NCBI GenBank assembly: GCA_977016875.1
Contig: CDRNST010000097.1
Coordinates: 1,116,001 to 1,180,000, forward strand
DNA: 64,000 bases
Origin: Pavona decussata
Lineage: Eukaryota
Reading direction: 5' to 3'
Part shown: positions 1 through 64,000 of the stretch, one piece after another
Layout: the number at the start of each line of letters is the position of its first letter
How positions within the stretch are numbered: the stretch's first letter is position 1
Notes under the pieces: generated by a model
The model's input: only the letters and a program-made list of their open reading frames with translations
The model's database searches: none
Told to the model about the DNA's origin: nothing
Made by a program: the position numbers and the translations under genes

Positions 1-74
1 CTTCTAGATTTTTTGTTTGGCTTTACACTTTGGCTTCGTGCGTAGTTACCTACTTCATCATACTTCCTTCCTAG

Positions 75-446
75 AAAGCCATAATTGGTCATGGTTTCCC
101 AGGCATACCAGGATCAAATGGCATGCCAGGAATGCCTGGTATTCCAGGACCGCAAGGTCCACAGGGAAGAGAAGGAGTTAAAGGACAAATTGGTAACAAG
201 GGCGCTCAAAGAATCATAGGTCCAAAAGGGGACAAAGGTCTCGAAGGGCCTCGCGGGAAGAGTGGGCTACAAGGAATGATGGGAATGAAAGGAGAGCGGG
301 GAGTGATGGGAACTGAGGGAAGAAAAGGAGACAAGGGAGAGAAAGGAGAAAGTGTGAAAGGAAGTCCAGCAAGTGGAGTGCCACAAACAAACTGGAAACA
401 GTGCGTGTGGAAAAGCAACATCGAAACCGACAACGGAAAGATTAAG
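75..446 (+). CDS. CTHRC1: CTHRC1-like copy A, coding exon 2 (collagen triple helix + start of C-terminal domain); exon 1 lies upstream of window
   Basis: AG acceptor 73-74, GT donor 447-448, 372 nt, phase 0. Encodes [19 protein letters not shown]..., Gly-X-Y run, then [10 protein letters not shown] (CTHRC1 NWKQC motif). Confidence 0.9.
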
Positions 447-2618
447 GTGAGTTAAATTAAAGTGAGAAGAATAACTGGTTTTCGATTAAAACAAATCCAA
501 GAAAACAAGACATCCCGGGGAAAACCTAAGCACCTTGGCTTACACCAGTCATCTCTCGATTTGCACGTTACTGATTTGTAAATGCAGCTGACTCGTATCA
601 ATTGTCCTCGGGAAAATAAGAACATGTGTATTGGATTAACCACCAGCTATATGATTAGTCACGTTATATGTACCGTATTAGTATCCTCGGTATTGAACTG
701 AACTAGCTCGTATACTAGCCTCCAGTTCAATACCGAGAATACGAATGTGGTCTGTTATAAAGAAAGAGGAAGTCGATCAGAAACGGATACATTCAAAAAG
801 GTTGAAGACACTGTAGCTGCACAGTGCAGAATATTATATGTAGGATTCAGACGAAATTGTTTACTAAGGTTAACAACTCCACTGAGTGAACGAGAAAAAA
901 TGCTGTTCCAAAAATATAGTTATGTAGTAAACAACCTACATTCACAACAACAGGTTTCAGATTTCTTACCACGAAAGGATTTAATACCGTTCACTGCAAA
1001 GAATGTCAATTTACATTACGGATTTTCGTTTGCGTTGCTTGAGATAGCTAACGCCTTTCCAGGCAATTGTTTTACCTATGAAAGAAAAGCTGTTTTGAAA
1101 GCGTCTGTTCTCACAGGCTGTTTACATTGACAAATCATAAACACAGCACCACAAACGACAAAATCTCGCCTAGGCTTAATGTATGTTTAAATAAAACAAC
1201 TTGGATGACAATATTTAGGCCAGCCATTACAAAAACAACAAGCTTAAGCTTCTGGGGTCGTGTCCCTTCCTACCCTACCCTCATCTATAACTCCAAGACG
1301 ATTAAAACTATGTCAAGAACACTTGAAGAATTGGTATAGTACGTCAAAAGATATCCTTTTTGATTTAGAACGGCAAGGTCTATGACTTAGGACATTTATC
1401 ATGGTTGCCAAATCATTTATTATGGTTGCCATCTTAGATACTCTATCTTCAAAATTAATTAATTAATTAACAATTAATTTTGTTCACTAAAAAAGAGGAA
1501 AATTCCGCTTTTTAAAAAAGTGAAAGTCAAAATTCGGTTGTTTCGATCGGTTGTTTTACTGTTCAGTTCGAAGAGCAAAGTGTTTGCACTGATGAATGAG
1601 GGCGTGATATTTGATCGCCGCAAAATCATGCCAGCTTTTGGTGTTTATTCCACAATTTTAAACGCTAGTTGTAATAAATAAAGCTACAAGAAAAGTGTCA
1701 AAAAATAGTGATATCTACATGACGGCAATTCCTTTATTTAGATTAGCAAGGTCAGCGTTTGTGAAATTCTTTTAATCGTTGTCTAAAGCGGATGCAAAAT
1801 TGGCCGCTTTAGGAAATGAATTAAACAAGTTCAGTAAAAGAAACACATACAAACGTACCGTTCGTTAAATGGACCAGAACAGGTCCATTTCAACCATTCC
1901 ATGTATTAATAACGATTTGCTTTTAACAATGTCGGAATATCTTCGTGGCGTAGCTCTACTACAAAGCGATTTTTAGTATTATTTGGCTCAAACAATTTTG
2001 GAGCCAATCTGAGTACACTAAGAGGGGGAATTTTTCCTCATCTCAGTTGTACGCTGACGCGTTCATTGGCCATATTTGGCCGCCATTGGACAACAAACCT
2101 CGGAGCAAGGGTATTGGTAAAATGGAACATTTTAGGCAACTGGTTAGGTATGCTTGAGGCTGAACGATTTTCTTTAAGAATCATTTGAGCCTTTGAGAGC
2201 AACTGTGAAATTGTAAGGAAAATCCATTACCATCTGATATACCATCAAACCATTATAACTACTGGAAGCACGCACCGTCTACAAAAGTCAGAGGATTGCT
2301 GGCAAATGAATGTAAGCTGACTACCCCACTCGATCTAACCACAAATAACGAATAAACAAGATTTCCTTTCTGTTTTTCTCTTGTCGAAAATAGTAAGCCA
2401 CCGATATTAAATTGCACGTCCAATCTTCTACCGCGAGACGCGTTTGGTTCAATGAAAGCGTGCGACATAATTAAGCGACGGGTCAAGGCGACGATCATGC
2501 TGTGTTTCACCTACGAAAGAGCTGTACATCCAGTCACAGTATTCCTAATCTTGTATTATTTCGTTGCCTTGTTATGTGTATTATCTCTATTGATTACTTG
2601 AATTTTAATTTATTGCAG

Positions 2619-2981
2619 GACTGCTCTTTCAACAAGCTGCAATCTGATACAGCACTCAAAGTGTCATTCCAGGGAGTTATGAGAGTTCATGGCAGTAGCA
2701 GCAAGTGCAACCGATGGTTTTTTAAGTTTAATGGCAATGAATGCAGTGGGCCAATGACGATTGAAGCTGTCATGTACACCAATTGGCCATCATCTGCTGG
2801 GAGTCCCAATCTGCTTCATCACCGATCATTTGAGGGGTACTGTGTGAACATCCCACAAGGCGCGGTAACAGTGGCATTATGGGTAGGAAAGTGTGCAAGC
2901 TTTACCTTGGGTAATGCCAACACTGGTTGGATTTATGTGTCCCGGATAATCATCGAAGAAGTGGCTAGACCCCAGTCTTAA
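2619..2981 (+). CDS. CTHRC1: CTHRC1-like copy A, last coding exon (C-terminal globular domain)
   Basis: tgcag acceptor. DCSFNKLQSDTALKVSFQG..CNRWFFKFNGNECSGPMTIEAV..FEGYC..LWVGKC..TGW..SRIIIEEV matches the CTHRC1 C-terminal domain. TAA stop. Confidence 0.9.
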   Translation, partial: DCSFNKLQSDTALKVSFQGVMRVHGSSSKCNRWFFKFNGNECSGPMTIEAVMYTNWPSSAGSPNLLHHRSFEGYCVNIPQGAVTVALWVGKCASFTLGNANTGWIYVSRIIIEEVARPQS

Positions 2982-3080
2982 AACGGCACTCTTCAAACTT
3001 TTCTTTTTTCTCATATATGGCAGTGGCAATTTTATTCAGTTTCAATTTTTTGTAGACATTTGCAGATAACTTTCAAGCAG

Positions 3081-3268
3081 ATAGACCTATTCGGCTGACG
3101 CAATGTTGTACCCAATTCAAACCCTTTCGGCATAAAATGTTTTGTTCTAAGTATTTCCATATCATTTAAATGTGAATGCTACATTATAACGCAGATGCAA
3201 TAAACAAAGAATCTTAACCCCGGGGGGTCTGAATTGGGTACAACATTGGGTTAGCCGAATAGGTCTAT
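3081..3268. mobile_element. Palindromic MITE in 3' flank/UTR of copy A
   Basis: About 45-bp inverted termini atagacctattcggct...agccgaataggtctat; absent from the homologous flank of copy B. Confidence 0.8.
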
Positions 3269-3366
3269 TGATCATTAATTGTTAGAACACAGTGCTGCCT
3301 GTGATTTCATGTATACTTAATAAACTATATAGCAGTGTTTAGGTGAGCTACAAGTTATAGATAGGT

Positions 3367-3577
3367 AAATAAATAAATAAATAAATAAATAAAAAAATAA
3401 ATAAAAATAAATAAATAAAATAAATAAATAAATAAAACATTTACCTCACTTCCAGTCCTATGGAGTTACTATGAACCTTTATCACGGTATTTGATATGAT
3501 ATGATGATATGATATGATAATCTTTATTTACCGTGGATAAATAAAGATTATCATATCATATCATCATATCATATCAT
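3367..3577. repeat. (AAAT)n microsatellite followed by inverted (ATATG)n/(CATAT)n hairpin
   Basis: Seen directly. Confidence 0.75.
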
Positions 3578-4844
3578 TTTTAATTTTGAAGTTGGCCAGG
3601 AAATCCCAAACAACTGACCCTGCTAGAAAAGGAACCTTAAAATCAGTAAAAAGGCAAAGTTTGAGAGTCTTGAAAAATATATCTATTTATAAAATTTTAT
3701 AAATTCATGAATTTATGAAGACCTTTATATAAAGACGGAAAAACTTGCCTTTTTCTGTACAGTTGGGTTCGATTTCCTGAGCAGTTTTGTCCGCCTGTGT
3801 TCCTCCCCACGGCAGTAGGTTTTGATTTGTAACTGAGAATACTGCAAGGAAACGGAAATTAATTTAAAATACAATCACCATTGAGTCTCCTTTTTTTTTT
3901 CAGAACTCTCAGTAGATAAGCTGGACTGCGATAGTCGTTTTTCACAACGCTTGCATTCCTCGCATTGAAAACTTGCAACAGGGGGTCTACCTATTATTGC
4001 TGCAACCTCTAATTGTTATTTCTATTCAACAGCGTGGTACGTCAAGTATGCCCAGTTCATATTTTGTGCCATTTTCGTGTCGAAAGCAATTGGATTAATC
4101 TTGATTGTAGCACGACCGTTGATTCAAATACCAAACGATAGAAGGTTCAAAAGGGTTTTTCGGTCGCAGGAAACCTTTCTTTTATGTCGAAATTTTGCCG
4201 GTGGCCTTTCTTGTGTTTTTGCATGCATGCAACATTCAGTATGCCACTTCAAATAGAAACGTTTGGGAGAAAGTCATCAAGAAGAATTTTCTATAAATGA
4301 AAAAAATGCCTATTTGAAATAACACAGGATCCTTTCCCTAATAATGTACTAAGTATTTCTTTAAAGAGAATACACGAACCGTGGCCACTGATTTCGAACT
4401 TTCTGAAAAAAAAAAAAACTGGCTGTCTTAAAATGTTGCCATGGTAACACCGAATATCAATGAAAAAGAGACTTACGAGTTCAAATTAATCCCAGATACA
4501 TTTTTGAAAGGTTGATTACGTTTCCTCAAATATTAAAAAAAAAGTTGTAAACTTTCAAAGTCGGCACGGGCAGAATCCGCCTCCTTCCCTTCGCTGTTAA
4601 TAGGGTTAAACCACTCTTTACATCCTGTATATAACCGTTTCCCGAAATATAGGGACTAAGGATTTTACCGCTTGTTTAATTTCCTAAAAGCTTATAGCCT
4701 TTGCTTTTGTTTTGTTTTAAGTCGGGCTTAAGGATTGCCTGAGGTGTTCAGGTTAACAATTTCACAGTGGCTTTGCGTGGTTCAGGGGAAGTGTTGCCAG
4801 GCATCCTGTAGAAATACACACTGTGACTGCAAGCTAAAGTGTAA

Positions 4845-5144
4845 AGCCGCCGTTACACGTTGAAACTTTTAGCTGAAACTTGTGTGCAACGGCGCTGCGA
4901 AACAAGTTTCAGCAGGCCTTGTACCGTGTAACATGGTCGGTTTTTTTGACACTTTTTCGAACTTCGTTGCGAGACAAGTTTCACGAAAAGTGAAACGGTT
5001 TTCTACTTCTGCAACCGCTCGCAACGGTTGCCGTGGTGAAAAAAAGAAGAGTTTCACCGTGTAACACCACGTCGTGAAACTGGTCCCGTTGGTCGTTGCA
5101 CACAAGTTTCACCCAGCTAAAAGTTTCAACGTGTAACGGCGGCT
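4845..5144. mobile_element. PIF/Harbinger-type MITE
   Basis: About 31-bp TIR agccgccgttacacgttgaaacttttagctg, flanked by TAA TSD (4842-4844, 5145-5147). Confidence 0.8.
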
Positions 5145-6339
5145 TAACTGCTATGCGCTAATTAGAATTCTGGTTAAGCAGCAAGACCAGCTACCCTGTC
5201 TAAAAGGAACGATTGTGGTTGATCATATCGCTAAGTTTGTGGAAGTAACAAAAGTTGCTGCTGTTCCTCTACAGTGCATTGTGCAAAAGTGCATGTTGGT
5301 AGCAACTTCAAACGAAAGTTCTGTTTACCATTTGGCAAACTGAATTGAAAGAGAACTAAAAATCCACCGCACCGAAAAGGATGGCGACTGGTACATTTAC
5401 CCACAATTCCTAGCGAACGAAAACCCTAAAAACGTTCACGAATACCCAAAGAAAAGTTCTACAGATTTCGAACCTAGCAAAAACAGTGTTGTTTGTTTTG
5501 GGACGTATTTCGCAAAAAAATATTTGGCTATGTACATATTGGTTGTGTTAGCTTTGCAAGGTATTGGGGTAAAATGTACAGCCGCCATGTTTTTCGTACA
5601 GTGGATTAACCCAAGCACAGTTTGAAAAAAAAAAGAGATTATTTAATTACAAAGCAGCGAAAACAAATGATTTTCTACATCATCCATTATGAGACCAACA
5701 GCCCCCATCCTCCGCTCAAAGATAGGTGAGGTTTTGTTAAATACTAGACTTTTTCCAGTCCCTTATTTTCCCAAGACGGTTGTCAAGTTCGTATGCTTCG
5801 ATCGAACTGCCGCCATCTTGGTTTGTAGCGGCGAGCACAACCTGGGCATGTTAGTGTCCATATTTTCCCGCCCCACTACTCCAACGTTATACAATCAGAC
5901 ACGAGAGGGCCCCACAGTAGTTTTCCCGCTCTCCACGGGTTGCGCTCGAAAATACAAACTATGATGTCGGCATATCTGTTTTAATTATTTTACCACACGA
6001 AGAAATTACAAAGAATAAACAACAAAAAATTAAATTAAGTTATAAAGAAAAAAGTGGTGGGGTGAAACTAAAAAGCTTATGCGTAATTCGGCCTCCCCAA
6101 TTCAACTAAATCAGTTGGCTTCAAATATAAAATCAAGTTAGTTACATGGCGTACGGACGTTGAACAGTTAAAAGCAATAACCTAGTGATTGTTGTTCATA
6201 GTTTTTAGTAATGGAATTCTTAAGGTCTTTCTAAAAATAGCAGATTGAATTAGAGGTGATGATTTCGTTGTTAAGCGAGTTATACAATTTGGGTCCTTGA
6301 AAAAACACAGACAATTTCTTAATATTTGTACGACAGTAA

Positions 6340-6855
6340 GGGTGTCAGTAAAACGCGGGGTCAGGGTCGGGGTCGGGGTCGGAGTCATTTTTTTTTCCCT
6401 TTCTTTTTTTCTTTTTTTTTTTTTTTTCAACATCACAGGTCATTTGTGGGTCAAATAAGGATTAAAGCCAATATAAAAAAGTTAAGTCTCTAAAGCTTAC
6501 TAGCTTAGGATAGGTCATCGGTGACAACGGCTCGATACATTTCCGTATTCTAGCGGACATTGAGTTCCGTGAATTGACTACCTTTTATTCTTCCAAGAAA
6601 CGAAATGAGGCAATAAATACAAGGTACGAGACGATATATTTCCTTGAACTAACAAATTCGTGAACTAGAATGTGCATGAACTTCCTATGAACACCCCCGC
6701 CGCCTTCCATGATCGTGCTCGTTTGTTACAGTCAACCCTTGTCACGCGTGACTATTATTTCCGAGAATTCCCACAAATGACCTGTGATGTTGAAAAAAAA
6801 AAAGGAAAAAAAATGACCCCGACCCCGACCCCGACCCCGCGTTTTACTGACACCC
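6340..6855. mobile_element. Mutator (MULE)-type non-autonomous DNA transposon
   Basis: About 100-110-bp TIRs gggtgtcagtaaaacgcgggg(tcgggg)n...; perfect 9-bp TSD cgacagtaa at 6331-6339 and 6856-6864. Confidence 0.88.
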
Positions 6856-6968
6856 CGACAGTAAGGTAGATGTAAGGCATGGGAGTTTCTAGAAGTTTCT
6901 AGGTGTGAAATTGATTGTTTTGCAGGAAATTGTTACAAGATCTTGGTGGTAAGGTAAGGTCTTGAACA

Positions 6969-7115
6969 TCATTATGAAAGCGAGGCTAAGTGCAAAGCTT
7001 TTATTATGAAAATTAGATTTCATTCATATGCAAACAAAATTAATTTTCATATGAAAAGCTTTGCACTTAGCCTCGGTTTCATAATGAGATTCACAGCAAC
7101 TCGGAAATGGTCTAT
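6969..7115. mobile_element. Fold-back MITE, left end truncated
   Basis: cattatgaaagcgaggctaagtgcaaagctttt ... aaaagctttgcacttagcctcggtttcataatg palindrome. Confidence 0.65.
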
Positions 7116-7971
7116 TGTAGCAAGTGGATGTCATTGAATTTTAATATACCCTCAAGGAAGTTCTTTAAAGATTAGATCAGGTTGTATGAGCACCAAAGCT
7201 TGATTTGTTTATGATTCTAAAAGCACGTCTTTGAAAAACAAGAATACGGCGGATTAAATTTTATCATGCAGATCAATAAGTGCGAGTGAGGTAGAATGAT
7301 CTTTAATGTTCTGAAACGGTATTATCACAGAGGATATTGAAACTTGTCAGGTATTTGTATTAAGCGATTATAGACAATTCTTTCCAAAAATTTTGAAAAG
7401 CTAGGAAGTACGGAGACAGGTGGGTAATTGGTGAACAGCAACTGATCATCGGATTTAAATACACTGAGGTATCACACGAGCTATTTTTTATTTCATCAGT
7501 TCGAAATCAGTTTGATAAAAGAATACGATATCTCCTATCGCACATGAAATTAGGGGATTGTCAACAGTGATTTTCTACACCTTTCACTACAAAATTTCCC
7601 GGGCCTGAAGAATATCTTCCGTTATACCGGGGACTTCGTTAAAAAGGCCAGGGGTTCGTTTTATCGGGGAAGGTCGCGTTCCACATTAGTGAGTGATTTT
7701 ATCTGAAGCTTGCGTGTCCCTAAAACTAATACCCCTGAGTCGAAAGAAGGACTGGGCGCCGACTACAGATTAGACCCTTGTAGGAAGATGTCGATCTAGA
7801 GACGAGTGGCTCAGAGATAGTAACCTCCTAGTAGCTAGCGATCTTTCCTTAGATGCTTAGTAGCCAGACGTAATGTTTAACTTAACACTTATTATTTACC
7901 TCTCTCTTTGGCCACTCCACTTTCCTTGGCACAGAGCCCTGGAGTCCCATAATGACCCCTCTCGACTCTGA

Positions 7972-7978
7972 TATAAAA
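7972..7978 (+). promoter_or_regulatory. Putative TATA box of CTHRC1-like copy B
   Basis: TATAAAA about 140 bp upstream of the ATG, in a promoter block alignable with copies D and E. Confidence 0.45.
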
Positions 7979-8114
7979 TCTGTGCGGCCATAGATTGTAA
8001 ATCAATAATTTTTTTTTGGCACATCAATCAAGTTACGTCAATAAAAGAGTTACTTTTAAAAGGCAAGAACACACCCAGCTTCATTCATACAAAAGTTCTT
8101 GTGTATTTCACATT

Positions 8115-8225
8115 ATGGCGCAGTACTTCAAAGCGTTATTGGTTCTCTGTTTATCAGCTTTCGCACGCGGGACCACCACTAAACCTCAACAACAGGAAAC
8201 GGTCGCTTCGAAAGACTTGTGTGAG
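8115..8225 (+). CDS. CTHRC1: CTHRC1-like copy B, coding exon 1 (signal peptide)
   Basis: MAQYFKALLVLCLSAFARG-TTTKPQQQETVASKDLCE, hydrophobic leader; donor GAG|GTGAGT, phase 0, in frame with exon 17376. Confidence 0.85.
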
Positions 8226-10874
8226 GTGAGTACATGGGTATTACAGTTTTGCTAATTTATTGTAACGAGACAGTCGAACCGTTCAAAGGCAAGGAAGGCA
8301 TATTGCTGGGATCTGGAGATATAGTGGAAGACGACGACCCACAGTACTTTTTTTTGGAAAAGTGAATGACAAGACCAAATTGATGGGACATCGAACATGG
8401 ACGATTTGTATTCTTAGAAAAGTGTTGTGATCCCCATTAATACGAAATATCTATGGGAAAAACAAGCAGTCGATAAGACCCAGATTTCGTACGTGGTATA
8501 CCTCAATCAGTGTATTTCTAGGGTTTCCTCCCATGTTGGTATATCATATTGTTCGTCCGTCAACGCGATTATGGAGTATTGACCTAAAATGTAGGCTCTG
8601 CTAAATTGTGCGTAATTACGTGGTATGCAGGACTACTCGTTTTAAGCAGTGACCCTGATAAGAACTTACCATGAAAGTGAGTCATTTCTGGCCTCCGCAT
8701 CAAGCAATGCATCACAAGCGAACTGACCTTTTTCTGAAAAGGATTCCGGTAAGTCAGACGTGCTGAGCAACAACGCTCATATTTATTCTTTAAAAGCCTA
8801 AAACCGCGCTAACTTTATGAGAAGCAAGAACAAAACATAGTCAATCTAAAAAGGAGATTTTTTTTTTCAAATCGGTATGTCGGATGACTTGATACCTCTT
8901 CGAGACAGATTTTGTAGTCTTTCAGTTTCACTGTCCATCTTCGATGGGTTTTAGCCTTACAGCTAATGTTTCCGTTTTAAGAATTACGTGAAACATATAC
9001 GAAAGCTACTGGAATGACTAGTTACATCAAAGCTAATCAATAAAAATGAGAACGAGGAACGTTGAATCTTTCTCTGCTTCCACTATAGTATGTTTGGTAT
9101 TAATGCGCTTTAATACGTATTCCACATTTTTAAGACAGTTCAATTACTGCAACAGAACCAGGTTCACAAGATTATCTTTCTTAACAGATCCGTCTAAACC
9201 GCGCTGATTATTGATTGAAATTAGTGTCTTAAAGAGATTACCACATAATTGGGAGTCACTTGAGAGTACTAATAAAAGGTGTCTCATTGAGCAAGTTGTT
9301 TTCTTAAGCATCGCCCTAAAAGTTTAGAGCAGATACAGAAAACTCTGCACGAGTGCTAGCCAGGTGCTATCTGAAAAAATGCCAAATATTTTTGCGTAAC
9401 TATTTTCAAGAGCCAAAGTGGATTACCTTTGTCAACAAATTTCTTTTACAAGTTGAGAGTTAAGTTATTTACGCCTGCAAAATTTCTCGGCTATTTTTTT
9501 TTCTAAAACCTAAGTGAGTAGGCGTCCATAACTTTCTCAAATGCTTCGTCACAATCCTGGGAACATTCCTTCACATACTTTTGCACTTTAAAGTCAGTCA
9601 GTTTACTGCAGTGGAGAAGGGTTCGGAAGAGAAGAGAAGGTTATCTTTGTTCATTGGACATTGCTCTGGTTTACTTGGGAGTTTTCAACTGGCTACTGTT
9701 CTCAGAGGATACATCCAGAGCTGCTACATTTCTGTTGCCAAATTGTTCGGGACAGAGGCATCACGCAGGCCAATAAAGACATGTACAATCATGACCAGTT
9801 GAGATGGGGACACTTGATCCTTTTCGGATTTTTTTCCCCTTAACTTTGCCTCAACATCATCGATTCGTCTTTCAGCTCATCAACGTTGTAAGAGGAGGGG
9901 GTAGTGGGTAGGGGAGGGGGGGGGGGGGTGAAGCCATCATTGTGTTATTTTCTCAAAGCTAATTGGGTATACGTCTTGGAATGTTGAAACGTTGGCCCAT
10001 TGTCAGACTATTATGATGCTTGGTGCTACCATTTTCCAGCTGCGTAAATCTTCTTGTAGAGGCTTTTAAAGACACATTTTACATTTTTAAATTATTTAAT
10101 GTCTTTCATAGAGCCGAGTTCAAAAGGTTATCACCGTTAATGGAGTCATCCTTATCGCGCTGACCATTAGTTTCTTGAAGATATTACAAAGAAAATAGAA
10201 ACCGCTTGTGTTTATTAAGGTCCGCAATAAACTTGCGAATGAAAGAGAAAATAGGCTGCCATTAAAGGAAATGTACGCCAACAAAATAGTCGGTTTCCAA
10301 ATGTGGAACATTTACGCGTATGTGGGTCTTGCTTTATGTAGTAGAAAATTTATTTGATGATTCAGAAGATACTACACACCAAATTCAAAGGAAAGAATGC
10401 TGAATACTTGTATAAAAGGTTAAACTGCATGTGTGGGACATTTGTAACACTCTCTTCTTTTCAAAATTTACAAATTTCTTAATACCAGACCAGCTGGAAA
10501 CAGGAATTTTCAAGTCTAAGTAGCGTGCAGGTATTTAACCTTCGATCTTCTTTATAGGGTGAATCACGGAGATAAACACAATTATAAATTGACACGTCAC
10601 AAATTGACTTCATGCTTCAAATTGGCGTAAGTGGAAAAGTGATCTTTTGTGACAGAACCATTAGCCAGAATATTGGGATAAGGAACCCTATAAATTATTA
10701 GGTCATTTAGCGGAGTAGTTAATTGTGTAGGATGTGCAATCTCTGTGAACAAGACTCTAGCACAGTCGAAAGCTTAGAATTATACTTTCAATACGTTGCG
10801 CGTCAAACATTTATAAATTCAACCAAAAATGCTTGCAAAATTTCAAGCTTATTAAATTACCAATAGAGACACAA

Positions 10875-13800
10875 TTTACCGATCAAATTGAAGCCTCAAC
10901 ATCCCCCAGGGGCAGCTCCCCGGGCATTTGAATTTTGGGGTTACTCTATTATCAAATCCCCACCCCTCCTCCCCGAGCCAAGAGACCATTCAAATGCTCC
11001 TTCCTTCATAGGTCCATTTCAGGTGATCAAATGCCCGACCACTGCCGAGGGATTTAAAGTGCTTTTCACCCTTACCCAATTCCTTTCATTCTCAAAAGTA
11101 GACGTAGAAAGTAAGCCGAAACAAACAAAATAATAAGCTTTGAAGTTATTCTCGTTTTTTAAAACGCGATCGAAATCAAAATTTCAGAAGTAAAAACCGC
11201 GCCATTAGAGGACTGGCACTAGTGAGTTGCGACGTCGACCCGGTATCTTGATGACAAGCACACAACAAAACAGCAGTAAGCACTCAAAACAGCAGTGAAT
11301 CAGAGTGAATTCTACGCGAGCTGTTTGGTTTTCTGGCCGATCTTTTAGCCCTAAAGCCGAACTCTTACTCCGAATCCGAGCAAAGCTACAACTCAGATGA
11401 TTCAGAATTTAACTACAACCCCAGCTACGTCAGGGGCACCCAACGGATCGTTTCGGTAAATTATCTGTTCGGAAGGCCCTTAATCCCCTACAATTTTCTG
11501 AAGGGAATTTTTACCTCGAACTTTCGTCTTATGGGAAATTCAAGGCCTAGTGTTTTCAGATTGATAAAAATGTCGAAAAAAGGTCAGCTAAGATTTTCGG
11601 AAAGGAAATAAGACCTAAGGTTTTCGGGAAATGGACAAATATGCCCTAGTAATTTCGAAAAGACTAGAATGACCGAACAAATAAAAATATGCGCGAACCT
11701 AAAATAAACTTACAGAGCTTAAAAGGCACTCCAGATTGCCTAAAATAGCGTTTCAAAGGATCTGAGAGAAAACTGTCGTTGGGTGCCCCTGGCTACGTGA
11801 TTGACGCGACGATCAAGCACGTAAAATAGGAATGGAAGGCCTACACAAATCCTACGCGCATGTTCAGCGCTTCCTATCCCAGTCTTTTGATCAATTTAGC
11901 TTCTTCTATATCTACAGCAAGTTGGCATGACGATTTGAAGGATTTGTATAATAATCACTGAACAAAGCCATGTGCTTAATTATAGCATGTTTTGTATTTT
12001 GATCCCAAAGGATCTTTCTGGGTTTTGAGTTCTGCGTTTAACTTAGGATTTAAACCGTGTGATAATCTTAAACCTCCGAAAGGGACCACTATTGTTGCGC
12101 TATCTTTGTTAGGATTTGAACTGTGTAATTATATAAACTAAATTCGATTGTGAGACGGCAATACGACTTTCTAATGATGGCTAGTTGGGACAAAATCGAA
12201 TTTAGTTTTTTTATCGCGATACTGACATTTTGTCGGAGAGAATAAACGGATAAAGTACAAATCGTGCGCTGATTGAAAGAGAAATTCTTACTTCCGTCAA
12301 ACTGTAGCCATGGTAATATTCCGTGCGCTAACTTTTTTCTCGGGGCGAGTTATTTGAATTTTTGGCTTTAATTTTTACGTCAAAACAAAGAAAATGCAAA
12401 AATTTACAGTCCATAAAGCACCTACCATTGATGAAATAGACGAGCTAATAGGTTTGAACATTTTACCAGTAAATTTTATTGAAAATTTGTTACCGCCCAG
12501 ATATATTAAACAACAACATGAAAACAGTGATGAATAAACCTCACAACCAGAAGCAAGAATAAAAAGAGCAACCATACTAGTACCCAAAAACGAAAACATA
12601 GGATTGTTATCCTAGCTTAGATGCCATGGAGATTTAAAAATTTGAAAGAGACCAAGCGGCGAAGAATACTGTAAAAATTACCGAGTCTGCCGTTCGGCGC
12701 TACGACAAGAAGATCAAATTGACAGACTTGAGCCATGAAAGAGAACGTAGCAGAGCTCTTGGAGCAATGTTTTCTAGAGATAAGAGACATCAGAAAAGAA
12801 ACAGATCCTTTTGCTTTGAAAATGCCATAATTTATTGGAATTTAAGCTCATTGTTATTTACCGTGGCCGCTTTCACACTCAAGAAAGTCTTTTAAGTAAA
12901 TTTCTCTTCATCGAATTTATAATCACTCTTTTTCGCTTACCTTCAAGGAAAAAGTTGTATCCGCTGTATCATGGTACATGTTCACCGCAAAAAAAAAAAA
13001 AAGATATTATCAGTGGTCCTTGAACAGTGTCAGAATCTTTGTAAACTCAAATGAAAAGAAATTATACAACACCATCCAACGTCGCATGTTCATTCTTTAT
13101 CTTACAGTTTTTGTATTGCCGGGGCCAGGCCGTTTGTTGTGGCAAGATGTTGTGTCTCTGATCATTGCTATTTGTCTTTTGATCCTTTCTTTAGCATTGT
13201 AGATTTCTTCGAGAGCTATGCAATGCGTGAAATTGAGGGCTTAAGTCTATTTAGTTACGGCTTCGATTTTTCATCGCCTCGCCGGCCTCACTCTGCTCCT
13301 CTCTGTTGCGGGAGCCTGCTATTTTCTAAATATTTGAAATATTTCTGTTTTAAAGAATATTTTACGGCGGCGGAGGGAAGTGTAAATAAGCAAGATTTTT
13401 TTCTATGAACTAGAGCTTACCTTTAGTCAACGAAACATGCGGACCACCAAGGAAACAGCTGTTAGGATTGCATTTTTCGTGGCGTAAATAAACTCGGCTT
13501 GTTCAGTTGATATTTCTATCATCTATAAATTGTTTATAAGCTGAATTTGGTCTGGTAGCAAGAGGAATAAAACTGCACAACGTTTGAAAAGCCGTTGCGT
13601 GTTTTTTTTTTTTTTTTTTTTTTTAATATTTTGACTTCCAGGTACTAAAAGCCGACCTTTTGAAGCAGTATATCGAACATGTCAATCGACCGACATGTTC
13701 GATCGACTCTTAGCCTCGTTCTTCACAGGCAAATTCAAGAATGAAGCTTTTTTAAAAAGAATGATCCATTCTTCTTGGAAAACCTACTCCCAAATTTATA

Positions 13801-15547
13801 CATGAGGAACTGAGAAAGAAAAAGAATTAGTTTTATTATGTCACTGTGGCCCTTCATCCGCCCGCCAACAGACAGCAGTCTCAGAAGTAATTAAAAGACT
13901 CCATTCGCCTCTTCGCATTCTTGAGAGTCTAGATCAATTATAAATTAAAATAAGTTTACTATTTCAGTAGGTTTGTTTTGGCTACACCTAAAAGCTTAAA
14001 TAAAATAAATGGAAACATTTCTTACCGCTCGTTCGCGGCGATGTTTGGCACTAGTTGAAATCAGTACACCTGGACTTGTGGTCACCGCTTTAGAATGGAC
14101 AGTTGGCGTCACATTTACACCGATATCATCTCGTTTCAGTCTTGGGATGATTGGCCTGTTACTTACTTCATCAATAAATCAGAATCGACGCATGCAGTCG
14201 TCGTTCGTAAAGTGCTTGGAGCGTATTGACAAGTTTCCGGGTCAACTCCCATTTGGCCCGCTTTTGATTCATGAAATCGATCTACTTCTTTCTGCATTTC
14301 CTTGCTTCGTCATTATCGAACAGTATAGCGTGCAGAACTATACCGTTCTACATTTCTGAGAAGGCAGAACATTCACCTACCACATACGTATACCTTCCTG
14401 GCACATTCCAAGTTCAGTACAGAGAATTTAGTGACAAATGAGCAAATGCTTTAGCCTGTGGCCGAGATATCGGGTCGACGTCACAAGCTTGTTAGTTCCC
14501 AGTCTCTCAACTGCTCTTTTTTTATTCAATATGGCGGAAAACGGCCTATTTTGGGGGATTTTGTCTTCTGATAAAAACAAAACGAAACATGGAATATGAT
14601 TTCTTTCTTCGCAAAACGTCTTAGACATGCATAAATTTTCGAAATTCATTAAAACTGTGTAAGGGTGACAGACACTTTAATAAGTGCCAATATTACTCTT
14701 TAAATGACCTAGCCTTCTAATGCGCTTAGACCCGAATCAGCAGACAAGTTTAAATATACAACCAACTCAGTTTTTATTCTGCATTAAACCGCTTAATGTA
14801 AAGAGAACCAATCAAGCTCAAAATAATAAAATGTTAAAGAATTTTGATTACGAGTGTTGACCAGTTTTACATTAATCACAAACATCAGAATTTAAAGAAA
14901 TCACATGTTTTGTTGATCTGGGTCAATACGTATATACTGTGTAATACAAATGTAATGAAAGTTTGTGTAATTTATAAAACGAACATAAACTATTTATCTC
15001 TTTTTCATCTCTGTCTTTCATGTGTTTCATAATGAATAGTTTTGTACTGACTGCTTCTTTTTTGTTCCCGTTTGTTCCTGGCTTTTGTTTGCCAGTGGCC
15101 TTCTCAAATGCCGGAACTTGCACGCGTTATTTGTTTCTTTTGAAAATGGTTAAGCCAAATCTCCATTTCCTCCACAGAAGGACAGCACTTTTTAGCCACA
15201 GCGATTGTGCCATTTCCTCTAATCCCTTTCTCAGTGAATGTCTCTTCAATTATACCTGACTAACTCAGTGGTTAGAGTTGCTTCTGCAATGTTCTATTTT
15301 TTAGCCAATCAATGACAAAGTAAACCTTCCCTTTAAAATCTTCCAACCTAATGTCCGCCTCTGCCATTATTAACCCCACGTTCAAATTTTACCGCGCCTA
15401 TGTGTATACGTAGTGATCAAATTCACCACTCCCGAGAAGATTACAGGATGATCAAATCCCCTACCCCCGGGAAAGGCAAAGGTAAAAGGTCAAATGCCTG
15501 AGATATAAAGAATTATTGTTCAAGCTTCGATTTGAGGGGTACATCAC
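10875..15547. mobile_element. Old TIR DNA transposon remnant in intron 1 of copy B, with nested insertions
   Basis: Degenerate inverted termini taccgatcaaattgaagcctcaaca / tgttcaagcttcgatttgaggggtaca and subterminal tcaaat(c/g)ccc repeats at both ends. Confidence 0.4.
11431..11791. mobile_element. Non-autonomous DNA transposon (hAT/P-like termini)
   Basis: 15-bp TIR caggggcacccaacg / cgttgggtgcccctg; 7-bp TSD gctacgt. Confidence 0.8.
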
Positions 15548-16817
15548 ATTTTATAGACATAAACCGGAAAACGGTCGGAAAATGAACCATGTCCAGGACA
15601 CGTAATAACCGAAACCCCGTGAACACTAGTCTGGATGAATTGGAAACCGTCTTTTTTAAATTTGTGTTTGTTTGTTTGTTTGTTTGTTTGTTTGTTTGGT
15701 TTTCTTTTTTTGCTATTTTATTTTATTTTCAGTTTTTTTTTTTCAATGTAGTTTTTTTCTTAATCCAGATCCGTATGAAGGGGGCCATTTCCACTCTAGA
15801 ATGTTTTATAAGATCCGTTTTAGGTGAAAGAAAATGCCGTTTTCGTGCGCATAGCCGTTGAAAAGCCGGCCATGTTTCAAATTCTCTTGCCACTAACACC
15901 ACTGCCAAGCACGGAAATGCTCATCAAGCCGCTGAATTCAGATCGCTCACGAACCTGGAATTTCGCTTCATTCGAGGCCAGAGATGAAACATATCACCAA
16001 CAGATCGATGAAATCAAAGATCAACATGTTTACTAACATTCAACTTATATTTGTGGTTGATAATGGCAAACTTATAAAAAAGCACGTATCTGGCGAATGA
16101 GGCCAATTATCCTGGACAAAACAAAAAAAAAAAAGAAACATTTTCCTCCGGTTTCGTAAACATTTTGGCACCAAGTCTGCTAAGATTTGCGAAGCATTTT
16201 CGTGGAAAACTTGGCGATGAAGTTATACAACTTTCGACATAAACCTGACTATTTAGTTCGAGGCCAATCTAGGAATGAAATGATCGAAAAACTTAATCTA
16301 AAGGGCCATCGCTGTCTCAGAACAGTTCGAAAGGAAATTAAACAACAAGTCTACCTGTAGAACTTACTTTTTCTTTTTGTTTCGTGCTTACTGACAGTTA
16401 GTAGTTCATCCTATATATTCCCATGACCTTGTTTGAGCTCTAGCTACAGTTTGTGTAATTTTATGTACCAAATTCTTCCAAATACACTCTTAACTGTTTT
16501 GACTGTCAACTTCGAACTGAATTACAATTGTAGCGACAAGGCGTTAGATTGGTTTGGCATTCTTCTGATCTTCCCATTAGCTTGTTTGTCCAAAGCTGAG
16601 CAAATGTTCTCATCGAAGAGAAGAGGCTTTGATATGACCCGATGAAGGCAGCTGCATTTAGAAATTGATCCGGATCAGTGTAAAGAATAATGATGAATAT
16701 CATATATTAAAACGGGTTTGCATGGAATTGAAAAGATCAATTTCCTTTATTCTTAGACTTCCTAGTGATTCAAACCCATGACCTTGGCGGTATTTGTGCA
16801 GTATTCAACCAACTTAA

Positions 16818-17186
16818 AGGGGAAGTATCACGAAAATTTGCTGTCATTTCAACACCCAAAAATGTTTGTCTGCCAGCAGAAACAACGAAACAATTGTTAA
16901 GTTTGTTATGAATTATCACCACAGTGCAATAAAACTGTTGATCAGTGCCTCTGGCCAGACACAGAGTAGGCCGGTATGGATTTAAACTTGAAAAATATAA
17001 GGCTAATGTTTTTCAAGTTCTCGCATTTTTCTTTCCAAAATGCGCTAGAACAGATGACGAGTTTTTCCTTTCAAGAATTGAATTGATTTCTTTCCTCTCA
17101 TCATTCTAGAATTATTTGGCAGCTGATTGAAGGTCTTATTTCATCATTTTTAACAAAAGATTTCAAAACCCCATGATACTTCCCCT
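16818..17186. mobile_element. Kolobok-like MITE inserted in a tRNA-derived SINE remnant
   Basis: TIR aggggaagtatca / tgatacttcccct, TTAA TSD. Flanks gattcaaacccatgacc...accaac|ctatca resemble a reverse-strand tRNA-SINE head. Confidence 0.75.
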
Positions 17187-17375
17187 TTAACTATCAATCC
17201 ATCTTGGAGCTCATCAGGTCGTGAAGAGCAACCACGCTTGGATGTTAATTCAACAGATCTTAATAGATGAAAATAAGTAACACTTTACATTTTTTGTTTG
17301 GTTTCACACTTGTTCTTTTTTTTTTTTTTTTTTTTTTTTGTTATCTGATTAATTCACGTCATATTTCTTTTCCAG

Positions 17376-17747
17376 AAATCCGTACTTGGTCACGGTTTTC
17401 CAGGCATTCCAGGATCAAATGGCATGCCGGGAATGCCAGGTGTCCCAGGGTCGCACGGACCACAGGGAAGAGAAGGAGCTAAGGGAGAGATTGGCAACAA
17501 GGGAGCTCAAGGAATGATGGGTCCAAAAGGAGAGAGAGGTCTCGAAGGGCCTCGTGGTAAGAGTGGGCTACCAGGGATGATGGGAATAAAAGGAGAGCGA
17601 GGAATTATGGGACACCAAGGCAGAAAAGGAGACAAAGGAGAGAAAGGAGAAAGTGTGAAAGGAAGTCCAGCAAGTGGAGTGCCACAAACAAACTGGAAAC
17701 AGTGCGTGTGGAAAAGCTCAATCGGAACATCTAACGGAAAGATCAAA
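17376..17747 (+). CDS. CTHRC1: CTHRC1-like copy B, coding exon 2
   Basis: ttccag acceptor, GT donor at 17748; 29 uninterrupted Gly-X-Y triplets then [10 protein letters not shown]. Confidence 0.92.
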
Positions 17748-17774
17748 GTAAGAGTTGATAAACAACAATTGAAC

Positions 17775-18050
17775 AACAAAAATCCGTGAATAAAGGTATA
17801 GATAAATAGATCAAGCTCGTTTAACGGGGGTGACAGTTAACTGTCTGTCACGACAGACAACTCTGTGGCCCTCAAATTCCGGATCGAATTGGAATTTGGA
17901 AATGTTGGTTTTTGAGAAGACAGGGGAAATTCGAGTACCGAGAGAAAACACTAGAAGCAACAACAAACTAAACCCACATATAACTCCGAGTCCGGGAATT
18001 GAACCTGGGGCACATCACTGTTAGGCGAGCGCTCTCACCACTATGGACTA
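17775..18050 (-). mobile_element. tRNA-derived SINE
   Basis: Reverse-strand B-box/A-box-like gggaattgaacctggg...gcgagcgctctcaccact; body tggaatttggaaatgttggtttttgag resembles common cnidarian SINEs. Confidence 0.7.
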
Positions 18051-18565
18051 ATAGCGGCTGCCAGTGGCGTGTTTACATGCTGACGCTCGATCTTACCCCA
18101 CAGAAGAATTGCAAACCACCATAATACTATGTGATACGTACGTTTATTGTAGAAAAGACCAAAGTGTCATAACATTGCTAGTAAAAAAAACACATTTCCT
18201 TTCTATTTTTTTCACGTTGAAACAAAATAAATAAACGACGGATATAAAATAAGACGTTCTCTACCTGGTATCACGTGACTCTTTTGGTTCGATGAAAACG
18301 TGCGAAATTAAGCGACGGGTTTTAAGAGCCGACGATCCTGCTGTGTTTCATCGATGTAAGAGTTGCACATCCAGTTACAGTGTTGTTATAACCTTGTGTT
18401 CGGAAGGTCTTAGGTTCCACTCCTGATAGCAGCGCTCGGATTCCCTTTTTTCCGAGACCCACTGAATAATACATCATTCTTAACCTTGTATTATTTCGTT
18501 ATCTTTATCATGATACTTGTATCCAGGTCAATTGATTTACTTGATTTAATTTTGCTTTATTACAG

Positions 18566-18922
18566 GATTGCTCTTTCAACAAGCTGCAATCTGATACAGC
18601 ACTCAAAGTCTCATTCCAGGGAAATATGAGAGTTTATGGCACTAGCAGCAAGTGCAACCGATGGTTTTTCAAGTTTAATGGTAACGAATGCAGTGGGCCA
18701 ATGACGATTGAAGCTGTCGTGTACAACAACTGGCCATCTGGAAGTCCCAATCTGCTTCATCACAGATCATTTGAGGGCTACTGTGAGAACATCCCACAGG
18801 GCGCAGTAACAGTGCAGTTATGGGTAGGAAAGTGTGGAAGCTATACCTTGGGCGATGCCAACACTGGTTGGATTGCAGTGTCCCGGATAATCATCGAAGA
18901 AGTGTCTAGACCCCAGTCTTAA
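18566..18922 (+). CDS. CTHRC1: CTHRC1-like copy B, last coding exon
   Basis: tacag acceptor, phase 0; intact C-terminal domain ending EEVSRPQS*. Spliced CDS is about 279 aa. Confidence 0.92.
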   Translation, partial: DCSFNKLQSDTALKVSFQGNMRVYGTSSKCNRWFFKFNGNECSGPMTIEAVVYNNWPSGSPNLLHHRSFEGYCENIPQGAVTVQLWVGKCGSYTLGDANTGWIAVSRIIIEEVSRPQS

Positions 18923-18987
18923 GCGGAACCCTTGAAACTGTTTTAATTTTTGTGAGTAACTGAAATAACTGCAAGTTTTGACTTTGT

Positions 18988-19131
18988 CATCCGCGGAGAC
19001 CCAGGCCATAGCTAGTCGGGTGGAAGGGATTTTCGTGGGCGAAAGTTTACCATGCATAAGTTCTTTTTGTAAACTTTCGTCTTCGCAAATCCCTTCCACC
19101 CGACTAGCTATGGCCTGGTTCTCCGAGGATG
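18988..19131. mobile_element. Palindromic MITE in 3' UTR of copy B
   Basis: About 45-bp TIR catccgcggagacccaggccatagctagtcgggtggaagggattt; 9-bp TSD tgactttgt/tggctttgt. Confidence 0.82.
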
Positions 19132-19789
19132 TGGCTTTGTAGACAATTGCAGCTAGTTTGCAGCTTGATTGACGTCTCACTAGGAACACAGTGCTGTCTG
19201 TAATTTCATGTATGGTTTCTTCTGCAATTTTATATAGCAGTTTTTTTGTTAAGGTCAGCGACAAATGATGAAAAAATAAATGCATAAATGAAATAACTAC
19301 TTAGGTTTCAGTCCTAAAGAGTTACTATAGACCTAATTACAGTAATTTAAAATTTTGATCGAGATAGCTCTGCAAATTCTGAAGAAGTTCTTTTCTGTAC
19401 AGCCGTGTAGAAAATTTTCAGACTATACAGAACCATATCTCCGCTATTTTCAAGAGAAGACTTTCAGTGTCAACTATTTTGCACTAGTATTTTGAAATGA
19501 GTGTAATGAGATCAAATGGAAACTGTTCTTGATGCACTAATGATCCCATTGTTAGTTTTATTGGTTAAGGAGCCGAATAAAAGTACTGCATTAAAATACA
19601 ACGCTACGAATGTTTACATGTTCCTTTCTTTTCTTGAATTGATAGCCAGTTCTTGATTTATCAAGTAGCAACGTACTGTGAGGAATCGAAAATTATCTTA
19701 AAATACCATGACAGTTTTTTCATAACTTTGAGTTGATAAGTGGGACTGCGATAGCAAAGCTTGCATTTCTCACATTAAAACTTCAGTTT

Positions 19790-20794
19790 AATGCGTGGTT
19801 CAATTCTACTTGTTACCATCCCCCTCCCGGGAACACCCCCGGACATTTGTGTACTTGACGTCCTATTCCCCACCCCCGGGACTCATGAACTGGACTAAAA
19901 ATAAACTGCTTCGTTTTGATGATTTATTTCTTTATTTAAACAAAACCAGGAACCTGAAAAATCCTAAACTTTTAGAACAATTAACTCCCTTCCGAAGCAA
20001 AGCGAATATTATAAAACTCGACACACACAATAATACACAAGGAGGACGTTTCAACCAAACTGCCCTAAAAAATTGAAATGTATCTCTACAAAACAACTCT
20101 TAAATTCCTAGAATCAATGTGGAATAACGTCTTTTGTATTTTCAGTGCAAATAAATTGCTTTTCTACAAGAAGATCCAAATGTTTAACTCAGTATATTTA
20201 ATTACAACATTAAAACTGCGCCTGAAACAAGCCGAAGCCAGTGAATTCCATTAAAACAAAACCATTATTAATTTTTCTTCTGGAAGAAATCCTTTCCCCT
20301 TTTATGTTTTGAACTTAGTTACTTTTTGTTTTCTTTCATCAGGTCTACTTCAGCTCTCTGACTGGCGGAAATGTGCAAATATAGCCGTTTATAATAACAT
20401 TTGTTTGAAATTTACGAAACGCAATACTTATTTAGCTCAAATGAAAGAGCGATTTTCTTTTGACCTTGAAATGATATATTTTTTACGCCATGCAGAACAC
20501 AAGCAAACTGAAATTAAAGGAACTGCAGGCAAATGTGCACGACTTTCAGTTGGTGTATGACATCGCACACGAAAAGCAAAGCGAACGGATTGCGAGCTAT
20601 ATAAAGAAGAAGCTTTTGTGTCACCCCATAACTCCTTCCGCGAGTAGTTATTTCGATTTGACCTGCCCCCCTACCCCCGGGCAAGATCGCTTGATGAAAT
20701 TCCCGACCCCCAGGCCAGACAGGCCGGGCTTTCCTGGCGGTGTGCCCGGGGGGGGGGGGGGGGGGTGGTAACAGGTAGAATTGAAGCACGCATA
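19790..20794. mobile_element. About 1-kb non-autonomous TIR DNA transposon
   Basis: TIR atgcgtggttcaattctacttgttacca / tggtaacaggtagaattgaagcacgcat; TA context; absent from the homologous flank of copy A. Confidence 0.78.
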
Positions 20795-21470
20795 AGTTGT
20801 ACTACTGCTAAGCCAGGGGTTTGCTTGTTATTGCTGCAACCCAGTGTGTTAGACCGGTGGTTAAAATGTCGTACAATTTTCGTGTCGAATGCAATAGAAT
20901 TGTAATCTCGACCGTAGGACGAAAGTTGATTCAAATGCTGAACTTAATTCATTCGTGCTAAACAAAAATTATAACATTATGACAATGCATACATTAACAT
21001 TAATATCAGAATGTTTGTATCGGATCATATTAGTTCCGCAGAAGTTTAGCATCAACTTCGCAGTATAAAAAGTCGCTTACCTGTCAGGGTGAAAGAGTTT
21101 GTCGTGCATAATTACTTAGTAATGATAGTAAGCAGGAATTGTGACTAAGGTTTATTTCTCCATTGAAACCAGAATAATAGCAAAGAGAGGGCAAATATTT
21201 ACCGAGGTACCGCTTACTATTTTCCGGAAAACTCAACACGGTGTCAACCTACAAACTGGACATTTTTCACAAACATAGAAAAACAACTCACCTTTCGGCC
21301 CATAAAAAATCTTTTTTGGCCCAAGAAACGTGATTTCTGACACTTTGCTGACGAACTTGCACTAACCCGGCCCGGAAGGCAAATTGAAGGACGTATGATG
21401 CACACGTGTGAGAATTGGTGACCTCGCCTTCCATACAAGATGGCGTCGTTAACCACGCCAAGGCCCGGGA

Positions 21471-21687
21471 CAATTCTCGTACCCAGAATCCTTTGGTCAA
21501 CGGGTGGGCGCAAGGAGCGACATTGCTGGGGACATCGATAAAATTTAAATTTTTTGATTGGCTGTTCCGTAACGGTTTCCATTGTTTTACCGCCGAAATC
21601 CTGCGGTATAAAAATTTGATGTCCTCAGAGTCTCTCCTGGCGACTAACCGCTGGCCAGGGAGCCTGAGGACTCTGAGTACGAGATTG
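21471..21687. mobile_element. hAT-like MITE
   Basis: caattctcgtacccaga ... tctgagtacgagattg; perfect 8-bp TSD gcccggga. Confidence 0.82.
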
Positions 21688-22098
21688 GCCCGGGACCGAC
21701 CTCGGTTAAGGGTACTTCCTGGGTTCGATAGGGTAAAAAAGGGAGAAAACATTTTTTCGACCAAATAGAATTTGGAGATTTTATCTAACATTTACTGAAA
21801 AAAAATTGAAAATTAAAAAGCGCGCGAGATATTTAGGAAAACGTATTTCCATCTAAAAGTAAATAAATAAAAAAAGGTGTCATAATATGTAATTTGTGAT
21901 AAGCATTGGCATAAATTAATATTTTGCCGACACGGAACAGAGAACTGGGTGCAAGTGTAGCGCGTGAGGTTTCATGGTTAGGGGATTTGAAATAGAGTCC
22001 GTTGTGTAACTTGTGACATTCTACGGTCAGCCTCCATCGGCATTGCATCAGTTTGTTTGATTTCAGTCGTTTTCCATTATCGTTTTGTCCCTTTCACC

Positions 22099-22782
22099 AT
22101 GGATGAAGCAGCTGTGAAGCAAGCTATCGCGGAGAATAATAGTGGCCTTCTCATGCAGATTCAGGAACTCGTTAAGTCCTCGGTTTCTGATCTCAAGCGC
22201 TCTAACGAGTCCATTGCCTCTAAACAAATGTCTGAGATTAAGCGAATCAAGCGCGATTCAGTTCCCCACTTCAAAAAGAAGAGCAACGAGGATCAGTTTA
22301 ACGCTATCAAAGCGGTTAAAGAGGCCGTCGAGGACGCTCAGTCCGCTCTTGAGGCGAAAGATTTCCTGAAAACGAAGGAGGCACTTGAGAAAGGTATGGA
22401 ACGTCAGAAATTGATCTTGCTTGCGGATAAATCTCCCTACGGCTGGAAAACAGTCCTCGAATACAAGCATCATGATCTCGCGGATGATGAAGAGGATGAG
22501 AAAAAGATTTATCGGGCTGAATCTAGAGCGGCAAGGTCGACAAAGCGTTTTGCTCCCCGGTCGGGCCTGCAAAAGAGGCTTGCTCCATCAGTCTCCGCTA
22601 CAACTCCGCAGCTGTCGGCTTCCCAGTTGCCCAGTTTGTTTTCGCGAGTTCGTCCACAAAGTTTATCCCAAAGATCTGCTTCTGGCGTGTGTTTTGCCTG
22701 CGGCAAGCCTGGCCACTGGAAGGTTTGTTGCCCTTATTTGCAGCAGCCTGGCCCTTCTGGTGTTAATCAGCAGTCCAAATGA
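22099..22782 (+). CDS. Gag-like ORF1 of YR retrotransposon
   Basis: ATG in acc context; RQKLILLADKSPYGWKTVLEY motif and CCHC knuckle CFACGKPGHWKVC. Confidence 0.85.
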   Translation: MDEAAVKQAIAENNSGLLMQIQELVKSSVSDLKRSNESIASKQMSEIKRIKRDSVPHFKKKSNEDQFNAIKAVKEAVEDAQSALEAKDFLKTKEALEKGMERQKLILLADKSPYGWKTVLEYKHHDLADDEEDEKKIYRAESRAARSTKRFAPRSGLQKRLAPSVSATTPQLSASQLPSLFSRVRPQSLSQRSASGVCFACGKPGHWKVCCPYLQQPGPSGVNQQSK

Positions 22783-24871
22783 CTTTATTCCGAGCCTGAT
22801 TTGGATCAGTTTTCTGTTTATGAAGGGTAGAGTAATCTCACCGATGATTTATTTTTTCTTCGTGCTAATGGCGATTCTTGGGTGCTGAAATCTGGTGTTG
22901 GCTCTTTGTCTGTCAGAGGGAGACTTCGTCGAGCTCTCAAATTCTGGATTGACATTGGGGCGCCTCGATTTGTTTTGGATGTTATTGAATTTGGCTACAA
23001 ATTGCCGTTTTTTCAAATTCCTCTGCCTTTTTTCGCTGTGAATAATTCTTCTGCTTTGTCTGAATCAGCTTTTGTCGACAGCGCCATTAATGACCTTATT
23101 GTTCAAGGATGTGTCACCGAGGTTTTTGAAGCTCCTGTCATCATTAACCCTTTGTCCGTTTCTGTTCAGAAATCTGGCAAAAAGCGGCTAATTTTGGTCC
23201 TTCGTCGTGTTAATCTATTCCTTTTTAAGAGCAGATTCAGGTGTGAGGATTTGTGTGTAGCTAAAGAGATTCTAAACCCTGGCGATTCTTTGTTTTCGTT
23301 TGATTTGAAGTCCAGATATCATCACGTTGACATTTTTCCGGATCATAGGAAGTATTTATCATTTGCGTGGACGTTTCCTTCTGGTTGCACTAGGTTTTGT
23401 TCAATTTTCTGTTTTGCCTTTCGGGCTCAGTTCTGCGCCGTATTTATTTACGAAGTTGCTCAAGCCCTTAGTCACGAAATGGAGATCCGAAGCGAAAGCG
23501 ATTGTTGTTTTTCTGGATGATGGTCTTGGAGCTGCCGCCGATAGTAACAAAGCCAAGATTGCGAGTTTGCAAGTCCATGCTGATTTACTTAAATCTGGTT
23601 TTCTACCCAACGAAGACAAATGTGTTTGGGAGCCCACTCAGGTTATCACGTGGCTTGGAACTGTTCTTAACATGTCTTCTTCAGTAATTTCTGCTACCGA
23701 TAAGCGTATTAGTTCTTTACAAGAAGATTTGGCGTTCCTGTTGGCTACTTCTTTATCCTCTCATCCTGTTCGTAAGCTTGCTAGTGTTTGCGGAAAGATT
23801 ATATCCCTTGGCAACTGTGTCGGCAATTTTTCTAGGCTTATGTCTAGGAATATTTTTGCAGTGATCAACTCTGCGCCGTCTTGGAACTCTTATGTTGTTC
23901 TGTCGCCTGAAGCCTTGGCTGAGTTAAATTTCTGGAAAGACAATGTGTCGAGTCTTAATGGGATTCCCATTTGGCCGGTTAAGCAGAAGCCTTCCAAAAT
24001 TGTTTACTCAGATGCTTCCGCTTCAGCTTGTGCTAGTTTCATTGAATTCGAGGGCAAGATGTTTCATCAAAATTGGTCGGACTTTGAGAAGGAGCAGAGT
24101 TCTACCTTTAGAGAGTTGCTAGCTGTTTCCTATTCCATTAAAGCCTTTACTGATTGCTCGAAATCTCAGTCAGTTGCGTGGTACACCGATAATCAGAACG
24201 TTGTCCGGATTGTTAGCACTGGTTCCAAAGTTCCTGCGCTTCAACAGCTTGCATTGGATATCCATCAAAGTTGCTTGCACAATGGCATTCTTATTGATAT
24301 GCAATGGATTCCTAGAGACCTTAATACTGCTGCTGATGATCTAAGCAAATTTGTTGATTATGATGACTACACGATTAACGATGTGGTGTTTAACTCCCTT
24401 GACGAGCTATGGGGACCTCACACTTGCGATAGATTCGCTTGTTCATACAACGCTAAAGTTAAGCTGTTTAATTCCAAGTTCTATCAGCCCGGTTCTAGTG
24501 GCGTCAATGCATTTGCCCAGGACTGGTCCCATCATAATAATTGGCTGTGTCCTCCTGTGTTTTTAACGTGTAAAGTTATCAAGCATTTGAAGCTTTGCGG
24601 TGCTAAAGGAACGTTGATTGTTCCTCTTTGGAAGTCTGCCCACTTCTGGCCAATCCTGTCTTCTGACGGTCTGCATTGGAGTCCGTTCATCCATGACTGG
24701 GTTATCCTACCTAATTTTCCTAATCTTTTCATTAGAGGGAAAGTTAAGAATTCAATTTTTGGGGGTAGGCCCTTGTCTTTTGTGACATTGGCCCTCCGTA
24801 TTGACTTTAGTATCAGCCCTAGGTTTGATTCCATTTCGTCTCGTGTCAGTTTTCGAGTTCCCTGTTTCTGA
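22783..24871 (+). pseudogene. Pol of YR retrotransposon: reverse transcriptase, RNase H, Dam-like methyltransferase domain; +1 frameshift near 23395 and TAG at 22828
   Basis: FDLKSRYHH, LPFGLSSAP, FLDD (RT); YSDAS, RELLA, TDNQ, WIPRDLNTAADDLSK (RNase H); CDRFA...NAFAQDW...WLCPP (MT-like). Confidence 0.88.
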
Positions 24872-24949
24872 CTGCGCAGTCCATCATTTTGTACCATAAG
24901 CCAGGGTGCCTTAACTAGTTAACTTTATTTGTTACACGTGTTTATTGCG

Positions 24950-25450
24950 GTTGTTTATGACCGTTTTCACCCTAGATTGGTACGGTGTTGTTTGTTACAT
25001 GGCCCTTGAGGGGTCTGTTTATGTTAGGCATATGATGCTGTTTATGAATGTGCTCATCCTAGATGGGTGTTGTTTGTTACATGGCCCTCGATGGGCGTCG
25101 TTATGATAGTCTTATGATTTTGTTTATGAGCGTTTTCACTCTAGATGAGTGTTGTTTGTTACGTGGCCCTTGAGGGGTTTTGTTATGTTAGACATATGAT
25201 GCTGTTTATGAATGTGCTCACCCTGGATGGGTGTTGTTTGTTACATGGCCCTCCATGGGCGTTCTTATAACAGTCATATGGTGTTATTTATGAACATTTT
25301 CACCCTAGATGGGTGTTATTTGTTACATGGCCCTTGATGGGTTTTGTTATGTTAGACTTATGATGCTGTTTATTAATGTGCTCACTCTAGAGAGATGTCG
25401 TTTGTTACATGGCCCTCTATGGGCGTTGTTACGATAGTCATATTATGTTT
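24950..25450 (+). repeat. 82-bp minisatellite, 6 copies, alternating variants
   Basis: ttac(a/g)tggccc recurs at 24995, 25077, 25159, 25241, 25323, 25405. Confidence 0.9.
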
Positions 25451-25718
25451 TTTGCCTATAGCCTTAACTTTTTTATTCATGCTGTTTTTCACCCTTGATG
25501 GGTGGCTTAGGCTTTTGTTGCATGCTTAGTGTGTATCTTTCCCTGGATGGTGGTGTTTACCCTAGAGGGGTGTCGATAGCTGTGTTAGTTTATCTTTGTT
25601 TTTGTTTAAGAGCGGTTGTTTGCTTGTATTTATTACAGGGCATATTCAATAAAACCTTTATTTTTGTGGCATTCATAGTTTTTTCTCTCATCTGTCCTCT
25701 TCTTTATTTTTGCTCTAG

Positions 25719-26722
25719 ATATCTTCGTTTCCGGTTTCTGGTCTTCAGATAGCCAGGACACTGATAGAGTGCGTCAGTTAAGAGAGAATCTCAAATCGAC
25801 CGTGCTGGCCTCCAGGGCGTCTGGTACCTCTCTGAGTTATTTAAGGGCGTTCAATAGATGGAAAGTATTTGCCAGAGATGTCCTGGGCACATCCCAGTTT
25901 CCAGTGAGGCCTACTGATTGTGCTCTTTATTTGCAGCATATTCTCGAGTCCTCCAATTCTGTTTCCGCTATCAATTGTGCGTTTTATGCTTTCAAGTGGG
26001 TCCATCTCCTGGCCGGAGTTGACTCCCCTACCTTGCATTCTACTGTTGTCGCAGTAAAAGATGGAGCTGTTCGCCTTGCAAGTCGTCCAGCCACCAACAG
26101 GAAGGAGCCCCTGGATGTGAATCATCTCAAGATTCTTGCTTCAGAGTGCGTTCAAGAAGATCTCTTGCAATTAAGAAATTTAGTCATGTTTGTTATAGCC
26201 TTTTCTGGGTTTCTTAGAAGCTCTGAGTTGTGTTTCATTCGCAGTAGGGACGTGGAGTTTAATGAAGGTTTTGTTACTATCAATATCGCAAAAAGTAAGA
26301 CGGATCAGTTGAGGGAGGGGAAATCCATTGTAATTGCTGAGTCTGGTTCTTGCACTTGTACTTGTACCCTACTTAAGTCATATATGCTGAAGGCTGGTAT
26401 TATTGATGGCTCCGATGAGTTTGTGTTTAGGCCTATTACGTCTTCAGGCTGTCGTAAGCGCCTTATTTCTGTTAATAAGCCTATTAGTTATTCTTCTTAC
26501 AGGCAGTCTTTCAAGAAGTAATTTGCAAGTATTGTTCCTGACATTTCTAAGTTTAGCACACATTCAGAAGGATCGGGCGGTGCTACCTTGGCTGCTAGTT
26601 CCGGTGTGTCAGAGAGGAATCTTCAGCGTCATGGCCGTTGGGCTACTTCTACAGCTAAAAACATTTATGTTAAGGATTCGTTAGCTAGCAGGCTTGAAGT
26701 GTCAAAGTCTCTGTCTCTGTAG
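25719..26722 (+). pseudogene. Tyrosine recombinase of YR retrotransposon (in-frame TAA at 26519; HSxR degenerate as HSEG)
   Basis: FSGFLRSSEL, KSKTDQ; after the stop the frame continues FSTHSEGSGGAT...QRHGRW...NIYVKD. Confidence 0.88.
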
Positions 26723-28839
26723 GCTCTAGCCCTTTCTTTAGATTTCTACCATGGGCTGGCTGACCGATGTGCCCATTGCCTCACAAGTTTGTGTGTGTTC
26801 GGTTGTGTAGTGAAGGCAAAATATGTAATTTGTGATAAGCATTGGCATAAATTAATATTTTGCCGACACGGAACAGAGAACTGAGTGCTAGTGTAGCGCG
26901 TGAGGTTTTATGGTTAGGGGATTTGAAATAGAGTCCGTTGTGTAACTTGTGACATTCTACGGTCAGCCTCCATCGGCGTTGCATCAGTTTGTTTGATTTC
27001 AGTTTGTATTTTCTGTTTTCAGTGTTTTATTGTTATTTCGCCAGACCATAATTTGTTATTCAGTTTCTTATTTGGTGTTTTATTGTAATTTCTTAACCTT
27101 AAAACCCCAAAGGTTGCGCCATAGCATTGGTCGGGGGTACACGGTCCCTATTTTCCCTACGGGGTTTTCGGGTTTACGTGTCCGGCTATGGTGCTTGTAA
27201 CAGCTTGTATTTTGTATATCTTATTTTATTGATGTGTCAATAAAACCATGGGCTGGCTGACCGATGCGCCCATTGCCTCACAAGTTTGTGTGTGTTCGGT
27301 TGTGTAGTGAAGGCAAAATCTTCTTAGTGCGAGACGCCCCAGAGGAATTTTCGCGGCAAACGCTTCATCCGGGAGCTCTTATTTCAGAAATAAGCATATT
27401 TTGTTTACATCTCGCCTGCAGAAAATTTCTTACTTCGAATTTTATATTCTTTGCCGGCGCTTCCCACATGGAAAAGTCATCAAAAAACGAAAAGAGCCTG
27501 TGGATAAAATCCGGGAAGAAGCCAGGGCCTAAGAAAAAGGGAAAGATAGGTTTCAGCGAAGATCGAAAACGTGATCTTGCAGAGAGCAACAAAGGCTCTT
27601 GGTTCGACCAAGAACTCTAGTCGACGTTGAAGGTTCTGTCGAAGGTGATCACGAAGAACTGGAGCAGCGGCCTTCAAATTAATCCACTGTTATTGGATCA
27701 AGTACACAGAGGTCGATTGCCATGCAAAAGTCCTGCAGGATAACTTTGCAAGCGTCCTGTGAAAATATCAAATATCATATTCTGCATCCTCTGGGCCGAT
27801 TTCTTTCTTCTGCAGCGAGATAAAACCAAATAACGTTTTACTGCGCGTTTGTAATGAAACATTGGCATAAAATCAGCAAGAATTAGACCGATGAAATAGA
27901 ACTCACCAGAAGCGCATGAGCCCACGTGTAATACGTTTTGCTCCGCTCTCGCTATCTTGAAGATTTCTTACGAAGAAATCACCATCGTACCTAAATAACA
28001 GTAAAAATGCGATTATACATTTCCTTTGAAACGAAATGAATAATTGCTTTAGCTTGAAGCGTAAATTACATTACACGCAATCAAAACGAACAACCTACCC
28101 AATAGATTTCATCTCTGATATCAGTGCACTCCTCAAACTCTCCGCTGACGCGCTTTCGGTTTCGTTAGCCTTGGTTTTCCCCCGTTTTCCTGGTTGATTT
28201 TTACGTTTTCCTTTCGCCACTTTCCCCATCTCGCTCGATCACAACAGCGGAGTCTAAAACGTGTCTGCAGCGCGATACTTTTTCCGCGAAATTCTGTGCT
28301 ATTGTTTTTGACTACATGGGGTCCTGTTGCTCGATTGGCTCGCCACGTAATGAGGTGTCATAATCTCCTGTGGAGGCTTGTTTTTCCTGCAAACCTTTAT
28401 CGAGCGAAAATTCGCACTTGAATTTTGGCAGAGTATGTCAACTTTGAACGAATTAATAGGGTATGTAGTTTTGACGGATTGTCGTGAAATTTGGCCAGAA
28501 GATTTGAGGAATAGTGACAAACAAAAAGATGTCAGGGAATTTTGATTTTCAAAATATTTTTCCCGTGGCGACTGTTTACGCAACACGCCTAAAACATTTT
28601 TTGCTACTCAAACTTTAGACGTGGATATCTAAATAGCCAATCAGAATTTCGTAAAAGCCTGGCACCTTTTTGTTGATTGATGCCTTGTGAATAACACTGT
28701 GCAGCGATTTTGTTCTTCGCGCGGCGTTCGATAACCGATTCATTCAATGGAACGACCATCGGTCGATTCGAGGTTCTACTGGCTCCTGGCAATAAAGCGA
28801 AGGGGGGGGGGGGGGGGGTACAGCAAGAGCATGCTACAC

Positions 28840-29655
28840 AACCGTGGGATAACTTGAAAGCACTAACAACCAAAGCCATATACATAAAAGTTTCGTGAAA
28901 CATATATTTGAAGAACCCACCGCAAAACAACGCCTTATTGCCAATGGGTTAAAACCGGACCAAATAAGCAAATACCTCAATTTACCTTTCTCCATCACTA
29001 TAGAAATCAAGTTAACTATGTTCCAGTACAAAACCTTACATGACATGATAGTTTTTACTAAAAGCAAATTATTTAAAGCTAAACTGGTGAGCAGTGATCT
29101 TAGCTATTTATGCTCAATAACAAAACAAGGTCTAAAACATATGCTTGTTTCATGTCCGGTGGTATCAGAGTTCTGGAAGATCTTTCTGGAATGGTATGAG
29201 ACTCATAAAACCACAAAACTAGAATTTTCAACCGCAAAAATCTTATATAGTATCATAGATAAAGATCACCTTTGTAATTTAACTAATCACCTCCTACTAA
29301 TTGCGAAATACTCTATATATTGTTGCATTATTAATGAAGAACCTTTGTTTTTAGTACTTATCTAACAATAGTGATAAGCAAGGCCAAAATGGAAAAAAAT
29401 ATCAACAAAGGCTAATTCAAATGAACGTTATTACAATAAATAGAAAACTTTAATTGACAAGAAGTTTGTAACCTAGAGCTGTATATTACTTTTCTTTGTA
29501 AGAGATAACGGATATAAGCAAGCCATAGTAGTAAATGTAACTGTACTCTTCTTATCCTTTGTAGTATTCTAGTTTATTGTAAGTATTATTTGTACGCATT
29601 GTAAAGGTAATATAGATATTGTAAAAAAAAAATAAATAAAATAAAAGAAACAAAA
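28840..29655 (+). mobile_element. L1/Tx1-like LINE 3' fragment with A-rich tail
   Basis: FQYKTLH...LC....HMLVSCPVVSEFW (zf-RVT-like), followed by an A-rich tail at about 29623-29655. Confidence 0.72.
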
Positions 29656-29916
29656 GGTCATTGACCCACCAGTAATTAATTCTTACACACTCTCAAGTAA
29701 CACGAGCTTGGGCTGCCTGTGGTTTGAACGTTCAATCCATATTTCCTTTTTGCATTTATCTAATGGGTGGCATGCCCTGAAAGGTTTGAGACGGATTGTG
29801 ATGTGTGCGGATGTGAATTCATCAGTTGAAACGTTACACATCACAAATTATTGGCTCAAGAGACGTCACTTTAGTCCTTAGACGTAAACTGTTATCTTGT
29901 ACCATTAGTAGCTTAA

Positions 29917-30364
29917 AGTGCACCTAACCCCCAAATGCTTTTTTTCCCCGTAAATAAATCTTTGCACCTATTCGAAACATATTGCGCTATTTAGCGCCTT
30001 TTTCAACCAAATCTTGACTTTTTAAAGGCTGTAAAAGTTACGAAATCAAGCCATCATCTGTCCCATGACCGAGCTAGTAAGGGGCATGGGTATATTCCTT
30101 ACTTGACGTCACAAACTGACTTGCATTGTATTAAGTCTTTGTGAAAATGCATGCAAAGCAGTTTGTGACGTCATGTAAGAAATAGACCCATGCCCCTTAC
30201 TGTTCGGTCATGTAACAGATGATGGCTAGATTTTGTAACTTTTACAGCCTAAAACAAGTCAAGATTTGGTTGAAAAAAGACGCAAAAAGGCTCAATGCGT
30301 TTCGAACAGGTGCTAAGATTTATTTAAGCGAAAAAAAAATTGGGTTGCAAAAATTAGGTGCACT
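29917..30364. mobile_element. Kolobok-like fold-back MITE
   Basis: agtgcacctaa / ttaggtgcact termini, TTAA TSD, whole body nearly palindromic; absent from the paralogous intron of copy D. Confidence 0.85.
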
Positions 30365-30610
30365 TTAATAATTTCCTTTTTTTTTTCGGAAACTGAGTGT
30401 TAGTGAAACGAACCGATTTTGGCGATTTAATGACGGGCAAAAATTGCTGGAATAACCTTTCCAACGAAAGTATATGATCGAATGATCGTTTATTCAACTT
30501 CCTCGTATTTTAGGCCCCTTCGATGATAAACAATAATGGTCCAACCAACCAGCTACAACCAGTGACATGAGTGATAACTTGACCATGTATTCTTGGATCT
30601 TTTTTTCCAG

Positions 30611-30976
30611 GACTGCTCATTTAACAAGCTACAAAATGACACAGCACTGAAAGTCTCATTCCAGGGAAACATGGGAGTTCAAAACTCCGGTATTAGATGT
30701 AACCGCTGGTTTTTCAAGTTTAATGGTAATGAATGCAGTGGACCAATGACGATTGAAGCTGTTTTGTACAACAATTGGCCATCATCTGCTGGGAGTCCCA
30801 AACTGCTTCATCACCGATCGTTTGAGGGGTACTGTGTGAACATCCCATCGGGCGCGGTAACAGTGCAGTTATGGGTAGGAACGTGTCGTGGATATGCCGT
30901 GGTGGGTGATGCTCGAACTGGATGGAATTCAGTGTCCCGGATAATCGTCGAAGAAGTTTCTAGGCCCCAGTCCTAA
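30611..30976 (+). CDS. CTHRC1: CTHRC1-like copy C: orphan last exon, intact frame, no own exon 1/2 seen
   Basis: ttttttccag acceptor, phase 0, complete C-terminal domain. Either a partial duplicate/pseudogene or an alternative terminal exon of copy B. Confidence 0.7.
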   Translation, partial: DCSFNKLQNDTALKVSFQGNMGVQNSGIRCNRWFFKFNGNECSGPMTIEAVLYNNWPSSAGSPKLLHHRSFEGYCVNIPSGAVTVQLWVGTCRGYAVVGDARTGWNSVSRIIVEEVSRPQS

Positions 30977-31796
30977 AGGACAACTGTTGAAACTATTTTT
31001 GTTAAACTAATGCTCTCAGTGGTAGAAGTAATCTTCAGTTGGTCAGTAAAACTATTGGCTCTAACATGCTGCATATTTGTCTCTCTTGTACAATTGAAGA
31101 GTAGATCCAGTTAGGTGGGTAATTTGCATTGTAAGGATTAAAGAAAGCTAGCAATGTCATACTAGAATCTCTAATTATTAGACAGTAACAAGTGTAATTG
31201 CAGCTATTATTAAAAACCTGATCGTTGTGTCAATTCGATTCAATTCAATTTGATTAGCTAATCGGCGACGATATATGAGCTATTATACCATGCCCAAAAA
31301 ATGCGACCATTGAATTGTCTTTCTTGCAAACCGAAAACAGCAAGATCAAGCAATATTTCTTGATTGCTTTTAACAAAACAATCATGCCACGCGGACCTGT
31401 TGGATATGAGATGATTATATTAACTCGGCGCTAAGCGCCTCTTTGGCTATAATGTCATATCAAACGCGCATTCTTGAAATAATTGTTAATTATACTATGC
31501 CCCAGAAAAAAAAAACTGCTCGTTGGTTGGTTACTTTAAATCTGAAACAATTGCTGCAGTCGTGGTTGTACCCGCCTCGTTGACTATCTCATGGTGATCT
31601 AATGTCCAACGCACACTCGTGCATGGAATAATTTTTAACAAGATAACGGCAACAATACAAGAGATATCATAGCTGTTCAAGTAAGTCCCACTGAGAGTGT
31701 ACCCTTTAGTATCTGTCTACAGATAGCTCTTAGGCTCACTTTGGCTACGGATATCCCGTTGTTGCGGAGAGAAGTTGCACTGCAGAAAACGATCAA

Positions 31797-32056
31797 NNNN
31801 NNNNNNNNNNNNNNNNNNNNNNNNNNNNNNNNNNNNNNNNNNNNNNNNNNNNNNNNNNNNNNNNNNNNNNNNNNNNNNNNNNNNNNNNNNNNNNNNNNNN
31901 NNNNNNNNNNNNNNNNNNNNNNNNNNNNNNNNNNNNNNNNNNNNNNNNNNNNNNNNNNNNNNNNNNNNNNNNNNNNNNNNNNNNNNNNNNNNNNNNNNNN
32001 NNNNNNNNNNNNNNNNNNNNNNNNNNNNNNNNNNNNNNNNNNNNNNNNNNNNNNNN
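31797..32056. other. Assembly gap (260 N)
   Basis: Run of N. Confidence 1.
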
Positions 32057-32248
32057 ACTCGAGTGGGATGTTTCAGGCACCAAGAAACCAAAAAAGAAAG
32101 TCCTCTTTATAGAGGTTAGAGATATTAACGGTATATTTTCACTTCAAAATCACAAGAAAGACTTGTTTTCTCTGGCTGACGTTTCAAAATTCTCTAGACG
32201 ATGTTTAAAGGTAACTTAGCTGAGCTGCAAACGGAATTTAAGACCAGT

Positions 32249-33280
32249 TTAAAGAACAGATTGCACCCGATTTCGATGATAATGATAACGACCACGGATA
32301 AAAGAGCAACGTGGGAGACAGCAGCAACAATATTTGAAACAGCTTTTCCGAAATTCAGGACTTAGAAAAGCATATACGGTGGGATTTAAACACGAGCTTG
32401 AAGCCTGCGCTATGAAACATAACAGTTGTAACATGAGATTGTTCTCAACAACGTCGTAGACTCGGAGCAATTCCACAACAAAATTCAATCCCCAGCATAC
32501 GGCAAAGACAAGAAGCGCCATGACCATCAAACGAATTGTTCTTACTTTACATTTAGCAATTGCGCCGTGAATTTCTCCAGTCTTGCTTCTTTTCCATAAA
32601 CTAACTGCACTCTTTGTGTAAGCTACCAACATGTACGTAAAAGGAATAAGAAAAGCCGTGATGAAAAATAACGTTTTAGACAGCTGTGTTTTCAAGGTCG
32701 AAGACCAGGTACAGGAAGTGTATTTACTACACTTTTCGGTTGCTGCGTCATTCTCTTTCCAGCATATTTCTTGAGAATTTGATTCAACGCTGAAAATAAA
32801 CGGCATAGCGGTCACGAAGGCGTACAACCAAACACTCGCAATTAAAAGAAGGTAGGTTTTCAAATACTGAGGCGCAAGACTCTTAAAGGGTTGTAAAATG
32901 TTTCTGTGTCGATCCCAAGCTATGGCGGCCAAACTGCTGAAAATTGCAGCGGCACATGAAAGTTCTATAAACACGACGGCTTTGCATGATGATTCTGGTG
33001 AATCCTCCAATCCGCTTATTCTCAACAATGGTACAACCACATGATAAAGAACATGAGTCAGCGATAAATGAAAGATCAGAAAACTTGAAATACTTGTCCG
33101 TATCTTTCGGCTTCGTAACATAACGTAGATGACGAGAAGATTGAGAAAGACTCCGCAGCCAATCAGAACATAGTAGGTTAAAGTCCACAAAAACATGAAG
33201 TTTCCTAAGCACAAGTGCAGCTCCAAAGAGGAAGCGTTCGTGGCACTATCGTTTGTCCGATTTGCTAATATTTCGCTCAT
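32249..33280 (-). CDS. Single-exon class A (rhodopsin-like) GPCR, peptide-receptor-like orphan
   Basis: Seven hydrophobic segments; N-terminal N-glycosylation sequons; AIAWDRH (DRY-like), FLIP..Y in TM5, FAVCW in TM6, SSCLNPTVY (NPxxY), C-terminal Cys cluster. First ATG at 33280. Confidence 0.9.
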   Translation of the reverse strand: MSEILANRTNDSATNASSLELHLCLGNFMFLWTLTYYVLIGCGVFLNLLVIYVMLRSRKIRTSISSFLIFHLSLTHVLYHVVVPLLRISGLEDSPESSCKAVVFIELSCAAAIFSSLAAIAWDRHRNILQPFKSLAPQYLKTYLLLIASVWLYAFVTAMPFIFSVESNSQEICWKENDAATEKCSKYTSCTWSSTLKTQLSKTLFFITAFLIPFTYMLVAYTKSAVSLWKRSKTGEIHGAIAKCKVRTIRLMVMALLVFAVCWGLNFVVELLRVYDVVENNLMLQLLCFIAQASSSCLNPTVYAFLSPEFRKSCFKYCCCCLPRCSFIRGRYHYHRNRVQSVL

Positions 33281-35798
33281 TTTGACGCACACAACGCTTC
33301 TGCGGTCACCTTCTCTGCATGAGAGTACTAAGCAGGCTGACTAAGTTGACTTTAAGCTGTTTTCACGCGAACCAAGCAATTAAGGACCCTTGAGCCAAGT
33401 GCTGTACTGATGTGACTCTACCATTGAGTCTGTCAGTCAAATACTCAAGAGTCCCGTTCAACTAAAAGCTATATTCTGCAGTCCTTTCCTGTGGTGCCGT
33501 TTATTACACTGTACAAGGTGTTGGAACTTTTTAGCCAGTGAGTGAGCACAAACTTTATGTCATGTTGTTTGCCTCGTAATACCCTGCTAAATTTTAGACT
33601 TTGGAGTTGAACGAATCGAAATACCGAGCCGTTTTGGTCTCGTAAAATTTAATTTAATTCGCGGAGCCGAAGAGCAAGGGTTTTTTTTTTTATGTAAATT
33701 GAGAAGTAATTAATTCCTAGCACCGCAAAGGATTGGCAAAACAGCTAAGTAAATAGAGACAACTTAAAACAATGAAAGAAAGGAATCAAAGTGGAGAGTT
33801 TGGCCGAAACACAAGGACAAGCGTTTTATGTAGCAGAAGGAAAAGTTAATTTAAATGTCGCGGAGGCTTTTTCTTGACCTACAGTAAAAGAAAAACAAAC
33901 AGATCTGATAAAAGTTGTGTAAATAACTTAAAATAAGTTAATCGCGGATAAGTTGTCATTATTTTTGTGCTAAAAACAGAAATTAAAGCTGATGTATAAA
34001 AAGAAGGCCAGCTTTTTTTTTTTCATTAAAAAGTAGAAAGATTTCAATTTTTTCTGAAATACCTACCTGTCAACAACTGTTACCATGGTAACATTAAATT
34101 CAAGAAATAATGAATCATGACCACAATAATGACTAGTCAGCTTAAATTAATTTCTGAAAGTTTTATGGCTCTATCTCAAATATAAAGGAAAAAATCTGAA
34201 CGTTCAAAGTCGGCGCGAGCAGAACCCACTTCCCCTGGCTCTTTATCAGGTTAAAGTACTTTGATTCTAAATCCTGTACCTGTAGCTATAGATGAGGAAA
34301 ATTAGGGCTATTTTTATTTTATTTCATTATTATTATCATTATTATTTTATTATTATTATTATTTTTTTAATTGAGGCTCATTGACGATGGTCTGAGGTGC
34401 TCCGGTGAAACCAAAAGTACTTTGTCAAACGAACGCAAAAATAGCCCCATGTTATAAAAATAGCATATCAAGGAAACAGCGAAAAGACAGTATGTAAATG
34501 ACCTAGTAGGTGACTAGCAGCCCCGTTTTCCGCTCGTGAAGTGGATTTCCCATACAACGAAATACCAAGGGACTGGAAATATATGTTTGCGATAATTGGT
34601 TTTAAATCCCGTTGTAACAGATTTGTGGGGAGCCGAACAAAATCGACGTTATATTACGTATCGTTTCGACTGAGAAGGAAAGCGAAAACGATATGCCTGA
34701 ATAACATGCTGCGTCACGTTTCATCTCTTAGGGAGATGGAATTGGCAGCAGCGCATATGTCATCATGATGTCCATTTGCAGCATATGATGAGCTGGATTT
34801 TACTCTGTTGATTTGTTTCCCGTTCAAAATCAGTCATCAATGACATCTTTGCGTTATAGCGGAGTAAATTTTGCGTGGTAGAAGTTAGTGGTTCTGGGTT
34901 GTGTTCTCTATAACGGGGATTTCGTTCTCTCGAATTTCCTTAAATGTAGGCATTTTACAGTCCTTTATAACCCCGTATCATTGTGAAAATAGTATTTGCT
35001 CAAAATAATATTACATGTACCACCATGGAAGGGCAAAAAGCCTATCGAGGGGGTCCTGAGTGAGTAGAGAAAGCTTATTTTATCCGCCTCGCTCCCCCAC
35101 GCTTTACAACCCGACGAGGGTCCCCCTCAGTTAAAGTTTTGGTGGTCTTCGCGATCTCTACTATGACACGGGAATATAGGGGACAGTAAACAGTCCATTT
35201 CAATCGGATTTTTGTTTCCCTTTCGAACTTCACTGTAAATTTTGCTTGGCTGATGAATATTGTTCGTTATACCAGGGACTTCGTTACAAAGGAGTTCATT
35301 TTATGAGGTTTCCACTTCAGTAGAGTGGGAAGAACAGACGAGGTCACGTTCCACAAGGAGATTTATTTTTATGCAAGCCTGCGTGTTCAGCCCTATAACG
35401 AGTAGCCCTGAGCCAAGAAAGGGACTCAACAGACTGCTGGGCTGAGGGAGGGACGGGTGACTTAGATATAATATGCTCTTTGTTGAGTCCTTTCAATAGA
35501 TGCTTGTCCATACGTAATTTATTATACCTCACACAGAAAAGTTTCCTCTTTCTTGGCTTTGGTTCTTGATATTAGAGCATAACAGGCCACACCACTCTCC
35601 CTGGCACAGAGCCCTTGGGTCCTGTTGTGCGCTGATATGAGACATGTGCGTCAATGGATGGTAAATCAATATTTTGTCTGGCACCGGCTCTCTAAAAAAC
35701 CATTAACAAAAGACTTAGTCTTAAAAGGTGAGAACACACCCAGCGTCGTTCATATCATCACAGCAGATCGGAGGTAAAGTTCTTGTGCTTTTCTGATC

Positions 35799-35909
35799 AT
35801 GGCAAGGTACTCCGTAGCTTTGTTGGTTCTCTGTTTATCAGTGGGCTCACACGCCACCACTACGAAACCTCAACAACAGGAAATGGCAGCTTCGAAAGAC
35901 TTGTGTGAG
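35799..35909 (+). CDS. CTHRC1: CTHRC1-like copy D, coding exon 1 (signal peptide)
   Basis: MARYSVALLVLCLSVGSHATTTKPQQQEMAASKDLCE; donor GTGAGT. Confidence 0.85.
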
Positions 35910-36318
35910 GTGAGTACACGGGTATTACGGATTTCTTATTTGATTGCAACGGGGCGGTCGAACCGCTCTAAGAATAGTGTGAAATTTTGATTGGGATCTG
36001 AAGATATAATAAAAATCAGGGCGCTCAGTAAATCGGAAACAACAAGGCTAGTTTGCACTTAATCTTAGAACATCAAACTCTCAGGAAGTTTCCTGAGATA
36101 AAGTTCAGTTCAAAAGGTTATCTTTGCTGAAGAAGCCATCTTTCAGAAGAGATCAAGACATAATTAGAAGCTCACTGTGTTTACTGAAGTTTCTTGGACT
36201 TAAGCTATTGTCCTCCTAAACATTGCCTTGAAATTGAAGAGAGGTGCTAGTAATGTTGAATGTTTGTCTGGTTAATAATTTATTTATAATGCTTGTTTAA
36301 TTTTTCTTTTTAAGTTAT

Positions 36319-37405
36319 TTTTCTTAAAGATAATTAAGTAGGCGCCGAGGAATACTGGATCTTTGGCTGCTATCTCAAACTATGTTACTGTTTGCTGGCT
36401 CCCTGGAAGCTTTAACATATATTTTACATTCTTAAGTCATCGTGTTTGCTGAGATTGAGCCAAGCTCATAAGGTTATCATTGTTCATTAACCCATCTCAA
36501 TTAATCGCGCTGACCCATTGACCAGCTAATATTGATTTATTGAACAGATATTAGAACATAATTGGAAACAGCTTGTGTTTTCTATTAAGGTGTCCAGAAA
36601 CGATTAATCTTTGGCTGATTCTCAAAATCTATTATAATGCTTGGTATTAGTTGCACAGAATAAAATAAGAAAAATTAACAGCCTCCCAAAAATGAATTCG
36701 TCCACAAAGCAAAACGCGCCATTTTTCATCATTGAAATGGGAGGAGTGGTGCAGGTCTCAATTATACAATTCAATTTTACAAGATTGTAGATGCAAGCCT
36801 TAAGACATATTTTACATCTGTTTCCTGCAATTGAGCCTAGTTCATAAGGTTACCTTCATTGACAGAGCCATCTTAATCGCACTGACCATTGATTATAATT
36901 AACACATAATTGAAAACTAATGGATTTTACTACGATTATCTAACTAAAACTTTACGAAAGCTGCTAGATTGCCCGATTTTCTTAAAGATAATTCATCAGT
37001 AGGTGTCGAGGAATACTAAATCTTTGGCTGCTATATCAAACTATATTACTGTTAGCTGGCTCCCTGGAAGCTTTAACACATATTTTACATTCTTAAGTCA
37101 TCGTGTTTCCTGGGATTGATCCAAGCTCACAAGGTTATCTTTGTTTATTAAGCCATCTCAATTAATCGCGCTGGCCCATTGACCGGCTAAAATTAATGAA
37201 TTTATTGAAGAGATAACTACATAAAAGAAAACAGCTTGTGATTTCCTATTAAGGTGTCCGGAAATGATTAATCTTTGGTTGGTTCTCAAAATCTACTATA
37301 ATGCTTGGTATTAGTTGCACAAAATAAAATAAGAAAAATAAATGAATTCGCCCGGAAAGCAAAACGCGCCATTTTTCCATCATTGAAATGGGAGGAGTGG
37401 TGCAG
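36319..37405 (+). repeat. Local direct duplication in intron 1 of copy D (about 430-bp blocks, 36319-36755 and 36977-37405)
   Basis: Long near-identical stretches, e.g. gctggctccctggaagctttaaca...cttaagtcatcgtgttt. Confidence 0.8.
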
Positions 37406-39295
37406 ATCGTGGTGCAGGAGTGGTGCAGGTCTCTATTTCTGAATCAAGAGAACTTTGACAAAACAATCCAGTTTACGAATTGATAAACATTTCTATATTT
37501 TTCTAATAAACAACTCACAAGCTACACTGTTGCGTGACAACCATGAACTGGAAGTGTCTCCATAAAGATTTGTATGTTTCAATGTCTTCTTCTGCCATGA
37601 TGATTTGAAATTGGGGATAAAGACGATTTTAAGAGACTAGTTTTCGTAACTAATGTCCGTTTGCTTCCATACTTTCGCACGCAAAATAAATACTCAGAAA
37701 CGAGCACATTATATTCGAAGTCCAACAAAGCATTTTAAATGCCGTCAAATTTGGTCGGTATGTTAATTGTCCCCCTTAACTCATCCACACCTGATAAAGA
37801 GGAAACGACTTCTTTCTGGAGAGAAACGAAAAATAACTAAAACAGAACATTGTGTCAATGTCACGAAGAAGCAATAAGGACATGCTACGGCTCCTATACA
37901 TTTGGTATTTCTGGGCGTTTTCCATTTACCAAGATACTCCGGAAATTCCGGTTGGGTTGTAAATTGAACATGCTTTTTTGGGTTCGTTCCACTGAAAAAT
38001 TTCCGGAAAGAATGGAACTTGTGAAAGGTAGTCCTTTTCCCGTTGGAAACTTTTCCGATGGAACTGCGTGTTCCATTTATAAGTTTCACCAGGTTTGACT
38101 AGTTCCAGGCTGTTCACGACCATATCTTCGGTATTTCAATTTTCGAAGATTGTAGCTGCGCATGTGGAAGCTTCAGACATATTTTACATCTTTCTCCTGC
38201 AACTTACTCTGGTTCATAAGGTTATCTTCATTGACAGAGCCATCGAAATCGCACTGATCCTTGGTTAATTAAAAGTAGTTTCTTAAAAAGATTACCGGAT
38301 AATTAGAAGTTTTGTATTTACTAAGAGCAAGTTAGAGAGGAACCGTCTCTTGCATCTGCATCTAACAATTAGAAATATGGTGTAGAAAATTAGCTTGCAG
38401 AAAAATACTCCTCATCTCCACCTTAGAGAATCAGACGATGCGCGATCACATCAAGACGGCATATTTATCTTATGGTTCGTCGAATTTAGCGCCATCTAAC
38501 GCGCAAATTAGATTGGCGGGAAAACGAAAACCTTTAGAAAGCTACTTTTTCCTTTTCCGTTTGTTTCCTGACGGTCGATGTTTAGCCAGGTTCCTGGAAA
38601 GATCAGAGGATGTTTTCGTCTCCAATTGACTGTGTGTTTCCACGGAAGGCAAGCTTACTATTCAGAAAGACTTCATTACTAAACGACAATAGACAGGAGC
38701 TAACAATCGGCACTTTACTATACTGTTAATAGATTGCCGCTTTCAAACTCAGGAATTCGATCAAAGCAACCGTCACTCAACCTAATTAATTTTAACACCT
38801 CTACACGGCTCCTCGTATTGTCAAGGCATTAACTGTATCTAAACCGAATTTATTGTCTATTTTCAATTGCCGGGAGGAGGAGATTGGGCCATACATAACA
38901 TACATAACTCTAAGAATGAAAAGCTATAGCTATGACAATGACACTGAGAGGAGAAATAGTTTGTCCAAAGAGGTTTCCTTTGAAGTCATGATTGGATCAA
39001 CGATATTGGACTATTCAGGAATGATCCAATTCTGAATTTGAAACGTGTCTGTCGAAATTTGATTGCCATGTCAACATTCAATGTACACTAACCCACCACA
39101 CCACACCAGCGGCATTTGCTCAAATATTAAGATAGTCATAACTGTGGAAAGCTCGAGCTGGCTGAATTCGCCCACTTATAGATGTTTGACAGATCCTAAT
39201 GGAGGAACATAAGTGGCACTAAAGATTCTTTATTTTTGGCCTTACTCTGTTGTTCTGAGTGTAGCTATCTTATGAACATTATACTTTAATCCTAG

Positions 39296-39667
39296 AAAGC
39301 CATGATTGGCCATGGTTTCCCAGGCATACCAGGATCAAATGGCATGCCGGGAATGCCAGGTGTCCCAGGGTCTCAAGGGCCACAGGGAAGAGAAGGAGCT
39401 AAAGGACAAATTGGTAACAAGGGCGCTCAAGGAATGATGGGTTCAAAAGGGGACAGAGGCACCGAAGGGCCTCGTGGAAAGAGTGGGCTTCCAGGAATGA
39501 CGGGAATGAAAGGAGAGCGGGGAGTGATGGGAACTCAAGGAAGAAAAGGAGACAAAGGAGAGAAAGGAGAAAATGTGAAAGGAAGTCCAGCAAGTGGAGT
39601 GCCACAAACAAACTGGAAACAGTGCGTGTGGAAAAGCTACGACAACAGAGATACCGGGAAGATTAAG
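39296..39667 (+). CDS. CTHRC1: CTHRC1-like copy D, coding exon 2
   Basis: cctag acceptor, GT donor at 39668; 372 nt of Gly-X-Y run plus [10 protein letters not shown]. Confidence 0.92.
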
Positions 39668-40424
39668 GTAACTAAAAACACGCTGAATTAGAGAGTAGAA
39701 ATATATGACGTGTTCACTTTATTGTATCAAATGAATGTAATTGAACTTATTATTGACGGCAGGTTTGCAAGGATTTACGTAAATTTTATTTCCAAGTTTT
39801 GTGTAAACTTTATTTACCTTTTCGTAGGAAATATAATTGCTTTCTTATATATGGTTGCTCAACAGGGTTACTTTTTTTGATTATTAAATATCAAATTGTT
39901 ATTAAATTAAAGCTAGTGCTTTGCACGATTTATGAAAACATCCTTGTTTAAGATCATTTTTCATCTTTTTTCTGTCTCTATTTATTTTCGAGTGCGGACT
40001 ATTTTCTGCTGCAGTTTACTTCTAACGGTAACATTTATATTTTTTGTCTTGTTTTGTTAGTTCGTTTGTTTGCCTTTGTGTCTACATCCGATATCCGAGG
40101 GTAATGCGTAACTAAGTTTGAACACAGGCAGCCCGAGCTTGCGTCACTAAAGAGCGTCTAACAATTGCGTTCGACGCTAGGAGAAGGCATACTATTCGTG
40201 TCGCTTCTTTCTGGGTGCTGTGCGATTTCAGGGTTTGGACGCCATCTTGCACTGGCTGATCACTCGCCTCAATTTCAAGCGAGAGCTTTGAATCCTGCTG
40301 GCTAAATGAAGTCCTGCGGATTGACTCGCTTCAGTCTGGATGCAGGATGCCGTGCGATTTTCAAAAAAATATATTACTTTACTAGAGATCGAACGCACTT
40401 AACTAATACATACGTATACTAGTT

Positions 40425-40438
40425 AATTACAATTATTG

Positions 40439-40473
<35 letters not shown>

Positions 40474-41625
40474 AAACGAGGCGCGAAGCGCCGAGTTGGC
40501 TATAACTAATCTCATATCCAACAAGCGCGAATGGAATAATTGTTTTATTAAATTCTCCGCGTTTGGACATTGCAGTTGAAGTTAACTGAATTTTTATATT
40601 TTAAGAAAAAATTTCTTTGAAATTTAAACGACCGGATGTTGAGGCAACCTCCGACCAAAGCGCGCGAAACCCAATGATCACATAACACGCGCAGCGCTTT
40701 GCAAACGGAGTTGAATGAAAAAGCGAAAGCGAAGAAAATCGGACATAGTCGGACATCTAAAATTCAAGAAACGTTTAACTGTACGAATTATAACCTTTCC
40801 GAGACTAGCATTCAAGTGCTTTTGAAGTTCCAGCTCATCGAGAAGCGTAATAGTTGTGCACATTTGAGCAAATGTTCTGCTGTGTGGTGCCGAGCGAAGG
40901 AAGAGATCAGGGCAAGGACGGCTTTTTTCATGCTGAGCTGAATTCCTCGCGAACGATTTAAAACACTTCAGGCAAGTTCAAGTGTACGAGGTACAACCTC
41001 ACTGAGACAAGCATTCAGTGCAAGTTTTTAAACTTCAAGCTTATTTGAGAAGCGTAAGAGCTGTGCACATTAGTGCAAATGTTTTGCTAAGTGGTGCCGA
41101 GCGACGGAAACGAACATTATGGCCGCCGCTCGTACAGATTTCATAGATGAACCATCTGAAGTCCTCGTAAATTCGTAAAGACATAAAGGCAGGCATGAAG
41201 CTCTTCCTGAGAAATTTCTTCAATTAACTTTAACCTCTTACCGTCAGGATTTGCAAGCCATCCTGAAATTTTTGAAGGTAGCCGGTTGTTATTGTTGTTG
41301 TTATGTGATCTAAAAAATCGTAAAATCTTGCAATTTTGAAGATTTTAAATGAAACTTCATTAAATAGTGTCATACCAAACTTTGTGGCTTTTTTTGTTGT
41401 TATATGGAGATGGCATTGTTTGGTACTTCTTTCTTTTCCTTTTATTTTTCTACATTTTTCCGAAGAAACTTTTGCTTCCCGCCGAAAAACAATTTAGCTT
41501 GGCGACACCTGGGGCTTTCGTTTTCCATATAAGGTCAAACTACGGTATATGAGCTGATAACCGAGATTTAGTGAACCAATCAGAACGCTAGAGATGTAAT
41601 ATCCGAGGCTGAGAATTTAATAATG
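40425..41625. mobile_element. Non-autonomous element with terminal hairpin (Crypton-like family, tentative)
   Basis: Hairpin gcgcgttggatatgag...ctcatatccaacaagcgcg; related sequence in reverse orientation at about 31380-31490 and 45890-46000. Confidence 0.45.
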
Positions 41626-42331
41626 ACTGTTAGTGCGAATAGTCACCGGAAATGAGCTATTGATTATTGCGAATACAATTTAGATCTACACTTATTGGTC
41701 ATTATTGCAACGTTTTCACTGTCTTCATCTTTATAGTGATTTAGTACTGATTCGAGTTTTCTTTCGCACGGGAAAATGGAGCTGGCGGAGATACCGCTGC
41801 GGAGATGGGGTAAGTATTTAAAGATCGAAATCGACAACATTTTATTCCCCATACAAAGTCTTAATAACGAGCTAAGAAATTAAATTCCAAACGGTCGCTT
41901 GTAACCCAATACTGCTTGCACTCAAAGGTCATTGACCCACCAGCAGTTAATTATTTCACGCTCTCTAGTGACGAGGAGCTTGGGCTGTCTGCGGTCTGAA
42001 CATTCAATTCAAATCTCTTCCTGCGTTTAGTGGGTGGCATACCCGGCTGAGAGGTTTAATTTGAGACGGATTGTGATGTGTGCAGATGTGAATTCATTAT
42101 TGAAATGTTAAGCATTACAAATTATTGTGTCAAGAGACGTAGTTTAGTGCTCAGACGTAAACTTGATCTAGGGTGAAAATTGTCATATTCTACCATAAAC
42201 AGCCGGCATTTTTTTTTTTTTTGGAAACTTAGTCTTAGTGAAGACAAACCATTTGGCGATTTAATGAGGGGCAAAAATTGCTGGAAGAACCCGCTTTCGA
42301 ATTACAACATTAATAACTTAATCAGCCCCAA

Positions 42332-43580
42332 TCAGAAAAAATCAAAACTGTACATGTGTCGGCTCTTACGGTATCTTGCGAGTAGAAGAACCAGATCAAT
42401 TGCTGTATAAGTAGGAACATTTGACAGCCCCATCAAATGGAGATCTGTGAAGACAAAGTCACTTCCAAGGCCCTTTTGAAAAAGGAATTGTTTAACATCG
42501 TTCCAAAAACCTTGTGTTATGTAACAGTGCAGAAAAAGATGAATAATAGTTTCTGTTTCTTGTTCACAGAAGCAACATTTATCTGATTGAACAAGGTTGA
42601 TTTTCTTTAGAAAATCATTCGTTGCAATCCTTCGATGTAAGAACTTAAAATGGAAGGTTCTTAATAAGGTAGAAAGCGTACAGTTAAAGGCAATTGTGTA
42701 TGCTATCTTCCAATTACCATCACAGTCATTATGACCACGCAGGTCTCTGCGCCACTTTTCTTGGCTCCGGATGGGTGGGGGATTTTTTTTCTTCAAAAGA
42801 GAAGTATAGATAAAATTATTGACCTTACGTTCAGTGAAAGTCACTCCTTTCACAGTTTCATTGGCACGCATCGGAGTACTATGAAGCTTCCTCATAAAGG
42901 TTTTTACAGATGATAGATCTCCAGAGAATTCTAATCATTTCAGTTCTTGAGAAGCGGTCCTCAATTCGTCATACCTAAAGAGGGTACCATTCTCGGCTTG
43001 TAAGTGAGAAATTTTGCTGATACCGTGGCTTGACCAATGCTTATAGAAAACGGGCCGGTCATTTATTTGAATTAGGGAATTGTACCAGATGATCTGATCA
43101 CCAATGTTTCACTATTAATAGTCGCGACGTCAGAGAAATGTAGCTCCGCCCAGGTTTCTAGGACCTCACGGACAAATGGGTTACTTATCCCTAATATAGG
43201 GATGTCTTCTTTATGGAGGTTATATGAGAAAATTGCCTCACCTCCATGTTTCTTTTAACTGTCATCAAAGATAAATTTCCCTTTTCCCCTGTTTGTCTGA
43301 TCAAGGTTGTTTGATCCAGGAGACTTTAAGAGATTGATTGAACACGTTAATATCGGTCATCTTCAGGCCACCCTTATCGTAGTCCTTGGCTATGACAGTT
43401 CTTTCAATCTTGTCGCCTTTACCGTTCCAAAGAAAATCGAAAAGGAGTTTATTGACCTTTCGTAATGCCTCCTTGGAGGTGGGTAGAGGTGTTCGAATAT
43501 AGACAAATTGGGAAACCAGAAGACTTTTAATGAGAGTTATTTTGCCAATCAAAGTAAGCCTTCTGAACTGCCATAATTCG
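42332..43580 (-). mobile_element. L1/Tx1-like LINE ORF2 fragment
   Basis: GKITLIKSL..SQ, FLWNGK..GGL, FKFLHRRIATN..CCFC..ETIIHLFLHC (zf-RVT). Confidence 0.8.
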
Positions 43581-43739
43581 TTTACAATTAGTGATTATAT
43601 TAGTGATCAAGTGTATCCAAACTCCTTCTTCTTCGATCCTGTCACTTCTTTTGAAATTGAATTTGAGGTATCAGTTATCATCACCTCTGAACAAAGGATA
43701 TGGGCTTGTACTCTTGCCCTATTCGTATTTTAAAAGGTG

Positions 43740-44920
43740 CCAAACACATTTTATCTGACATCCTAGCTAATATAATAAATTTGTCGGTGCAAACCGGTGA
43801 TTATCCCTCCAAATTAAAGCATGCGAAAATAATTCCAGTGTTCAAGACAGGTGACGAAACTGAGCCAGGCAACTACTGACCGATCTCATTACTCTCTGTG
43901 TTCAATTGATTACGACGTAAACTTAATATTATCTGATAACAACTTGAAGAAAAAGACCTCTCTCGAACATAAAAACTACGTAAAATATTTAGGTATTCTG
44001 GTTGGCAGTAACCTCTCCTGGCGATACTACATAGACTTTATTTCATCGAAAATAAGTCAAGGTGTTGGGATCATTTCGAGGCTTAGGCATTTTCTGCCTA
44101 CAAGTACCCTTTTCATAATCTATCGTTCCTTAATTGAACCTTACATCTCTTATGGATTAGCTGCCTGGGGACAAGCTACCGCTTCTCATCTAAACAAAAT
44201 TCTTCTGCTGCAAAAACGAGCCCTTCGTCTGATGTACTTTTCTGATAGTAGAACTCACGCCATCCCTCTGTTTGTCAGTTCAAGTCTTTTGTCTCTGATT
44301 ATGCTCTATTTTAAACATATTGCTACTCTAATGCATGATATTTTTAGCCATTGTGCTCCTCCAAAAATCTCTGAACTGTTCACTCGTTCTGACCAGATCC
44401 ATTCTCACTACACTAGATTTTCAGCGTCGCGTAATTTTCATGTTCAACTTTCAAGACTCAACCAACAGCTGCTGTCCTTTTCTAGAATTGGAACGAGAAT
44501 TTGGAATAAAATTCCTCCTCAACTACGTGAGTTACGTAAAACACTTTTCAAGCGTAAACTGCATGAATTGCTCTTAAAGGTTTTGGAGACTGAGGAGGTG
44601 TATGTTGATATAAACGCTGTTACTCGAATCAATCTTATGTCACTACTCAGTTAGCTTACATTTAACTTTCTAAATAACAATTAGTCATTTAGGTGATTTA
44701 TTTATTCATTTATTTTCCTATTTAATTCTTTTTCTCTTTGTTTAATGAATCTATTTTGTGTCGTTAATATTTTTGTTTTTCCTTTTGAGCATGTTAACAA
44801 CTATCAATGCTACCCACCTCGAATAGCCCTTGATAATGGTGGATAACTAATATTGTAAAAAGTGTCTTCTCTTATAATAAATTGTTGTTGTTGTTGTTGT
44901 TGTTGTTATTGTTGTTGTTG
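43740..44920 (+). mobile_element. CR1/L2-group LINE 3' fragment, internally deleted, with (TTG)n tail
   Basis: VKYLGILV..NLSW..YI, IYRSLIEPYISYG..WG, LQKRALRLM, IWNKIP; tail at 44882-44920. Confidence 0.8.
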
Positions 44921-45019
44921 TACAACACATTTACACTGTATTTTATTCTAATTTAAGTGTTATGTCAACCAGTGACATGAGGGATAACTTTACTATGTGC
45001 TGTTGGATCTTAATTCCAG

Positions 45020-45382
45020 GACTGCTCATTTAACAAGCTCCAAGCTGACACAGCACTGAAAGTCTCATTCCAGGGAAACATGGGAGTCTATAACGCTGGT
45101 TATAAGTGCAACCGCTGGTTTTTCAAGTTTAATGGTAGCGAATGCAGTGGACCAATGACGATTGAAGCTATCGTGTACAACGATTGGCCATCCTCTGCTG
45201 GGAATCCCCAACTGCTTCATCACAAATCATTTGAGGGCTACTGTGAGAACATCCCACAGGGCGCAGCTAGAGTGGAATTATGGGTAGGAAAGTGTGGTGG
45301 TGTAACCTTGGGTGATGCCGACACTGGATGGAATTCAGTATCCCGGATAATCATCGAAGAAGTTTCTACGCCCCAGTCCTAA
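45020..45382 (+). CDS. CTHRC1: CTHRC1-like copy D, last coding exon
   Basis: ttccag acceptor, phase 0, intact domain ending EEVSTPQS*. Confidence 0.92.
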   Translation, partial: DCSFNKLQADTALKVSFQGNMGVYNAGYKCNRWFFKFNGSECSGPMTIEAIVYNDWPSSAGNPQLLHHKSFEGYCENIPQGAARVELWVGKCGGVTLGDADTGWNSVSRIIIEEVSTPQS

Positions 45383-46173
45383 AGGACAACTGTTGAAACT
45401 ATTCTTGTTAAACTAGTGTTCTCAGTGGTAAAAGTAATCTTCAGTTGGTCAGTAAAACTGTTGTCTGCAACAAGCTGCATTAAAAGATTCCATATTTGTC
45501 TCTCTTGTAGAATTGAAGAGTAATTCCAATTAGGTGGGCAATTTGCATTGTAAGGATTAAAGAAAGCTAGTAATGTCATACTAACATCTCTTCTTATCAG
45601 ACAGTAATAATTGTAATTGCTGATTTAACTGTATTCGTTACCATTAAAATGTAATGGATCATTGGATAATGTAATTCCACTGAGAATTTTACTGATATAG
45701 CGGCCATGGAATATCAGCTATTATTAAAAACTGGATCGCTGTGTCAATTCAAGGGATTTGATTCGCTTATTATATCGGCCACGATATATATACCATGCCC
45801 GAAAAATGCGACCATTAAATTGTCTTCTGTTTTTACTTGCAAAGCAAAATCAGCAAGAATCTAGTAATATTTCTTGATTGCTTTTAATAAAACAATTATT
45901 TCATATGAGATGATGATACCAACTCGCGCGGCACAACGCGCCTCTTTGGATAGCTATCATCTCATATCCAACGCGCACTCTTGGAATAATTGTTAATTAT
46001 ACCATGCCTCTCCAGCCCCCCTCCCCCCCCCCCCCCCCCAAATGTGGTTATTAAACTGCCTCCTAGTAGTTCTTGTGACGAGAAATCAGCAGAACTAGCA
46101 ATATAGTTAGTTGCTATTAATTCAGAACAACTGTTGCAGTTCTGCTTGTACCCGCTTCCTTTGGTACCTCATT

Positions 46174-46560
46174 GTAAGTAAGTAAGTAAGTAAGTAAGTA
46201 AAGTAAGTAAGTTTATTAACGTGACTAAACACTTAGCTAACCAGCTACTTTACAGGAATAGTCACAAAATAAAATAGTAATAATAATAATAAAAGGAAAA
46301 AGTAATGAAAATGATAAATGAAAATACTGAAAAAGATGAGAAAGATACTATTTACAATGTTTCTAAGATTATTGAATATATAGTATAAAATTGTATAAAA
46401 TGTTTTAAAATATATCAGCATTTGATTACAACATGTAGCGGCCGGCCAAATCCGTATCTAATATCTGTTTCTTGAACAGTTTGTAAGAGTCCGCTTTTCG
46501 GTATTCATTCGGTAGTTTATTCCACAGGTTGGCTCCTTCGTATCTGAGTGATTTGTACGT
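46174..46560 (-). mobile_element. Short LINE (CR1/L2-group) 3' end with (TTAC)n tail
   Basis: Minus strand KSLRYEGANLWNKLPNEYR; (GTAA)n at about 46174-46212. Confidence 0.65.
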
Positions 46561-46674
46561 GATAAAGGTCCAACATAATTTTTAACAAGCTAACAGCAAC
46601 AGTACAAGAGATATCATAGCAGTTATTTCAGAAGCCGAGTCGTTTAAGGAACTGACGGTATATTGCAAAATTAA

Positions 46675-49600
46675 GAGCGACTCTCTATAGGGACCGAGTG
46701 AGATTGAAAAAATGTGGCACAAGGTTGGAAAAATGGACCCCTTGATATTTCGTCCAGAGATAACCTATGGTATGCTAAGAATCGTGATATAAGTTTTAGG
46801 TTCTACAGTTTTTACCTTTTTGAGAAAATTACGAAAAACTGTCGACAACCAATTTCATGATCAGATAATTGAACTCGCGTGAAGGCGCATAGCAAATTAT
46901 GGTTTTCCTTAGTTTATAATTTTATTTAGAAGGTATTGCTAAGCTGCTTTGATGACATTTTAGACTTAAAATTATAATTCCGAATTCCTGGAGAACAACG
47001 AAGAGAACCGAAATTTCTAGACTTTGAAAATTAAAAATCCCATACCGTTTTCAAACATCTCAAAACGTACTCGGTATTATGTAGAATTCTTTCAAAATTC
47101 AATTCTAGCAAGTAAAGGAGCTGTTTTTGAACGTGATATAATTTTTTTCTTGGCAAAAGTTATTTCTGAGACGAGCGGCCCCATGCAAGTTGACCCAATT
47201 TGACCTTTCGAAAAGATTTTGTTTAACCAAGAAATGTAAACAACATTCGACTAGCCTTAGCTCGCTTTCTGAGCAAACCACTGAGAAACCCTGCCATTTC
47301 CCATTAAAACTACCCAGTAAACCTGAGATAATACTTCGATGCCAGCTTACCTTCCAAATGGGTGTTTGAAGGCAAATAATTTTGACGCTCTCAGTTAATT
47401 TTTCTATTGCTTTCTTGTTGCCGCGCTTTATAATTTAGGGTCATATCTTGACATCGAGCTTGTACGCCGCTTCCAGGCTATGCTTGTGCAACAATTTTCC
47501 GGAAAATCAATCCATATAATCCAATATCTACCTCTCAGTGAGCAACTTCTTGATATTCGTTACGTTTCTTGTATAATAAAAAAAATTCCTAAGCGCAAGA
47601 CGTAAATCTCGGTCTAGTGAGTGTCACGCAATCTTGTCTTCGTCACTTCTGGACCAGGTGATTATTTTTTTTTCTGACGGGGGAGGGGGAAAGACGTTTT
47701 CCTATGCAAACAATTTCTTTCTCTTGTTAATGTTGCACACAATGCATTTAACGGTTCATTACATGGCCACTACAACAATTTAATTAACATTTTCCATCAT
47801 GATATCGATATAAACATACACAAGACCTTTTCATGTCTTTTGTTCCAAATATTTAATACAGTAATTCACTCAATTGCTTTCGCTCAATATACGTTTTTCT
47901 TTCAAGTTAAAACGGGACAACTTCCCGTTTTTGTCCTTCGTGCACTCACCTATTGCTCAGCTCAGTGGGTAGTAGAAAATAGCTCGTAACCACACCCTGT
48001 TCACTCTCCGTCTCCCCCTAGTCCCCTAACCCACCCTTGTGCTAACTTAGAATTTAAAGTAAGTGAAAACAAATGTATTTGGGGTAAAGGACGGCCCTTC
48101 TCATTTTTTTTTTTATTAACGGGAGGGGGGTGGGGACTGGAAGATTTTGAAAACAACATTGCGCGGGCGCAAGTGGGAAAACAAATTTCCTGCAGAGCGC
48201 AAACTTATATAAATCCCCCACAGCATCTTAGTGACATGGATTCTAAGAAGAAAGTCTATATGACAGTGCTCCCACAATTGACGTACGCTTAGGTTAGGGC
48301 TTGGCGTGGTATTTGGGTCGTGATACTGAAGAACGTATCCCTATAATTACCTTCCTCCCATCCCCCTACCCCACCCTCGTGCTAACTTTGGTCTTTACTT
48401 ATCCGCTTTGCAGAGGCATATTTGACAGTAGTCTTCAATTTTGTCTGCATAGGGCTGTTTACGTCTGATGAATACATCAACAGCAATGTCAATCCCGGCG
48501 CAAATGTCTCTTAGTTTTGCAACCGATAACTTGGTCGTGTTGAGTTTTCCTCCTGAGGTCATTTCGCATAGATTATATTTATCCCACATGATGGGGTGTC
48601 CTGGCAAAAGTTCCCGAGAAACCTCATTCGTCAATTCTTCGATGGTCGCCTCCTGGGTGGCACATTCAATCTCCTCTACAAGATCATCATCGTTAGAGAG
48701 AGACTTCTTTGCCGCAAGTCTGGAGAAGAAGCCATCGACCTGAGATGCAGTCAGAAACTTTTCACTACTGAACATCCGTTTCTTCTCCGGGTCCACGGCA
48801 GACATCATAGAGCGTGCAACTGATGCCGGATCACTTTTTCGTCCTGACCACTCACCTTGTTAAAATTTCTCAGTCAGGTACTTCTTTTGCTTGCACGTAA
48901 ATCTACTTCTACGGGAAGCACTTGACTTGAGCGCCCAACCCTTTGGTAGAAAGTTGTGAGAAGATGGTGGTTCTGCAACTGCGTCCAGCTCGGGAACAGC
49001 TTGGCATTGCCCCTCAAGCCTTTGAGCATATCCAACAGCAGCCCTATCCAGTAGAGTATATCGCTCAAGAACACGTTGGTGTTTTCCACAGTCGAAATGC
49101 CGCTGCATTGATGAATATCCCACAAATGTTTTTACACAACCCTCCTCAGGACAACTGAAGATCGCCGCGTTACTGTCTTTCTCTTCGATATTCACAGGTG
49201 GATCTGGATCTCGAACTGATGCTTTTATGCGCCTCTCCTTGACAGATGTAAATACGCTTGAGTAAGAGCGGGTAACTCCGGTAAGGGTCGGTAGGTCAGA
49301 TGGGGATGGGCAATGCAATTTGTCTGTAGGGATGAGTTTACCATCGCCGATACCATACGCCCTCCAAACTAGTAGCCCCTCTTCCTTGTACTCGACATTA
49401 CTGAGCTGACTAATACCCTCTATCTTTGAGGATAGCACCTTCGGGACTTGGACAGTCTCACACAATGCTGCGTTAACACCAGGAACTCCACCAGAAGAGA
49501 GTATCGCGTCTCTCATTTGCTCAGGCGTCTCGATATCATTTCCAGCGTTAAGATAAATCCTCATATGTGACTTTATAGTCGCAGCCTTCCGATCACATGC

Positions 49601-50802
49601 CGCCTTGCCCCCTTGTGGATCAGAAAAATCTAGACGCCTGATCTTGACACCTTCTTCATGGCCAAGGGCTGCTGCACAGACGAGAATGGTTCTGCAGTGG
49701 TAGCAGCCGGCATTATCCTGCCGATAACAGACGGTCTTGAGCCCGGGCATGGCGATCTTGAGTTGCCGAATAACATCGGCCATAACGGCAAGGACTGCGC
49801 AGCTGTCTTGAGTACAGGACTTGAAAATGTGTGCAAACGTTAGCATCTGCAACTCTTCTCCCTCTCATCTTGTGGCAACCGTTAAATGCCATGGGATCCC
49901 GCGTTTACCGAACCAGTCGGTCTGACTTTCTCTATACTTTCGGGGAAGATATTTCATTGCCCAATCTTGAACAATTAAAACAGACGATTCATCAATCGAT
50001 TCCAAAAGCTGTACTCTGGCGCCATCCTGATTGACGGAACGGAGGAGATGAAACTTCCACGCCAATATAGCGGTTTTTGTATTCTTGACTCGGAAAACAA
50101 GTTCTTCCTTCGTGTTGGATGTCATGTTTTGACTTTGCGCAATCAAACCTTCCTCGATATCATTTAGAGTTGACGCCAATGTAGCGCAGCGCTCACACAC
50201 GTCACTGTGATCGTGATCACAACTGGCCTGGAACGAAGGCTCCTTCGGGTCGCTTAAAGCGTATGACCTGCAGTGATCGGCTACTGTAGAACTCTGGGAA
50301 ACGTGGACCTGCAATAAACATTTGAAAAAAGTTAAAATTAAGAAGCGCTGCTTTAAAGAGAACTAAGTAGAAAGATTGAGAAGATTTCACATGACTGTCA
50401 GACTTGCGTCCACTTCATTTTCCTATTGATTGAGGGTCTTGGTCTGTTGTCAGTGAGCCAATCAAATGGCGAACTAAACCCAAACGCACGTTTACTCATG
50501 TCACTGCTAAACGCAAGTCAGACATACTTCGCCTCCTCATTGATTTGTTGTTTAATGGGTTCCGCTCCTGGTTGGCTTAGGAATTTTATTTGCGGTTAGT
50601 TCTACAACGGTCAAGTGAAATCCGCTCTAACATTTTGTTATCATATGTTCCTTCACACACATAAGTTAAGTTAGTTAGTTTAATTTTATATGTAAAATTG
50701 GATTTGATTTTCCTATTGTTATTATTCATTAGTATTATATACAGGTACATATGTAAGGCGCATTTGAAAACTGTATAGTTGAATTTGCGCCATATAAATA
50801 AA

Positions 50803-50852
<50 letters not shown>

Positions 50853-53800
50853 CGTATGGAACGATTGGCACGCCCATTGAGTTAGTCCTTCATAGTAATC
50901 AGCCTTGGAGTGTCGGACAGTAGAAGCATGAAACTGACAAATATTTAGCGGTAAATAGCGCCAACTGAACAAAATAAAACAATAGAAATGATGCTATTTA
51001 ATGGTATTTCGATTGAACTGCTAGCAGGTGGTAGAGGGTGTTTTTATATCGCGGAAAAACCAGGAGTGTGTAATCGCAGACGCCATATTGGAAGCACAAG
51101 ACAAAGATCTGGGGCGAGTGACATATCAAGGTGGAGGGATCTGCCTTGCGCGGGTCACACCCACCTTAAAGTCGCTTTTAAGGTACCGTTTGCTTGCGCG
51201 TAGATTATTTTCCTGCTGTTTCGCCCATCCCATGTCTTGTCCTACATCTCCAAGGGTTTCAACAACATCACACAGATCGTCAAATGCTTCCGCACCTGCA
51301 GAACTAACATAATCGAGGCCTTGAACCGATGCCCGAACAGACGCAGCGCACGTGCTCAAAATCCGCAGAAGGGTAGCGCGGCTTAGTGGAGTGAACCCAG
51401 ACTCTTGGCAGTAAGTCATATACTGGATGACAATTCGCTCTGGGATAATCATCCGTATGACGTTTGGAACCTTGATAGTCTCCTTCGTCGATAACATGAG
51501 TATCCTTTCGCCAAAAGGCAAATCTTGGATAATATGGGGACTAGTGATGAACGCTATGAAGTGGTCGATTTGAGCAGTGGATACTCTCATCCTTGGCGTC
51601 GGAACTGCTAGCACTGGTGCCCCCCTTCAATATACTAAGCAGTGGCGTCTGGCCTCAGTGAAACGATACTGAGATAAATCGGGTATCCAGTGTTGGAGCT
51701 GATTCAGTGTCAACTTATCAGCCATAATGGACAGGACCTGTCGACGCGTCTCCCAGCTGTCGGCTGCGCGGTAGCACTCGGCGAGTGCGCTCATCATGGT
51801 TTCGTCGACTGAGCTGCTTGTGGCTTCCTCTCCGTTACATTGTAAGGTTCTTTGTATGACACCAGAGGAAGAGACTGCCCTGAAGAGAGAACCACTATCA
51901 CTTGGAGCTATGTCTTGTAGAAGTGTAGATAGACCTTGACCTGCCTTCCGCACGTAGTAGCGTCGTGTTCTTTCACTTGCTTCTTCCCAAGGCCGCTGTA
52001 GCCGAGAACGAATGGGACTGATTCCTCGAGTGCGCAAATAATCATTGAGTGGGTCAGTGGTCTTGGACTTTGGTTCCCGCTTTGTTGTAGCTGGTGTGCT
52101 GTCAAAGGAGATCTCCTCAGAGGAGGACGAGTCGTCGCTAGGTGGCAAATAGAAGCTTCCTCCTGGGGTAGCTGGGGTACTGTCTTGACCGCATTGGCCA
52201 CCAACTAGCCGCTGAAACGAGCAATTTCTCTCCATCTTCCAATTTTTTAACCGATGACGCAGAGCAAATGACTCAATTTCGGCAGAAGTAAACACATGCG
52301 TCCTTATTACTCGGGATGCCGAATTGTAAATAATGGCCAATAATGTTTGATTTCAAAGTGTTTTTTTTTTTTTTTGACAAAGTGAGCGCTCAAGGTTATA
52401 CAATACACTTCAAAAGACCTAAACTCATTTTCCTGTACATTTCTTTGTAAAGATTTTAATCCAGTGGACTTTGTCCACGTAATAAAGTTTGCCGAATTTA
52501 AGAGAAAAGTTAGGAGCCTCGCACGAGCTAGCTTCGCTTATCGGGCGATCGATCGAAGATCACGGCTCGAACGCGGTGAGAATTCTATATTTAGAACTTT
52601 TTTAGAGGTAAACAAACCGCGTTTGCCATAGATCTATTTGCGTTTGGTAATAATCTGTTTTAAACTTAGATCTCTCTCGATGACAACTCTGAAAACAGTT
52701 TACAGTACGTGCTCTTTGCTCGTACGAAAAGAAACATGTCTTGTGCAAACCCAAAAGCAAATCATGTTCAGTTTCCAAAAGAATAGTTTTCGACAATCAT
52801 ATTAAAGCGTGCTTCTACTTCTGCATCAAAAGGTATCTTGTTGAACATTATTCCTAGTAAAAAGTTAGATGAGCCACGAAGGGGACCTATTTGCGTGTTC
52901 ACCTGCCATGGGCAAATTGTTAAATACAATTACTACAAATTACAAAAACTCGCTTTGCCGTCAGTATAAACTAGCCCTCTTTCAGATATATATTACTATT
53001 CCTTTTTAACTAGCTTTAGGATATCATTAGCAAGGGACCTGCCCAGGCATTTTGATTTGGAGGTAAATCTAGATGGGATTTCTAGTTTGTTGCACTGTCA
53101 CTGGAAAATGGGAAAAGTAAATGTGTTGCGTGTATATACACCGATTCAAAGTATTGCATACAAAGAACTGTCCTTCAAAATAGGCTTGTGATTACAATTA
53201 ATGTATGCTAGTAAGGAAGAAAATGAATAAATGAGCAAGAGCGAGACAAAAATATCCACGCGGATGTATTTGCGGCACGCGATCACAGAGATGTAAAGAT
53301 TGCGTGACATCGATCTGCGTCTATTTTTCAGTTCAATTAGTTCCTTCACGTGTTGCCTCTTTTCATTAGATATATTCAATACAAAACTCAATAGATACCC
53401 AGAGGATGCTTTATATACAGGACATGGATCCAGGTCCTGCAAAAATATTGCACAAGCCAGTGAAAGGTGACACATAGAAAAATCCGCAGCGGTATGAAAA
53501 GGCCGGTGGCTGAGAACGGCAGCAAGACACAGGAAAATTCGCGAAGAACATCAAAATTATTTGTCTTCAAACACCCATTTGGAAGGTAAGCTGGCATCGA
53601 AGTATTATCTCAGGTTTACTGGGTAGTTTTAATGGGAAATAGCAGGGTTTTTCTATGGTTTGCGCGGAAAGCGAGCTAAGGCTTATCGAATTGTTTACAT
53701 TTCTTGGTTAAACAAAATCTCTTCGAAAGGTCAAATTGGGTCAACTTGCATGGGGCCGCTCGTCTCAGAAATAACTTTTGCCAAGAAAAAAATTATATCA

Positions 53801-54286
53801 CGTTCAAAAACAGCTCTTGTACTTACTGCAAATGAATTTTGAAAGAATTCTACATAATACCGAGTACGTTTTGAGATGTTTGAAAACGGTATGGAATTTT
53901 TGATTTTCAAAGTCTAGAAATTTCGGTTCTCTTCGCTTGTTCTCCAGGAATTCGTAATTATAATTGTCTAAAAGTCTAAAATGTCATCTAAGCAGTTTAG
54001 CAATACCTCCTAAATAAAATTATAAACTAAGGAAAACCATAATTTGCTATGCGCCTTCACGCGAGTTCGATTATCTGATCATGAAATTTGACCTCATTTC
54101 TGTGATTTTCGGCTTCACGGGTTGTCGACGGTTTTACGTAATTTTCTCAAAAAGGTAAAAACTGTAGAACCTAAAACTTATATCACGATTCTTAACATAC
54201 CATAGGTTATCTCTGGACGAAATATCAAGGGGTTCATTTTTCCGACCTTGTGCCGCCCCTCACGCGGTGGTTAGGGAAAGTTGCTA
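46675..54286 (-). mobile_element. Sola3-type DNA transposon (long TIRs, TTAA TSD)
   Basis: TIRs about 46675-47390 and 53545-54286; TTAA at 46671-46674 and 54287-54290; GAG left terminus; DDD transposase inside. Confidence 0.85.
48395..52235 (-). pseudogene. Sola3 transposase, two exons (52235-51165, 50308-48395), three in-frame premature stops
   Basis: GT-AG intron 51164-50309 joins YLKSDFK|VHVSQSS. Catalytic motifs VQDWAMK, RQDNAGCYH, GKAACDR. Stops at 51627, 49865 and 48860, all in one continuing frame. Confidence 0.85.
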
Positions 54287-54324
54287 TTAAGTCCCAGTGA
54301 AAGTGTACCGTTTGATAAGACAAC

Positions 54325-55308
54325 TTAAAAGAACAGGTTGGAATCGATTTCTATGATAGTGAAAACGACCACGGATAAAAGAGCAACGAGGAAAACAGCA
54401 GCAACAATTTTTGAAAGAGTTTATCCGAAATTCAGGGCTTAGAAAGGCATATATACGCGGTGGGATTTAAACACGAGCTTGATGCCTGCGTTATGAAACA
54501 CAACCTTTGTAACATGAGATTGTTTTCATTTGACGTCGTAGACTCGGAGGAATTCCACAACAAAATTCCATCCCCAGCATACGGCAAAGAAGCGCCATGA
54601 CAATGAAACGAATTGTTCTTACCTTACATTTAGCAACAGCGCCGTGAATTTCCTCAGTCTTGCCTGTTTTCCATAACTTAACTGCACTCTTTGTGAAGGT
54701 TACCAACATGTACGTGAAAGGAATAAGAAAAGCCATGATGAAAAATAACGTTTTTGACATCTGTGTTTTCCAAGTCGAAGACCAGTTACAGGAAGTGTAT
54801 TTACGACACTTTTCGGTTGCTGCGTTTTTCTCTTTCCAGCATACTTCTTGAGAATTTAAACGGCATAGCGGTCACGAAGGCGTACAACCAAACACTCTCA
54901 ATTAAAAGTAGGTAGGTTTTCAAATACTGAGGCGCAAGACTTTTAAAGGGTTGTGAAATGTTTTTGTGTCGATTCCAAGCAATGGCGGCAAAACTGCTGA
55001 AAACTACAGCGGCACATAAAAGTTCTATGAACACGAAGGCTTTGCATGATGACTGTGGAGAATCCTCCAATCCGCTTATTGTCAACAATGGTACTCCCAC
55101 ATGATAAAGAACATGAGTCAGCGATAAATGAAAGATCAGAAAACTTGAAATGCTTGTCCGTATCTTTCGGCTTCGTAACATAACGTAGATGACGAGAAGA
55201 TTGAGAAGGACTCCACAGCCAATCAGAACATAGTAAGTTATAGCCCACGAAAAAAGGGGAAACGTTCGTGGCACTATCGTTTGTCCAATTTGCTAGTACT
55301 TCGCTCAT
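54325..55308 (-). pseudogene. Frameshifted paralog of the class A GPCR
   Basis: Colinear with 32249-33280 but with deletions/frameshifts near 55260, 54857 and 54590; DRH changed to NRH. Confidence 0.88.
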
Positions 55309-56942
55309 TTTGACGCACACAATGCTTCAGTGGACACCTTCTCTGCATGAGAGTAGTAAGCAGGTTGATTAAGTTGACTTTAAGCTGTTTTCGCTCGGAG
55401 CAATGCAAGCAATTAAGGACCCTTGAGCCAAGTGCTGTACTGATGTGACTCTATCATTGAGTCTTGTGGGTCAAATCCTGAAGAGTTCCGTTCAACTAAA
55501 AGCCACTGAGCCGTACTTTCCTGTGGTGCTGGTTATTATTATCCAGTACAGGGTGTTGGAACTTTTGAGCCAGTGAGTGAGCACCAACTTTATGTCCTTT
55601 TGTTTGCTGCACAATATTCTGCGAAATTTTAGAGTTTGGAGTTGAACGAATCAAAATACCGAGCCGTTTTGGTCTCGTAAAATTTCTTTTAATCCGTAGA
55701 GCCGAACAGCAAGGGCTTTTGTGTAAATTGAGAAGTAATTAATTACTAGCATCCCAAAGCATTGACAAAACAGCTACGTAAATAGAGACAACTTCAAACA
55801 ATGAAAGACAGGAACCAAAGCGGAGAGTTCAGCTCAAACACATGTGGACTAGCGTTTTATGTAGCAGAAGCAAAAATTAATTTTAATGTCGCGGAACCCC
55901 CCTTGCCCTATAGCAAAAGAAAAACAAACAGATCTGATAAAAGGTGCGTAAATAAGTCAAGCGCGGATAAGTTTATTATTAAAACAAGAGCAGTTTTTTT
56001 TTTTAAATAAAAAGTAGAAATATTTTAATTATTTCTGAAATACCTGCTTGTCAACAATTGTTGTCATAGTAACATGACATTCATGAAATTAATGTGTAAT
56101 GAACACAAAAATGACAAGCAAGCTCAAATTAATCCCTGAAATTTTTATGGCACTTCCTCAAATGGTGAGGAAAAAAGTTCTTAAGGTTCAACGTCAGTGC
56201 GAGCAGAACCCACTTCCCCTCGCTCTTTACGAGGTTAAAGTACTTTCTACATCCTGTACCTGTAGCTATAGATAGCCCAAAATGAGGGCTATTTTGATTT
56301 TATTTTTATTATTTTTTAAATTCAGGCTCATAGAAGATGGTCTGAGGTGTTCCGAAGAACATAAGCTGACATAAAATTATCAAGCGCACGCAAAAATAGC
56401 CCCAGGTTATAAAAATACATATCAAGGAAGTAGCGAAAACATAAGATTATGTAAATGACCTAGTAGGTGACAAGCAGCCCCGCTTTCCGTTCAAAGATAT
56501 GTGCAGTGGATTCCCCATACAACGAAGTACAAAGGGACTGGGAAAATATATATGTTAGTGATAACTGGTTTCAAAGCCGTTGGAACAGATTTGAGGGGAG
56601 ACGACCAAAATCGTAATCATTAATTCGTTATAGCGGGATAAATTTTGCGCAGTACAAGTTAGTGGTTCTGGGTTGCGTTCGTTATGACGGGGATTTCGTT
56701 GTTTCGAATTTCCTTAAATGCAGGCATTTACAGTCCTTTATAATCCTGTGCCATTGGGAAAAGCGTACCACTAAGGGAGGGCACCAACCTACCGAGGGGG
56801 TCCGGAGTGAGGAGAAAAGCTTATGTTACGCGCACCACCTCCCCCACGCTACACGCTATACAGCCCTAAGGTCTTGTTGTGCGCTGTAATGCCGAACATG
56901 TGCGTCAATCGATGGTAAATCAATATTTTGTCTGGCAGCGGT

Positions 56943-57035
56943 TAGTCTCCCTCGCAGCCGTTTTTAGTGTCGTCGCGCAACGCTCCTCCCCGGAGCGTTG
57001 CGTGACGACACTAAAAACGGCTGCGAGGGAGACTA
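56943..57035. mobile_element. 93-bp palindromic MITE in 5' region of copy E
   Basis: tagtctccctcgcagccgtttttagtgtcgtc...gacgacactaaaaacggctgcgagggagacta; 9-bp TSD ggcagcggt/ggcagtggt. Confidence 0.85.
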
Positions 57036-57158
57036 GGCAGTGGTGTAATAAAAAAAAAAAAACGTCATTAAAATAATTAATTTTAAAAAAAGGTGAGAAC
57101 ACACCCAGCTTCGTTCATATCATCACAGCAGAGGCAAATTTCTTGTGTATTTCACATC

Positions 57159-57269
57159 ATGGCAACGCACTCCGTAGCTTTGTTGGTTCTCTGTTTTTTA
57201 GTGGGCTCACACGCCACCACTACGAAACCTCAACAACAGGAAACCGCCGCTTCGAAAGACATGTGTGAG
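57159..57269 (+). CDS. CTHRC1: CTHRC1-like copy E, coding exon 1 (remaining exons not in window)
   Basis: MATHSVALLVLCFLVGSHATTTKPQQQETAASKDMCE; donor GTGAGT. Confidence 0.82.
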
Positions 57270-58243
57270 GTGAGTACATGGGTATTACGGTTTTCTTATT
57301 TGATTGCAACGGGGCGGTCGACCTGTTCTAAGATTAGCGTGAAATTTTGGTTGGATCTGAAGATATAATAAACACCAGGGCGCTCAGTAAATTGAAAACA
57401 ACAAGGCTAGTTGGCAGTTAATCTTAGGACATCAAACACGGAAATTTGTTTCTTAGAAAAGTATTGTTATTAAAATTCCAGTGGATAAGCTATAATATCG
57501 GTAAGCCCTTATTTCTACAAGGTATACCTCAACTAGTGTTCAGCTGCTAGGATTGTCGCAGTTTTTGTACGTTAATTAGTGATCGCGAAGTATTGACTTA
57601 AAATGTAAGTTATGTTGAGGGGTCTATAATTACGTACTATGCAAGACTATACTTTTTGCCACTGCAGAAACTAAAAGGGAAGACAAAACCATTTTAACGA
57701 CGCCGAGTTGGAATTAGTTCATTCTAATTAGTACGGTAAACACTGTTTTAGAAGCAAAGTGACTTTTCTTTGGAAGAGTGGCATGTTTTGAGATTCAGAC
57801 GGTAAAACTTTGCTAAAGTAATTAAAACTCATTTACAGTAGGAATAAAACTTGCTGCATGCGGGTACGGAGAAGATGCTACAATGCTAGGTTTCCGCAAT
57901 GCTAAAAGATGCTTTTTATTGACTGTGCCTTCCAGGCACCTGATGAAAAAATGCAACGTACCTTCAAGCCACTCAAAGCGAAATATGACAACACAAAATC
58001 ATCCTCGTTTATTGTTTTCGTTGCTTGAATGCTAGGTAAGCGTCGCGAAATGCTTAAATTTTGGCTGCTTCTTAAAATTCATTTTAATGCTATTTGTTAG
58101 CTACGCAGACTTTAGCACATACTTTAGATTTTTTAGTCAAGCAGTTTCCTGATATTTCAAAGTTAACCTCAAAAGGTTATTTTCGCTGAAGGAGCCATCT
58201 TTCAGAAGAGATCAAGACATAATTAGAAGCTCACTGTGTTTAC

Positions 58244-58525
58244 GTAATATATCAAACACGAGACACAGTGTTTCATCACATATCAAACACCGAGAAGAGA
58301 GTTGAAAATACCACGCGTAGCGGAGTATTTTTGACGAACTTCGAGGTTTTTGATATTGTGATGACACACTGTAACGAGTGTTTGATATAACTCCTCAAAC
58401 AAACTGATTTTGAAGGAGAAATTAAGGATGCAAAAACGAGGAGTTTTTCATTAGATATCCAAACACGTCACGGTGCATGATTTCCTTTGTCTTTGGCTTT
58501 TGAATTATTAATGAGTTTGAGAATT
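58244..58525. mobile_element. Hairpin-bearing insertion, absent from the paralogous intron of copy D
   Basis: atatcaaacac...gtgtttgatat inverted arms; empty site cactgtgtttac|tgaagtttc at about 36183. Confidence 0.65.
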
Positions 58526-59695
58526 AGGTTTCCTGAACTCAAACCATTGCCCTCCTAAACATTGCCTTGAAATTTAATTGAGGTGCTAGACGTGTTGAAT
58601 GTTTGTCTGCTTAACAAACTTACTTATAATGCTTGTTTCATTTTTATTTAGTTAGTCAGTTCACCGCAACAGAGCCAAGCTCACAAGGTTATCTTCGTTC
58701 AGAGAGCCACCTGAAAGGCAATTGAGTAGCTTCAAAGCATACTGAATCTTTGGAGCCTTGCTTTTCAAACTGAATTACTGTTTGCAAGCTCCTTAGCAGC
58801 TTTGACATATTTCATATTATGAAGTCATCATGTTTCCTCCTATACAGCCAAGCTCATGAGGTTATCTTTGTTCCATCTTCCTGACCATTGGCTAAAATTA
58901 GTTTCTTGAAGAGATAACTACATTATTGAAAACAGCTTCTGTTTCCTAAGATAACTGAGGCAATGGTATAGGTGTCGAGAAATGATGAAATGTTGGCTGC
59001 TTCTCAAACTGTACTTTACTTTTTTCGTATTACTTTTTGCTACAAGGTCGCTTGGACAGTTAAAAATAAGGAATTAACCGCCTCCTCCAAATGAATTCGC
59101 GCGCAAAGCAAAGCGCACCATATTTCCATCATTAAAATGAAAGGAGTGGTGGTCTCAATTTTTTATTTGCAATTTTCCAATATTATAGGTGCGCATCTGG
59201 AAGTTTCAAACATATTTTACATCTGTTTCCTGCAATATAGCCTGGTTCATAAGGTTATCTTCTTTGACAGAGCCATCTTAATCGCACTGATGCTTGATTT
59301 ATTAAAATTAGTTTCTCAGTTGATGATATTACTACATAATTAGAATTTTTTGTACTTACTTAGGTGTCTGCAGTTGGCAACTGTTCTTTAAAGCATTGTC
59401 ATAGAGATCTGATAAATATATTTCCTGATTTCCTGGAAGCTTATTGGGTGGGCGTCGTAAAATGTTGTCGATCGTTGCAAAACTTTTTAATACGTGTTCT
59501 AAATTATTAAATTAATTAGTTTACTGCAATAGCGCCGAGTTCGGAAGGTTATCATTGTTAATAGAATCATCTTAATCCCGCTAAAGTACTAATTTAGTTT
59601 CTTTTTGAAGATATTTGAAAAAAACAAAAAAAAAAAAAAAAAAAAAAACAAAACAAAAAGAAAAGAAAAGAAAAGAAAAGAAAAGGAAACTGCTT

Positions 59696-59796
59696 TAACC
59701 TGTGAACAGGCTCCCAAGTGGGGTATAGAGCGAAGACAAAAATCGAACTCTCCTGGCCCGCGCCCTATACCCCACTTTGAAGCCTGGCACAGGCTA
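59696..59796. mobile_element. Small palindromic MITE
   Basis: taacctgtgaacaggctcccaagtggggtatag / ctataccccactttgaagcctggcacaggcta; degenerate 9-bp TSD. Confidence 0.65.
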
Positions 59797-60177
59797 AAAC
59801 CCCTTGTGTTCCGATAGAAAGAGATGGACGACAAGAAAAGAGGTCAATTTCTGGATGAGAAACATTTATGTGAATGTCGTCTCGCTTTATGAGGTAGAAA
59901 ATAAATTTGATGTTTCCAAATACAATACACCAAAATTATGGGGAAGAACGTTGACAACCCGTAAGTGTGCAGGACCGTTTGTGAAGCTCTTTTATTCAGT
60001 TGCCAATTTGTTAATACCTGGGGGAAGTGAACTATAATTTTATGATCTTATTAACATGCACATATTTAACCCTCGGTCCCCTTTTGAAAAAAATACGCCT
60101 GTACCTACAAAATAACATGTCATACACACCAGGTGCCTTATTAATGGCAACTGCCAGTTTAGAGTGAGTTCGACTCT

Positions 60178-60717
60178 AGCATGTTAAGGCATGGCTCAAG
60201 GCCACATCTGGATAAAAAAATAGCAACACTTATAACTCAGCAGAAATTTACTGAGAGTCCACCAAACTTGGTAGCGACATAGAACTTGATGACCTTAACT
60301 CAATTCTAACTCGGGTCTTGAAAATAAATGTCACATGACCGGTAATGATTTTTTCTTTGCCCAAACAGAAAATAGAAAATGGGGGGGCCGAGTTTACATA
60401 TGATGAATATCGATTGGAACGTTTTTCTTACTGTATGGTTTTGCACTACATGAATCTGCCCTGAATGGTTGACTTCAATATTTAGTGAACGGAGTATTTA
60501 ACAAAATAGGTCACGTGACTTATTAAACTTCCCAAAATTTTTTTAATAAAACGTAACCCCATTCCATTGCATGCCTTAAGGAATTTAAGGTCGATGTAAT
60601 ACGTCGGTTACAAACTTATGGCCATGCTGGGAATTTTAAAAACATAGATTTGAAAGATAGGTAGTTTTAAATTCAAGGGGGGTCTTAAGTAAAGAATAAG
60701 CCATGCCTTAACATGCT
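60178..60717. mobile_element. 540-bp TIR element
   Basis: Perfect 19-bp inverted repeat agcatgttaaggcatggct / agccatgccttaacatgct. Confidence 0.65.
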
Positions 60718-62623
60718 TGAGATCCAACCGGCTGAGGGGAAATTAGCTCAATCTTAAAGAAACCAATTAGAAAAATGAGGTAAATAACCAAAGGAAAAAA
60801 CTTAACATGAATGTGTTCAGGTCTGGAGTTTCAGTGAATTAGTATTTTTATCGTAACATCTGCCTGTTAGACCAGCCTAATTTTAAACGTGAACTCTGTA
60901 GTAAATTAAATGGCACGTCCCATGCAACCGATGAGCGCAGAGTATGACATCACACAAGTGTGTTGGATGAATCTGGCCACGGATGTGACAGGCTTAATTA
61001 AATTACGGCTAAATCTGGCAACACCGCAACAGACGTAACCAGTTCAACTAAATCAACAAAAGAGGGGCGAAAAACAACGCCACCAAAAATTTACTAGTAT
61101 ACAAAGAAACAGTAATAACCCGTTGGCTGGCGAAAGGGGAAGGGGCGGGAAAAAAAAACTTGTCTCCTGATATGAACACTCTGATGGCAAGGGAAGGAAG
61201 GACGCAATTAACAAGAAATCTTGACTATAAAGCTAGTCAGAACAACCATGACACCTCATTGGTTAGGCTTTACGCAATCTTGGCACGAACTACCAATGAA
61301 CTCAACGGTATATCACGTGGTCATCATGTTGGGACATAAATAGTATTATGGCTTTCAATGTTTGCCTTTTTTTTAATTTATGGCCACCTTGGATGATCGT
61401 TCTGCTACGTGCGTAACACCCAAGTTGTGGAAGCGTTGCCTAGCGCCGAGTCAGTCAATTGAGCTTAAGCTTAAGTCAGTAGATAGGAATTGGGGGTTGA
61501 GCGAACGGGAGGAGGGGAGGGTGAGTTAAACAATAGCCGGGGTGGATGAGTAAACAATAGCCTAGAGGATGACATCATCAAAAACGATGACATCATAAGC
61601 TAAAAATAGAGAAACCGGGGGGAACGGGAGGATGAGTAAACAATAGCCTAGAGGATGATGTCATAAGCTAAAAATAGAGACAAGGGGTGTAATTTCCTCC
61701 CCTCCCGGAAGATAAAGTAATAAGCTAAAAATAGAGAAACCGGGAGGTTAGGAAGGTAGAACGTCACAATAGCCCCCCCGGGTTGACATCATCAAAAAGC
61801 GATGACATCATCTAAAAATAGTATAGTGACATCATTGGGGTGGAGGAGTATTTTGCTCTCATTATAAAACGATGATCTCATAGTTAAAAAATACAATAGT
61901 CATAAAATAGTTATAGAACTTTCCCGCTATGAAGTAGGAAACACAAAATATGATGGTTCCAAGCAGTTATTTATCTTCAGTGAGTTTAAATCATTCGCTA
62001 AGCCTCGGTTGGTGGTTTGAAATTTTTTGCTCCACGGAAGGTGAAAGCCCTTTGGCCTTTCGCAACCTACACTTGGGTAGTGTGAGGTCATTATTTTGCC
62101 TGGTGTTCCTTTGGTGAATTTTTGAAGGGTGTTGAAATCGTTTTCAAAGATAACCGGGAGTTAGGTTGTTCAGTCATTTGTATACAGTAGTCTATTTTCA
62201 TTCTCCGTAAACGTAAAAAAAGCGATTACTGCCAAGCACATTATTCACGAATTTGTGAGTTTCAGTAGTAATCATACATTTTGATAATATTTTGGATGAA
62301 TTTGATCGAGATTATGTGATTTTGTTGGTTATAAGAGATGAAATCAGACATCAGACGCGTGTTTCGATTCACGCACCGTTACTAAAGCTATTATGTTAAT
62401 TAAGTTGAGCTTTGTCCGGGATTAAACGGTAAAAACAGTCTTTTGTTGACTTTGTTTATGAATAAGAATATTATTACGGTTGATCGATTCCTGGCTGCTT
62501 AAATTAATTTGCATGTTATGTTTGGCGCGCACTGAAAAAAGTAAACACGGTCATAATTTACTGAAAATTCTTTATTTAAATCGTTCAACAATTCGAGTAC
62601 AAAGCAAAGTTCTTATGACAGCG

Positions 62624-63479
62624 TTAATCATCTTTATCCTCGTCATCGCTAGGGGGATAGAATCTCATTTTTGATGTCCTTTCATCCTTGTGTGTGATTG
62701 CGCCACAATCATAACATCGACGGAGAGATTCTTTCGCGTGCTTTCGTTCAAGAGGAATCTTGTGATCACATATAGGGCAAACTTTACAGTTATCTTCCCA
62801 AAAGCACTTAGGACATTTCATGACTACGGTATCATATCCATGTGAACTGTTGCAGTGTCGGCAAGGATCATGAACTTTTGCCTGAACTATCGTTGAATTT
62901 TCAACTGAGTCGCTACTATTCTCGGCCTCTTCTTCCCAATCACTTTCCAGGTCGCTGTTATGAGACTCTTCAGGTTGGCTATTTTCAGAACTGCTTTCCT
63001 CCTCTTCACTGCTGTCCGACAAGTTTTCATCATTAGCCTCATTACCTGATTCGTCCTCTTTATCCTGGTATCCTCTTTCTTTTTCTAACAAATCGCTTAG
63101 AAGTTTTTTTATTTTTGATCAGTCGCTTATTCACTCCGAGCTCTGCTAGTCCATCTAGGAAAGTATTGAGCGCACGGGGTTTGGCGACATCTTCGTTATG
63201 AGGGAGTAACGCATACTCGACCAGCTCTGAGATGTTTGTTACTGGTATTGCGCGCTGGTTTCGGAGTAACAGTCCACTAGGTGTCCAGAACAAGATATTT
63301 TTAGAAGCAGCCATACTATGCAATAGTTCAGAAGCGTGCTTTCTGGAAACGGCGTTGGAAAGGTTGTTCAAGACATCTTTTATTCTTGGTTCTTCATTCT
63401 CGCTTTCATCATCAGAACTTTCGCTTTCTTCATGTTCACTCTCGTGTTCTTCTTCAACCAAATCTATCTTTCTCTTCAT
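62624..63479 (-). pseudogene. Polinton-type hypothetical protein (conserved W..G..I..TNISELV..P...F..L..LGV..I.N core, acidic tract, CxxC zinc-ribbon tail); frameshift near 63090-63110
   Basis: ORFs 63060-63491 and 62624-63091 overlap in different frames beside an A-run. Confidence 0.55.
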
Positions 63480-63541
63480 ATTGATCAGCACTCGTTAAAA
63501 GAGAGACACAAATGACCAAATTTCAGAATCCACGGTCTCTT

Positions 63542-63874
63542 TTATAACATAAGATACCAAAAGCTACTAATTGCAGGGGTCAGTAATTCTTGTATAAACC
63601 CACTGCCCTCTTGCACAAGGATGTGTTTCTTTGTCTTGTAAGGAACATTTCGCTGAGCAAGATTTAGAAGAGCATCCTTATGCGAACGCAATATGGCCCT
63701 AACTTCTTCAGACACTGGTATGTTTTCTGTAAGTACGTTATAAATAACTTGCAATAACGCATGCAACTGTTGTGGACTAGCTGTTCTCAAGAGAAACTGA
63801 CGCTGCTTGGAAGGGCAATCAGAAAGGAGCTGAAGGAAACCTCGGTTGTTCTTTACAACGCGAGACATGATCAT
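63542..63874 (-). CDS. Small conserved Polinton/adintovirus-type protein
   Basis: LQLL..C..KQRQFLL..A...Q..AL.....N.L..NIP....K..L.QEGSGFI..LL.P pattern recalled from Polinton small ORFs. Confidence 0.55.
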   Translation of the reverse strand: MIMSRVVKNNRGFLQLLSDCPSKQRQFLLRTASPQQLHALLQVIYNVLTENIPVSEEVRAILRSHKDALLNLAQRNVPYKTKKHILVQEGSGFIQELLTPAISSFWYLML

Positions 63875-64000
63875 GGAATGAGTTTAAGAAAGTAAGTTCC
63901 CCCTTTTATTGTGTAGGGTGTGGGAGAAGCAATAGACTTGAGGAGAAGGAAAACACTAGAAATAAGGAGGAGGAAAAACAATAGAAGGAGGAAGGAAGAG

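Follow-up and report, generated by a model that had tools for sequence, protein, structure and literature searches.

Four homologous last exons, here called copies A to D, lie on the forward strand of the window, the 64,000-nucleotide stretch of Pavona decussata DNA that was analyzed. An initial annotation described them as mosaics in which a conversion-like tract switches paralog relationships within the exon, A and B being alike at the exon ends and A and C in the center. The question raised by this locus is whether the central pattern records a particular exchange between paralogs or whether it belongs to the ordinary evolution of a tandem family.

Gene structure of the four copies

In this stony coral, CTHRC1-like genes that join a short collagen stalk to a C-terminal domain lie in tandem, and the four exons are those of their head domains. 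Each matched the CTHRC1_C domain (PF25815) over profile positions 25 to 137, with E values of about 1e-38 to 1e-40. Gene A comprises a collagen exon (75 to 446; G-X-Y run, Pfam Collagen, E = 1.4e-14; AG acceptor and GT donor), which also encodes the first 24 profile positions of CTHRC1_C, and a last exon (copy A; 2619 to 2981; PF25815, E = 6.6e-38) that follows the acceptor cag|GAC and encodes 120 amino acids plus the stop. Exon 1 of gene A lies to the left of the window. Gene B has a collagen exon at 17376 to 17747 (G-X-Y run, Pfam Collagen, E = 3.7e-17) and a last exon at 18566 to 18922 (copy B), which carries a 6-nt deletion and the rare states 205A (18764) and 246A (18805), numbered by exon position. 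In gene D, the collagen exon (39296 to 39667; G-X-Y run, Pfam Collagen, E = 4.1e-17) precedes a last exon at 45020 to 45382 (copy D) that sits on a long private branch and carries 205A, 206A, and 246A. The "RVE" motif of copy D is common to the C20 copies and to L025 and L026.

Copy C (30611 to 30976; PF25815) is an orphan last exon in which the acceptor, frame, stop, and poly(A) signals are all intact; no collagen exon was found for it between 18922 and 30611. Regarding the hallmarks of the CTHRC1 family, the PF25815 domain is thus present in all four copies, and the collagen repeat stands directly N-terminal of it in A, B, and D but is lacking in C. The conserved intron in the 5' region of the domain is matched, as the collagen exon ends in ...NGKIK|gt and the last exon opens with ag|DCSF at profile position 25.

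The source of copy C is a partial duplicate of the L011 locus (28814 to 31535), which comprises the last exon together with 1.8 kb of intron and the 3' flanking sequence and has 95.9% identity over 2,751 nt to C97:1041765-1044510. The similarity amounts to 96% over 2.4 to 2.7 kb, and L011 lies 100 kb upstream. In L011 itself, the collagen exon precedes the last exon by 11 kb, and the duplicated segment does not include this collagen exon. Between B and C, and outside the gene family, lies a DIRS-like retroelement (21881 to 27003, forward strand) with 187-nt direct repeats of 97% identity at both ends, matches to RVT_1 (E = 2e-8) and a tyrosine recombinase (E = 3.4e-6), and weak matches to a zinc knuckle and RNase H. 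An intergenic run of N (31797 to 32056; gap or masked) begins 821 nt 3' of the stop codon of C. It overlaps no compared exon and adjoins no long open frame, and its letters were neither filled in nor taken from other copies.

In a model of CTHRC1_C, the variable segments are predicted to be loops and the conserved center to form core strands; exon positions 163 to 246 would encode the end of variable loop 2 and the core strand 64-75, reaching into the start of strand 81-89. The modeled head domain, which leaves out the first domain part encoded by the preceding exon, is all-beta with a mean pLDDT of 64. Its best Foldseek matches (BclA, C1QTNF5, collagen X NC1, and C1QL1) were weak (E ≥ 0.086; TM scores of 0.3 to 0.4), and Foldseek returned no fold match at an E value of ≤0.001 for this partial-domain model. 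No solved structure was found among the sequence relatives.

The central site pattern among the four copies

In the site table, 21 sites group A and B against C and D, and a further six three-state sites unite A and B. Six sites instead group A with C and B with D (exon positions 70, 120, 205, 219, 227, and 246), and three group A with D and B with C (256, 258, and 284). No site of the first kind occurs from position 193 to 278; this interval holds the run of four A+C/B+D sites at 205 to 246, followed by two A+D/B+C sites. The tract described initially corresponds to exon positions 163 to 246 (2781 to 2864 in A), and its four mid-exon sites were recovered at window positions 2823, 2837, 2845, and 2864 in A; 18764, 18778, 18786, and 18805 in B; 30815, 30829, 30837, and 30856 in C; and 45224, 45238, 45246, and 45265 in D. 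The 5' examples of A and B against C and D likewise held (positions 9, 12, 30, 39, 96, and 132), as did the grouping of A with B and C with D in the flanks. The count of synonymous differences had to be corrected from two to three of the four sites (CGA/AGA, GGG/GGC, and GCG/GCA), with only GTG/GAG changing the residue. The initial annotation had also omitted the two A+C/B+D sites outside the tract (70 and 120) and the A+D/B+C sites directly after it.

Whether the mid-exon pattern exceeds chance depends on the test used. When the order of the informative sites was shuffled, a run of four had a p value of 0.014 and six consecutive sites not uniting A and B a p value of 0.003, both post hoc. When sequences were simulated along the family tree without recombination, with site rates in place but capped near 3.5, only 1.6 A+C/B+D sites were obtained where six were observed, and a run of four arose with a P of about 0.001. 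The pattern is therefore not reproduced by simple recurrent mutation under GTR+gamma, which leaves two options: a small number of sites are far hotter than the model permits, or exchange occurred. Neither a GENECONV-style fragment test on the four exons (global p ≥ 0.23) nor PHI (p = 0.46) was significant.

States and trees across the family

The genome contains at least 150 CTHRC1-type last exons, of which about 24, including A to D, are close copies arranged in arrays on contigs C97, C49, C374, and C20. Within this set, the sister of C is L011 (96%) rather than D, and D has no close sister; the "C+D" group is merely everything outside the A/B clade. Across 26 copies, position 205 is C except in B, D, L009 (T), and L025/L026, and position 246 is G except in B, D, L002, and L025/L026 (T). 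At both positions, which lie in CpG, A and C hold the family-majority letter and B and D hold rare letters, and 246A also arose in L002. The combinations G-T, C-A, G-A, C-T, and A-A all occur at 219/227. On a tree built from the exon ends, positions 205, 219, 227, and 246 require 3, 5, 5, and 3 Fitch steps, respectively, and the consistency index along the whole exon is 0.54 to 0.64.

The 5' and 3' trees are concordant for A, B, C, and D. In the tree of the center alone, A groups with L002/L004 (99/94) and C with L011/L007 (92/91), and the proposed mid-exon switch, which would pair A with C and B with D, disappears when the remaining 20 close paralogs are included. The specific switch fails because C has L011 as its sister, the center tree separates the supposed partners, A and C have no rare state in common, and the sites are recurrent.

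The broader suggestion of conversion or unequal exchange among paralogs survived at the level of the family, although not for the named A-C/B-D tract. Splitting the exon into 5' and 3' parts (ILD style) gained 41 to 53 lnL units against a null of 16 ± 6, a gain reached by 0/120 random partitions, while a split of center against ends was not significant (reached by 19/120). PHI on the family gave a p value of 0.0005 with a 50-nt window and 0.087 with a 100-nt window. Treeness was 0.31 in the center and 0.45 at the ends (reached by 2/200 random partitions), and the center-to-ends branch ratio was 0.91 for terminal and 0.51 for internal branches (2/200). A GENECONV-style fragment shared by L003 and L017 had a global p value of 0.011. 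In L019, the patch at variable loop 3 differs from that of L011 only by a 3-nt insertion (corrected P of about 9e-4), and the comparison of these array neighbors indicates one clean short patch copied from L011 to L019. Because of the family-level mosaic signal and this patch, we infer that short-tract non-allelic gene conversion operates in the CTHRC1 array.

Weighing the explanations

The pattern is best read as ordinary tandem-family evolution, and the specific tract is unsupported. With a probability of roughly 60%, A+C/B+D reflects common letters at recurrently changing sites rather than a swapped piece, with short conversion acting in the array. The exon center, which would encode two core beta-strands, has diverged less across the clade than any other part of the exon and lacks all of the substitutions by which the A/B clade is defined; because of this, the seemingly informative central sites would be the repeatedly changing ones. 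At 205 and 246, A and C would simply keep the near-universal letter, with B and D each having changed to a rare letter within a CpG, as happened a third time for 246A in L002. Positions 219 and 227 are probably old two-state sites; all four combinations occur in the family, and B matches its sister L003. Short conversion probably helps to spread such recurrent states, but no particular A-C or B-D exchange can be demonstrated. Several observations weigh against this reading: B and D have two rare synonymous letters in common, 41 nt apart, in a 55-nt stretch with one difference; mutation bias would not predict five recurrences each of the G<->C and T<->A transversions; and both the order shuffling (p = 0.014 and 0.003) and the simulation without recombination (P of about 0.001) point the other way.

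A real short conversion between B and D, or from a D-like donor to B, is unlikely, though the most probable of the alternatives. It would span at most 55 nt (exon positions 193 to 247; 18752 to 18806 in B and 45212 to 45266 in D) and would have brought 205A, 219C, 227A, and 246A together. Over these 55 nt, B and D are identical except at position 206, and the highest identity of D in the center is to B (91%). Of the 22 intact close copies, only B and D carry 205A, and only L002 joins them in having 246A; the clustering is nominally significant by shuffling and simulation, and the L011-to-L019 patch indicates that short patches do move in the array. However, the sister L003 already carries 219C and 227A, so that only two letters (205A and 246A), both at CpG, are left to explain in B. 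The D letters 206A, 248C, 249T, and 251G are missing from B, and one exclusive letter in common is background for non-sister pairs, being found in 23/231 pairs. The fragment has a pairwise p value of 0.18, and the best center tree contains no B+D clade, although this clade is not rejected (p-AU of 0.24). In a donor scan for the tract of B, D matched 54/55 positions and L003 58/60, and no better donor was found among the other copies in the genome.

It is improbable that there was no exchange at all and that the pattern arose only from recurrent mutation at hot CpG sites, V/E toggling by selection, and synonymous constraint in the center. The homoplasy along the whole exon (consistency index of 0.54 to 0.64), the CpG context of 205 and 246, the weak decay of linkage with distance, and the lower third-position diversity in the center are all consistent with this account, and the many matches in the triplet scan were caused by clusters of private changes rather than by transfer. 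Uniform constraint, however, would not leave terminal branches at 0.91 and internal branches at 0.51. Also against this account, the 5' and 3' trees differ significantly (0/120), L019 carries a run of changes plus an indel matching the neighboring gene, and the synonymous G<->C change at 219 recurs five times.

That a tract was swapped between A (about 2781 to 2864) and C (30773 to 30856), with relationships switching mid-exon, is very doubtful. A equals C over positions 162 to 191 and differs twice over 162 to 237, and the A-C fragment at 163 to 234 has a pairwise p value of 0.02, but in the family setting its global p value is 0.85. The stretch in A is identical or almost so in L004, L006, L007, L011, and L018, rare states in common number zero, and the center tree places A and C with different relatives. 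The private changes of C cluster in the exon center (eight there, four of them novel), and only the AA>GT pair at 185-186 matches A, as it does many other copies. An assembly or polishing artifact, in which collapsed or cross-polished paralogs yield chimeric exons, is hardly credible: the copies are 80 to 96% alike and could be cross-corrected by short-read polishing, the X1, X4, and X6 contigs all read A at window position 18697 where the assembly reads G, and no run contained more than 48% of the sampled words of C, but X6 unitigs cover B at 17426 to 18691 free of differences and at a depth like that of single-copy intron, X6 also covers 18725 to 18838, where no alternative letter is listed for 18764 or 18805, the 60-nt central tract of B occurs exactly once in the genome, and the pattern sites are spread over many copies on several contigs.

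Under the preferred reading of recurrent sites, a sample of four sequences from a family with at least 24 members yields misleading "informative" sites where the family is most conserved. The exon is nevertheless a family-level mosaic in which neighbors have swapped a loop cleanly at least once, and if the heads bind ligands via their loops, such exchange would be a route to diversity. Tentatively, the conserved center may be kept alike by frequent, very short conversions, while the three loops diverge and are now and then exchanged in their entirety between neighbors. If so, this family of >150 genes would resemble a recognition repertoire of framework plus variable loops, and the A+C/B+D letters would be traces of short exchanges.

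In cnidarian Cthrc1, a conserved C-terminal domain follows a short collagen triple-helix repeat (Leclere et al. 2020, PMC7058181). This domain was judged C1q-like by modeling; the intron in its 5' region is conserved across metazoans, and tandem copies share one scaffold in Acropora, Nematostella, and Clytia (PMC7058181). The coral array has the same build, intron place, and tandem layout. The metazoan maximum was up to 31 copies, in corals (PMC7058181), compared with at least 150 last exons here, an expansion about five-fold over that published maximum. Gene conversion and mosaic exons are not mentioned in that study, and the lone last exon (copy C) is a feature of the present array. Like C1q/TNF-like heads on collagen stalks (C1q, C1QTNF5, collagen X NC1, and BclA), the modeled head is all-beta, although the matches are weak.

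Interlocus (non-allelic) gene conversion occurs in tandem families such as globins, opsins, the MHC, and sea anemone neurotoxin arrays. Unlike in classic cases, no donor-recipient pair with shared derived letters could be demonstrated among A to D, and the standard tests on them are nonsignificant. As in those families, the array has patches of tens of nucleotides between neighbors, trees that differ within the exon, and deep divergence lost from the most conserved segment.

Four CTHRC1-like last exons and their genes

The window is eukaryotic DNA carrying spliced genes. Four forward-strand last exons, copies A (2619-2981), B (18566-18922), C (30611-30976), and D (45020-45382), match the Pfam family CTHRC1_C (PF25815) with E values of 1e-38 to 1e-40, each match starting at profile position 25 and reaching the end of the profile. 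Collagen exons, each with AG and GT splice sites and a Pfam Collagen match, belong to gene A (75-446), gene B (17376-17747), and gene D (39296-39667) and code for a G-X-Y run plus the first part of the CTHRC1_C domain. Each exon was searched and folded singly, the exons of one gene being kept unspliced. Genes A, B, and D have the build of CTHRC1.

Copy C has no collagen exon of its own. The stretch at 28814-31535 is a partial duplicate of the locus of copy L011, comprising 1.8 kb of intron, the last exon, and the 3' flank. L011 belongs to the same array, 100 kb further upstream, and is 96% identical to C over 2.4 to 2.7 kb, flanks included. The acceptor, frame, stop, and poly(A) signals of C are all intact. 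Among its 28 private changes, 8 fall inside 150 nt of the exon centre; 7 of these 8 alter a residue, and they include three tandem double changes. Copy C would be one of two things: an alternative terminal exon of gene B that evolves fast, or a relic in decay.

A run of N at 31797-32056 is intergenic, 821 nt past the stop codon of C and outside all compared exons, and neither side of it borders a long open frame; thus, no reading-frame question arises. By BLAST coordinates, the DNA on both sides aligns to the paralogous copies L007 and L011 in the same order and direction. The genome locus of copy C (L016, on C97) has letters where the window shows N, and the stretch may be masking rather than a true gap. 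Between B and C lies a DIRS-like retroelement (21881-27003) with 187-nt direct repeats (97% identical). It matches reverse transcriptase (RVT_1; E = 2e-8) and tyrosine recombinase (E = 3.4e-6) and, weakly, a zinc knuckle and RNase H. Repeated segments of 68 to 90% identity (32239-38325 versus 54316-59363 and, inverted, 46716-47405 versus 54254-53531) link the C-D intergenic DNA with that beyond D; these could be part of the repeat unit of the array or transposons.

The mid-exon pattern among the four copies

The initial annotation described a central tract (exon positions 163-246) in which A would be related to C and B to D. The site table of the four exons bears out its letters, and the flanks unite A with B and C with D as it described; synonymous changes account for three of the four central sites, where it had counted two. 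The informative sites divide into 21 pairing A with B and C with D, 6 pairing A with C and B with D (exon positions 70, 120, 205, 219, 227, and 246), and 3 pairing A with D and B with C (256, 258, and 284). None of the first kind falls between positions 192 and 279 in this four-copy table.

The tests disagree on whether this clustering exceeds chance. The run of four gave p = 0.014 when site order was shuffled and P of about 0.001 in simulations without recombination. PHI on the four sequences only gave p = 0.46, and a GENECONV-style fragment test on the four exons, GENECONV having been suggested by the initial annotation, found nothing (global p of at least 0.23).

Once the family is added, the tract loses its support. 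The close relatives amount to 24 exons in arrays on C97 (the contig of the window; 11 copies), C49, C374, and C20. A, L002, and L004 make up the A/B clade together with B, L003, and L006. Because the near-twin of C is L011 and no close sister of D occurs among the copies compared, a grouping of C with D merely means "outside the A/B clade." The trees of the 5' and 3' segments put each of the four copies in the same position. When the tree is built from the centre only, L002/L004 group with A (99/94) and L011/L007 with C (92/91); a grouping of B with D is neither recovered nor rejected. No rare letters are common to A and C. B and D have a single exclusive letter in common, a feature of 23 of the 231 pairs, mostly non-sisters. 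Genome-wide, no better donor for the central 60 nt of B was found, and only the 24 known copies match.

The four central sites themselves change recurrently, requiring 3, 5, 5, and 3 changes (positions 205, 219, 227, and 246, respectively) on a tree built from the ends only. Nearly all copies have C at position 205 and G at 246, both within CpG dinucleotides, and B and D have A at both; 205A also occurs in the outlying copies L025/L026 and 246A in L002. Positions 219 (G/C/A) and 227 (T/A) appear in all four combinations across copies, and the states of B there are common to its sister L003. The centre lacks clade-defining substitutions, with only repeatedly changing sites left there. The apparent tract therefore probably arises because four sequences were sampled where such substitutions are absent.

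Another short block in conflict with the tree lies at exon positions 247-258 of D (window 45266-45277), where an "RVE" motif (…GCTAGAGTGGAA…) is common to the C20 copies L014/L023 and to L025/L026; the nearest relatives of D have "TVQ."

Probable exchange within the family and the array layout

Exchange among family copies probably exists. The initial annotation's broader idea of paralogs shuffling their segments is plausible, and a good example of it occurs nearby, which is copy L019 and not the A/C, B/D tract that had been named. Separate trees for the 5' and 3' segments gain 41 to 53 lnL, versus 16 ± 6 for random partitions of the same size, none of which (0/120) reached that gain. A centre-versus-ends split is not significant, its gain being reached by 19 of 120 random partitions, and was dropped as a breakpoint model. 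PHI on 22 copies yielded p = 0.0005 for a 50-nt window; widening the window to 100 nt raised p to 0.087. Counting against exchange, linkage decays only weakly with distance (r2 versus distance; p = 0.02 to 0.08).

With the topology fixed, the ratio of centre to ends branch lengths is 0.91 for terminal and 0.51 for internal branches, and 2 of 200 random partitions equalled the difference in treeness between centre and ends. At third positions, the A/B clade diverges from the other copies by 0.10 to 0.17 in the centre and by 0.29 to 0.45 and 0.22 to 0.36 at the two ends. Erasure of deep divergence fits the branch ratios better than uniform constraint does.

L019 (C97:1059745) tracks its counterpart L021 (C49:6954449) throughout except for one patch of about 30 to 45 nt. 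This patch (exon positions 272-300) lies over variable loop 3, one of three variable segments of the head domain, and is the same as in the neighbour L011 (C97:1043571) bar a 3-nt insertion. It holds 8 differences in 30 nt, where 1.0 is expected (corrected P of about 9e-4). The sequences point to one clean copying event between these array neighbours. Our search of the literature on conversion in coral CTHRC1 found nothing relevant.

Two further analyses were set aside. In reciprocal AU tests, each segment rejected the trees of the others; these tests are too liberal because short segments yield randomly resolved trees, and an ILD-style control replaced them. A 3SEQ-style triplet scan returned 68 hits (p ≤ 0.001), A/L002/C and D/L009/B among them; these hits are not counted as transfers because private changes cluster in the "major parent" (L002, L009) and the "child" keeps the consensus.

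The arrays on C97 (1.007-1.238 Mb) and C49 (6.79-7.00 Mb) are collinear in mirror order. Divergence between counterparts is uneven: L019/L021 differ by about 0.7% in the 3' flank and by 5 to 6% in and around the exon, L026/L025 by about 2%, and A/L002 and B/L006 by 15 to 17% in the flanks. The two arrays may be very divergent haplotypes, not separate loci; some "paralogs" would then be alleles. Several copies of the close clade are damaged: L003 (C374:15364), the nearest relative of B, has an in-frame TGA; the homology of L018 stops past exon position 322; a frameshift disrupts L024; and L025/L026 have stops and miss the first 84 nt, with the conserved centre retained.

Reads were consulted as short Logan unitigs, which are shorter than whole-exon phasing needs. 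Those of public sequencing run X6 tile gene B exactly over 17426-18691, at a depth like that of single-copy intron, and span the two rare sites of B, with no other letters listed there. Coverage by run X1 is confined to exons, the pattern expected of RNA. The public runs containing this sequence carry coral sample labels. No joint of the two exons of B was seen in the unitigs, whose shortness precludes reading splice joints. At window position 18697 (exon position 132 of B), a G in the assembly is read as A by every contig of X1, X4, and X6 that was placed there; this mismatch could be an assembly error, or a B-specific unitig could have been filtered out.

Comparison with known CTHRC1 genes

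A model of the exon-encoded part, built from an alignment of 25 paralogs, is all-beta and of modest confidence (pLDDT 64). Two long strands (residues 64-75 and 81-89) form the modelled conserved centre, and the variable segments are modelled as low-confidence loops (25-28, 45-62, and 95-100). A sequence search of solved structures gave no hits. Foldseek against the PDB returned weak matches only, all to C1q/TNF-like heads on collagen stalks; weak as they are, they would accord with the C1q/TNF-like view from published modelling of the CTHRC1 domain (PMC7058181).

Taken together, the pattern is the ordinary evolution of a large tandem family, of which arrays are already known in corals. Genes A, B, and D resemble animal CTHRC1 in intron position, which is reported to be conserved across animals (Leclere et al., PMC7058181). 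CTHRC1_C exon arrays are spread over many contigs (C3, C48, C51, C56, C486, and others), and of 183 candidates in this coral genome 150 were scored, which gives at least 150 such last exons at E ≤ 1e-19; the published maximum in corals is 31 CTHRC1 copies (PMC7058181).
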